Assembly: GCA_020630225.1 (NCBI GenBank)
Contig: JAHDBS010000005.1
Coordinates: forward strand, 1 to 37,896
Source: Anaerolineales bacterium
GTDB taxonomy: Bacteria > Chloroflexota > Anaerolineae > Anaerolineales > UBA6668
Length of the DNA stretch: 37,896 nt
Direction of reading: 5' to 3'
Both the position numbers and the translations under genes were made by a program. The notes beneath the pieces are model-generated. The model had not been told where the DNA came from, did not search any database, and saw only the letters and a list, made by a program, of their open reading frames with translations. Positions 1 through 37,896 of this stretch are shown here, one piece after another. Within the stretch, counting starts at the first letter, position 1. The number at the start of each line of letters is the position of its first letter.

Positions 1-30
1 TATAACTAGCGTCTAATGTGTAACTAGATA

Positions 31-60
31 AAAAAAGACCAGCGAAAAGCTGGTCTTTTT
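31..60 (-). terminator. Rho-independent, potentially bidirectional terminator hairpin downstream of the cytochrome c peroxidase gene
   Basis: AAAAAAGACCAGC-GAAAA-GCTGGTCTTTTT. The 8-bp stem is 36-43/49-56, flanked by an A-run and a T-run, so a U-tract follows the stem on either strand. It lies about 30 nt beyond the stop of the minus-strand CDS 89..1447. Confidence 0.75.
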
Positions 61-88
61 GTTTAACTGCTTACTATGTACTTGCGGC

Positions 89-1447
89 CTAATCAAATGG
101 CAAACCGCTTGGGACACTGTCAGGAATAAGATAGGTCAAATCTTCTGCTGTTGGTGATGTGAGTGCTTGCAAAAATGCGACTAATGCGTCGATGTCTGCA
201 TCGCTTAGCGCAATGGGTTGTCGAATTTCAGGTGCTAGGACTGCTATTTCTGGCCAAGCTTGGTCTGTAGAGACATCAGCAAATACAGTGTAGAACTCGG
301 CTGGTAATTCAGACAGATCATATGCAGCCAGCCCAGCTTCTGCATCTAGGTGATGCCGGATAACTGTTTCTAGATCGTTATAGACCCCATTGTGCATGTA
401 GGGGGCTGTCAACGCAACGTTTCTCAGAGCCGGCGTTCGGAACATAAATTTTTCGTATCCGGCTTTAGAGATCTCGTAGCGACCATAATCAAGCGGCTCA
501 AATTCTTCAGTACGCCCTGGACCATATTGAGGAACCCCAATATTGTGATGTAATTGATCTGTTAAGAGTGTGCCACTATGGCAAGCGCTACAGTTTGCTT
601 CGCCTAGAAATAGCATTGCACCTGCTTTCTGCTGCTCTGTTAGCGCGTTGGTGTCACCAGCCACATAACGATCCCAAGGACTGTCTACAAATGTAAATGA
701 CTCTAGCTCGAATGCAGCAATCGCCTCAGCTGCGTGGGCAAATCCAAGGTCTTCTTGGGCAACATTAGGATATGCCGCTGCAAATAAGTCTTGATAAGCC
801 GGGATGACTAAGAGGCGCTCCATCAACATTTCCCAAGTGTTGGTGACAATGTCTTCCTCCAGCAACGCTAGATCGTTAGCATCTCCGTAAAAATCAACAT
901 CCCCTTCAGTGCCACGCATTTCGACCTCAGATGTCACTGGGAACATGGCTTGAACAGCAAAAATAGTGTCTAGCTGTTCCGGAAGTTGGCTGCCAGCGGG
1001 TGAAATAATAACCCCGTTGTCTGCCCGGTGAATGCGACTATCCCAAAACGCAGAAGTCCAGAGAGTGGAATTTCTGTTGAAAATGTCTGGGGCGTTGCGG
1101 GGGGCAAATTCTCGTGATTCACCAATTTGACGGGCTGGACCGACTCCATGGCCACCGACACCAATTGAAAGAGGAATGCCATCTGCGCTTGCAGTTGTTG
1201 GGTGATGGCATGTGGCACATGAGATGTCCATGTTGCCACTCAGAATTGGATCAAAAAAGAGCGCTTGTCCTAAGTTGACCAGTTCGTCACTTGGGTCTAG
1301 CAACAGATGGTCTTCAAACGGAGTAATGTTGTTGGCCGCAATTTGCTGGCCCAATTCACGATCAACCTGACTAGTGCCCAATGAGACATAGCCAATAATT
1401 GCAATAACTAATAATAAAAATAATGAAAGGTATTTAAATTTCGCCAT
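89..1447 (-). CDS. Di-heme cytochrome c peroxidase / MauG-family protein, exported
   Basis: 452-aa ORF with two CxxCH heme-c motifs (CATCHH and CSACHSG) at the spacing typical of bacterial CCP/MauG. It has an N-terminal hydrophobic signal/anchor (KYLSLFLLLVIAIIGYVSL). Confidence 0.85.
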   Translation of the reverse strand: MAKFKYLSLFLLLVIAIIGYVSLGTSQVDRELGQQIAANNITPFEDHLLLDPSDELVNLGQALFFDPILSGNMDISCATCHHPTTASADGIPLSIGVGGHGVGPARQIGESREFAPRNAPDIFNRNSTLWTSAFWDSRIHRADNGVIISPAGSQLPEQLDTIFAVQAMFPVTSEVEMRGTEGDVDFYGDANDLALLEEDIVTNTWEMLMERLLVIPAYQDLFAAAYPNVAQEDLGFAHAAEAIAAFELESFTFVDSPWDRYVAGDTNALTEQQKAGAMLFLGEANCSACHSGTLLTDQLHHNIGVPQYGPGRTEEFEPLDYGRYEISKAGYEKFMFRTPALRNVALTAPYMHNGVYNDLETVIRHHLDAEAGLAAYDLSELPAEFYTVFADVSTDQAWPEIAVLAPEIRQPIALSDADIDALVAFLQALTSPTAEDLTYLIPDSVPSGLPFD

Positions 1448-1564
1448 ACTTTTTTGTAATCTGGATTACATTTGTGCGAGCGAAATTATCTATGACATGC
1501 ATTGAATTCGCAATACCGTTCAAAACCTTTACAGCATATTTAGTTGTTATTGTTGTTGAATGAA

Positions 1565-2767
1565 CTAAGTCAACGCCTGATAAACCGCAGTGCGGAACTG
1601 GCTACGAATAGCGTAGGCGCTAGATGGAATGCATTGAGTCATATTGATTGCAATCAGTTCTTCTACTGGGTCAATAATGCAAATGGTTTCTGCATAACCA
1701 CCCCAGCCAAAATCACCAACAGACCCCATCTGTCCAGTACGTGTTGGGTCCATTGTTACCCCAACGCCAAGCCCAAAGCCAGCACCTTCCATAGGGTCAC
1801 TCATTTCAAATCCGATTGGAAGCAAGTCAGGTGCAATGTGGTTTTGGCACATACGCTCAACTGTTTTGCGGCCAAGAATACGTTGGCCATTCAGAACGCC
1901 TTTGTTCAACAAGCAAGATGCAAATAGAAAATAGTCATATGCTGTTGACACCATGCCTGCGCCACCGGAATGGACTGACACTGGCGGAAGATAGTTGCTG
2001 GTTGCAGGTTCGTCACGTAAAGACAAGGGATCATCTGGTGTGACAAGGTAAAGACTTGCGAAGCGATCAGCTTTTTCTGGTGCAATATGAAAAGCTGTGT
2101 CCATCATACCTAGTGGTTGGCAAATGTGTTGATCAATGAAGTCGGCTAGGGTTTGTCCTGATAACACCTCAACTAAACGGCCGACAACATCTGTCGCCAT
2201 GCTGTAATGCCAGCGTGTCCCCGGATGATAAAGCAATGGCAGTGCAGCAATCTTTTTAACCATTTCCTCAGTGGATTGGCACGTTGTTCGATCAAACAGC
2301 TTTGCCTCATCGTACATCGCGTCTACTGGATGTGGGTTAGGCTCTCCAAAGCTTCCGTAGGACAATCCCGCAGTATGTGTCAGCAGCTGTTGAATGGTAA
2401 TTGGTGAGTCTGGAGCTTCGAGCTCTCCACCTGCGTAGACCATTACATCTTTGAATTCTGGCAAGTAAGCATAAACCGGATCGTAGAGGTCGAATAACGC
2501 TTTTTCCCAAAGCATGAGGAGTGCCACAGATGCAATTGGCTTGGTCATTGAGTAGATGCGGACAATTGTGTCTGCTTCATATGGCAATTGCTGTTCACGG
2601 CTGCGGTAGCCACAGCTGTCCAAATGCACAATTTTGCCTTGTCGAGCGACCAGACTCACGAAACCAGGAAGCTTATTCTCAGCGACATAACGCCGATTGA
2701 TTTCCCCGATTCGGTTTAGTCTGGTTGCATCCATATTGGCGATGGCAGGGTTGTGCACGTTGATCAT
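1565..2767 (-). CDS. Serine hydrolase, beta-lactamase class C / esterase (EstB-like) family
   Basis: 400-aa ORF with an S-x-x-K nucleophile motif (YSMTKPIASVALL) near the N-terminus. Length and layout are typical of the PBP/beta-lactamase-fold serine hydrolases. Confidence 0.85.
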   Translation of the reverse strand: MINVHNPAIANMDATRLNRIGEINRRYVAENKLPGFVSLVARQGKIVHLDSCGYRSREQQLPYEADTIVRIYSMTKPIASVALLMLWEKALFDLYDPVYAYLPEFKDVMVYAGGELEAPDSPITIQQLLTHTAGLSYGSFGEPNPHPVDAMYDEAKLFDRTTCQSTEEMVKKIAALPLLYHPGTRWHYSMATDVVGRLVEVLSGQTLADFIDQHICQPLGMMDTAFHIAPEKADRFASLYLVTPDDPLSLRDEPATSNYLPPVSVHSGGAGMVSTAYDYFLFASCLLNKGVLNGQRILGRKTVERMCQNHIAPDLLPIGFEMSDPMEGAGFGLGVGVTMDPTRTGQMGSVGDFGWGGYAETICIIDPVEELIAINMTQCIPSSAYAIRSQFRTAVYQALT

Positions 2768-2986
2768 GTGATAAATCCTTACTACAAAAGGGGCGTAAGC
2801 GCAGTTTATTGGAAACCTTGCTGGTAGTGCTTGCTTATAGGATAAGTATAAATCCTTGGTCTATATCCGTCATTACACTGTGCAGGTGATTATGGTGACA
2901 GGCTAGTGAATAAAAATTACTACGCAGGAAAGCACAGATTTAATTCGACAAAGGCGTGGACTTCGCATCTCCTGTTTCAACATTGG

Positions 2987-4123
2987 TTATGTGCTGATTG
3001 CGGTTTCTGGGAATGGCAGTGCGACGACTTTGCCAGCATAGCGTTGGCCGTTTTCATCGGTGATGACAATGGGGTGGTTCGGTGTCCAATACCCGCGATC
3101 CAACATGCCTAAGGCAACGTTTTGTTTGAACCGTGGTGACCAGATGGCCGTTGTCACTATCCCTACCTGCATTTCTTCAACCGATATACGCCAAGGTTGG
3201 CGACAAGGAGGACACTTCTGCGTTCCAAATAGAACTCCGCGGATTTGTTGGGTTATTCCAGCTGCCCTGATGCGCTCTAAAGCAGTTTTGCCAATGTAAT
3301 GCAGGTCAGGATCAAATGAGCAGTATTGTTCGAGGCCACATTCCAGTGGATTATTGGCATTGGTCATTTCATTACCTAGTGACAGTAACCCGCCTTCAAC
3401 ACGCTCAATGAGATTAGGACTGCCAGGAGAAATATTGAAAGATTGTCCGGCATTCCAAATGGCATCCCATAGTGCTAGGCCTAAGCTGGGCTTGTCAAGA
3501 TACAACTCAAATCCGCCTTGTTTACTATATCCAGAGCGTGCAATTAGCAATGGGTGGCCTTGAAATTCAAGCCACTTGAAACGGAAGAAACGGATTTCAC
3601 GGACATCAGAGCCAAAGATTGTCTCTAAGACATCGTCAGATTTTGGCCCTTGAACGGCTAATGGCCAAACGTCAGCTTCTTGAACTGCAACATCTAATCC
3701 ATATCCCTGTGCTAAGCCTTTTGCCCAAAGTGCTACATCAGAGTCGGCAATTGAAAGCCAAAACCGATTTTCTGATAACTTGAGAATAATCGGATCGTTG
3801 ATCATGCCAGCGTTTGCGTCAATGAGCGGGGCATAGAAACATTGACCGACTTTCGCTTTTCGCAGGTCACGCGGTGTCATGAGCTGTGTTAGCTTGGCTG
3901 CATCTGGCCCACACACCTCGATTTGGCGCTGACAGCCAACGTCCCAGAGCTGTACATGCTCACGTAAATGCCAATAGTCTTCTTCTACCGTTTTACGAAA
4001 GCCTTTAGGCAAAATTGTACGATTGACAATGGAATAGGCAGATACACCAAGTGCTTCAACGCGGGCTGTATAAGGTGTGCCGCGTTGGCGACGTGAAACT
4101 GTTAGCTTGACTGGAGTTGTCAT
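2987..4123 (-). CDS. GcvT-fold aminomethyltransferase, DmdA-like (THF-dependent demethylase family)
   Basis: Blocks WDV..QRQIEV.GPDA, IRFFRFKWLEFQG, ARSGYSKQGGFELY and PNLIERVEGGLLSLGNEM match, from my memory, the DMSP-demethylase-like clade of the glycine-cleavage T family. Start chosen at ATG 4123, which overlaps the upstream TGA (ATGA, 4120-4123). The track start at 4135 is a TTG. Confidence 0.8.
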   Translation of the reverse strand: MTTPVKLTVSRRQRGTPYTARVEALGVSAYSIVNRTILPKGFRKTVEEDYWHLREHVQLWDVGCQRQIEVCGPDAAKLTQLMTPRDLRKAKVGQCFYAPLIDANAGMINDPIILKLSENRFWLSIADSDVALWAKGLAQGYGLDVAVQEADVWPLAVQGPKSDDVLETIFGSDVREIRFFRFKWLEFQGHPLLIARSGYSKQGGFELYLDKPSLGLALWDAIWNAGQSFNISPGSPNLIERVEGGLLSLGNEMTNANNPLECGLEQYCSFDPDLHYIGKTALERIRAAGITQQIRGVLFGTQKCPPCRQPWRISVEEMQVGIVTTAIWSPRFKQNVALGMLDRGYWTPNHPIVITDENGQRYAGKVVALPFPETAIST

Positions 4124-4467
4124 GCGGACCACCAAATAGAGTAAGAGTGGGGTGCTAACATCATTGGAATGTGGATGCGTTCGTTTGGCGCTTTGATACG
4201 AACCTGAACAGTTACGGCATCAACAATTTGGGAGATATTGGGAATATTTGGCTGTGCTGTGAAATAGTCCGCAGTGTGAAAGACTAATTCACAGCGTGTG
4301 TCAACGGGCACGTTGATTTCCTCTGCAATGCGCCCTTGCTCATCTGAAATGACATTAAACAATTCCACGTCAGCTTGCCCATCTGTTCTTAGATTGCAGG
4401 AAATGCGAATATGCTTGGCATGATCTCCTAAAACCGAGTCTAAGACATGTGAAGATAGCGTTGCCAT
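4120..4467 (-). CDS. Transthyretin-like / 5-hydroxyisourate hydrolase family protein with a non-canonical C-terminus
   Basis: MATLSSHVLDSVLG... N-terminus and ...IHIPMMLAPHSYS... near the C-terminus are the two conserved His-containing blocks of the TTR/HIUase fold. Start is ATG 4467, preceded by AGAGG-N7. The C-terminal tetrapeptide is WWSA rather than the YRGS signature of HIU hydrolases. Confidence 0.75.
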   Translation of the reverse strand: MATLSSHVLDSVLGDHAKHIRISCNLRTDGQADVELFNVISDEQGRIAEEINVPVDTRCELVFHTADYFTAQPNIPNISQIVDAVTVQVRIKAPNERIHIPMMLAPHSYSIWWSA

Positions 4468-4477
4468 TTTTTTACCT

Positions 4478-6199
4478 CTATTCGATTGATGCCTTGTCAC
4501 GCTTGCTGGTCGTAGCTAACACAATGGGGCTGATATAGCCTTTTGTTTTGACATTTACGCACGCTGTTTTTCCACTTGCTATAGCGCGTTTTACTGCAGG
4601 CACTAAGTCTGCCGGGTTTTCAACCAGCTCGCCATAGCCACCTAGCCCTTCAAACATGGTATGGAAAGGAATGTCTCTAAAGTCTGTGGCAAAGTGAGTG
4701 CCGTTTTCAAATAACCGCTCTTGCTGTTGTGAAATGCAGTCTAGGCCACCGTTGTTATCAATGACAACTACAATTGGCAGCTTTTCTTGGAAAGCTGCCT
4801 CAATGCTGAGCCCACCGGACAGAAAGGCACCGTCACCGCTAATCACAACGACATTACTATCTGGATGGGTAAGTTTTGAGGCAATGCCGAAACTTACTCC
4901 AACACCTAACATGCTGAATGTCCCCGGATGCAGAATATTGCCTAGCTTTTGGCCCTGATACCCAGCAATATTGATTGCGATTTCAGACCAGAAGTGTGTG
5001 TTACCACCGTCAATCACCAGCCAGTCATCATCACCCATTGCCGACTGCACATCTAGTGCGACTTGCAACGGATGTGGCTTACCACCAGTCTCTTCTAAGC
5101 TTGGAATGTCAGCTAAGGTTTTGGCTACCCATTCTCCGCGCAGCTTACGGTTTAGCTCAAACCAACTACGGTCCAACGTCCATCGTCCCGCGTCTTCAAG
5201 TCCGCGCACTGCATCCAAAAATGCGTTGGCGTCGCTCAGTAGCTGAATGTCTGCTGCTCGATTGAGCTGTAATTCTTCATGAGAGCCGTTGACACATACG
5301 AGCTGGGTCGTTGCTGGAAAGAACGGCGGATTCCCAAAATTCATTTGATTATCCAATCGTCCGCCGATCATGATCACTAGATCTGAATTGTGTAATGCAT
5401 ATTTTGACGGCGGGTATTGATGGATATCAGCGAGGCCCATATAGGCTTCTACTTCTTCACCTAATAGCTTTTGATGATAGGGCACATTGAAGACTGGTAT
5501 GCCAAGAGCTTGCCCAACTTCTTCTAATTTACGCTCAGCATTAGCCCACCAAACACCATGCCCGCCTATCAATATTGGCCGTTGAGCAATTTCAAGTTGA
5601 TTGAGAATAATGTCTAGGTCTTCCGGACACGGCCAAGCGCGTGGCGGACGACTAGCTGTGCGCGAAAAGGGACGCTCATCGCGTCCAGCGCCGATATCGA
5701 AAGAGCTAAACATAATATCGACTGGCAAACTAAGATGGACTGGTCCAGGGTAGCCTGTTGTAGCAATTGTCCATGCACGATCTACAAACTCAGGGATACG
5801 TTCGCCATGGGTAATTTGCGCACTATACTTTGTGAGCGGTGCTGCAATGGCGACATCATCAATTTCTTTGAATCCACCACTGCCTTGACGTTTCAGCGTG
5901 CTAGATCCGGTAATGAAAATAACAGGCGAACGTTCTCCCCAAGCCTCCATCATCGCTGGAACAGCATTTGCAAATCCTTCTGGTCCCACAAGACAGACTG
6001 CTGGTTGGCGGTTAATGCGCGTGTAACCATCTGCTAAGTGTCCTGCGACCTGCTCATGTGGTGCGTTGATGACCGGTATTTCGCACTGCATGAAACCTTC
6101 TAGAGCAGGATTACAAAATCCGCCGCTCAGCGTAAAGACTTGTTTGACGCCTTTTTCTTGAAATGCACGTGCTAACAACGCGCCCCCTCGTACTTTCAT
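4478..6199 (-). CDS. Thiamine-diphosphate-dependent enzyme (acetolactate synthase / benzoylformate decarboxylase / oxalyl-CoA decarboxylase superfamily)
   Basis: 573-aa ORF. The N-terminal Pyr domain is (G)ALLARAFQEKGVKQVFTLSGG. The C-terminal ThDP-binding motif is GDGAFLSGG...VVIDNNGG. The ATG at 6199 overlaps the upstream stop (ATGA). Confidence 0.85.
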   Translation of the reverse strand: MKVRGGALLARAFQEKGVKQVFTLSGGFCNPALEGFMQCEIPVINAPHEQVAGHLADGYTRINRQPAVCLVGPEGFANAVPAMMEAWGERSPVIFITGSSTLKRQGSGGFKEIDDVAIAAPLTKYSAQITHGERIPEFVDRAWTIATTGYPGPVHLSLPVDIMFSSFDIGAGRDERPFSRTASRPPRAWPCPEDLDIILNQLEIAQRPILIGGHGVWWANAERKLEEVGQALGIPVFNVPYHQKLLGEEVEAYMGLADIHQYPPSKYALHNSDLVIMIGGRLDNQMNFGNPPFFPATTQLVCVNGSHEELQLNRAADIQLLSDANAFLDAVRGLEDAGRWTLDRSWFELNRKLRGEWVAKTLADIPSLEETGGKPHPLQVALDVQSAMGDDDWLVIDGGNTHFWSEIAINIAGYQGQKLGNILHPGTFSMLGVGVSFGIASKLTHPDSNVVVISGDGAFLSGGLSIEAAFQEKLPIVVVIDNNGGLDCISQQQERLFENGTHFATDFRDIPFHTMFEGLGGYGELVENPADLVPAVKRAIASGKTACVNVKTKGYISPIVLATTSKRDKASIE

Positions 6200-7341
6200 A
6201 GTTCTAAATCCTTTGCAAAATAGTGCTGATCACAAAGCACTGTTTGGTCAAGCTGTTCGATAGTCGTAACGCCTAATTGCGCCATCGCGATGCTAAGTTC
6301 AGTTTTGAGTAAATTGATGATGTCTGCTAAACCTGCAGCTTGGTTAGCGCCTACACCATATAAAAACGGCCGTCCAAGCATGACAAAATCTGCGCCAAGC
6401 GCAATCGCCTTGATGATGTCTTCGCCCCCACGAATACCACTGTCAAAAAGCAATGGATAGTCTTTGCCAACAGATTTGCGAATTTTTGGGAGCTGCCAAA
6501 TCGCGGGTGGGGCGCTATTGAGTTGACGTCCACCATGGTTAGAAACATAAATGGCATCGACGCCTATAGTCTGTATTCTGTGGGCGTCTTCGGGATGCAA
6601 TACCCCCTTTACAATGAGGTGATGTGGCCATTGTGCGCGAAGTTTTTCTAGAAATTTCCAATCGATGAAGCCGCGGCTGGCATTGCGATTTACAGGCTTG
6701 CCGTCTTTACCAATTTTCAGATTTGCTAACGAGGGCCGCCCAGCAAGCAGGCTGCGAATAGACCAATTGGGGTGAGAGGCAAAGTCAATAAATTGACGGA
6801 GGCCGATTTTAAACGGCACCTGAAATCCGTTTCGTAAATCTCGCACACGCGGCGCAACTTGAGGAACATCCACTGTAAAAACGAGGGTCTTGTAGCCAGC
6901 ACTTAAGCAGCGATCAACAAGTGCAAAAGCTTGCGTTTCAGACTGACTGACATATAACTGAAACCACGCTTTTTGCTTGGTAAGTGCTGCTATATCCTCA
7001 ATGCTGGTTGAAGACATTGTTGAAAGAACAAGCGGAATATTGTGCTGCTCCGCAGCTTGAGCTAAGAGATGGTCAGCATGTGGCCAAGCGAGGTTGCACA
7101 TTCCCATTGGCGCAATGCCAAAAGGGACATTCCATGTTTGTCCCAAGAATGTTGTTGACACATCCCGCTGATCGCTTTTGACCAGCACGCGGGGTTGTAA
7201 TAGCACAGCGTCCAGCGCTTCCTTATTTCGGGCCTTGGCTTGCTCGCCGCCAGCTGCGCCATCAATAAAATCGAAGATCAATTGTGGCAGTCGGCGTTGT
7301 GCTAGGGCGCGGGCGTCAGCAATGGAGTAAAGAGTGGGCAT
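6196..7341 (-). CDS. FMN-dependent alpha-hydroxy acid dehydrogenase/oxidase (LldD / mandelate dehydrogenase / glycolate oxidase family)
   Basis: The family hallmark VSNHGGRQL, GADFVMLGRPFLYG and overall length support the call. The start is ambiguous: ATG 7341 (MPTLYSIADAR..., preferred) or TTG 7356 as in the track. Confidence 0.85.
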   Translation of the reverse strand: MPTLYSIADARALAQRRLPQLIFDFIDGAAGGEQAKARNKEALDAVLLQPRVLVKSDQRDVSTTFLGQTWNVPFGIAPMGMCNLAWPHADHLLAQAAEQHNIPLVLSTMSSTSIEDIAALTKQKAWFQLYVSQSETQAFALVDRCLSAGYKTLVFTVDVPQVAPRVRDLRNGFQVPFKIGLRQFIDFASHPNWSIRSLLAGRPSLANLKIGKDGKPVNRNASRGFIDWKFLEKLRAQWPHHLIVKGVLHPEDAHRIQTIGVDAIYVSNHGGRQLNSAPPAIWQLPKIRKSVGKDYPLLFDSGIRGGEDIIKAIALGADFVMLGRPFLYGVGANQAAGLADIINLLKTELSIAMAQLGVTTIEQLDQTVLCDQHYFAKDLEL

Positions 7342-7514
7342 AGTGTGTCTTGGCAAATGTGTTCTTAGCTACGATGAATACGCAAACGTGCAACTTTTTA
7401 GAATGTAATTTCAAATTGATCGCTTTCGTTTATTGTGTTCGAGTCTGTTTTTCAATAAATTGCCTGCGGCTTAAGCCATCAATTTATGCGATTGACGTGT
7501 GTTATGCTTGCCGT

Positions 7515-8444
7515 ATGGACACCTTAAGCCACACTCCAAATGATCCTGTTGACTACATCGCAGTCACGCATGAAACTTACGATAAGCTGGGCTATGGTTC
7601 ATACCGTTGGGCAAATGAACCTGATCCTGTTGCACTGTCGCCACTACCCAAGCCGCTTGCTGACTGTAAGCTTGCGTTAATTGCCTCAGGCGGTATTTAT
7701 GCTGTCGGTCAAGTCGCGTTCAATCATAAAGATGACTTGTCATTCCGGCGCATTCCGACCACAGTTGCAACGGAAGATTTACGGACCTCCCATTTTGCTT
7801 ATGACATGACTGCAGCTCGCCAAGACCCTAATGTTGTCTTACCGCTTGCGCCTTTGCGCCAATTAGTTGCAGATGGTGAGCTTGGGTCGCTCACTGAACA
7901 TGCACTAACGTTTATGGGAGGCATCTATTCTCAGCGTAAACTGCGTGAACAGCTTATTCCTGAAATTGTTGCCAATGTGCAGGAGATGGGGGCAGACATT
8001 GCATTGCTCGTCCCAGTCTGACCAGTGTGTCATCAGTCCGTGGGGCTGATCTCCAGAGCACTTGAAAAAGTAGGGATTGCGAGTTTGTCAATGACAAGTG
8101 CGCTGTCCATTACACAATCGGCTAACCCAGCGCGGGCTGCTTTCTTAGATTTTCCACTTGGGCACACAGCTGGACGTCCTAATGAACCAACTGAACAAGT
8201 CGAGATCATGCGTCAAGCGCTAGGCCTATTTGAGAGTATTACCGAGTCAGGCACTATAGTCTCTTTGCCATTTATCTGGCCTGGCAATTGGAAACCAGAA
8301 GCGCGTTTGCCAATTGACCATCGCACGCCAAGGTATGACACGCCACAATATCAGACAGATGCGGACCGTGAACGCGCAGTTGTCGCCCATGGTGAACTGC
8401 TTGCTTGCACAGCTTGTGCGCCTCAAGATGTTCCGCGTAGCTAA
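7515..8444 (+). CDS. Glycine/sarcosine/betaine/D-proline reductase component B (GrdB/PrdB) family selenoprotein. The in-frame UGA at 8019-8021 is read as selenocysteine.
   Basis: Track ORFs 7350..8021 and 8025..8444 are in the same frame and separated only by TGA-CCA. The joined peptide ...GADIALLVPV-U-PVCHQSVGLISRALEKVGIASLSM gives the U-x-x-C...E-x-x-G-I core. The upstream block DPNVVLPLAPLRQLVADGELGSL matches the GrdB/PrdB family as I recall it. ATG 7515 (MDTLSH...) is the first plausible start. The upstream part of the track ORF overlaps the divergent promoter. Confidence 0.75.
8025..8061 (+). promoter_or_regulatory. Candidate bacterial SECIS stem-loop directing Sec insertion at UGA 8019-8021
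   Basis: Upper stem AUCAGUCC/GGGCUGAU (8032-8039/8043-8050; 8 pairs including one G-U) closes a G/U-containing apical loop (GUG, 8040-8042). Lower stem is GUGU/GCAC (8025-8028/8058-8061). The apical loop sits about 21 nt from the UGA, within the usual bacterial SECIS window. Confidence 0.45.
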
Positions 8445-8448
8445 GCCT

Positions 8449-9651
8449 CTAAGTCATAGGCATTAGGCGTTGCAACGGTCGCCAAGCTAACAACACTACA
8501 GCCCCAATTGCTGCGCCACCAATGGCTATGGCAGTTGGGGCGCCTGTATATTCTGCAATCCCTCCTAAAAAGACCCCTCCAACCCAGGTGAAGCCAAATA
8601 CTTGGGTGTAAATTCCTTGTACACGCCCCTGCATTTCATCTGTAGTATTGAGTAATACCGACGCAGTTAGCGTGACTTCAAAGGCCATCAGGGCTGCTTG
8701 CATTAGCCCAGCTAAGACTAGTGAAAGTGCTAACCAAGTCGAAAATGAGAACGCTAAAATCCCGGCGGAAGTTAGAATGCCACTGGTAATAACAAGCTTA
8801 GTTTTGTCTTTGTAGTCGCCTAAACTGGCAATGAGGGCTGTAGAAATCAGTGATCCTAAAGCACCTGCACCAGTTAAGTACCCAAAAGCAGAGGCATCTC
8901 CGGCGAGGACGTCACGTGCGACGACCGGCAGCATTGTTAAGTTGGACCAGCCAAGGAAGGACATCAAGAATCCGAGCGTAATCAACCACAACAGAATTTG
9001 GCTTTGCCAAATGTAAGTGATACCTTCCTTAACTGCTGCGCTTACAGCAATTGTTTGAGTGATGGGTTGGAAATTGCCAGCGACAAATAACACGCAGATA
9101 GCGGAGATTACACCAGTACCGACTGCGAAGAAATACCCATATTCAACGCCAAATTGAGCAATAATTACGCCAACCAATGCAGAGGCAGCTACGTTGCCAA
9201 GGTTGAAGCCTAACATTTGCGCGGCAGAGGCGTTGAGGACAGCTTCTTTCTTTACAACTGACACAATCATGGTATTGATTGCTGGCCAGCGCACGGAAAT
9301 GAGTACTCCTTCAAAAAACGCTGCCACAAATACGTGCCATAAAGCAATCTGTCCGGTCAGAATCAGAATAGCTAATACAAGAGCAACAAAGCTGTTGCCA
9401 ATTTCTACCCAAAATAGCGCGGTTTTCCGGTCAACGCGATCTAACATTACGCCAGCGAATGCACCGAGCAGAATTTGGGTTAGCCCTCGTACGGCTGGGG
9501 CTGCGCCGACCCAAAAGGGCGAGTCTGTAAGTGTAAGGACAAGCCAACCGCGCGCAACAAACACCGCAATGAGGCGAGCAGATCCGAATACAGAATTGAA
9601 CCAAAGCCAGCGATATGCTGGTAATTTCAACGTCTCTACTAGATTACGCAT
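8449..9651 (-). CDS. MFS transporter (12-TM type)
   Basis: 400-aa highly hydrophobic ORF with repeated TM segments and the MFS loop motif G..LDR.DRK (GVMLDRVDRKT) after TM2. Confidence 0.85.
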   Translation of the reverse strand: MRNLVETLKLPAYRWLWFNSVFGSARLIAVFVARGWLVLTLTDSPFWVGAAPAVRGLTQILLGAFAGVMLDRVDRKTALFWVEIGNSFVALVLAILILTGQIALWHVFVAAFFEGVLISVRWPAINTMIVSVVKKEAVLNASAAQMLGFNLGNVAASALVGVIIAQFGVEYGYFFAVGTGVISAICVLFVAGNFQPITQTIAVSAAVKEGITYIWQSQILLWLITLGFLMSFLGWSNLTMLPVVARDVLAGDASAFGYLTGAGALGSLISTALIASLGDYKDKTKLVITSGILTSAGILAFSFSTWLALSLVLAGLMQAALMAFEVTLTASVLLNTTDEMQGRVQGIYTQVFGFTWVGGVFLGGIAEYTGAPTAIAIGGAAIGAVVLLAWRPLQRLMPMT

Positions 9652-9696
9652 GTCTGTTCCTTTTACAGGGCTAGGATGTCACTGACTAGCAGAAAA

Positions 9697-9756
9697 GCAA
9701 AGCTCAACTTTTCTTGTTCAGCCTTCAAAATGAAGGATCCAAAAGTTGAGCTTTGC
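9697..9756 (-). terminator. Long nested hairpin downstream of the ABC transporter operon (putative terminator / RNA-stabilising stem)
   Basis: Perfect 16-bp outer inverted repeat GCAAAGCTCAACTTTT (9697-9712) / AAAAGTTGAGCTTTGC (9741-9756) enclosing an inner hairpin CCTTCA-AAA-TGAAGG (9722-9736). It lies 22 nt past the stop of the ATPase gene. Confidence 0.55.
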
Positions 9757-9778
9757 AGTGCTTAGGGTTTCGGCTTTA

Positions 9779-11824
9779 CTACGCTGGTTCCAGTTGAATT
9801 TGAATTAATTCGTTGACAGGAATATGACAGCGGATCTTATGATTGACTGCACCTTCAGGTGTTTGCCAAGCTGGCATTTCTTCGTCACAAATACTGCCGA
9901 CCCGAACTGGACAGCGGCGCTGGAATGGACAGCCTTGGGCCGGTGGTGAAGATTCTGGCGTATCGCCTCCAATCAACTTTGGTGCAACGTCGGGGTTTGG
10001 TTCAAGCGCTGCGCCAAGTAAAGTCTCTGTATATGGATGGAATGGCGCTGAGTAAATTTCTTCAACTGTTCCCACTTCACACAAGCGGCCTTGGTAGAGC
10101 ACGGCAACTCGATCTGCAAAGGCGCGCACAACGGCTAAGTCATGCGTAATGAAGATGTATGTCGTGCCGTGTTCTTTTTGCAGGTCTGCTAATAGGTCGA
10201 GTACTGCAGCTTGGACGGAAACATCTAGCGCTGATGTGACTTCGTCACACAAGACGACTTCTGGGTCAGCAGCAAAAGCTCGCGCAACAGCAACACGCTG
10301 CTTTTCGCCGCCAGACATTTGACCCGGGTAGCGATTGAGATAACGTTCGCTCAGACGCACGCGCTGCAACAGCTCTTTCATTCGTGCTTCTCGTTCGCTG
10401 GCAGGCATGCTGGGATAGTAAAGTTTTAGTGGTTGATCCAACAACTCTTTGACCGATTGGCGTGGATTGAGAGATGCATCTGGATTTTGAAAAATCATTT
10501 GGATGCGTTTGCGTAAGTCCATCGGACGATCATCTACGCTAACGGTGAGGTCAAAGTCCTCAAATTGGATAGCGCCGCCTTTAGACGGCAATAATCCAGA
10601 AATGGCGCGAACAATGGTTGACTTACCGCTACCGCTTTCTCCCACAAGCGCCACTGTTTCACCACGTTTGACGTTTAGGTTGACCCCAGAAACAGTTAAT
10701 GGCGGCTCTTTTTTGCCAAGTAATCGATCTACAAAATCTGGGTTGAAATAGGTGATGTCGACGCCATTGAGATCTAAAGCTGTCTCTTCAGAAATTGTCT
10801 TAACAATTTGTTGTACACCGGCTTTGAGATCTTGAGAGAAATCTTGCTTGCTAATTTCTTCTGCGTGATGACAGCGCACCAAGTGCGATTTTCCATCAGT
10901 TTGAATGTCATTTAAACCAGGGCTTTCTGTACGACACTGATCAGTCGCAAAGCTACAGCGTGGCTCAAAATGGCAGCCGGATAACGTTCCCGGTAATGGC
11001 GGCTGCCCTGGCATCGACTTTGGAATACCTGACAAGGTGAGGCGTGGAATTGATTCCAGCAGACCACGTGCATAAGGATGCGATGGAGAACGGAAGAGCT
11101 GCGAAACATTGGCATCTTCAACAACTTCACCGGCATACATGACTGCAACCCGATCGCTCACGCGAGCAATTACGCCAAGGTCATGACTGATGTACATCAT
11201 TGCTGTGCCAAGGTCATCAACAATGGCACGCATTAGGTCAAGAATATGCGCTTGGGTGGTGACGTCTAATCCTGTGGTGGGTTCGTCCAACACCAACATG
11301 TCTGGCTCACCCGCGAGAGCCATTGCCACTGCTACCCGTTGTTGCTGCCCCCCTGAAAGTTCATGGGGATAGCGTGAGACCATCTCCTCGGGCGAAGGTA
11401 GCCTGACTTGTGTAAATAGTTCGACAACGCGGTCCTTGGCAGCTTGACCAGTAATGTTGGCGTTTAGTTCAAGTGCTTCCTCAATTTGCTTGCCACATCG
11501 TAAGGTCGGTGTCAGCGACTGGCCTGCATTTTGAGGAATAAGCGCAATACGTTTACCGCGTAAGGCTTCTAACTCGCGCGGAGAGAGCGAGAACATATTG
11601 ATGCCATCGTAATTAACACTGCCGCTAAGGATCTTGCTTCCAGAGCGCAGGAAGCCCATCATCGCTTGGCCAAGCGTGCTTTTACCACAGCCAGACTCGC
11701 CGACAAGCCCCAGCGTCTCGCCTTTTTTGATAGTCAGGTTTACGTTACGCAGGACGTGAACTAAGCGGCCATATTTGGTGTGATAGCCAATGGTAAGGTC
11801 TTTGATATCAACGAGATTACTCAC
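9779..11824 (-). CDS. ABC transporter ATP-binding protein, fused tandem DppD/DppF-type (oligopeptide/dipeptide/nickel family)
   Basis: Two complete ATPase modules are present: Walker A GESGCGKST and GESGSGKST; signatures LSGGQQQR and MSGGEKQR; Walker B LVLDEPT and VLCDEVT. Each is followed by the Cys-rich Opp-type C-terminal segment. The GTG start overlaps the upstream stop (GTGA, 11821-11824). Confidence 0.9.
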   Translation of the reverse strand: MSNLVDIKDLTIGYHTKYGRLVHVLRNVNLTIKKGETLGLVGESGCGKSTLGQAMMGFLRSGSKILSGSVNYDGINMFSLSPRELEALRGKRIALIPQNAGQSLTPTLRCGKQIEEALELNANITGQAAKDRVVELFTQVRLPSPEEMVSRYPHELSGGQQQRVAVAMALAGEPDMLVLDEPTTGLDVTTQAHILDLMRAIVDDLGTAMMYISHDLGVIARVSDRVAVMYAGEVVEDANVSQLFRSPSHPYARGLLESIPRLTLSGIPKSMPGQPPLPGTLSGCHFEPRCSFATDQCRTESPGLNDIQTDGKSHLVRCHHAEEISKQDFSQDLKAGVQQIVKTISEETALDLNGVDITYFNPDFVDRLLGKKEPPLTVSGVNLNVKRGETVALVGESGSGKSTIVRAISGLLPSKGGAIQFEDFDLTVSVDDRPMDLRKRIQMIFQNPDASLNPRQSVKELLDQPLKLYYPSMPASEREARMKELLQRVRLSERYLNRYPGQMSGGEKQRVAVARAFAADPEVVLCDEVTSALDVSVQAAVLDLLADLQKEHGTTYIFITHDLAVVRAFADRVAVLYQGRLCEVGTVEEIYSAPFHPYTETLLGAALEPNPDVAPKLIGGDTPESSPPAQGCPFQRRCPVRVGSICDEEMPAWQTPEGAVNHKIRCHIPVNELIQIQLEPA

Positions 11825-12729
11825 AATGGTGCTCCTTGGCTGCGATCTAGCCCCAGCGCTTTAGCAAGTGCATCAGCAAACAAGTTGATGCCAATAATCA
11901 ATGAACTCAACATAATGATCGGGCCAAACGTCGCCCATGGTTGGAGGGCCATGATTTGACGATTTTCAGCAACCATTCGTCCCCAGTCAACAGCCGGTGG
12001 GGATACCCCAAACCCTAAGAATGACAATGAGGTAAATGCGAGTAGCATCCAAGACCAGCGCATTGCGCCTTCGACTAGCATGACATCCATTACATTGGGT
12101 AGCAGTTCCCGTAGCACAACTGTCCGTTTGCTTTCCCCACGGGCGCGTGCTGCTTGGACAAATTCACGAGTAACGTAATCATGTGTAGCAGCCCGCGCGA
12201 CACGAATGATCGGAATGCCGTAGAAGAAACCAAAGGTAAGGGCTTGTACCCAAGGTTCAGTGCCGACAACAGACACGATCAATAGAAGGAATAGCAGCCA
12301 GGGAATCGCAAGAAATGCATCCACTAGCCGCATGATGATGTCATCAGCACGGCCTCCGACAAAGCCCAGCAAAATCCCGACAAAACCACCCCAAGCCAAT
12401 GCCATAGAGGTCCCAATCAGGCTAACTGTAATCAGAATGCGGCCTCCGACGAGCGAGCGAGAGAATACGTCACGGCCAGTGTTGTCTGTGCCCATCCAAT
12501 GCTCTGCACTTGGCATTTCTCGGCGCACAGTGGCGTCCATTAGCTGTGGATCAACTGGTGTAATCATGGGGCCAATCAGTACCAGAACAAAGTGCATGAT
12601 GATAAGACCAATGCCAATCATGCCGCCACGCGAACGTTTGAGGTTGTCCCAAACTTCACCAGCCGGCGATTTAGGTTTGTCTGGCGTTGTGTCTTTTATG
12701 TTTGAGTAAGAAGGGTTCGCAACAGTCAT
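11821..12729 (-). CDS. ABC transporter permease, DppC/OppC-like
   Basis: 302-aa polytopic membrane ORF with a BPD-transporter EAA-like loop (ARARGESKRTVVLRELLPN). An AAGGTG RBS precedes ATG 12729. Confidence 0.9.
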   Translation of the reverse strand: MTVANPSYSNIKDTTPDKPKSPAGEVWDNLKRSRGGMIGIGLIIMHFVLVLIGPMITPVDPQLMDATVRREMPSAEHWMGTDNTGRDVFSRSLVGGRILITVSLIGTSMALAWGGFVGILLGFVGGRADDIIMRLVDAFLAIPWLLFLLLIVSVVGTEPWVQALTFGFFYGIPIIRVARAATHDYVTREFVQAARARGESKRTVVLRELLPNVMDVMLVEGAMRWSWMLLAFTSLSFLGFGVSPPAVDWGRMVAENRQIMALQPWATFGPIIMLSSLIIGINLFADALAKALGLDRSQGAPL

Positions 12730-12742
12730 GTCAATTCACCTT

Positions 12743-13699
12743 TTATCCTTGCGCAATTGCTGTGCGTAACCGTGGGTTGAGCAAGAGCGTTGCGATGTCT
12801 GCTGCGAGATTTACCAAGATGTAAATTGTTGCGAGAATGATTGCAATGCCTTGAACTAGGGCGAGGTCACGGTCGGAGATTCCGTTGATCATTAGTGTGC
12901 CAATCCCAGGATAGTTGAACACTGCCTCGATGATGACAACCCCACCTAGCAGCCAAGCAATGGTGAGCGCCACAATATTAATGGTGGGCAGCATTGCATT
13001 TGGTAAGGCGTGGCGCCAAACAATGCGCCATGCAGGCACGCCTTTAAGACGCGCCATGTTGATGTAATCGCTCACCATTACATCGATCATGCTGGTACGA
13101 ACAAGACGCAAAATGTGGGCCATCATCACTAAAGTTAGCGTAATGATTGGCAACCAAATGTTTGGAATAAGCTCAGTAATTTTGGCGTCAGTAGCTACAG
13201 TTGTAATAGCGGGGAACCACTTTAGCCGGATTGCAAAAACGAAAATTAGAATGGTGCCTGTTACAAATTCGGGCAGCGTCATTGCAAAAATTGAAATAGT
13301 AGAAATGATGATGTCTGGCAAGCGGTCTCGCATGAGCCCAGTCATTACACCAAGAAAGATTGCCAGCGGAATGCCTATGAGCGAGGATGCAACGGCAAGC
13401 ACAACAGTGTTGCGCAATCGATTGCCAATGAGCTCTGTCACAGGCTTACGGCGGACGAGCGAGTCGCCAAGATCGCCTTGAATAACACCGCCAAACCAAT
13501 CAAAGTAGCGGGTAACAGCAGGGCGATTTAGCCCAAATTCTTCTTGTAAGTTTGCAAGACTTTCTGGCGTGGCATCACGCCCTAAATAAGCGGTGGCCAT
13601 ATCGCCCGGCAGTGCTTCTACTGCCAGAAAAACGATAATTGACACGATGATGAGCGTAAGAATCGCAAGCATCAACCGCCTTAGTATGAGTCCAAACAT
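12743..13699 (-). CDS. ABC transporter permease, DppB/OppB-like
   Basis: MFGLILRRLMLAILTLIIVSIIVF... is the typical DppB N-terminus, and an EAA loop is present (MARLKGVPAWRIVWRHALPNA). Start is ATG 13699 preceded by GGAGG-N4. The track start at 13768 adds an implausible extension. Confidence 0.9.
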   Translation of the reverse strand: MFGLILRRLMLAILTLIIVSIIVFLAVEALPGDMATAYLGRDATPESLANLQEEFGLNRPAVTRYFDWFGGVIQGDLGDSLVRRKPVTELIGNRLRNTVVLAVASSLIGIPLAIFLGVMTGLMRDRLPDIIISTISIFAMTLPEFVTGTILIFVFAIRLKWFPAITTVATDAKITELIPNIWLPIITLTLVMMAHILRLVRTSMIDVMVSDYINMARLKGVPAWRIVWRHALPNAMLPTINIVALTIAWLLGGVVIIEAVFNYPGIGTLMINGISDRDLALVQGIAIILATIYILVNLAADIATLLLNPRLRTAIAQG

Positions 13700-13754
13700 A
13701 GTTCCTCCAAATGTCCTGTCTTGTTTGGCGAGTGAGTAGACCAGAGCTAAGTGC

Positions 13755-13769
13755 AGTGAGCTGCTCACT
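13755..13769. promoter_or_regulatory. Variant LacI-type operator (AGTGAGC-T-GCTCACT) upstream of the permease/ATPase genes
   Basis: It has the same GTGAGC/GCTCAC half-sites as the two perfect palindromes at 14888 and 15045, but with one extra central base. It lies 56 nt upstream of the permease start codon. Confidence 0.5.
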
Positions 13770-13850
13770 TTTCTTTGATATGAAGTTGTGTAACAAAATC
13801 GACCAGTGTGTGGCTAGGTCAACAGCAGCCTAGGCTAAGTAGTCCTTAAC

Positions 13851-14879
13851 TTAGTGTGACAAGGCTGCGATTTGGCGCGACTTGGTTGAGCCACGCAGCA
13901 CCAGTTCTATATCCAATAAGGTGGGTGGATAAATGATGTCTGGTGTTTTTATCATTTCTAAAAGCTGTTCCATCGCAAGCTGTCCAATTTCGAAGCTTGG
14001 GATGCGTAAGGTAGTTAGTGCAGGAAAAACATGTGCTGCTACAGAGATGTCGTCATAACCAATGACAGAAATATCATCTGGCACGTTTAGACCCATGTCA
14101 CGACAGGCGTGCATTGCTGCAATGGCCATCATGTCGTTATACGCAACAATCGCGGTTAGGTCTGGATTACGCGTCACGAGTTGCTTCGTCGTGCGGTGAG
14201 CAGCTTCCAAGTTGGTGTTGCTTGCTTGCATGATCCAATTTGAATTGACTTCAAGCCCAAGCGATTGAAACCCTTTTTTATACCCTTTGACGTGGAAAAT
14301 ATTTTCTTGGTCGCCAGGCCGTGTGAGAAGCCCCACCTTACGATGACCAGACCCGATCAAATATTCAATTAGGGATTGGGTCGCACGCTCAATATCGGTA
14401 GTAATAGATGTTAAGTTTGGCGCACTCATGTTGCGGTGGACAACAACAATAGGTAGATTTTTGTCTGCAAAACTTGCAACTGTCTGCAAGTCCAAGTGTG
14501 TGCTTGACAGAACAATGCCATCTACATTTTCTGAAATTAGCGCATTTATGGTTTCAATTTCAGCATCGCGCACATAGTTTGTGGTGCGAATAAACACATT
14601 GTAGCCAACTGTTTGCGCCATTGTTTCCAAGCCGCGAATAACTTCGGAATGAGCCGGATTCAAGATATTGCCAATAACTAATCCAATAGTCTTTGATTGA
14701 TTGCTCGCCATCCCTCGAGCTAATCGGCTGGGGCGGTAGCCAAGTTCCTCAATAGTCGCAAGAACGCGTTGGCGCGTTTTCTCGCTAATCCCATTCATAT
14801 TATTAATGGCACGCGAAACGGTTTGGCGTGACACACCAGCATATTTCGCGACATCATCAATCGTAATATTTTTCTTCAT
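13851..14879 (-). CDS. LacI/GalR-family transcriptional regulator
   Basis: The N-terminal HTH MKKNITIDDVAKYAGVSRQTVSRAINN is followed by a periplasmic-binding-protein-like sugar/ligand domain. Start is ATG 14879. The track GTG 14900 lies inside the operator palindrome. Confidence 0.9.
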   Translation of the reverse strand: MKKNITIDDVAKYAGVSRQTVSRAINNMNGISEKTRQRVLATIEELGYRPSRLARGMASNQSKTIGLVIGNILNPAHSEVIRGLETMAQTVGYNVFIRTTNYVRDAEIETINALISENVDGIVLSSTHLDLQTVASFADKNLPIVVVHRNMSAPNLTSITTDIERATQSLIEYLIGSGHRKVGLLTRPGDQENIFHVKGYKKGFQSLGLEVNSNWIMQASNTNLEAAHRTTKQLVTRNPDLTAIVAYNDMMAIAAMHACRDMGLNVPDDISVIGYDDISVAAHVFPALTTLRIPSFEIGQLAMEQLLEMIKTPDIIYPPTLLDIELVLRGSTKSRQIAALSH

Positions 14880-14887
14880 AAAGTTTG

Positions 14888-14901
14888 CGTGAGCGCTCAC
14901 G
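14888..14901. promoter_or_regulatory. LacI-type operator, perfect 14-bp palindrome CGTGAGCGCTCACG (autoregulatory position)
   Basis: Perfect palindrome 9 nt upstream of the lacI ATG and immediately downstream of a minus-strand promoter-like TTGCAA-17-TAAACT. An identical copy is at 15045-15058. Confidence 0.6.
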
Positions 14902-14902
14902 T

Positions 14903-14931
14903 AGTTTAGTTGCGAACAGATGTTATTGCAA
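14903..14931 (-). promoter_or_regulatory. Putative sigma70-type promoter of the lacI (and possibly permease) transcript
   Basis: Read on the minus strand: TTGCAA (14931-14926), 17-nt spacer, TAAACT (14908-14903). The operator palindrome starts 1 nt after the -10 element. Confidence 0.45.
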
Positions 14932-15012
14932 GTGAAAATCGTTTTTGCTTAGACTTTTGGCTGTTTTTTTTATTTTTGCAGTCGTATTGTTATAAATTGC
15001 TGCTGATTCGTG

Positions 15013-15042
15013 TTGACAAAACGTATTTCTGCACTTTATAGT
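15013..15042 (+). promoter_or_regulatory. Putative sigma70-type promoter of the SBP-Rieske-aminomethyltransferase operon
   Basis: TTGACA (15013-15018), 18-nt spacer, TATAGT (15037-15042). The operator palindrome begins 2 nt downstream. Confidence 0.5.
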
Positions 15043-15044
15043 TG

Positions 15045-15058
15045 CGTGAGCGCTCACG
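15045..15058. promoter_or_regulatory. LacI-type operator, perfect 14-bp palindrome CGTGAGCGCTCACG over the predicted transcription start of the SBP operon
   Basis: Identical to the copy at 14888-14901, including the 5' flank TTG (TTGCGTGAGCGCTCACG in both). It is positioned directly after the -10 element. Confidence 0.65.
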
Positions 15059-15157
15059 AGTTATATCTACTTTATAACAGTGATGCGTCCTCATGAGAAT
15101 GGTCTCGCTATTCTCGCCACACTTTCGTTTTAGAAAATTAGTTTGGAGAAAAGAAGC

Positions 15158-16786
15158 ATGAAGAAAGTTTCCCTTTTAGTCATCTTGGGTGCTTTGCTAA
15201 TGGCTGCTCTCGCTGCATGTGCAGCGCCAGAGCCAGAAGTAATTATTCAAGAAGTTGAAGTCACAACTGTTGTCGAAGTTGAAAAAGAAGTCGAAGTTGT
15301 TGTAACTGAAGTGGTTGAAGTTGAGAAAGAAGTTGAGAAAGTTGTTGAGGTTGAAAAAGAACTAAGCAACCGTGGGATTTTCCGCATTCCACACGATGGC
15401 GCCTGGGGTGGGACTGAAAATGTAGATCCTGTCGATCCTGCACGTTTTTACCCAACTATCACCATGATTTACGATGGTCTCGTGCGCCAAGGGGCTAGCG
15501 GTAGCCCAGCCCCAAGTCTTGCTAAAGATTGGAGCGCGAACGAAACTGCGGATGTGTGGACCTTCAACTTGCGCGAAGGTGTTATGTTCCATGATGGTTC
15601 CCCAATGACCTCTGCCGATGTAGCTTACTCAGTGGTTCACTGGCAAACAGAACCTTCAACTATTGCACCAGTATTGGCAATTGTTGAAAGTGTTGACACA
15701 CCGGATGATTACACTGTAGTCATGAATTTGAACCAAGCTCACGCTGACTTCCCACTGCTGATTATGGATTACCGCGCACGTGTTATTCCTGCAGACAGTG
15801 CTGAAACCATTCGTGACACTGGTATGGGTACCGGTCCATTCAAATTAGAAAAATTGGATGTAGAAGGGACCACTATTCTGACTGCAAATGACGACTATTG
15901 GGGTGGTCCTCCAGGGATGGCTGGGGTAGAAGTTCACCATATTCCAGATTCAGAAGCACAATTGCAAGCATTCTTGGCTAGCCAAGTTGACTGGTTAGAT
16001 ATGACCCTTGCACAAGCTGAATTGGCAGAAGCCACCGGCGGCTTTGACATCATTTCCTTCCCTGCTGGCGGTTGGTCAGGTCTGATTATGCGGACAGACA
16101 TTCCACCATTCGACAACCCAGATTTGCGTCGTGCAATGCGTGTTGTTGCTGATCGCCAAGCAATGGTTGACATTGCTCTTTCAGGGGCAGGGATTGTTGC
16201 CTGTGATACACCAGTCAAGCCAGACGATCAATATCGCTTCAATCCAGACTGCTCACCAAATCCAGAATTGGCAACTGAATTGTTAGCATCTGCTGGCTAC
16301 AGTGGCGAAACGCTGACCTTGCACATTTCAGACGTATGTCCAGACTGGACGCCTCTAGCTGAAATCTATCAACAACAATTGGCCGCTGTTGGCGTCAATT
16401 TGGATATCAATGTCGTGCCATCTGATGGGTACTGGACAGATGCTTGGATGGTTGAACCATTCTCAGCAACCTGTTGGGGTGAACGTCAAGCGGACCAAAT
16501 CTTGAATGAAGCCTATCGCTCTGGTGGGTCTTGGAACGAAACTTACTTCAACAATGAAGAGTTCGATGGCCTCTTAGATGCAGCGCGCCAAGAACTGGAC
16601 TTCGATGCACGTAAGGCCTTGTACCAAGGTGCACAAGAAATCTTGTGGAACGAAGGTGGGGCGCTTATTCCTTACCATGGTACAAACTTCCGTGGTACGA
16701 CCCAATGTGTAATTGGGGTGCCTTCAGTTTACGAATTCCAAGTGAACTGGGCAGATATCTCTGTTACGCCTGGCTGTGCGAACTAG
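15158..16786 (+). CDS. ABC transporter substrate-binding lipoprotein, family 5 (DppA/OppA/NikA-like)
   Basis: ATG 15158 is preceded by GGAGAA. The signal peptide has a lipobox LAAC (Cys codon 15218-15220), followed by a V/E-rich linker and then an SBP_bac_5-like body (LVRQG.., NDDYWGG.P). Confidence 0.9.
   Translation: MKKVSLLVILGALLMAALAACAAPEPEVIIQEVEVTTVVEVEKEVEVVVTEVVEVEKEVEKVVEVEKELSNRGIFRIPHDGAWGGTENVDPVDPARFYPTITMIYDGLVRQGASGSPAPSLAKDWSANETADVWTFNLREGVMFHDGSPMTSADVAYSVVHWQTEPSTIAPVLAIVESVDTPDDYTVVMNLNQAHADFPLLIMDYRARVIPADSAETIRDTGMGTGPFKLEKLDVEGTTILTANDDYWGGPPGMAGVEVHHIPDSEAQLQAFLASQVDWLDMTLAQAELAEATGGFDIISFPAGGWSGLIMRTDIPPFDNPDLRRAMRVVADRQAMVDIALSGAGIVACDTPVKPDDQYRFNPDCSPNPELATELLASAGYSGETLTLHISDVCPDWTPLAEIYQQQLAAVGVNLDINVVPSDGYWTDAWMVEPFSATCWGERQADQILNEAYRSGGSWNETYFNNEEFDGLLDAARQELDFDARKALYQGAQEILWNEGGALIPYHGTNFRGTTQCVIGVPSVYEFQVNWADISVTPGCAN
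15251..15361 (+). repeat. Intragenic low-complexity tandem repeat encoding a (V/E/K/T)-only linker
   Basis: The peptide EVEVTTVVEVEKEVEVVVTEVVEVEKEVEKVVEVEKE is encoded by reiterated GTTGAAGTTGAGAAAGAA-like units directly after the lipobox. Confidence 0.8.
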
Positions 16787-16816
16787 CTTTGTGACGTAGC
16801 TATCTAGTAACCGAAA

Positions 16817-16853
16817 GGGCAGTCACTCGTATGAGCGGCTGCCCTTTTTTATT
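16817..16853 (+). terminator. Strong intrinsic terminator / intra-operon attenuator after the SBP gene
   Basis: GGGCAGTCACTC-GTAT-GAGCGGCTGCCC pairs 11 of 12 positions (16817-16844) and is followed by TTTTTTATT. It starts 31 nt after the SBP stop and ends only about 10 nt before the Rieske gene ATG. Confidence 0.8.
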
Positions 16854-16863
16854 CAACTTTACT

Positions 16864-17988
16864 ATGACGATTGAATTCAATCCTTTGTTATCTAATCCTG
16901 CTGAGTCGCCAACCTTACCTGGACATTTTTATTCCGACCCGCAGGTGTTGAAACTTGAGAAAGAGACTATTTTTTATAAGCATTGGCAACTGGTTGCGCA
17001 TGTGTCGCAGCTGCCAAATGTGGGTAGTTATGTAACTTCTCAAATTGTGGATCAGGATGTCATTGTCCTGCGTGGACAGTCGGGTGCGATAAAAGCTTTT
17101 TATAACGTATGTCAGCATCGGGCGCATGAATTGTTGAGTGGGCGTGGGGAGGTCAAATCGCGTATTGTGTGCCCGTATCATGCGTGGACCTATGACTTGA
17201 ATGGGTCGCTCACAACAGCCCGGCATTGTGATCACATGCCTAACTTTGCTAAACAAGACTACGGACTAGTTCCAGTTCGCACTGAAGTTGCGTTGGGGTT
17301 TATCTTCGTCAATTTAGATGACAATGCCCCTAGTCTGCAGAGCGTTGCTGGAGAGATGTTCGCGGATATGCAAGAGCAATGTCCATGGATTACCGAAATG
17401 GTTGTGGACCCAGTCTTGTCGGAAGACAGCTGGGAAGGCGCACCGCTAAATGCAAATTGGAAGGTCCTCGCAGAGAACTGTTTGGAGTGCTACCACTGTG
17501 CGGTGGCGCACCCTGCGTTTGTGGATTTAGTGGATCTTGATGATTACGTTTGCCAACCGCATGACAATTGGCTGCGTAGTTATGGCAAGCTCCGCAAGTA
17601 CAAGAACAAAGCCTACGATGTTGAGCCAGACGAGCCGTCACAAAATGCTATCTTTTGGCATCTATGGCCAAATGTGGAGTTTGGTGTTGTTCCTGGCGAA
17701 GCGGCCATTGGTGGCTTTCGGTTTTATCCAGCAAGTTCGCACGTTACAAAGATGACCTCCATCATGTTGACTAAGCCAGGTGAAAGTATCAAAGAAGATC
17801 GCATTAACTATCGCTGGAATGTTCTTTGGGCAGAGGATGAGGCTATCTGTCAATCTGTGCATCGGGGGTTACAATCGAAAGGTTATCGACAAGGCCGCTT
17901 TGTTGTTGACCCGACATATGAGGGCATCAGCGAGCACGCGGTGCATTATTTTCAACTCAAATATGCAAAGGCGCTTGGCTTGAAATAG
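16864..17988 (+). CDS. Rieske [2Fe-2S] non-heme-iron oxygenase, alpha/oxygenase subunit (GbcA/CntA/Stc2/VanA-like demethylating monooxygenase class)
   Basis: The Rieske motif is CQHRAH-x16-CPYHAW. The mononuclear Fe site is ENCLECYHCAVAHP (H-x4-H). The N-terminal LPGHFYSDPQVLKLEKETIFYKHWQLVAH is typical of the class. ATG 16864 is the only start upstream of that block and outside the terminator. Confidence 0.85.
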   Translation: MTIEFNPLLSNPAESPTLPGHFYSDPQVLKLEKETIFYKHWQLVAHVSQLPNVGSYVTSQIVDQDVIVLRGQSGAIKAFYNVCQHRAHELLSGRGEVKSRIVCPYHAWTYDLNGSLTTARHCDHMPNFAKQDYGLVPVRTEVALGFIFVNLDDNAPSLQSVAGEMFADMQEQCPWITEMVVDPVLSEDSWEGAPLNANWKVLAENCLECYHCAVAHPAFVDLVDLDDYVCQPHDNWLRSYGKLRKYKNKAYDVEPDEPSQNAIFWHLWPNVEFGVVPGEAAIGGFRFYPASSHVTKMTSIMLTKPGESIKEDRINYRWNVLWAEDEAICQSVHRGLQSKGYRQGRFVVDPTYEGISEHAVHYFQLKYAKALGLK

Positions 17989-18031
17989 TCATCAGCGCTA
18001 ACGCCTTATTACTAAATTTAGGCAGTATCCA

Positions 18032-19156
18032 ATGAAGCATCCGATCCCAAAGATTTCACTGACTGCACGTATTCGCAAGTCGCCTTACTACGACGCAACG
18101 GTTAAGCACGGCATTAAGGTGCTGTCAGTCTATAACCACATGTATATGCCATCGATTTATGAAGATCTGATGACAGACTATGAGAACCTAACCAAACGCG
18201 TCACACTTTGGGATGTTGCGGTAGAACGCCAAGTTGAGATTGTTGGGCCAGACGCCGCAGCATTTACACAATATCTAACGTGTCGTGATATCAGCAAATG
18301 TAAAGTGGGGCAGTGTATGTACGTGCCCATTGTAGATGACCAAGGTGGGCTGCTAAATGATCCGATTATGCTCAAGTTAGCTGAGGATCGATTTTGGCTT
18401 TCTTTGGCTGACTATGACATTTTACTCTGGGCGAAAGGTCTCAATGTTCATATGAAACTGGATGTTGAAATTTTCGAGCCAGATGTATCGCCACTTGCAG
18501 TTCAGGGACCGAACTCAACTGCACTTATGGTTGACTTGTTTGGGGATTGGATAAATGAGTTGAAATTCTTTTGGTTTCGGGAAGCCGAACTAAATGGAAT
18601 TCCAATGGTCATTGCGCGTTCAGGGTGGAGCAAGCAGGGCGGCTTTGAACTTTACTTGCAAGACGGATCACGCGGTGTTGAGTTATGGGAAACGGTTTGG
18701 GCTGCTGGTGAAAAATACGGTATTGCGCCTGGCGCACCGCATGGGATTGAACGTATCGAAAGCGGATTGCTCAACTATGGGCATGACCTATTGCCAGATA
18801 TGAACCCGTGGGAAGCGGGCTTAGGGCAGTATGTGCATTTAGACATGGTAGCCAACTTTGTTGCTAAAGACGCGTTGAAAGCGATTAAGGCAGACGGAAT
18901 CAAGCGTCAGTTAGTTGGCGTAATTATTGACGGTGATCCATTGCCAGTGAATGATCAAAACTGGAACATTCCGGGCTACTCAATGGCTGAAGCACGTCTG
19001 ACAAGTTTTACTTGGTCGCCGCGCTATCAACAAAATGTAGGGATGGCGCTGTTGCCAATTGCGATGACAACAGTGGGCACACGGTTAACCGTAAACACGC
19101 CTCACGGTCATTTGCTGGCGACCGTGGTTGGACTGCCATTTTCAAAAACACTGTAG
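18032..19156 (+). CDS. GcvT-fold aminomethyltransferase, DmdA-like, paralog of 2987..4123
   Basis: ARIRKSPYYDATVKHGIKVLSVYNHMYMPSIY, WDVAVERQVEIVGPDAA, ARSGWSKQGGFELY and HGIERIESGLLNYGHD share the same conserved blocks as the first paralog and, as I recall it, DmdA. Confidence 0.8.
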   Translation: MKHPIPKISLTARIRKSPYYDATVKHGIKVLSVYNHMYMPSIYEDLMTDYENLTKRVTLWDVAVERQVEIVGPDAAAFTQYLTCRDISKCKVGQCMYVPIVDDQGGLLNDPIMLKLAEDRFWLSLADYDILLWAKGLNVHMKLDVEIFEPDVSPLAVQGPNSTALMVDLFGDWINELKFFWFREAELNGIPMVIARSGWSKQGGFELYLQDGSRGVELWETVWAAGEKYGIAPGAPHGIERIESGLLNYGHDLLPDMNPWEAGLGQYVHLDMVANFVAKDALKAIKADGIKRQLVGVIIDGDPLPVNDQNWNIPGYSMAEARLTSFTWSPRYQQNVGMALLPIAMTTVGTRLTVNTPHGHLLATVVGLPFSKTL

Positions 19157-19303
19157 AGTCGTGGATAGGCTGGTAAGCGCATTAAGATGCGGATCGCACA
19201 ACTAAGTTTCAAAATAAATGCACAGTTCTTAGGTGGATCCTTAGCGACTTGTAGCCTTGCGAGTGGAAAGGAGTATCTTCCAACTCTCAACTGTCAACAG
19301 ACG

Positions 19304-20869
19304 TTAGTTAGCCCAACGCTGATTTCCCGGACGCATTGCGCTTGGGTCTAAGACAATTGGAAATTTAGCCCGAATGGCGGCATCTGTTGTGGCATCAACA
19401 TGGCTTGGGTAGTGTGTCCGCATTATGGTTTTGACTTTTTCTTGAGCACGTTCCAGTATGCTAGTTGCGCCTTCGGCTTCCCATACCCCAAGCCCATTGC
19501 GGTCAGCTAGCTCTGGATAAAGGTAATCCGTTTCCATGCGTTCAAGAGTCTGGGGTTGGCCTAAGAAGTGGCCTGGGCCTAGGACGGCCTCACGAATTAC
19601 ATCAATTGACAGGGTTTCTTCGTTGACTTCAAGGCCTGCGAGGACACGTTGGGCGGCGCCTAACATATCATTGTCAATTACAAGTGCCTCTAGACTACAG
19701 CCCAACAAACTTCCGAGCATTCCTGCTGACTCCAACACACGGTTGGCTCCAGCTAACCCCGCAGTCACAGCGGTAATCCCTTTTTCATATCCGGCCTGGG
19801 CATCAGGATGTTTAGAATCAGTCATGCAGGCAGCAACGCTTGTAGGTAAGTCATAGAAGCGGCCAATTTGTGCACAGCAGGCCATGACAAGCGCCTCTTC
19901 TCCACTGCCTCCGGTAAATGCGCCAGTGCGTAAGTCTGACACAAACGGCCAAATTGCAAACGTCATTGGGCAACCGGGATTGATAATGTTGACTAGTGCT
20001 AAGCAGGCTAGCCCCTCTGCCGTGACCTGCGCTAATGAGCCAGCTAAGGCTGCTGGGGCTGTCGCACCAGCTTGGGGCGCAATCGCAATGTCATTGATGA
20101 GCCCCAACTTGCTTGTTTCAACTAAGACTTTGAGATTTTCTTCCCCAAATTTGAGTGGCGACACAATAGGGCAGCCTCCAAACGAGAGGAACGGCTTCTT
20201 TGCAAACCGGCCTTCACCACCAAGCACCATATCGAACAACTCAATCGCTGGCGCAATGTTTTCAACGTCGTTGAAGGTCATTTCACATGGCTTCTGCGTA
20301 GAGACAGCAGCAACGTAAGCAACGTTTATGTCATGAACGTATAAATCGGTGAGTTCGGTTGGGACGACCGTTTGCCCAAACTGATGTAAATTGTCGAGGG
20401 TATCAATTAGGCGCCCGCAGTCATATAAGTCTGTAATTGTGGACGCGCGAAAGGTACGGTTGACAGAGTCGTACATTCGAACGGCTTCACCACTGGATGC
20501 ATAATTGACGTGATAGCCACCAACGTGCACATCGGCAAATTCAGGACTGCGGCTGTAGATCGTATATTCCCGCGCAGCGCAGGCGATCATGTCTTCTACG
20601 AGTTGGCGTGGATAGCAGAGCCGACCATGCTCATTGAGAAAGCAGCCAGCAGCCGTTGCAATTTCAATTACTTCGTCTGTTGGGTCAGCAATTCCGATTG
20701 TTTCTAAAATTTCGAGCGCAGCCTGATGAATTTGCTGTAAATCTGTTTCGGAAAGAGGTTTGTATTGGCCGCCCAATAAGCCAGCTTTTACTGGTCGTTT
20801 TGAAACTGCGGCGGCGCGCATTGCGACCCGCGTTGCTCTTGCATTTTGTTGACGGCGTTTTCGTTTCAC
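19304..20869 (-). CDS. MttB-superfamily methyltransferase, non-pyrrolysine member (quaternary-amine:corrinoid methyltransferase-like, MtgB-type)
   Basis: The Arg/Lys-rich N-terminus is followed by GLLGGQYKPLSETDLQQIHQAALEILETIGI, and the central block is FGGCPIVSPLKF...APQAGATAPAALAGSLAQ. The ORF is uninterrupted, with no in-frame TAG. Start chosen at GTG 20869 with AAGGA-N5, 17 nt after the upstream stop. The track start at 21016 overlaps the preceding gene. Confidence 0.85.
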   Translation of the reverse strand: MKRKRRQQNARATRVAMRAAAVSKRPVKAGLLGGQYKPLSETDLQQIHQAALEILETIGIADPTDEVIEIATAAGCFLNEHGRLCYPRQLVEDMIACAAREYTIYSRSPEFADVHVGGYHVNYASSGEAVRMYDSVNRTFRASTITDLYDCGRLIDTLDNLHQFGQTVVPTELTDLYVHDINVAYVAAVSTQKPCEMTFNDVENIAPAIELFDMVLGGEGRFAKKPFLSFGGCPIVSPLKFGEENLKVLVETSKLGLINDIAIAPQAGATAPAALAGSLAQVTAEGLACLALVNIINPGCPMTFAIWPFVSDLRTGAFTGGSGEEALVMACCAQIGRFYDLPTSVAACMTDSKHPDAQAGYEKGITAVTAGLAGANRVLESAGMLGSLLGCSLEALVIDNDMLGAAQRVLAGLEVNEETLSIDVIREAVLGPGHFLGQPQTLERMETDYLYPELADRNGLGVWEAEGATSILERAQEKVKTIMRTHYPSHVDATTDAAIRAKFPIVLDPSAMRPGNQRWAN

Positions 20870-20885
20870 GGGTTTCCTTAGGTCG

Positions 20886-21932
20886 TTATTGTGTTTTTGC
20901 GTATTGTAGGGCGACAAAGGCGAAGGCTTTTGCAGCTTCGCCAAGGTTTGCCATACGCTTGTCTTTTGTTGCCCCCGAAAGATAGCGCCCATAAAGCTGT
21001 TGCAAAATGACAGCAAGCTTGCAGTAGGCTAAGCCCTGATACCAGTTGATCCTTGAGAGATCATAGCCAGAGTATTTCGCATATAACTCAATCAGGACAT
21101 CTTTTTCAGGGAAATTGCCATGCAGTACAACCGGCAGTTCAATTCCCTTTAGATGATTGTCTGGCCAGTAACTTAGGCTGACTCCAAAATCGACTAATGG
21201 ATCGCCTATTGTGCACATGTCCCAGTCCAGCATTGTTGTAATTTCATCTGGATTGTTTGGCTGAAATTGGCAGTTATCGAACTTGATGTCGTTGTGAACG
21301 AGGGCTATTGCTTGAGCCTTGGGAATGTCTTTGCCTAGAATTTCAAGCGCCTTGTACATTGCAGGTGTTGGGTCTGTCTCTACGAGCGACCAGCGTTTTT
21401 CTGCACCAGCCAATTGGCGCTCTACAAAGCCAGCTGGCTTCCCTAGATCTAATAGATCGGCTTCCGCTACATCAACTGTATGAAACGCAGCTTCCGTTCG
21501 CATGAGTGCATCGGTCATGCGATATTCGACGTTGTCTAAATCTTGGAATTCTTTTGGAACCCGATAGCGGGCCACAATGCCTTTGCGGCGTTCCATAATC
21601 ACAAAATTAGCCCCGATGATGCTTTCATCAGCACAAAAGTGAAATGCTTTTGGTGCAGCTGGGAAAAATGGATTGAGCTTAGACAGTACACGATATTCCC
21701 GTTTCATATCGTGTGCGCCGGGCGCAATCTTTCCGAATGGCGGACGACGCAAGACGAGCTCGCGATCCTCGAAACGCAATAGATAAGTCAGATTGGCATG
21801 ACCGCCGAAAAACTGCTCTACCTCCATGGGACCCGAGAGGTCTGGCATTGCTGCTTGGAGATATGTTTCAAGGGTGGTCCAATCTAGGTCTTCACCGGGT
21901 CGAATGCTTGCTGTGTCCTTCATATAAGTCAT
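20886..21932 (-). CDS. Phosphotransferase (APH / ACAD10-11 N-terminal kinase-like) family protein
   Basis: The nucleotide-binding N-lobe is FFGGHANLTYLLRF...LVLRRPP. The catalytic loop LVHNDIKFDNCQF and DWDMCTIGDPLVDF (DxD) are present. The start is uncertain (ATG 21932 or 21923). The upstream part of the track ORF has no support. Confidence 0.8.
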   Translation of the reverse strand: MTYMKDTASIRPGEDLDWTTLETYLQAAMPDLSGPMEVEQFFGGHANLTYLLRFEDRELVLRRPPFGKIAPGAHDMKREYRVLSKLNPFFPAAPKAFHFCADESIIGANFVIMERRKGIVARYRVPKEFQDLDNVEYRMTDALMRTEAAFHTVDVAEADLLDLGKPAGFVERQLAGAEKRWSLVETDPTPAMYKALEILGKDIPKAQAIALVHNDIKFDNCQFQPNNPDEITTMLDWDMCTIGDPLVDFGVSLSYWPDNHLKGIELPVVLHGNFPEKDVLIELYAKYSGYDLSRINWYQGLAYCKLAVILQQLYGRYLSGATKDKRMANLGEAAKAFAFVALQYAKTQ

Positions 21933-21991
21933 GTGAGGGTAGTGTGTGATGTCTGTCTGAGCAATTCTCTCACAGGCCAAGGGCGATTGGA

Positions 21992-22753
21992 TTACTTGAA
22001 CGCAGCCGCTAGCTTCGTGGTCTCAATTCTCAAGACGCTCATGTCGGACCCAACCGCAACAAAGCTGTAGCCCCATTCCATATAACGCTTAGCATCCTCT
22101 TGATTGAAGGCCAAGATGCCGCCCGGCACACCTAATGCGTTGAGCTGATCAATTGCAGACTTCAATGCAGCTTGCACATCGGGGTGCTTCGCATTGCCCA
22201 AGTGCCCAAGCGATGCAGATAAATCTGAAGGGCCAACGAAAACGGCATCTACGCCGGGAACAGATGCAATTTCTTTGATGTTTTTGAGTGCTTCACCAGA
22301 TTCAATTTGAACGACAACACAAATTTCAGCAGCAGCTTTGTGGAGGTAACCATCGACACGCCCATAATGAGCACCACGGCCACTCCCAGTTACACCGCGA
22401 ACGCCTTCTGGTGGGTAGCGGGTTGCCGCAACAGCGGCTTTTGCCTCATCTGTATTTTGGACAAATGGAATTAGTAGCGACTGTACGCCGATATCCAGCA
22501 AGCGTTTGATGAGAACGGTATCGTTCCAAGCAGGGCGCACGAGAACGCTTGCACTGCCGAGCGCCATTGCCTGCATTTGGGCTACCAATCCTGGGGTTTC
22601 ATTTGGGCTGTGTTCCGTGTCGATTAAGATCCAGTCAAACCCGCTATGAGAAATAATTTCGGCCACAATATTCGAGCATAGTGCTGACCACAAGCCAATT
22701 TGTGTCTTGCCTTCAGCAAGTCCAGCTTTGAAATGATTTTTTGGGAGTTCCAT
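21992..22753 (-). CDS. hpaI: 4-hydroxy-2-oxoheptanedioate (HpcH/HpaI) aldolase
   Basis: Close full-length resemblance to E. coli HpaI as I recall it (QIGLW, GFDW.LID.EH.PN, VRP.WND, ATRYPP.G.RG, V.VQIE, GVD..F.GP.DLSA). ATG 22753 lies 11 nt after the upstream stop. Confidence 0.85.
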   Translation of the reverse strand: MELPKNHFKAGLAEGKTQIGLWSALCSNIVAEIISHSGFDWILIDTEHSPNETPGLVAQMQAMALGSASVLVRPAWNDTVLIKRLLDIGVQSLLIPFVQNTDEAKAAVAATRYPPEGVRGVTGSGRGAHYGRVDGYLHKAAAEICVVVQIESGEALKNIKEIASVPGVDAVFVGPSDLSASLGHLGNAKHPDVQAALKSAIDQLNALGVPGGILAFNQEDAKRYMEWGYSFVAVGSDMSVLRIETTKLAAAFK

Positions 22754-22763
22754 ATGATGTTTG

Positions 22764-23546
22764 TTATTCGAATCCAATTGAGATTGTGCCAAGGTTACCA
22801 AAGTCGGCATGAATAGTATCGCCCACTTGCGCCCAGATAGGCCGGACATAAGACCCTGCGAGCAATATTTGCCCTTTTTCTAGTTTTTCGCCAATTTCGT
22901 GAAGTTTGCGCGCTAGCCAAGCAATGCCGTTGGCGGGGTGGTTCATCACACCTGCTGACACGCCTGTTTCTTCAATTTGTGTGTTCCGTGACAAAATTCC
23001 CGGCACCATGCGGAGATCTACATCGAATGGGCGAACCGGATTGCCGCCTAAGACTAGGCCAGCGCCAGCGCCATTATCAGAAATGGTGTCATAAATCTTG
23101 CGTGGTTCATCAACGCGCGTGTCAATGAGTTCGAGGGCAGGGACGACATAGTTTGTTGCTCGCATGACGTCTACCATGTTGACGTGTGGACCTTCTAAAA
23201 CATCCCCTAGCACAAATGCGAGCTCAAGCTCGACACGCGGCACACAATAGTCAGCGTGTTTGAGAATACCACCATCAGGCTGCATATAGTGCCGATACAA
23301 ATAGCCGTAGTCTGGCTCGTCAATTTTTGAGGAGCGGCGCATGGCAACAGAGGTTAGGCCCACTTTGTAGCCAATGAGCTCAGCTCCAGCGTCAATAGTC
23401 GCCATGGCTACGCCACGCGAAATTGCATAGGCATCATCAAAGGTAATGTGCGGATAGCGAGCAGAAGGTCGCAGCGTTTGTACTTTTGTTTTGTTTGCTT
23501 CGATGAGCGCATCGATGCAAAGTTGGCGTTCTTCAGAAGTCAGCAT
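22764..23546 (-). CDS. hpaH: 2-oxo-hept-4-ene-1,7-dioate hydratase (HpaH/HpcG; MhpD-type hydratase fold)
   Basis: Blocks KVGLTS.AM, DEPDYG, VPR.E.ELAFVL, VVPALELID.R, DTISDN, IEETGV.AGV.NHPANG.AWLA.KL match HpcG/HpaH. Confidence 0.8.
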   Translation of the reverse strand: MLTSEERQLCIDALIEANKTKVQTLRPSARYPHITFDDAYAISRGVAMATIDAGAELIGYKVGLTSVAMRRSSKIDEPDYGYLYRHYMQPDGGILKHADYCVPRVELELAFVLGDVLEGPHVNMVDVMRATNYVVPALELIDTRVDEPRKIYDTISDNGAGAGLVLGGNPVRPFDVDLRMVPGILSRNTQIEETGVSAGVMNHPANGIAWLARKLHEIGEKLEKGQILLAGSYVRPIWAQVGDTIHADFGNLGTISIGFE

Positions 23547-23552
23547 ATGTTG

Positions 23553-24548
23553 TTAGTCAGGAGCAATAATCGGTACAGCTTGTAACGATGCAGGCTTAGG
23601 TGTTAGTCCTTCAAATTCCATTCCTAATTCAAACCAAGAGCGGGGCGCAGCTTGGCCCCAGAGTGTTTGGCGCATAGGATCATGCAAATTCCAGATACGT
23701 GCCGGATGGTCAGGGTCAACCGTTTGATAGTCACTCACATAGGGTTCAATGCGGTGTCCATCACGGTCACGTAGATACAAGAAAAATGCGTTTGCAATGC
23801 CGTGGCGTCCAGGGCCACGTTCCAGTGAATCACGCCAGCCATTGGATGCCATTGAATCACATAAGTGAATGATATCTTGAACTGATGGCATCCAAACTCC
23901 CATGTGATGCAATCTTGGGCCTAGTCCATTGGTAAAGGCGAAGTCATGTACGCCTCCTTTGCGATGTATCCAAGTTGCCATATAGGGTGATTCGGAATCT
24001 CTTTTGTCAAGGACGGTGGCTTCAGTGACGCGAAAGCCCAACTGTGAAACATAGAATGCTGTGGCCGCGTTGACATCATTATGAAACATGTTGGCATGGT
24101 CAATGCGCTGCACTCTGGCACCATGATACAAATGATATTTTTGCAGAATATCACTGCCCCGATCCATTTCATAATACAACTCAAGTGGCATTCCAAACGG
24201 GTCGGTTGTGCGCAGGGTGCGACCTTGGGCATGGCGTTGCACCCATTCTACTGATTGTCCAAGACCTTGGAAAAAAACAAAGGCTTTGTCTAGATCGTCT
24301 TCCGAGAATACTTTTAGACCAAGGTAACTAACTTTGGGGACATCCCCTTTGCGCAGAATGAGTGAATGATGGTTCAACTCTTCCATCCCGCGCAGGTAAA
24401 GGGCGTCTTTCGTTTCTTCTTCTAAATGATACCCAACTAAATCAACATAGTATTCTTTCGAATAGCCAAGGTCAGTGACGATCCATTCCAGATGGCTGAC
24501 GCGGACAATGTTGAATGGCGGGGTGAAGTTGATGATGTCGTTTGGCAT
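23553..24548 (-). CDS. hpaD: Homoprotocatechuate (3,4-dihydroxyphenylacetate) 2,3-dioxygenase, type I extradiol (VOC fold)
   Basis: WIHRKGGVHDFAFTNGLGPRLHHMGVW and ERGPGRHGIANAFFLYLRDRDGHRIEPY match the Brevibacterium/Arthrobacter HPCD/MndD sequences as I recall them. The two-His-one-carboxylate ligand positions are conserved. Confidence 0.85.
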   Translation of the reverse strand: MPNDIINFTPPFNIVRVSHLEWIVTDLGYSKEYYVDLVGYHLEEETKDALYLRGMEELNHHSLILRKGDVPKVSYLGLKVFSEDDLDKAFVFFQGLGQSVEWVQRHAQGRTLRTTDPFGMPLELYYEMDRGSDILQKYHLYHGARVQRIDHANMFHNDVNAATAFYVSQLGFRVTEATVLDKRDSESPYMATWIHRKGGVHDFAFTNGLGPRLHHMGVWMPSVQDIIHLCDSMASNGWRDSLERGPGRHGIANAFFLYLRDRDGHRIEPYVSDYQTVDPDHPARIWNLHDPMRQTLWGQAAPRSWFELGMEFEGLTPKPASLQAVPIIAPD

Positions 24549-24551
24549 GGG

Positions 24552-24569
24552 TTAGTAGTGGAGAGTGAT
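24552..24569. repeat. Distal arm of the inverted repeat bracketing the four-helix-bundle gene
   Basis: TTAGTAGTGGAGAGTGAT. Its reverse complement occurs at 24954-24975 with a 4-nt insertion. It lies between the stop of the 4HB gene and the hpaD start codon. Confidence 0.7.
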
Positions 24570-24587
24570 GAGTGGACAGTGGCTAGG

Positions 24588-24950
24588 TCAAGCACGTAAT
24601 TTTGATGAAAGTGAACGTAACATTTTTTGAATTTCTATAACTTGTTTTTCGAGCATGCCGAAATCATTTTGATTTACATATCCTAGGCGAGTTGCAATTA
24701 GCAATTGCGTATGGACTTCAGCTAGGGAGCCTAAGGCAATAAATAGAAATTGCCGAAACTCGGATGTGTGTTGTCTTGCTTGGCCTTCTGCAATATTTGA
24801 AGGCACAGATACAGCAGCGCGACGCACCTGATTTGTGAGGCCAAATTGCTCGTGTTTAGGCCAGTTTTGGCTGATGTTATAAATATGTTCGACTAGATCG
24901 ACAGCTTTTTGCCAAACAATAAGATCGCGATAACTCTGAACTTTGCTCAA
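24588..24950 (-). CDS. Four-helix-bundle protein (23S rRNA intervening-sequence protein / Avd-like family)
   Basis: A 120-aa ORF with the family signature: YRDLIVWQKA..L...IY, SVPSNIAEGQAR.....F.QFL.IALGSL.E..TQL.IA..LGY. TTG start preceded by GGAGAG-N7. Confidence 0.8.
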   Translation of the reverse strand: MSKVQSYRDLIVWQKAVDLVEHIYNISQNWPKHEQFGLTNQVRRAAVSVPSNIAEGQARQHTSEFRQFLFIALGSLAEVHTQLLIATRLGYVNQNDFGMLEKQVIEIQKMLRSLSSKLRA

Positions 24951-24953
24951 CTA

Positions 24954-24975
24954 ATCACTCTCCACTCTCTACTAA
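24954..24975. repeat. Proximal arm of the inverted repeat bracketing the four-helix-bundle gene
   Basis: ATCACTCTCCA-CTCT-CTACTAA is the reverse complement of TTAGTAG-(AGAG)-TGGAGAGTGAT. It gives 18 matching positions against 24552-24569 with one 4-nt bulge. It contains the RBS of the 4HB ORF. Confidence 0.7.
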
Positions 24976-24989
24976 TCACTTTGCCGAAT

Positions 24990-26519
24990 TTATTCGGCAC
25001 CTAGTTTCGAAATGCTGTGGTCACCCATTGCAATGGCAATATTCTTTGTTTCCATGTAGAAATCAAAGCTGTAGTCACCACCATCACGGCCAATGCCTGA
25101 TTGCTTTACTCCGCCAAAGGGCGCTGGTAAGTGGCGCACGTTTTGGCTGTTGATCCAGACCATCCCGGCTTCAACTTTATGCGCCATATTGACAGCGCGA
25201 GTGACATCCTTTGTCCAGATGTAAGCTGCAAGTCCATAGTTGACACTGTTGGCAATTTCCAGTGCTTCAGCATCGGTTTCGAATGACATTGCGGTCAAAT
25301 ATGGTCCGAAAATTTCTTCCTGTGCAATTCGCATGGTTGGGTCGGCATCTTTTACAAAGGTAGGGTTGATATAGTTGCCAGTTTCACAACCATCAGGACG
25401 ACCACCACCGCTAGTTTTAGTGGCACCTTCTTCAACAGCTAGGTCTACATAGCGTTGAACTTTGGAAAGATGTCCGGTATCAATTAGTGGCCCAACCTCA
25501 GTTTCCGGATCAAGCGGATTGCCGACTTTTATCTGCGTGACGCGCTCAGCTAGTCGTGTTGTAAATTCTTCATACACAGGCTTCTCGACCAATAAGCGGC
25601 TGGAGGATGTGCAACGTTCGCCATTGAGACTGTACTTCATAAAAATAGCCGCATCTAAAGCCCGATCAAGGTCAGCATCTGCAAAAACGATGACGGGGTT
25701 TTTGCCACCGAGTTCGAAGTGAACCCGTTTGAGTGTTGGCGCGCCTTGCTGCATGATAAGTGACCCTGTCGAAGACTCACCAACGAAGGCAATTGCTTTT
25801 ATATGCACGTGTTCAGTGAGTGCTTTGCCGACTGTTTCCCCATACCCGTTTACTAAATTCAACACACCTGCTGGTAGGCCAGCCTCAAGACCAAGTTCTG
25901 TGAGAATTTGAGCGGTAACAGGTGATAACTCTGCTGGCTTATGCACAACGGTACAGCCAGCCGCTAAAGCCGGAGCAATCTTCCATGTGCTTAGCATGAA
26001 GGGTGTGTTCCAGGGCGTAATGACGCCAATAGGCCCGATTGGTTGCCGGATGGTGTAGTTGAGATGGTCGTTGGTGGGCAGTGAGAGACCGTTTTGTGCT
26101 TCTTCAGCGCGGTCTGCAAAGAAACGGAAGTTTGCGGCACCGCGTAACGCTGCTTTTGCCATAAACCGAATTGGCTGCCCAGTGTCTAGTGATTCAAGAA
26201 GTGAAATTTTCTCGGCGTTTTCTTCGATTAGGTCTGCATAGCGATACAAAATGTTGCGTCGTGTTTTTCCATCTAATGCGGCCCAAGCGGGGAACGCGTT
26301 CCAGGCGGCTTGGCATGCCGCGTCAATGTCTTCCGTCGTACTTTCGGCAACCTCACAAATGATGGTGTTGTCAATGGGAGATAGTGTTCTGAAAGTTTTA
26401 CCTGTCACGCTGTCTTTGCGCACACCATTGATGATGTTCTTGACCCCGCGTGCAGAGACTTCAGCGCGATATTGCGTGACAGCAGTTACGTTTGCTTCAA
26501 ATGTTTTCTTTTCAGCCAT
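24990..26519 (-). CDS. hpaE: NAD(P)-dependent aldehyde dehydrogenase, 5-carboxymethyl-2-hydroxymuconate semialdehyde dehydrogenase-like
   Basis: 509-aa ALDH-superfamily ORF with FELGGKNP (catalytic Glu) and NGERCTSSSR (catalytic Cys). The specific assignment comes from its position at the head of the hpaD-hpaH-hpaI operon. Confidence 0.8.
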   Translation of the reverse strand: MAEKKTFEANVTAVTQYRAEVSARGVKNIINGVRKDSVTGKTFRTLSPIDNTIICEVAESTTEDIDAACQAAWNAFPAWAALDGKTRRNILYRYADLIEENAEKISLLESLDTGQPIRFMAKAALRGAANFRFFADRAEEAQNGLSLPTNDHLNYTIRQPIGPIGVITPWNTPFMLSTWKIAPALAAGCTVVHKPAELSPVTAQILTELGLEAGLPAGVLNLVNGYGETVGKALTEHVHIKAIAFVGESSTGSLIMQQGAPTLKRVHFELGGKNPVIVFADADLDRALDAAIFMKYSLNGERCTSSSRLLVEKPVYEEFTTRLAERVTQIKVGNPLDPETEVGPLIDTGHLSKVQRYVDLAVEEGATKTSGGGRPDGCETGNYINPTFVKDADPTMRIAQEEIFGPYLTAMSFETDAEALEIANSVNYGLAAYIWTKDVTRAVNMAHKVEAGMVWINSQNVRHLPAPFGGVKQSGIGRDGGDYSFDFYMETKNIAIAMGDHSISKLGAE

Positions 26520-26817
26520 TCCCTAAATATTCCTCTCTTTTATCACTTTATATATTGTCGCAAGAGGTGCGCGGCAAAACATGCAGATATCAAGCGTTTT
26601 TTTACATACACGTCAGACGTTGATGACAGTCTAAACAGCAGGGTTATGTAGTCAGAAATTTGAATGATATTAGCAATCTGGGTAATTTATGCCATTGGGT
26701 GTGTTTCTGGTACTCAGTAATTTGCATTTGTGTATCGTTTTGCGTAAGAATATAACCGTAAGCCAACAACATTTACATTTGGTTTGCAAGTGCAACTGGG
26801 AGGCTGCGCAAATTTCA

Positions 26818-27645
26818 ATGGCTATACATATCGTGACAGATAGCACCTGCGATTTACCACAGGCTGCTCTGCAACAATTGGGCATTCATGTAATCCCCAG
26901 CATTGTAAGTGTTAATGGCGACGAGTTTAGAGACACGCTCGACATTAGCCGCGATGCAATTTATGACAAACTGGGCAATTTGCGAAATCAAATTTCGACT
27001 TCGCCTGCTCCAGCAAACTATTCGCAACGCTTATTTGAGCAAATTCCGGCCAAGGATCAAATTCTCTGCATTGTGTTGTCATCTTCAATTAGTAAAACTT
27101 CAGAACACATTGCTCTTGGCGCACAAGCAGCTAATCGGAATGTAACAATTCATGACAGCCAATCCATAACGATGGGGTTGGGCTATCAGGTGTTAGTTGC
27201 TGCTAATGTCATCTCTAAAGGTGGCTCAATTCAAGATGCCATTGTGGCAATGGAAGCGATTTCACAACGAACGTTTTTATATGTGTTGCTAGACACGCTT
27301 GAGTTCTTGCGACGTGGGGGGCGGGTTAGTAATCTGTCTGCTAGCGTTGGTGGACTGCTCCAAATCAAACCGATTTTGAAGCTACAGTGGGGCAAAATTG
27401 ATGTATTGGCACGCCAACGGACTTATAAACGTGCTTACAACAAATTTCTAGATTACAGTCAATTTCATGGCAGGCTAGATCGCCTAACGATTTTCCACGC
27501 TGATGCAGAAGACCGCGCTCTGGATTTGAAATATAGCTTGTCACGCATTGTAGACAGCGACGTCAACATTACAGCCGTTTCGCCATCATTAGGGGTGCAC
27601 ATTGGCCCCAAGGCGGTTGGTGTAGTGGGGATTATGAAAAACTGA
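26818..27645 (+). CDS. DegV-family (fatty-acid-binding) protein
   Basis: The MAIHIVTDSTCDLP N-terminus is diagnostic of DegV. Start is ATG 26818 with GGGAGG upstream. The 43-aa extension in the track is not supported. Confidence 0.85.
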   Translation: MAIHIVTDSTCDLPQAALQQLGIHVIPSIVSVNGDEFRDTLDISRDAIYDKLGNLRNQISTSPAPANYSQRLFEQIPAKDQILCIVLSSSISKTSEHIALGAQAANRNVTIHDSQSITMGLGYQVLVAANVISKGGSIQDAIVAMEAISQRTFLYVLLDTLEFLRRGGRVSNLSASVGGLLQIKPILKLQWGKIDVLARQRTYKRAYNKFLDYSQFHGRLDRLTIFHADAEDRALDLKYSLSRIVDSDVNITAVSPSLGVHIGPKAVGVVGIMKN

Positions 27646-27716
27646 CCGTCAACGACGTAAATTGTTGATCCTCTGACGGTAGGCATTAGCAGTGCTTGCG
27701 CAAGCATTGCCCTTCC

Positions 27717-27774
27717 ATTAGACTCCCGATCATTCGTTAGTGATCATGAATCCTATGTTGATGGGAGTCTAATA
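27717..27774 (+). other. 58-nt hairpin in the DegV-thiolase intergenic region (function unknown)
   Basis: Perfect 11-bp inverted repeat ATTAGACTCCC (27717-27727) / GGGAGTCTAAT (27764-27774) around a 36-nt interior. Confidence 0.4.
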
Positions 27775-27830
27775 AACCAGCTTTAGAAACAATTGAGCCT
27801 CGCTTACATTGTTTTGCTCCAATTTTTACT

Positions 27831-29021
27831 ATGACAAACGCTTATATTGTTGCGGCGAAGCGCACCCCGATTGGGAAATTTGGTGGGGCGCTCAAAGACC
27901 AATCTCCTGTTGCTCTTGGTGCACATGTAATGGATGCGGTCATGCAAGCTGCAAATGCACCAAAAGACGCACTTGACCTCTATATTATGGGCAATGTTTT
28001 GCGAGCGGGACACGGTCAACTGCTACCGCGTCAGGCTGCTGTTGCTGCGGGTATTCCTGAGTCAATTGATGGCTATGCCATTGATATGGTGTGTTCGTCA
28101 GCAATGATGGCGGTTGTCAATGCCGCAACCTTGATCCGTGCTGGCGATGCGGATTTGGTGTTAGCTGGTGGTATGGAGTCCATGTCGCAGGCAGGCTTTT
28201 TCCTCTCTCATCGGGCGCGCTGGGGCTATAAATATCTGGCTGGCCGACCTGAGGAAGTCAAAGATGTGCTGGAATATGATGGCCTACGTGATCCGTTTGA
28301 GCAGACGAGCATGGGCGCTGAAACAGAGCGGCTTACCGCAGATTACAGCATTACCCGTGACGCACTGGATGAGGTGGCATATCAGTCACATCGGCGAGCA
28401 GCAGAAGCAACAGCGAACGGAACATTTGCGAATACAATTGCGCCTGTTACAGTAAAAACACGTCGTGGTGAGATTGAAGTTAGCGTGGACGAAGGGATCC
28501 GTGCAGATACATCTCTGGAAAGCTTAGGCAAGTTGCGCTCAGCATTTGCATCGGATGGTGTCTTGACAGCGGGAAATGCAAGTCAATTGAGCGACGGTGC
28601 CGCCGCGCTTTTGATTGCAAGCGAAGCCGCGGTCAAGAAATACGACCTTACGCCATTAGCGCGTGTTGCCGGATCTGGCATTGCCGCGGTGCCAAGTTGG
28701 CGTTTCGTGGAAGCGCCTGTCCCAGCAGTCAAGAAAATGCTCACCCGTCATAATCTCAAGGTCAATGATATTGACTACTGGGAAAACAACGAGGCGTTTG
28801 CGACTAACAGCGTGCTTTTCCATACGGAGCTAGGCGTTGATCCAAATCGTTTGAATATTTATGGCGGTGGCATTTCGCTTGGGCATCCGATTGGCGCAAG
28901 TGGGACGCGGATTATTGTGACATTGCTAAATGCACTGCAGCAAAATAGCGGGCGCTATGGGATTGCATCGCTTTGTCATGGAACAGGCGGTGGCACTGCG
29001 GTTTTGTTGGAACGCGTGTGA
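27831..29021 (+). CDS. Acetyl-CoA C-acetyltransferase (thiolase II family)
   Basis: The N-terminus is MTNAYIVAAKRTPIGKFGG. The active-site Cys block is DMVCSSAMMAV. The C-terminal blocks are NEAFA, GGGISLGHPIGASG and LCHGTGGG. Confidence 0.9.
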   Translation: MTNAYIVAAKRTPIGKFGGALKDQSPVALGAHVMDAVMQAANAPKDALDLYIMGNVLRAGHGQLLPRQAAVAAGIPESIDGYAIDMVCSSAMMAVVNAATLIRAGDADLVLAGGMESMSQAGFFLSHRARWGYKYLAGRPEEVKDVLEYDGLRDPFEQTSMGAETERLTADYSITRDALDEVAYQSHRRAAEATANGTFANTIAPVTVKTRRGEIEVSVDEGIRADTSLESLGKLRSAFASDGVLTAGNASQLSDGAAALLIASEAAVKKYDLTPLARVAGSGIAAVPSWRFVEAPVPAVKKMLTRHNLKVNDIDYWENNEAFATNSVLFHTELGVDPNRLNIYGGGISLGHPIGASGTRIIVTLLNALQQNSGRYGIASLCHGTGGGTAVLLERV

Positions 29022-29190
29022 TATTTGATCACCTTGCGTTAGAAAGACAAAGAAATTTTATATAAGCAAATAAGTACGTAGCCTCAGTTCTGGATAAGTT
29101 TCAAAATGTCTGGGTTACACATGAAATTACCTTGAAACATGGGTGTTTCAAGTGTGTCATCCAGAATTCAGGTTACTTACCCGCTAAGAC

Positions 29191-29234
29191 CATAAAACAA
29201 AAGGCTTCTCAAGTGAGAATCCTTTTGTTTTATG
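29191..29234. terminator. Nested perfect hairpin between the convergent thiolase and S33 hydrolase genes (putative bidirectional terminator)
   Basis: The outer stem is CATAAAACAAAAGG / CCTTTTGTTTTATG (14 bp). It encloses an inner hairpin TTCTC-AAGT-GAGAA. It lies 24 nt from the stop of the minus-strand gene. Confidence 0.5.
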
Positions 29235-29258
29235 AATCTGATGTTATTTGTAGCAGTA

Positions 29259-31295
29259 CTAAGCAAATATCGGTGCAAACATTTGCAGTGTAAATAACAA
29301 TACGCTAATGCCAGTGAGACAGACCATAAGGAAGATTTGGAAGATCTTGCCCCAAATGGAAGCATCTCGCCAAGCGCGTACTAGCAAGACAAACGATAAC
29401 AATGCCAGCACTAATACGACTGGTGCCACCATAAAGATGTACCTAGATGTTCCAGGTAGTCCGCCATAGTAGAGCAGACCAGTGTTGCTAAATGCGCCAG
29501 CAATTGCGGCAAATAGGAAACCGATCATTGTGAGTGTTACGAGGCCAGTCAGACTGACTAACACGCGGCTAGCAATGCGTGCTGCACGGCGCTCAACAAT
29601 CTTTTCAGAATTACGAATTTGTCTAATGAACCATGCAAGTGGCCATAACACGATCCCAGATAACAGCAAAAAGGCGAGGGTGATTAGGCTCCCAAGTTGT
29701 ACAACAGTTGCGGTTTCTAAGGCGGCAATGCCATTGAGTAATGGCACTGGAATTACATCTGGATCTAGTACTTCTAATTGTTCTTCATTGGCGTAGCAAC
29801 TTGTGTCTGGTGCTTGTGCTGGATTGTTCAAAAAGTCAGACGCAATTTGTTCAGAACACGCGTTACCGCCCCAAATGTTGCCATGGCTGCCCAATGGGTT
29901 GACAACGTTATAGCTGTTGCCCAATGTGGTGGCTGCATCGGCAGCAAAGGCTGCTGGTGTAATGGGATCAAACCGTCCAGAGATCAGCAGTGTTGGGATG
30001 TCACTCTGGACAGGCTCACTGATATTAGTTGGCAATGACTCTACTTGCCAGTCGGCACAATTGGCCTGCATTGCATCTACGTCTTTGGCTGCATCTTCTG
30101 AAATGAAAGGGCGTACGCCATCGGTCAATGCATCGTTACCTGAGAACTCGCCGTACTCTGCACAAATGACGGAGTAGTACATGCCAATACTCATGGTGTC
30201 ATCAAACGCGATTTGCGATGCGAGGAATTCAAACGCTTCAAAATTACCTTCTTCTGCGTCCAATACAAACTTAGGGAAGGCGGCATAAAAGTCTGGTAAA
30301 TAGAACATGCTGAACATCAGCCCACGCAAGCTTTCACCTGTTAGAACGCTTTCAAAACTTTCTCCTGTGTCGTCGTTGGTGAGCGTTAGCGTTGCTGGAG
30401 TTTCGTCAAGCTTGTCGTAAATTGCTAACAAGCGTGGTTCTAAGTCCGCATAGAGCGCGCTACAGTCAGCATCGTCCTGACAAGCTGCAAAGTATTCGTC
30501 ATATGCACCATTTTCAGATTGCGCGACATGGGTAATAAAGTTTGTTTGCGTTGGCACCACGGAATCTAGGATGACTGATCGTAACGCTGGTTGATCTAAA
30601 CGAATGAGATGCAGACCAAGTAGCGTGCCATAGGAGACACCATAGAAGTTATACTGATCATACCCAAGCGCTTGGCGGATTAGATCAATGTCTTGCGCAT
30701 TTTCAAGGCTGTCATAAGCAGATAGGTTGATGTTTTCTTCATTGACTAAGCGATTGCGACATTGGAGTAAGGCTTCGTCAGAGAGACGTTGGATTTCGTC
30801 TTCATCGGTAAGTGTGAAAAGCTGCTCTTGAATGTTACGGAACTCGACGCAGTCTAAGCGTGGCTCTGCGAATTGTGTGCCGCGCTGATTGAACAACACA
30901 ATGTCACGGTCAGCAGCAATGCCAGTGCCAGCCGCTGTAATGGAGAACACAGCGAATGCGTCGCCACCTGGCCCCCCTTGCGCAAGAAATACAGGGTCTG
31001 GCTTGGGTGAACTGCTGGTTGCCTTTCGAATGGCGACAGGCAAGCGGATGGTTGGTCCATCAGGGTTTGCATGTTGTTCAGGGACTGTTACATAGCCACA
31101 CTCAAACCCAAGTGTTTCTGGCGTAATGAACGCATTGTTGAGATCAAAAAAACATTCTGCTGATTCAAAGTCTGATGTTGTTTGCTGTGTTTCAGCAGCA
31201 TTTGTAACAGAGACCAAAGAAAGCAGTCCAACTACGAGAACTGAAATGGATAGCCAAGATTTGGTTTTGTTGATCATAAGTCGCAAGGATTGCAT
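29259..31295 (-). CDS. Alpha/beta hydrolase, S33 tripeptidyl-aminopeptidase (TAP)-like, with a C-terminal four-TM domain
   Basis: The nucleophile elbow is GVSYGT. The TAP-like C-terminal block is PTLLISGRFDPITP. An N-terminal signal/anchor is present. The last ~148 aa (29259-29705) contain four hydrophobic helices. The start is uncertain (ATG 31295 or 31277; the track TTG is 31340). Confidence 0.8.
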   Translation of the reverse strand: MQSLRLMINKTKSWLSISVLVVGLLSLVSVTNAAETQQTTSDFESAECFFDLNNAFITPETLGFECGYVTVPEQHANPDGPTIRLPVAIRKATSSSPKPDPVFLAQGGPGGDAFAVFSITAAGTGIAADRDIVLFNQRGTQFAEPRLDCVEFRNIQEQLFTLTDEDEIQRLSDEALLQCRNRLVNEENINLSAYDSLENAQDIDLIRQALGYDQYNFYGVSYGTLLGLHLIRLDQPALRSVILDSVVPTQTNFITHVAQSENGAYDEYFAACQDDADCSALYADLEPRLLAIYDKLDETPATLTLTNDDTGESFESVLTGESLRGLMFSMFYLPDFYAAFPKFVLDAEEGNFEAFEFLASQIAFDDTMSIGMYYSVICAEYGEFSGNDALTDGVRPFISEDAAKDVDAMQANCADWQVESLPTNISEPVQSDIPTLLISGRFDPITPAAFAADAATTLGNSYNVVNPLGSHGNIWGGNACSEQIASDFLNNPAQAPDTSCYANEEQLEVLDPDVIPVPLLNGIAALETATVVQLGSLITLAFLLLSGIVLWPLAWFIRQIRNSEKIVERRAARIASRVLVSLTGLVTLTMIGFLFAAIAGAFSNTGLLYYGGLPGTSRYIFMVAPVVLVLALLSFVLLVRAWRDASIWGKIFQIFLMVCLTGISVLLFTLQMFAPIFA

Positions 31296-31460
31296 AGAGT
31301 ATTTCCAGTCAGGGTGTTGAAGAGGCGGGAGAATTCCCAAAGCTGCATACTAATTGTATGTCTAGACCATGCTCAACAAGGGTTTGAATCTAGCTAGGAT
31401 CGTGGTCATAGGTCTCAACTGATCTTATCAATTGGAATTGTGCTTGCCAACAATAGCGCT

Positions 31461-31865
31461 TTATCGATTGGCAAACATCGCTTGTATCTGTGGCATCATT
31501 GCTTCGTAAGCACCGCCCATCAAAATATTCAAGATACCAACGCGCTTGTCAGAATCATTTCGAAAACCATGCGGTGTGCCTGCCGGAATAATTGCGATTG
31601 CACCAGTCTCTAGAGTTTGCCAACCGTCACCGTTCATGACGCTAACGGGGCCAGCGAGTACATAAATAAGTTCATCATTGGCCTCATGAATGTGCTGCTC
31701 AACGCCTGGTGCGTTAGCGTCTAGCCACCATTCAGTGATGGCATATTGATTGTCCACTTCAGCACCATCTGCTTTGAATTTGACGGTTGTGTTGTTGTCT
31801 TTGCCTAAGCTGTATACCCGACCTGCATCGGCAGCGAGGGTAAGTGGTTTGCGTAAATTATCCAT
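31461..31865 (-). CDS. Cupin-domain protein
   Basis: 134-aa ORF with cupin motifs: G.EQHIHEANDELIYVLAG (motif 1, His/Glu ligands) and IIPAGTPHGFRN (motif 2). Confidence 0.8.
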   Translation of the reverse strand: MDNLRKPLTLAADAGRVYSLGKDNNTTVKFKADGAEVDNQYAITEWWLDANAPGVEQHIHEANDELIYVLAGPVSVMNGDGWQTLETGAIAIIPAGTPHGFRNDSDKRVGILNILMGGAYEAMMPQIQAMFANR

Positions 31866-31927
31866 ACTGATTTCCTGTGCTATTGAACTGTATTGGGTGA
31901 TTATAGATGGCGTTATATAGACAAAAT

Positions 31928-31964
31928 AAAAGAGGAAATACTATTTAGTAGCATTTCCTCTTTT
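31928..31964 (-). terminator. Rho-independent terminator of the large lipoprotein gene
   Basis: AAAAGAGGAAAT (31928-31939) / ATTTCCTCTTTT (31953-31964) form a perfect 12-bp stem. On the minus strand the stem is followed by a TTTTATTTTGT tract. It lies 35 nt past the stop at 31999. Confidence 0.75.
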
Positions 31965-31998
31965 GCTGCTCTGCAGATATATTGCTGTGCTTTAGGGC

Positions 31999-34899
31999 TT
32001 ATTGCGACTCAATCAGCACTTCATAAGAATAGAGCTGTGACCCTTCGAAATTTTCTGGAACTGCAGCCACAATTAGATAGAGATAGTCATCTGCTGCGGT
32101 GACTTCAACTGTCAGTGATCCTTCTAACCCATCATCAAGCGGGAATTGATGATATTTGTAACCATCATCACCATCGCCAACAACAACCCTAGCTTCAAAG
32201 AATGCTGGTGCTCCAGCTGACCCTTCAGCGTCACCATCAAAGACGAAGGCGTATGCGCCATCAATGCTGCCCTCAATTTGGATTACATTGTAAGACCAAT
32301 CTTCAGGGGTGACCTCTGCTGCTGGTCGGAACCAGTCGCCGTCTGTGCCTGAATTTGGCAATGAAATGACATAAGGGTTGATGTCATTTGGATCCCCTGA
32401 CCAGTCAAGCTCTTCCTGAGCAATCTCAAATTGAGTCCGATTGATGTAAGCAAAGTCGGCAACGTTTTGCCCGGCCCAATCGCCAAACAACTCGCGGAAA
32501 TTTGGAATACGGCTATACAACAATTCCTGCGGTAGCGCGTAATCTGTTTGGTTATAGCCAGCTGCAATCAGCTGTACATCAATGCCCTGTAACTCAGTTA
32601 AGAAGATCAAGAAGGAGCTCATGGCATATTGATGGATGGTACGTTGCCATGATTCTGGATCATATTCGCTACTGTTGTCCCAACTGCGCCAGAGGCTTTC
32701 GTGAGGTGCCGCAAAAATTGCACCAGCTTCGATAAAGGCTTCATCGGCAGCCGCCCCTAGCCAGCGGCTGGCATACCAATTGGCTGTCGCTTCGCTAAAC
32801 CAAGCCCCATCGCCTTCGTACCAGTAGCCCGGATTTTCAGTTTCTTGGAAGACATGAAACCCTTCGTGAATAATGACGAGTGGGTCGGTGTACTCGGCAA
32901 GCTCCATGTCTAGTCCACCGAAATCATTGCCACCTACGGCGTTACCCCAATCTTCTTCTTCGCCGGGGAAGCCATCAGCATCATCTTCTGTGTCATGAAT
33001 GTAGACGTTGACATAGTGCCCTTGTGCCAAGTTTGGTGGATCGGCCATGCCAAAGTTTAAGCGGACATCGCGGCGGACTTCGGTAAGTAAAGTGGCGACT
33101 TCACGTGCCTCGGTTTCTATGTCCCAAGCTAAGGGATACCAAACTGCAAAAATGCCGTCTGTGATGACACCATGGATACTTTCGTCACCATAGGCTGTTT
33201 GCAGCGTTAGCTCAGGAATAGCTAGTAACGTTTGTTCGTCTGTGCTAAGAGTGTCTGCCTGAGGCGCGTTATCAACTGTTGCTGCCTCCGCACCTTGCTC
33301 AATGAGAACCTCGTAGGAGTAAATCTGTGAACCAGAAAAGTTTTCGGGGACTGCAGCAACAACTAAATAGATATTGTCATCGGCTGCTGTCACTTCAACC
33401 GTAAGTGAGCCTTGTAAGCCTTCATCTAAAGGGAATTCATGGAAGCGATAGCCATCTTCACCATCGCCAACAACAACGCGTGTTTCGAAGAATGCCGGTG
33501 CTCCATTTGAGCCGGTTTCGTCTCCATTGAAGACAAATGAGTAAGCACTATCAACGCCACCAGCTACGCGAATCACGTTGTATGACCAGTCTTCAGGGGT
33601 TTGTTCTGGGGCGGGGCGGAACCATTCGCCCTCTGTTCCGGCATTTGATAAGTCTGCCGCAAATGGATTGGCGTCAAAGTCATCGCCGACATTGTCAAAT
33701 TGCTCAACCGCTTCAGCATATTGATCGCGACTAATGTAAGCGAACTCAGCTACATTTTCGCCAGCCCAATTACCAAAGTAGGTGCGCAAGTTTGGAATTT
33801 CACGGTAAAGAAATTCCTGCGGCAAGATGTATTCTGGCAGATAGAAGCCGCGTGCGATGAGGTCTTGAGAGACACCTTGTTCTTCTGTCAAGTAGACTAA
33901 CAATGCACTCATGGCATACATGCGTAAGCTGCGCTGCCAGGATACTTCTTCAGGATCATATTCACTGACATTCTCGCCCCCAAACCACATACTTTCGTGT
34001 GGCACCGTTTCGATGGCAAGCGCTTCATAGAACGTATCATTATTAGAACCGCCAAGGATGATCGACGCATACCAATTGGCAGTGGCTTCAAAGAACCATA
34101 CCCCGTCTTCATCATCTTGATAGCCTTCGTTTGGCCCATCTTGAAAGACGTGAAAGCCTTCATGCAAAATTGTTACAGGGTCTTCTTTGGCCTCCCATGA
34201 CAATGTCATGTAGCTAAGGTCAAGGTCGTTTCTCCCGACGCTGTTCCCCCAGTCTTCTTCCGTGAATCCATCTGCGTCGGATTCATCGTCGTGGATGTAA
34301 ACGTTTACATATGACCCATCAGCCACATTAGGCGGATCGATCATGCCGTATTCCGTGCGCACTTGGTATCGGACATCAGCAAGCATTTCACCAATCATGA
34401 TAGCTGTGTCTTCAAGGTCTGCATCTTTTGGCCACCAAACTGCCCAAATATCATTTGTAATGTAATTGTGCTTTTCTTCATCTGCAAAAAGCGTAATGAC
34501 TTCTAATGCGGGTGTCTCGGCTGCGCGCCACTCCGCTTTGACTGCTGTTAATTCTTCGTCTGAGACATCATCTTCTTCGCTGCTTTCGTCATCTGACACG
34601 TCAAGATCTTCGTCAGCAAGATCTTTTTCATCCAAGTCTTCAGTGTTCTCAAGTTCAACTGTCTCTTGTGCAGCGGTATCTTCATCTACGTCTGCCTCAG
34701 ATGGTGGAGTTGGGTCAAGCTCTGGTTCTACGGCTTCTGCTTCAATGCTGTCTGCCGTGTCTTCGATCAAAATGGTTTCAATCTCTTCTAAGCTGGGAAC
34801 AGCACCGCCGTTACAAGCGGTTAGGACTAGTGCGCTAAAGAGCACGAACAGGATGCTGAAAATAGGGGGGGATTGAAAGAGTCTATATTGCGTTTTCAC
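31999..34899 (-). CDS. Secreted lipoprotein with two tandem HExxH (gluzincin-like) metallopeptidase-like modules, each followed by a beta-sandwich-like C-terminal segment; uncharacterised family
   Basis: GTG 34899 is preceded by AGGAA-N6 and gives MKTQYRLFQSPPIFSILFVLFSALVLTAC (lipobox LTAC). A ~90-aa Asp/Glu-rich linker follows. Two ~400-aa units then follow, each with HEGFHVFQ plus a downstream FEATANWYAS / SEATANWYAS Glu, and each ends ...GSLTVEVTAADD.(I/L)YL(V/I)VAAVPENF.GSQ.YSYEVLIE. Confidence 0.75.
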   Translation of the reverse strand: MKTQYRLFQSPPIFSILFVLFSALVLTACNGGAVPSLEEIETILIEDTADSIEAEAVEPELDPTPPSEADVDEDTAAQETVELENTEDLDEKDLADEDLDVSDDESSEEDDVSDEELTAVKAEWRAAETPALEVITLFADEEKHNYITNDIWAVWWPKDADLEDTAIMIGEMLADVRYQVRTEYGMIDPPNVADGSYVNVYIHDDESDADGFTEEDWGNSVGRNDLDLSYMTLSWEAKEDPVTILHEGFHVFQDGPNEGYQDDEDGVWFFEATANWYASIILGGSNNDTFYEALAIETVPHESMWFGGENVSEYDPEEVSWQRSLRMYAMSALLVYLTEEQGVSQDLIARGFYLPEYILPQEFLYREIPNLRTYFGNWAGENVAEFAYISRDQYAEAVEQFDNVGDDFDANPFAADLSNAGTEGEWFRPAPEQTPEDWSYNVIRVAGGVDSAYSFVFNGDETGSNGAPAFFETRVVVGDGEDGYRFHEFPLDEGLQGSLTVEVTAADDNIYLVVAAVPENFSGSQIYSYEVLIEQGAEAATVDNAPQADTLSTDEQTLLAIPELTLQTAYGDESIHGVITDGIFAVWYPLAWDIETEAREVATLLTEVRRDVRLNFGMADPPNLAQGHYVNVYIHDTEDDADGFPGEEEDWGNAVGGNDFGGLDMELAEYTDPLVIIHEGFHVFQETENPGYWYEGDGAWFSEATANWYASRWLGAAADEAFIEAGAIFAAPHESLWRSWDNSSEYDPESWQRTIHQYAMSSFLIFLTELQGIDVQLIAAGYNQTDYALPQELLYSRIPNFRELFGDWAGQNVADFAYINRTQFEIAQEELDWSGDPNDINPYVISLPNSGTDGDWFRPAAEVTPEDWSYNVIQIEGSIDGAYAFVFDGDAEGSAGAPAFFEARVVVGDGDDGYKYHQFPLDDGLEGSLTVEVTAADDYLYLIVAAVPENFEGSQLYSYEVLIESQ
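32008..33216 (-). repeat. Intragenic duplication, unit 2 (aa ~571-973 of the track ORF)
   Basis: Collinear with unit 1. The HEGFH codons are at 32854-32868. Confidence 0.85.
33298..34506 (-). repeat. Intragenic duplication, unit 1 (aa ~141-543 of the track ORF)
   Basis: Collinear with unit 2 at a 430-aa offset along the whole length. The HEGFH codons are at 34150-34164. Confidence 0.85.
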
Positions 34900-35091
34900 G
34901 TCTAATTCCTGATTAATGGCAATCAATTTAATAACAATGAATGTTGTAATTACAACGCGCGTAACTATATAGCCTTTAGGGCATTTTGCAATCGGTCTGA
35001 GTATGGAGTTGTAAGTAAGACTTGTGGCGGAGATGAATTGAAATTGAAGGGGGAAGCAATATGTGGTTGCTTCCCCGTATTTGCGTGTGGG

Positions 35092-35874
35092 TTAGATGAG
35101 CGCGTCAATAGCGCTGACAAGTTCTTTGCATTTTCGTGAGTCGAGCGCATGTGGATGTGGGTTACTAAACCGACGTGAGTCATTGTCATAGTACTTACCA
35201 CTTGCTGTCTCAAATTCTTCTGAAAGCGCTGCTCTTGTAAGGATATCTGCACCAATTCTTAGGTCGTTGCCTTGCATACCAAAGGCCTCTTTCACCATCT
35301 TGCTCCCAAGATAAGAGCCTGGATTGACAGACACTAACATTGGCGAGTTTGGTAACGCGTTGGCAGCAAGATAGTTTGTCCACATCATGATTGCTAGCTT
35401 GCTTTGTGCGTATGCATTCATATCATCAAGCTGCACGCCGTTGGTAAGCGCCTGAATGTTTACAGGTGCTTGCGCTGCTGAAGAGACGTTGATGACGCGA
35501 CTATTAGCGTTTAGCTGTGGAAGCAATAGCTTCGTCAGTAGGTAAGGGGCAATGGTATTCACCATGAAACGGAGATCGATGTTGTTATCTAATATTGGCG
35601 TATTGGCCTTCAACACCCCAGCATTGTTAATCAATACATCGAGGCTGGTGTGTTGCGCTTGCACTGCAACAGCTAGTCTGCGTACAGCCGCTAGGTCAGA
35701 TAAGTCCGCAACATACGTTTCAACATTTGCGTTTCTCAGCTCATTAGATAACGCCTGAAGTTTGGTCGCGCTACGGCCGTGTAGCAGCAAGCGATGTCCT
35801 TTCTGAGCTAATAATTTTGCGGTTTCACGCCCAATACCATCGGTTGCGCCAGTGAGTAAGATAGTTTTCATCAT
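35092..35874 (-). CDS. SDR-family (short-chain dehydrogenase/reductase) oxidoreductase
   Basis: The cofactor motif is TGATDGIGRETA, and NNAG and the catalytic YAQSK (Y-x3-K) are present. The ATG directly abuts the upstream TAA (35875-35877). Confidence 0.9.
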   Translation of the reverse strand: MMKTILLTGATDGIGRETAKLLAQKGHRLLLHGRSATKLQALSNELRNANVETYVADLSDLAAVRRLAVAVQAQHTSLDVLINNAGVLKANTPILDNNIDLRFMVNTIAPYLLTKLLLPQLNANSRVINVSSAAQAPVNIQALTNGVQLDDMNAYAQSKLAIMMWTNYLAANALPNSPMLVSVNPGSYLGSKMVKEAFGMQGNDLRIGADILTRAALSEEFETASGKYYDNDSRRFSNPHPHALDSRKCKELVSAIDALI

Positions 35875-36840
35875 TTAGAGGTGTACTGTTGGGAAATAAG
35901 GCAGAAGTCCGTCTGCCAAACGCTTTAGTGTGTCTTCAATTTCAGCCTGATTGAAACGTAAGTTGATGGCAACATGATTAATGCCAATGGCTTCAATTGA
36001 TTTGAGATAGTCGCGTAATACGTTGATGCCTAACCGCATGCCTAAATGAATGGGTTGTGGAGTGGCGTTGTCATCGCGGACAAGGTCCACATAAAGTGGT
36101 TGCATGACCGGTTTGGTCGGCTCATTTGCTGCGGCAACTTGCTCCCGAAAGGTAGCAATGACTTGGGCTTGTTGGCGTGTATTACGCGGATACGTGATCC
36201 AACCATCGCTGTGTTGCGCGATCCATTCTGGCGACTGGCGACTGCTGCCCGTCACAAGTAATGGCAATTGCTTTCCTGTAGGTTTAGGCAGCATGTTAAC
36301 TTGCACCCGATTTTGACCATAACGATTGTCGATTTGCGGCCAATCGGCTTGCATGTTGCGGATGTAGTCAAAACTCTCGCGAAACAGCACATCCCGTTCT
36401 TCAAACGGAATATTCATTGTGGGATATTCATCTGGCCGATCGCCTGAGGCTACGCCCAAGATAAGACGCCCATTCGACAAGACATCGGCTGTTGCTGCGG
36501 CTTTTGCAACATGAGCCGGGTGTCGCAAGGGCAAAATCACGCTAGCAACGCCAAGCGCAATGCGCTCTGTATGAGCGCTTAGCAAACCCAAATATACGAA
36601 TGGATCAAATGGTTGACCAGCGTCTCCAAATGATGGCACGTTGAACGGTACGTCTCTTAACCAAAGTGACGCGAACCCAAGGTCATCTGCCAATTTGGCC
36701 CGTTGCAAATGGCGATGCATTTTGGGGACAGGACTACGTGCATAGTTTTCAATTGGAACAACAATGCCAATACTGAGGTGTCCGTTCCTAAATACGGTGT
36801 TATACCCAGTGTTGATTGTTTGAAAAGGTGCTTTTGACAT
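35875..36840 (-). CDS. Luciferase-like monooxygenase (LLM) class flavin/F420-dependent oxidoreductase
   Basis: 321-aa TIM-barrel-type ORF with LLM blocks (LGFASLWLRD, GRLILGVASGDRPDEY, LLVTGSS). The cofactor type cannot be decided by eye. Confidence 0.8.
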   Translation of the reverse strand: MSKAPFQTINTGYNTVFRNGHLSIGIVVPIENYARSPVPKMHRHLQRAKLADDLGFASLWLRDVPFNVPSFGDAGQPFDPFVYLGLLSAHTERIALGVASVILPLRHPAHVAKAAATADVLSNGRLILGVASGDRPDEYPTMNIPFEERDVLFRESFDYIRNMQADWPQIDNRYGQNRVQVNMLPKPTGKQLPLLVTGSSRQSPEWIAQHSDGWITYPRNTRQQAQVIATFREQVAAANEPTKPVMQPLYVDLVRDDNATPQPIHLGMRLGINVLRDYLKSIEAIGINHVAINLRFNQAEIEDTLKRLADGLLPYFPTVHL

Positions 36841-36963
36841 TTTTCGGAATGAGACAATGCGTGCTTCTTCTTGTGATTGTTGCGAGAATAAACGATACTA
36901 GCAAATCAAACAAGTACGCACATTTTTGGTATATAGTGACACAAATGATACTGTGAGGGGTTA

Positions 36964-37344
36964 GTGCAACACGAACGTTATGACTGCAACGAAGGTTGTC
37001 CAGTAGAGGCAGCTTTGGAAATTATCGGTGGCAAATGGAAAGGGATGATTCTTTATCATCTGTTGACGGAGACACTGCGCTTCAATGAACTGAAACGGCA
37101 GATGCCTGAAATTACCCAGCGCATGCTCACAAAACAGCTGCGCGAGTTAGAAGCAAGCGGGCTTGTGCACCGTGAGGTGTACCCACAAGTGCCACCAAAG
37201 GTTGAATACTCCACGACAGACTATGGCAAGACATTAGCGCCGGTCATTCATGCGCTAAGAGCTTGGGGGGAAGCGCACCTTGCGCTGCTTGAAGCCCAAA
37301 ATGATGAGGCTCAAGCTGCCATTAATACTTCAATCGGCACATAA
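36964..37344 (+). CDS. HxlR-family (MarR-like winged-helix) transcriptional regulator
   Basis: CPVEAALEIIGGKWKGMILYHL...RFNELKR..P.ITQRMLTKQLRELE..GLV.R.VY..VPPKVEY..T is the HxlR signature. GTG start preceded by GAGGGG. It is divergent from the LLM-SDR pair. Confidence 0.85.
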   Translation: MQHERYDCNEGCPVEAALEIIGGKWKGMILYHLLTETLRFNELKRQMPEITQRMLTKQLRELEASGLVHREVYPQVPPKVEYSTTDYGKTLAPVIHALRAWGEAHLALLEAQNDEAQAAINTSIGT

Positions 37345-37850
37345 TCAATGTCAAATCCAAAGTAGCGCGGGCCAGAGCAAGCTAAGCCAGCTTCGGTGCG
37401 AAATGCGTCTAGGCCTTTCATGCCCACAGCTACAATCGCGTCTCCTTCGGCAATAAAATAAAAGAGACGTCATTCCGTCCATCGGTAAGACTAATCCGTA
37501 GCGTGTTCGAATTGGCTTAGTTTTACTCAAAAGGTTTGCCTCGAGGACTTTGGACTATGCATTTTCATTAGCAATGTCTATAAAAATGCTATCCTCAGAT
37601 CCCTGATACGCGATGAGTTGTGTAAATTAGCCGCTCGGCAGACCCATCCGCCTTCGCTCAGGGCAAGCTGTGCTCGTGATGACATTACGCAGTCTTAAGC
37701 TAGCAGAAATGTTTAGCTTAGTGCCTATCTGACATGACGATTCATGTCACTAAACTTACTATTGGTCACACTATATTTTTCAGAATTTTGTTTATGAGAA
37801 TAGACAAATCAATATCCGTGCTAAGAATTTCTCTCGTAGCTAAGTAACCT

Positions 37851-37896
37851 ATGCAACATTTACTCATCACCAACGCATGTGCTTTCACTGCGGATC
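37851..37896 (+). CDS. Possible 5' end of a CDS truncated by the window edge (amidohydrolase-like N-terminus?)
   Basis: The ATG at 37851 opens MQHLLITNACAFTAD..., resembling the M..LLI.NA.I.T.D start of many amidohydrolase-superfamily proteins. Only 15 codons are visible. Confidence 0.25.
   Translation, partial: MQHLLITNACAFTAD

Follow-up and report, generated by a model that had tools for sequence, protein, structure and literature searches.

The gbcAB-dgcAB-soxBDAG genes of Pseudomonas are a clustered system for multi-step betaine catabolism. The individual enzymes closest to those described here are of four kinds. The first is DmdA (P. ubique SAR11_0246, PDB 3TFH; R. pomeroyi SPO1913) of the dmdABCD pathway. 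The second comprises the group V Rieske oxygenases, with CntAB in group Va and GbcAB/BmoAB and Stc2 in group Vb. The third comprises MtgB of the MtgB/MtgC/MtgA system of Desulfitobacterium hafniense and the other non-Pyl MttB proteins MtpB, MtcB and MtyB. The fourth comprises PrdB and GrdB/F/H of Clostridia, from D-proline reductase and from protein B of glycine/sarcosine/betaine reductase.

The window analysed was a stretch of 37,896 nucleotides from an uncultured Anaerolineales (Chloroflexota) bacterium. The assembly is 78.5% complete and the absences of partner genes given below (corrinoid protein, PrdA/GrdE, dedicated reductase) hold for the assembled part. All genes listed in the initial annotation were found where it had placed them (Table 1) and its family assignments were upheld by Pfam and NCBIfam profile matches. 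Strand changes and gene packing delimit at least four transcription units, here called A to D. The units appear to share a broad theme, in that they break down methylated small molecules of the onium type and an aromatic acid. The gene families, the packing of the operons, the distribution of the operator, the extent of synteny and residue-level departures point to a mosaic. The units probably have separate evolutionary histories and accumulated next to one another in an accessory region of a single genus of Anaerolineales, and do not form one pathway.

Table 1. Features of the window discussed in the text
Feature	Coordinates	Strand	Position	Support
Beta-lactamase-fold serine hydrolase (g02)	1565..2767	-	Downstream of DmdA1	Pfam Beta-lactamase 209 bits
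DmdA-like THF methyltransferase 1 (DmdA1)	2987..4135	-	Unit A, last gene	Pfam GCV_T + GCV_T_C
Transthyretin/HIUase-fold protein (TTR)	4120..4500	-	Unit A	Pfam Transthyretin 59.6 bits
ThDP-dependent enzyme	4478..6199	-	Unit A	Three TPP_enzyme domains
FMN-dependent 2-hydroxy-acid dehydrogenase/oxidase	6196..7356	-	Unit A, first gene	Pfam FMN_dh 412.7 bits
Orphan PrdB/GrdB-like selenoprotein	7515..8444	+	Unit B	Pfam GRDB, C-terminal part only; in-frame TGA 8019-8021
MFS_3 (EntS-like) transporter	8449..9651	-	Importer operon, last gene	Pfam MFS_3 108.7 bits
Dpp/Opp-type ABC importer, two permeases and fused double ATPase	9779..13768	-	Unit C	BPD_transp_1 x2, OppC_N, ABC_tran x2, oligo_HPY
LacI-family repressor	13851..14900	-	Unit C	Pfam LacI + Peripla_BP_3
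Divergent promoter region	14888..15058		Unit C	Two perfect palindromes CGTGAGCGCTCACG at 14888-14901 and 15045-15058
Family-5 solute-binding protein (SBP_bac_5)	15143..16786	+	SBP-Rieske-DmdA2 operon, first gene	Pfam 236 bits
Group-V-type Rieske non-haem-iron oxygenase, divergent pocket	16831..17988	+	Unit C	Rieske + Ring_hydroxyl_A domains
DmdA-like THF methyltransferase 2 (DmdA2)	18032..19156	+	Unit C	NF009133 428.1 bits vs cut-off 410
Non-Pyl MttB-superfamily methyltransferase	19304..20869	-	hpa-APH-MttB operon, last gene	Pfam MTTB 354.7 bits
APH-fold kinase-like protein	20886..21980	-	16 bp upstream of MttB	Pfam APH 126 bits, no NCBIfam match
Homoprotocatechuate meta-cleavage genes hpaI, hpaH-like, hpaD, IVS-protein gene, hpaE	21992..26519	-	Unit D	HpcH_HpaI, FAA_hydrolase domains

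Unit A runs from 7356 to 2987 and is predicted to be a translationally coupled operon, its four genes being joined by overlaps of 4-23 bp. The closest solved relatives of the FMN enzyme are L-lactate oxidase and (S)-mandelate dehydrogenase, and those of the ThDP enzyme are 2-hydroxyacyl-CoA lyase and oxalyl-CoA decarboxylase (~203 bits). TTR scored below the hydroxyisourate hydrolase cut-off (63 bits vs 87) and occupies an equal operon position in loci L080-L082. The unit may oxidise, decarboxylate or cleave a 2-hydroxy acid bearing a methyl-sulfonium or methyl-ammonium group, with DmdA1 handing one methyl group to tetrahydrofolate. The order FMNdh-ThDP-TTR-DmdA recurs in two Pseudomonadota genomes, G359 and G568, with ThDP enzymes 71-74% identical and DmdA orthologues, at the equal operon position, 52-58% identical. 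The unit recurs without DmdA in G423. No other genes of the window were found in the ~4.7-kb loci around these three matches. G359 carries a 58% homologue of the Rieske oxygenase in another stretch (L051), and no ThDP enzyme is in the gene list of that stretch. Unit A moves as a block between phyla. The neighbouring hydrolase g02 gave a weak match to the methyl-acetate hydrolase AcmB model (164 bits against a cut-off of 550), and its homologues (66% and 49% identity) directly adjoin DmdA2-type genes in two other loci (L054 and L056).

Both DmdA-like proteins passed the NCBIfam DMSP-demethylase equivalog NF009133, DmdA1 with 519.7 bits. They share the GcvT fold with the described DmdA proteins and align over their full length with P. 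ubique DmdA at 44% (DmdA1) and 41% (DmdA2) identity. Five DmdA-like paralogues are present in the genome and are 33-52% identical to one another. In SAR11, too, there is a DmdA paralogue without an assigned substrate (PMC3160333). Given these paralogues, and with no dmdB/C/D-type genes beside either copy, DmdA1 and DmdA2 are only putative DMSP-type demethylases. DmdA2 homologues (68-86%) sit in other contexts; for those of 68-83% identity the neighbours are a beta-lactamase-fold hydrolase and a URO-D/B12 fusion, or a CoA ligase and an acyl-CoA dehydrogenase. A DmdA-like gene at E<1e-60 was found in none of 300 other Anaerolineae genomes.

Unit B is a solitary PrdB-like selenoprotein gene; its product has a U-x-x-C redox motif, and partners from a reductase complex were not found. 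The GrdB/PrdB-family selenoprotein of the initial annotation was real, with a homologous C-terminal domain and an in-frame UGA. The TGA is at the same codon in orthologues of four other genomes (G001, G002, L047 and L050) and is followed by a conserved 3' hairpin. Homologues have Cys at the Sec position, giving a U/C alternation in the motif LLVPx(U/C)PxCHQ. The genome encodes tRNA-Sec (anticodon tca) and a SelB wing-domain fragment. The reductive route that had been proposed was not supported. The selenoprotein gave 156 bits on the PrdB model TIGR04483 (cut-off 300) and only 38-54 bits with the models for GrdB/F/H. The assembly yielded no homologue of PrdA/GrdE, and no GrdA or GrdC/D genes were found. 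Homologues of 65-70% identity adjoin DUF3151/ClpB or enolase-superfamily genes, which are unrelated contexts. Nothing ties the unit B selenoprotein to betaines.

Unit C is read as a LacI-repressed divergon, in which the Dpp-type importer and the MFS gene point away from SBP-Rieske-DmdA2. The window has no exact copies of CGTGAGCGCTCACG other than the two palindromes between lacI and SBP. Both are exact in the sister species G001 and have 1-2 mismatches in locus L017. The best sigma-70-like promoter of the span is at 15013-15042. The repressor is CytR/RbsR/CcpA-like and fell under every equivalog cut-off, as SBP_bac_5 did for all NikA/Opp equivalogs. The top NCBIfam matches of the MFS_3 gene were efflux-type transporters, all under cut-off. 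An MFS transporter and a complete ABC importer, the latter with SBP_bac_5, two permeases and a fused double ATPase, were present as claimed. The importer proteins share 93-95% identity with those of G001 and 79-80% with those of a Promineifilaceae MAG, which has the LacI-ABC-SBP core but neither Rieske nor DmdA2. The importer-LacI core is probably older, the Rieske and DmdA2 genes having been added later in this lineage. After import, a methylated solute bearing a carboxylate would undergo oxidative attack by the Rieske enzyme, and DmdA2 would transfer a methyl group from it to THF.

The Rieske protein had been classed with GbcA, Stc2 and VanA. It is a group V Rieske oxygenase; its best solved relative is none of these three but carnitine monooxygenase CntA of A. 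baumannii (278 bits, full length, 38% identity). It shares with group V the [2Fe-2S] ligands, the 2-His-1-Asp iron site (H222/H227/D336), the bridging glutamate (Glu219) and the C-x-x-C pair adjacent to the iron site. Residue roles in the CntA-type pocket were taken from PMC7948474 and PMC10952381. The position that defines the subgroups, where Va enzymes have Tyr/Phe203 for a pi-cation contact and Vb enzymes have Asn, is Cys (Y203C). Five further carnitine-pocket residues are altered (F258A, N270G, Y295T, Y315R and F319L). By sequence, the pocket is unlike that of CntA, GbcA or Stc2. No reductase gene is adjacent, and the sole FNR-type reductase found adjoins another Rieske gene on contig C408. 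The closer homologues are 58-64% identical and uncharacterised; those at 58-60% sit beside SBP_bac_5 (L051, L053) and alpha/beta-hydrolase genes, not GcvT genes.

Unit D is read as hpaE-hpaD-hpaH-hpaI-APH-MttB, in which a kinase-like gene and a non-Pyl MttB come after the homoprotocatechuate meta-cleavage genes. The non-Pyl assignment stood, as MttB has no in-frame TAG and AUG (Met) is at the Pyl codon position. With D. hafniense MtgB it shares 31% identity. The glycine-betaine-binding residues Y97, R312, H348 and F356 of MtgB are replaced by G, S, E and L (PMC13080624). No corrinoid protein was found near any MttB copy in the genome, and the corrinoid-dependent route was not supported. MttB is most likely a quaternary-amine methyltransferase, though not one of the MtgB type that acts on glycine betaine. 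Its 12 orthologues (72-75%) have no other gene of the window nearby. Orthologues with scanned neighbours had ETF, a BetI-type TetR, a DJ-1/AraC regulator, an amine oxidase or an aminotransferase adjacent. In other Anaerolineales, MttB genes are within or adjoin Dpp-type importer operons (L024, L042), and the window MttB may act on the solute that unit C brings in. G001 retains the APH-MttB pair; the APH orthologue of G002, a congener, adjoins PALP and PRPP-synthase genes.

The window was compared with two congeneric MAGs. G001, a sister species, is colinear from TTR through hpa and beyond, with DmdA1 replaced by an Amdase-like gene. Its proteins differ by 5-26%, and maintenance of the arrangement, except DmdA1, over this distance counts against a mosaic. 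In G002 (91% complete), no orthologue matches DmdA1, DmdA2, the Rieske gene, the window MttB or unit A. Co-localisation was conserved in G001, apart from the DmdA1 swap, and not in G002 or the wider relatives sampled. Genome-wide, 15 MttB, 5 DmdA-like, ~10 GcvT-family and 4 Rieske-alpha homologues were counted. MttB genes pair with GcvT-domain genes on four further contigs and lie beside dimethylglycine/sarcosine-dehydrogenase-type DAO-GcvT fusions on three other contigs (C460, C222 and C581). DmdA-like and beta-lactamase-fold hydrolase genes are paired in three loci. The general theme of methyl-group and onium-compound catabolism is borne out by these copies, and the richness in MttB and DmdA-like families suggests thematic accretion of methyl-onium catabolic modules.

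Units C and D could be integrated. A methylated aromatic (such as an N-methylated arylethylamine or a methoxylated phenylacetate), imported by the Dpp-type system, would lose its methyl groups through three distinct chemistries, those of the Rieske enzyme, DmdA2 and MttB, and the homoprotocatechuate so formed would pass to the hpa genes. This is suggested by MttB being the last gene of a tightly packed operon (gaps of 6-39 bp) and by hpaD and hpaE, which pass their equivalog cut-offs (TIGR02295, 370.8 bits vs 321.4; TIGR02299, 751.5 bits vs 638). SBP-Rieske-DmdA2 converges on MttB and ends 148 bp before its stop codon, G001 has the same arrangement, and MttB is tied to Dpp-type importers in other Anaerolineales. 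However, an exact-copy search of the window found no LacI operator near the hpa-MttB operon, and the LigM/DesA aryl-O-demethylase models gave the DmdA-like proteins only 38-50 bits against cut-offs of 580-800, so that the aryl-ether demethylation proposed earlier was not supported. The Rieske enzyme is nearest to quaternary-amine group V, not VanA. MttB orthologues elsewhere adjoin betaine-type regulators and ETF, not hpa. In G002 hpaI is on a separate contig, without orthologues of MttB, Rieske or DmdA2. Activity on aryl methyl ethers is not known for any member of the MttB family (PMC13080624, PMC8604678). The integrated pathway is unlikely.

An equally improbable reading is a single island for osmolytes (glycine betaine, proline betaine, carnitine, DMSP, sarcosine) that combines oxidative, THF-dependent, corrinoid-dependent and reductive routes as oxic and anoxic alternatives. 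All four families are present, in a genome with a great many genes for betaine-type demethylation. MttB orthologues elsewhere adjoin BetI-type and GbdR-like regulators and ETF genes. All four families fell within 18 kb with p ~5e-5 to 2e-4 in simulated uniform random placement at the observed copy numbers, a naive null because catabolic genes generally cluster; the improbability under this null makes a selective or mechanistic reason for co-location likely. However, the sub-threshold, partnerless PrdB-like protein, the absence of all four MtgB contacts and of a nearby corrinoid protein, and a Rieske pocket unlike both CntA and GbcA/Stc2 do not fit such an island. The importer belongs to the Dpp type, with a LacI repressor of the sugar type, and is neither a BCCT nor an OpuA/ProU betaine system. 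The LacI operator is confined to unit C promoters, the units are separately regulated and separately inherited, and synteny is limited to one sister species. The neighbouring enzymes in the span are O2-dependent with no anaerobic module evident, and MttB orthologues lie beside ETF and aerobic-type betaine regulators, contrary to an oxic/anoxic duality. Pure chance adjacency with no shared theme, in families so numerous that some contig is bound to hold several, agrees with the copy numbers, the missing cluster in G002 and the differing contexts of close homologues, but is very unlikely given the simulated probability, the gene order conserved between two species and the recurrent MttB-GcvT and DmdA-hydrolase pairings.

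The mosaic reading would make the span a patchwork of separately inherited operons common only to sister species, not an integrated four-route pathway. Unlike in the dmdABCD pathway, DmdA1 is in an FMNdh-ThDP-TTR operon and DmdA2 is behind SBP and the Rieske oxygenase. The selenoprotein has the homologous C-terminal domain and Sec in a U-x-x-C motif like PrdB and GrdB/F/H; unlike the clostridial genes it is solitary and has both Sec and Cys homologues. MttB is, like MtgB, MtpB, MtcB and MtyB, a full-length superfamily member without a pyrrolysine codon. It differs from the MtgB system in having no MtgA or RamA nearby and in being co-operonic with an APH-fold kinase and hpa genes. As in the aerobe betaine systems, including the SAR11 methylovory set (PMC3160333), several chemically different demethylases for osmolytes rich in one-carbon groups, which feed THF-bound C1 units, are close together. 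Unlike in those clusters, the units here do not correspond to steps of a single known pathway, LacI controls a transporter of the Dpp type and the host is a member of the Chloroflexota.

The MAG holding the window (contig C254) was 78.5% complete, with 4.84 Mb in 604 contigs. The nearest named relatives were two MAGs, one of Anaerolineales (JAHDIM010000014, with a binding protein 93% identical) and one of Candidatus Promineifilaceae. The genes listed in the initial annotation were all present in the window, each being confirmed by Pfam and NCBIfam scans. Four transcription units were recognised from strand and spacing, and hpaD and hpaE passed their equivalog cut-offs. Gene absences reported here are provisional because the assembly is fragmented and incomplete. 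The genes probably represent independently inherited modules that accreted in an accessory region of the genus, with methyl-group and onium catabolism as a common theme and no common pathway or regulator.

Transcription units and features of the window (SBP, solute-binding protein gene)
Feature	Position	Strand	Composition or evidence
Unit A			FMN 2-hydroxy-acid dehydrogenase (FMNdh), ThDP enzyme, transthyretin-fold protein (TTR), DmdA1; overlaps 4-23 bp; beta-lactamase-fold hydrolase next
Unit B			Selenoprotein gene alone, divergent from unit A
Unit C, minus strand		minus	lacI, two permeases, fused ATPase, MFS gene
Unit C, plus strand		plus	SBP, Rieske, DmdA2
Unit D			hpaE, IVS-protein gene, hpaD, hpaH-like, hpaI, APH-fold kinase, MttB; gaps 6-39 bp
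Beta-lactamase-fold serine hydrolase (g02)	1565-2767	minus	
DmdA1	2987-4135	minus	DMSP-demethylase equivalog NF009133, 519.7 bits (cut-off 410)
ThDP enzyme	4478-6199	minus	
PrdB-like selenoprotein	7515-8444		In-frame TGA at 8019, motif LLVPV-U-PVCHQ
Rieske oxygenase	16831-17988		Closest to carnitine monooxygenase CntA, 278 bits, 38% identity
DmdA2	18032-19156	plus	NF009133, 428.1 bits (cut-off 410)
MttB homologue	19304-20869		PF06253, 354.7 bits, profile positions 4-490 of 500, full-length MTTB TIM-barrel
Rfam PYLIS_3 match inside MttB gene	19726-19825	minus	47.8 bits (gathering score 38); AUG aligned to UAG
23S-rRNA-intervening-sequence (IVS)-type four-helix-bundle protein gene	24588-24950	minus	Between hpaE and hpaD

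The initial annotation had suggested a catabolic island for methylated osmolytes or, alternatively, for methoxylated aromatics. Their co-location was conserved in the sister species G001, except for the missing DmdA1, but not in the second congener G002 or in wider relatives. G001 was colinear with the window from the transthyretin-like gene to the APH gene at 74-95% protein identity, and a second contig continued from hpaI to an alpha/beta-hydrolase. The IVS-type gene occupied the same place in G001 (74% identity). G002, of the same genus and 91% complete, was without orthologues of DmdA1, DmdA2, the Rieske gene, the window MttB and unit A. Its APH orthologue adjoined PALP and PRPP-synthase genes. 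Among 60 relatives only G001 had a Rieske orthologue. No DmdA-like gene was found at E<1e-60 in 300 other Anaerolineae genomes sampled. The Promineifilaceae locus carried LacI-ABC-SBP with no Rieske gene or DmdA2. Five DmdA-like paralogues and about five other GcvT-family genes were present in the genome. When genes were placed uniformly at random at the observed copy numbers, all four families fell within 18 kb in 5e-5 to 2e-4 of trials.

A perfect palindrome, CGTGAGCGCTCACG, occurred twice in the window, each copy lying between lacI and SBP, and was found nowhere else in the window at two or fewer mismatches. Both copies were retained in G001, and near-copies were present in the Promineifilaceae locus. 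As the palindrome is confined to this intergenic region, the visible LacI regulon consists of unit C only. A three-mismatch copy, CATCAGCGCTAACG (17990-18003), lies exactly between the Rieske stop and the DmdA2 start. It was rejected as a third LacI operator, being within chance expectation for the window.

DmdA1 and DmdA2 both contained GCV_T and GCV_T_C domains. They had the GcvT tri-domain fold with its folate-binding domain and aligned over their full length with solved DmdA. Compared with P. ubique DmdA (3TFH), DmdA1 scored 364 bits with 44% identity and DmdA2 315 bits with 41%. The paralogues on contigs C224, C399 and C80 scored 462.3, 375.4 and 340 bits, respectively, against NF009133 (cut-off 410). 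In contrast to the DMSP demethylase pathway, no dmdB/C/D-type (MMPA-CoA) genes adjoined DmdA1 or DmdA2. Links of the MMPA-CoA type were seen only at paralogue C224 (acyl-CoA dehydrogenase) and at a 68% DmdA2 homologue in locus L055. The latter adjoined an ADP-forming CoA ligase, an acyl-CoA dehydrogenase and a MetE-like gene, resembling a dmdB/C-type setting. An 83% homologue of DmdA2 lay in the order IclR, URO-D-B12 fusion, DmdA, beta-lactamase-fold hydrolase (66% identical to g02), PRT, Rieske (38%) and alpha/beta-hydrolase. A 79% homologue adjoined a beta-lactamase-fold hydrolase and an acyl-CoA synthetase.

Three separate loci, namely the window, L054 (hydrolase at 11210-12403) and L056 (hydrolase at 2943-4130), paired a beta-lactamase-fold serine hydrolase with a DmdA-like gene. 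The partner was DmdA1 in the window and a DmdA2-type gene in the other two, where the hydrolase was 66% and 49% identical to g02. This recurrent adjacency suggests an esterase or amidase step tied to DmdA-like demethylases.

The ThDP protein of unit A had orthologues of 71-74% identity in three Pseudomonadota genomes (L080, L081, L082). It was far better conserved towards Pseudomonadota than its operon partners (FMNdh 47-52%, TTR 29-33%). The order FMNdh-ThDP-TTR-DmdA was intact in two of the three genomes, with a DmdA 52-58% identical to DmdA1. One of these two genomes measured 1.6 Mb, and its locus had a GC content of 31.5%. In the third genome, unit A genes occurred without DmdA. Because the operon recurs in Pseudomonadota, unit A is a self-contained block common to more than one phylum. 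The same recurrence led to the rejection of an earlier view, based on the replacement of DmdA1 in G001, that this gene is only loosely appended to the operon. There (L044, G001:C217 10570-16303) an arylmalonate-decarboxylase/Asp-Glu-racemase-like gene stood in the place of DmdA1. Genes for hydantoinase A, hydantoinase B and a class I/II aminotransferase separated this gene from that of the beta-lactamase-fold protein. The swap and the insertions mark a variable spot where unit A ends.

The Rieske protein kept the features of group V (CntA/GbcA/Stc2): Rieske residues C94, H96, C114 and H117, iron site H222, H227 and D336, bridging E219 and a C-x-x-C pair. Tyr or Phe at CntA position 203 is the rule for clade Va and Asn for Vb (PMC7948474). 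Cys217 of the window protein aligned to CntA Y203 and carries neither signature. In the CntA carnitine pocket Y225 alone was kept, while F258, N270, Y295, Y315 and F319 were replaced by A, G, T, R and L, respectively (residue roles from PMC7948474 and PMC10952381). The GbcA equivalog NF058607 matched the N-terminal half only, at 170.5 bits compared to a cut-off of 670. No CntB/GbcB-type reductase gene was found beside the Rieske gene in the window, and the only FNR-type (NAD_binding_1) reductase adjoining a Rieske gene was on contig C408. Rieske homologues of 58-60% identity adjoined SBP_bac_5 and alpha/beta-hydrolase genes, and none was beside a GcvT-family gene. Judged by its residues, the window enzyme is group-V-like and fits no characterised specificity. 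A catabolic role is credible for both the THF-dependent proteins and the Rieske protein.

A second CntA-like Rieske gene, 39% identical to that of the window, was present on contig C185 (L064, 1-5713) in the order AraC, Rieske, SDR, BKACE, aldehyde dehydrogenase. It was dropped as a carnitine cluster, the BKACE passing the 3,5-dioxohexanoate:acetyl-CoA acetone transferase equivalog.

The window MttB ORF was uninterrupted and had no amber (UAG Pyl) codon. It scored 359 bits against TIGR02369 (cut-off 525). The PYLIS_3 match was rejected as a Pyl signal. Since AUG replaces UAG and the model pairs are mostly non-canonical, the match is ascribed to conserved coding sequence (TDSKxPDAQAGYEK). The glycine-betaine contacts of MtgB are Y97, R312, H348 and F356 (PMC13080624). 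The aligned residues in the window MttB were G, S, E and L, so that none of the four contacts was kept. Five B12-binding matches were found in the genome, none on an MttB contig, in an assembly of short contigs that is 78.5% complete. MttB orthologues of 72-75% identity were found on 12 metagenome contigs, with no other window gene nearby in any. Domain matches among the ten orthologue neighbours scanned were ETF alpha, ETF beta, a BetI-type TetR, a GbdR-type DJ-1/AraC regulator, an amine oxidase and a class-III aminotransferase. The window MttB is probably a quaternary-amine methyltransferase, though not one for glycine betaine.

MttB-family matches numbered 15 in this genome, 13 in G002 and 11 in G001, with at least one in 37 of the 61 relatives. 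On contigs C460, C222 and C581 (L057, L058, L059) MttB directly adjoined DAO-FAO_M-GcvT fusions of 807-871 aa, of the dimethylglycine/sarcosine-dehydrogenase type. The C581 cluster also contained MmyB-like and AsnC regulators and a molybdopterin oxidoreductase. A further MttB-GcvT pair was present in G002 (C464, L083). Two other arrangements were seen in other Anaerolineales MAGs: IclR-MttB-corrinoid protein-MttB-SBP_bac_5 (L042, 4753-10279) and an MttB gene between the permease and ATPase genes of a Dpp-type importer operon (L024, 9974-17463). Several MttB-family genes of order-level relatives had a single in-frame TAG (G005:C494, G044:C1:2539331, G031:C1:395350). It is possible that these TAG-bearing Anaerolineales genes encode true pyrrolysine-type TMA methyltransferases.

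The Sec position of the PrdB-like protein was Cys in full-length homologues. TGA was present at the same codon in orthologues from G001, G002 and two unrelated assemblies. A tRNA-Sec (tca) and a SelB wing-domain fragment represented the decoding machinery in the genome. The GTPase gene beside tRNA-Sec on C205 was discarded as SelB, being BipA/TypA, and the real SelB wing fragment was on C506. A conserved hairpin lay 3' of the UGA but was rejected as a SECIS fold, as its folding energy did not improve on that of shuffled sequences (z = -0.24). Its conservation was confounded with that of the peptide PVCHQSVGLI. The protein scored 156.2 bits against the PrdB model TIGR04483, half of the cut-off of 300, and 38-54 bits against the GrdB/F/H models. 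PrdA/GrdE (PF09338) had no match in the genome, but control genomes were equally silent. No PrdA/GrdE or GrdA/C/D partner gene was found in the window, in the L047 and L050 gene lists or among the three genes scanned by the G002 copy (L045). That copy was 70% identical, also with TGA, and adjoined an enolase-superfamily gene and an FAD oxidoreductase. Homologues of 65% identity lay between DUF3151/ClpB and unrelated genes. No description of a PrdB-like selenoprotein was found in a limited literature search. The selenoprotein is probably an orphan redox protein, and nothing found here ties it to betaines.

The initial annotation had suggested four routes, with oxic and anoxic alternatives perhaps encoded together. 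The four routes were suggested by the family-level names PrdB, MttB and GbcA-class and were not borne out by the residue-level and context tests. Oxic/anoxic duality found no support either; the adjacent enzymes are O2-dependent, and the neighbours of MttB orthologues include ETF and regulators of the aerobic type. Alternatively, units C and D could form one route, in which a methylated aromatic amine or ether, imported through the Dpp-type transporter under LacI control, would be demethylated by the Rieske enzyme, the DmdA-type enzyme (to THF) and MttB and funnelled into homoprotocatechuate meta-cleavage. MttB shares an operon with hpa, and unit C converges on unit D, but the units have no operator in common, the families offer no precedent and the arrangement was not seen elsewhere. 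We consider this route unlikely. If true, it would be undescribed, combining three unrelated demethylation chemistries within one cell, and would for the first time link an MttB-family or DmdA-family enzyme with the catabolism of aromatics; the host would be an aerobic member of the Chloroflexota. Accretion of separate modules is the preferred reading.

Major sources of carbon, nitrogen, sulfur and one-carbon units in saline habitats include DMSP, betaines and onium compounds related to them. Their turnover is credited mostly to Alpha- and Gammaproteobacteria. The genus carries up to 15 genes of the MttB family and five that are DmdA-like. Set beside the lack of any DmdA-like gene in the 300 other Anaerolineae genomes sampled, these numbers point to gene gain and expansion, through which a methyl-compound niche became accessible to a lineage of Chloroflexota. 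Caution is warranted, as family-level names alone can imply routes that residue and context tests do not uphold. The window offers two compact testable modules, the SBP-Rieske-DmdA2 operon under a simple LacI switch and the cross-phylum FMNdh-ThDP-TTR-DmdA operon. A SAR11 DmdA paralogue of unknown role was noted by Sun et al. (PMC3160333). The DmdA-type member of this cross-phylum block shares no more than 48-49% identity with the P. ubique enzyme that has been characterised.

Follow-up and report, generated by a model that had tools for sequence, protein, structure and literature searches.

A stand-alone PrdB-related gene in an Anaerolineales genome is very probably decoded through an in-frame UGA as a selenoprotein

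Positions 7515-8444 of the window, by which we mean the whole analysed stretch of 37,896 nucleotides from an Anaerolineales bacterium (contig JAHDBS010000005.1), very probably constitute one gene that decodes selenocysteine (Sec). On this reading its product is related to the proline reductase protein PrdB and belongs to a stand-alone clade, without being a canonical proline reductase subunit. This clade of stand-alone 'PrdB' selenoproteins is common in marine and sponge-associated bacteria, and the finding corrects an annotation within a selenoprotein family that is already known; it does not reveal a new system. The features of the locus are as follows:

7357..7514, no strand: A+T-rich intergenic region of 158 bp, common to this gene and the divergent FMN-dependent dehydrogenase gene and, by its position, the presumed promoter region
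7515..8444, plus strand: PrdB-like selenoprotein coding sequence, complete, 309 residues with Sec predicted as residue 169 (frame, family HMMs, homologue alignment, syntenic orthologue)
8019..8021, plus strand: in-frame UGA, very probably decoded as selenocysteine (U169) (TGA column in 87 related loci, Cys in homologues, PrdB model position ~148)
8019..8030, plus strand: predicted redox motif U-P-V-C (U169, C172), followed by invariant H173-Q174 (homologue alignments)
8032..8050, plus strand: SECIS-like hairpin with 5' arm 8032-8039, loop G-U-G 8040-8042 and 3' arm 8043-8050
8406..8417, plus strand: C-terminal C298-T-A-C301 (CxxC) in the family-specific tail (read from the sequence)
8442..8444, plus strand: true stop codon TAA; the convergent MFS gene on the minus strand (8449..9651) has its stop 4 nt away

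The frame runs from ATG 7515-7517 to TAA 8442-8444 and is interrupted solely by TGA 8019-8021. The open reading frames called at 7350..8021 and 8025..8444 lie in this same frame and are, as an initial sequence-only reading of the DNA had proposed, one frame split by a TGA. Reading through it gives a product of 309 residues (310 codons with the stop), ...EMGADIALLVPV-U-PVCHQSVGLISRALEKVGIASLSMT..., in which the neighbourhood of the Sec residue reads ...LLVPV-U-PVCHQSVGLISRALEKVGI...; the U-x-x-C motif quoted in the sequence-only reading was recovered as U169-P-V-C172 and lies at the PrdB Sec position. The GTG at 8025, which had been judged not to be an independent start, is preceded by TGCATTGCTCGTCCCAGTCTGACCA and has no purine-rich Shine-Dalgarno-like run upstream. 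When the window was scanned for two long open reading frames split by one TGA, 7515-8444 was the only credible case; the other in-frame TGA candidates, at 4956, 11957 and 25720, are antisense to large genes and were discarded as artefacts. A genetic code with UGA as sense was ruled out because 6 of the 30 large open reading frames of the window end in TGA. A promoter and terminator scan gave overall counts at chance level, and with the promoter consensus no site was found in 7357..7514.

A search of 5.8 billion proteins returned 116 matches. Among the full-length ones (290-314 residues, 42-51% identical), 16 of 17 have Cys at the TGA column, within the motif LLVP-x-C-P-x-C-H-Q. The closest matches (55-68% identical) are ~170 residues long and all end exactly at LLVPV, and about 90 of the 116 stop at the UGA. 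On the contigs that encode the LLVPV-ending matches, the terminating codon is TGA and the frame goes on with PVCHQ to a full-length protein. Scanning one genome per GTDB species yielded 428 relatives, and the TGA column was read in the best 80 of them: TGA was present in 80 of 80, followed in frame by PVCHQ, across at least six phyla. Seven metagenome loci keep the column as well, which brings the total to 87 related loci; with the column kept in the 80 best genome relatives and these 7 loci, the split of the frame by TGA 8019-8021 is not due to chance. The TGA-bearing relatives belong to Acidimicrobiia (including Ca. Spongiisociaceae), Anaerolineales, Entotheonella, Deltaproteobacteria/Deferrimicrobia, Gammaproteobacteria, Verrucomicrobiota and Binataceae. 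When 1.84 billion cluster representatives were searched with a profile, 247 clusters were recovered at E ≤ 1e-30; Cys forms make up 63 of the top 150, and the clusters include N-terminal fragments ending at the Sec column together with C-terminal fragments starting just after it. Residues P170, C172, H173 and Q174 are invariant or ≥97% conserved among relatives. Homologues thus place Cys or Sec at the TGA column, as had been expected of a selenoprotein gene, and the relatives do not encode separately initiated halves: gene callers choose inconsistent internal ATGs, 70-170 nt downstream, and no internal start is conserved.

Synteny with the window extends over at least 14 genes, at 75-95% protein identity, in the best genome match, L008 (Anaerolineales MAG-93, JAHDIM010000014.1), which places the window in a related Chloroflexota genome. 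The L008 orthologue has the same ATG start and keeps the UGA. Against this orthologue, dN/dS is 0.06 upstream of the UGA and 0.13 downstream, and the dS values of the two halves, 1.8 and 1.3, are near saturation. Purifying selection acts on both halves. Given the low dN/dS on both sides and the retained UGA, we exclude a pseudogene and conclude that the downstream half is translated in frame.

The hairpin at 8032..8050 starts with its first stem base 10 nt past the UGA. In an alignment of 78 distinct sequences taken from the UGA onward, RNAalifold revealed a single hairpin that pairs columns 14-20 with 26-32, equivalent to 8032-8038 with 8044-8050 in the window. The family consensus has 7 bp and a 5-nt loop, to which the window adds one C-G pair, giving 8 bp and the G-U-G loop. 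Over the 78 sequences, the paired fraction of the hairpin cells is 97.3%, and sliding the 3' arm by 1-3 columns lowers it to 3-44%. The check for a SECIS element called for at the outset thus found a conserved SECIS-like hairpin 3' of the UGA. Pair 15-31 is U-A in 42 sequences and C-G in 22, which ties the third position of a His codon to the first position of an Ile/Val codon, and pair 19-27 alternates between U-G and U-A, while synonymous positions within the stem are invariant (CAG for Gln, CTG for Leu). Part of the stem conservation is also protein-coding constraint on HQSVGL(I/V), a stretch that is nearly fixed in Sec forms; the stem-encoded residues vary in Cys-form proteins.

The single-sequence fold energy of the hairpin is indistinguishable from that of shuffles (z = -0.68), and the case for the structure is therefore made by comparison between sequences. 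Because the close Sec-form set alone shows little covariation (one stem pair covaries and four never vary), the comparison was widened to Sargasso Sea genes from this family and its sister subfamilies (supplement of PMC1088965). The divergent Sargasso Sea relatives keep the hairpin register with a different sequence, forming 5-7 of the 7 pairs; pairs 15-31, 17-29, 18-28, 19-27 and 20-26 change yet remain paired, and G22-U23 is retained in the loop. Three Cys-form genes, with TGT or TGC at the column, form only 3-4 of 7 pairs in this register. Rfam, which holds no bacterial SECIS model, returned only noise at 7900-8200. The SECIS element of E. coli fdhF is a short stem-loop ~10-11 nt 3' of the UGA, within the coding sequence and with G-U in its apical loop. 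The hairpin of the window resembles it in its spacing from the UGA and in the conserved G22-U23 of the loop, whereas its sequence differs and no bulged U is evident.

Three explanations other than Sec decoding bear on the UGA itself. If it were a real stop, the locus would encode a 168-residue N-terminal protein, and the downstream half would be a separate gene or untranslated. This is how gene callers have annotated almost all public records, and UGA does serve as a normal stop in the window. It is nevertheless very unlikely here, considering that GTG 8025 has no ribosome-binding site and relatives share no conserved internal start, that the downstream half evolves in the same frame at a dN/dS of 0.13, that the two halves occupy adjoining stretches of one single-domain model while a homologue is modelled by AlphaFold2 as one compact domain, and that the Cys forms are single uninterrupted proteins. 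Recoding of the UGA as Cys or Trp by a near-cognate tRNA, with the hairpin as no more than a read-through stimulator, seems extremely unlikely: Cys replaces the UGA codon at a UxxC redox site, the hairpin has SECIS-like spacing and a G-U loop, and the family has an experimentally proven Sec at the equivalent site. We know of no near-cognate read-through mechanism, to Cys or to Trp, for the PrdB-like family. A pseudogene or an assembly error, in the form of a recent nonsense mutation of a Cys codon, would take one base change from TGC or TGT to TGA, and Cys forms do exist; yet 87 independent loci from different phyla share the TGA column, and the codon has been kept at dS >1.2 against L008 under strong purifying selection on both sides, which leaves this explanation next to no probability.

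Under the preferred reading of Sec decoding, the ribosome would read UGA 8019-8021 as selenocysteine, and the hairpin at 8032-8050 would recruit SelB with Sec-tRNA(Sec), as suggested by an arrangement like that of E. coli fdhF. The predicted product has 309 residues in a single alpha/beta domain and belongs to the GrdB/PrdB superfamily, and its catalytic centre would be U169-P-V-C172 at a strand-to-helix junction.

Family HMM scans were run with Cys substituted for U. The assignment to the GrdB/PrdB family, made beforehand from motifs, was borne out by Pfam GRDB PF07355 (E 6.6e-10; 39.2 bits, where the cut-off is 22; residues 37-165 aligned to model positions 212-344 of 347) and by the best match, NCBIfam PrdB TIGR04483 (E 5.9e-46, 156.8 bits, residues 36-254). 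The suggestion to locate the Sec column by alignment to PF07355 succeeded in part: the family match passed, but the model ends 2-3 residues before the column and is therefore unable to show it, and it is the longer NCBIfam models that span it. On the PrdB profile U169 falls at position ~148. In C. difficile PrdB, Sec is residue 151 and the U151C variant is inactive (PMC11229817); the motif of the PrdB family is given as UxxC (PMC13188914). When the two halves were scanned separately, the N-terminal one matched PrdB profile positions 16-144 and the C-terminal one positions 150-233, in collinear order. They are therefore adjoining pieces of one domain, consistent with the earlier view that neither half is a complete domain.

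The 156.8 bits obtained on TIGR04483 are about half its equivalog cut-off of 300 bits, and TIGR01918, the selenoprotein B subfamily, was likewise missed (43.9 bits against a cut-off of 65.45). On these scores the window protein appears to be a relative of PrdB and not PrdB itself. Its Cys-form relatives score 107-155 bits on TIGR04483, and the GrdH, GrdF and GrdB models gave weaker matches than PrdB. The window protein is homologous over ~220 residues to the D-proline reductase PrdB of C. difficile and Acetoanaerobium (Clostridium) sticklandii (TIGR04483), with Sec in UxxC at the equivalent position. In contrast to PrdB, it has 309 rather than ~241 residues, with ~35 extra at the N-terminus and ~55 extra at the C-terminus; its family has natural Cys forms, its hosts are not Stickland fermenters, and no prdA, prdC, prdH, prdDEF or prdR lies near the gene. 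With GrdB, GrdF and GrdH (PF07355, TIGR01918) it shares the C-terminal catalytic half including the Sec region, residues 37-216 matching GrdH positions 211-397. It lacks, however, the N-terminal ~200 residues of the GrdB-type proteins (~435 residues), and the window lacks the grdA, grdE, grdC and grdD genes of their systems.

The fold was modelled with AlphaFold2 on the Cys homologue P0002, which is 51% identical to the window protein, using 26 family sequences. The model is one compact alpha/beta domain (pLDDT 91.3, pTM 0.92), in which the Sec-equivalent Cys167 lies between strand 160-164 and helix 168-183. The junction of a strand with the N-terminus of a helix is the usual place of a redox-active CxxC or UxxC. 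Sequence searches of the PDB, with the single protein and with the profile, gave no match, and Foldseek of the P0002 model against the PDB returned nothing significant (best E 4e-3, TM ~0.3); likenesses to DJ-1 and to periplasmic binding proteins were too weak to use.

The genomic context was assessed by Pfam scans over all 30 large open reading frames of the window. Upstream and divergent lie genes for an FMN-dependent dehydrogenase, a ThDP enzyme, a transthyretin-like protein and a GcvT-like protein. Downstream, the convergent MFS transporter is followed by an Opp-type ABC system, LacI and a Rieske oxygenase, and further on by a second GcvT-like protein and a non-Pyl MttB homologue. Among the 30 open reading frames, Pfam detected no PrdA/GrdE (PF09338-type), GrdA, PrdC, PrdH, thioredoxin or thioredoxin reductase. 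The context is accordingly as non-canonical as first described, free of grdA, grdE, prdA, prdC and trx, with the gene divergent from the FMN-dehydrogenase/ThDP operon and convergent with the MFS gene. The 37.9 kb of the window contain no sel gene and no tRNA. Partners of the prd/grd type were absent from six annotated relative contexts and from the immediate neighbours of 70-75 related loci. No tRNA-Sec was found in 60 related loci; an ARAGORN 'tRNA-Met' call in locus L031 (9282-9368, 87 nt) was unconfirmed by Rfam and taken as a false positive. A tblastn search of all loci for selD, with an E. coli SelD sequence as the query, gave no match.

Within 7 kb on either side no conserved partner emerged, and no gene is common to more than 22 of ~80 loci. 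The commonest neighbours are an enoyl-CoA hydratase (possibly MenB-like), an MTS-family methyltransferase, an AAA ATPase and PEP carboxylase, and they look like lineage-specific synteny within Acidimicrobiia. The enoyl-CoA hydratase lies downstream in 15 of 75 loci, which are closely related (~80% identical to one another), and the methyltransferase lies upstream in 15 of 70. The MFS transporter is adjacent in only ~10-12 loci and is for that reason not read as a partner. The gene stands alone, without a conserved neighbour. Near the PrdB-like gene of two loci, glycine-cleavage genes were observed.

The family has been described from the sea. In the Sargasso Sea selenoproteome of 2005, 'Proline reductase PrdB' (UXXC) ranked third in abundance among the selenoprotein families, with 42 genes (PMC1088965), and the GOS survey of 2008 counted 235 Sec and 110 Cys forms in pfam07355 (PMC2398784). 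The published surveys place the family among the most abundant selenoproteins of the surface ocean. The Sargasso Sea sequence AACY01190956 is 46% identical to the window protein (E 8e-39) over residues 170-298, the whole C-terminal half, and reads u-PVCHQSVGLI...SALSITQS...PLGHTAG...TPQYQT; the TPQYQT tail occurs in both proteins and is absent from canonical PrdB. The marine family shares UxxC, pfam07355 and the hairpin register with the window gene. It differs in that the published set mixes subfamilies (uPVCHQ, uPFCTRAV and others), whereas the window copy resides in an Anaerolineales-like (Chloroflexota) genome with its own gene context. As the family was published from the Sargasso Sea and GOS data and the supplement contains clear members of the clade, the class is already known, and the gene is a further member of this selenoprotein family, here in a Chloroflexota genome. 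The window contributes a further example and a clear description of the SECIS element but establishes no new principle.

For annotation, the consequence is practical: public gene calls split or truncate this gene and most of its relatives. With correct calls, the protein inventories of Chloroflexota, Acidimicrobiia, Entotheonella and other symbiont genomes change, and these genomes are marked as selenium users. Genomes of sponge symbionts from several phyla are reported to be enriched in SelA and SelB (PMC5649159). The family owes its name to an anaerobic Stickland enzyme, for whose obligatory partner no gene lies nearby. The marine surveys took the proline reductase function from the name (PMC1088965, PMC2398784); we found no discussion of the missing pyruvoyl partner in either of them, and 'PrdA' occurs 0 times in the text of 2005.

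Could the protein still be a genuine B subunit of a D-proline (or glycine/betaine-type) reductase, with its PrdA/GrdE partner and electron donor encoded elsewhere in the genome? Its best HMM is PrdB TIGR04483, its UxxC stands at the PrdB Sec position, and papers on selenoproteomes list the family under 'proline reductase PrdB'. Against this, the score of 156.8 bits falls far below the equivalog cut-off of 300, extra segments are present at both termini, and no PF09338-type partner, PrdC or PrdH was found in the window, in the six annotated contexts or among the neighbours of ~75 loci. The hosts, moreover, are largely aerobic marine or sponge-associated lineages, and Cys forms are common although the U151C change inactivates C. 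difficile PrdB (PMC11229817). A genuine B subunit is accordingly unlikely, and the half-cut-off score, the extra termini, the natural Cys forms and the lack of an adjoining prdA/grdE lead us to set the protein apart from canonical proline reductase subunits.

For the stand-alone PrdB-related selenoprotein that we favour, a catalytic cycle may be sketched by analogy with PrdB and GrdB. The selenol would attack an electrophilic carbon of the substrate, C172 would resolve the adduct as a selenenyl-sulfide, and a thiol system would re-reduce it. PrdB and GrdB themselves work with a pyruvoyl subunit, and none is in evidence at the window gene. More tentatively, with slightly less than even confidence, we hypothesize that members of the stand-alone 'PrdB' clade are Sec/Cys (UxxC) enzymes that work independently of PrdA and have a chemistry of their own, distinct from proline reductase and perhaps linked to acyl-adenylates or acyl-CoA; on this reading such an enzyme clade would be widespread in oxic marine and sponge-associated bacteria. 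The acyl link is hinted at by gene fusions and neighbours of Cys forms: two members (P0119 and P0121) are fused to AMP-binding (adenylating) enzymes, a third (L090) is separated by 8 nt from an AMP-binding gene downstream, one overlaps a family III CoA-transferase gene, and another follows acyl-CoA dehydrogenase fragments. Neither these AMP-binding and CoA links nor the C-terminal CxxC nor the glycine-cleavage neighbours are consistent enough to carry a claim. A CxxC (A-C-x-x-C) occurs within the last 40 residues of 47 of 82 Sec-form relatives, C298 and C301 of the window protein included, and is therefore not universal. For this C298/C301 dithiol a resolving or shuttle role is possible, and the 55-residue C-terminal tail, which often carries the CxxC, could stand in for the partner subunit or act as a carrier of reducing equivalents.

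Public gene calls for the PrdB-like selenoprotein family are systematically misannotated. Among 116 PrdB-like homologues matched in the protein collection, about 90 are represented by ORFs of approximately 170 residues that are cut at the Sec codon, and the C-terminal halves of homologues are called separately, as proteins of 82-117 residues starting from arbitrary internal ATGs. A possible wider kinship is indicated by P0209, a PrdB-like protein in which residues 255-314 weakly match the Pfam 'UGSC family' (E 9e-4; 19.8 bits, below the cut-off of 25). The UGSC family is another abundant marine selenoprotein family, and judging from this similarity it may share a distant ancestry with the PrdB-like family.

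Fusions with AMP-binding (adenylating) enzymes were found among the Cys-form relatives, which carry Cys at the Sec column, namely in the cluster representatives P0119 and P0121 (805 and 514 residues, respectively). Adjoining genes were noted in two related loci: within 3556-6073 of L090, an AMP-binding gene begins 8 nt past the PrdB-like gene, and the start of the PrdB-like gene of L089 is overlapped over 4 nt by a gene for a family III CoA-transferase. Together, these fusions and neighboring genes may reflect functional ties to acyl activation.

In the window itself, one larger group of genes stands out:

2987-4135 (-) and 9779-21016, putative catabolic cluster

Among the products of this cluster are a Rieske oxygenase, a non-Pyl MttB methyltransferase and two folate-binding proteins of GcvT-like type; a LacI regulator and an Opp-type ABC transporter with the associated binding protein are encoded as well. 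The cluster is syntenic with the Anaerolineales genome MAG-93, and its composition suggests that methylated amines or compatible solutes are broken down. Rfam additionally reported a match to PYLIS_3, the mttB pyrrolysine insertion sequence, at 19726-19825 (-), scoring 47.8 bits against a gathering score of 38 and falling within the MttB-family ORF 19304..21016 (-). Since the frame of this ORF is uninterrupted and contains no in-frame TAG, a working PYLIS is disfavoured, and the match looks like coding-sequence homology within a non-Pyl MttB homologue.

Besides the two GcvT-like genes of the window, glycine-cleavage genes are found no more than a few kb away from the PrdB-like gene in a Sec-form locus of Acidimicrobiia (L001; GcvP at 16964-19801 (-)) and in a Cys-form locus of Betaproteobacteria (L088; GcvP, GcvH and GcvT at 3337-7799 (-)). 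This proximity may be a coincidence, because the cases are few. In another Acidimicrobiia genome locus, L031, ARAGORN called an 87-nt 'tRNA-Met' at 9282-9368 (+), with the selenoprotein gene following some 630 nt downstream; the call is probably a false positive, as Rfam finds no tRNA at this position.

Elsewhere in the window, the gene at 24588-24950 (-) encodes a protein of 120 residues that belongs to the 23S rRNA intervening-sequence family (PF05635) and has a weak bAvd-like match. This gene stands alone, flanked by genes for an aldehyde dehydrogenase and a glyoxalase-family protein. A 260-residue ORF at 22764-23546 (-), for which the Pfam scan returned no match, shares 86 nt with the ORF that comes next. 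The 975-residue protein encoded at 31999-34926 (-) has DUF6055, in its C-terminal third, as its sole Pfam match.
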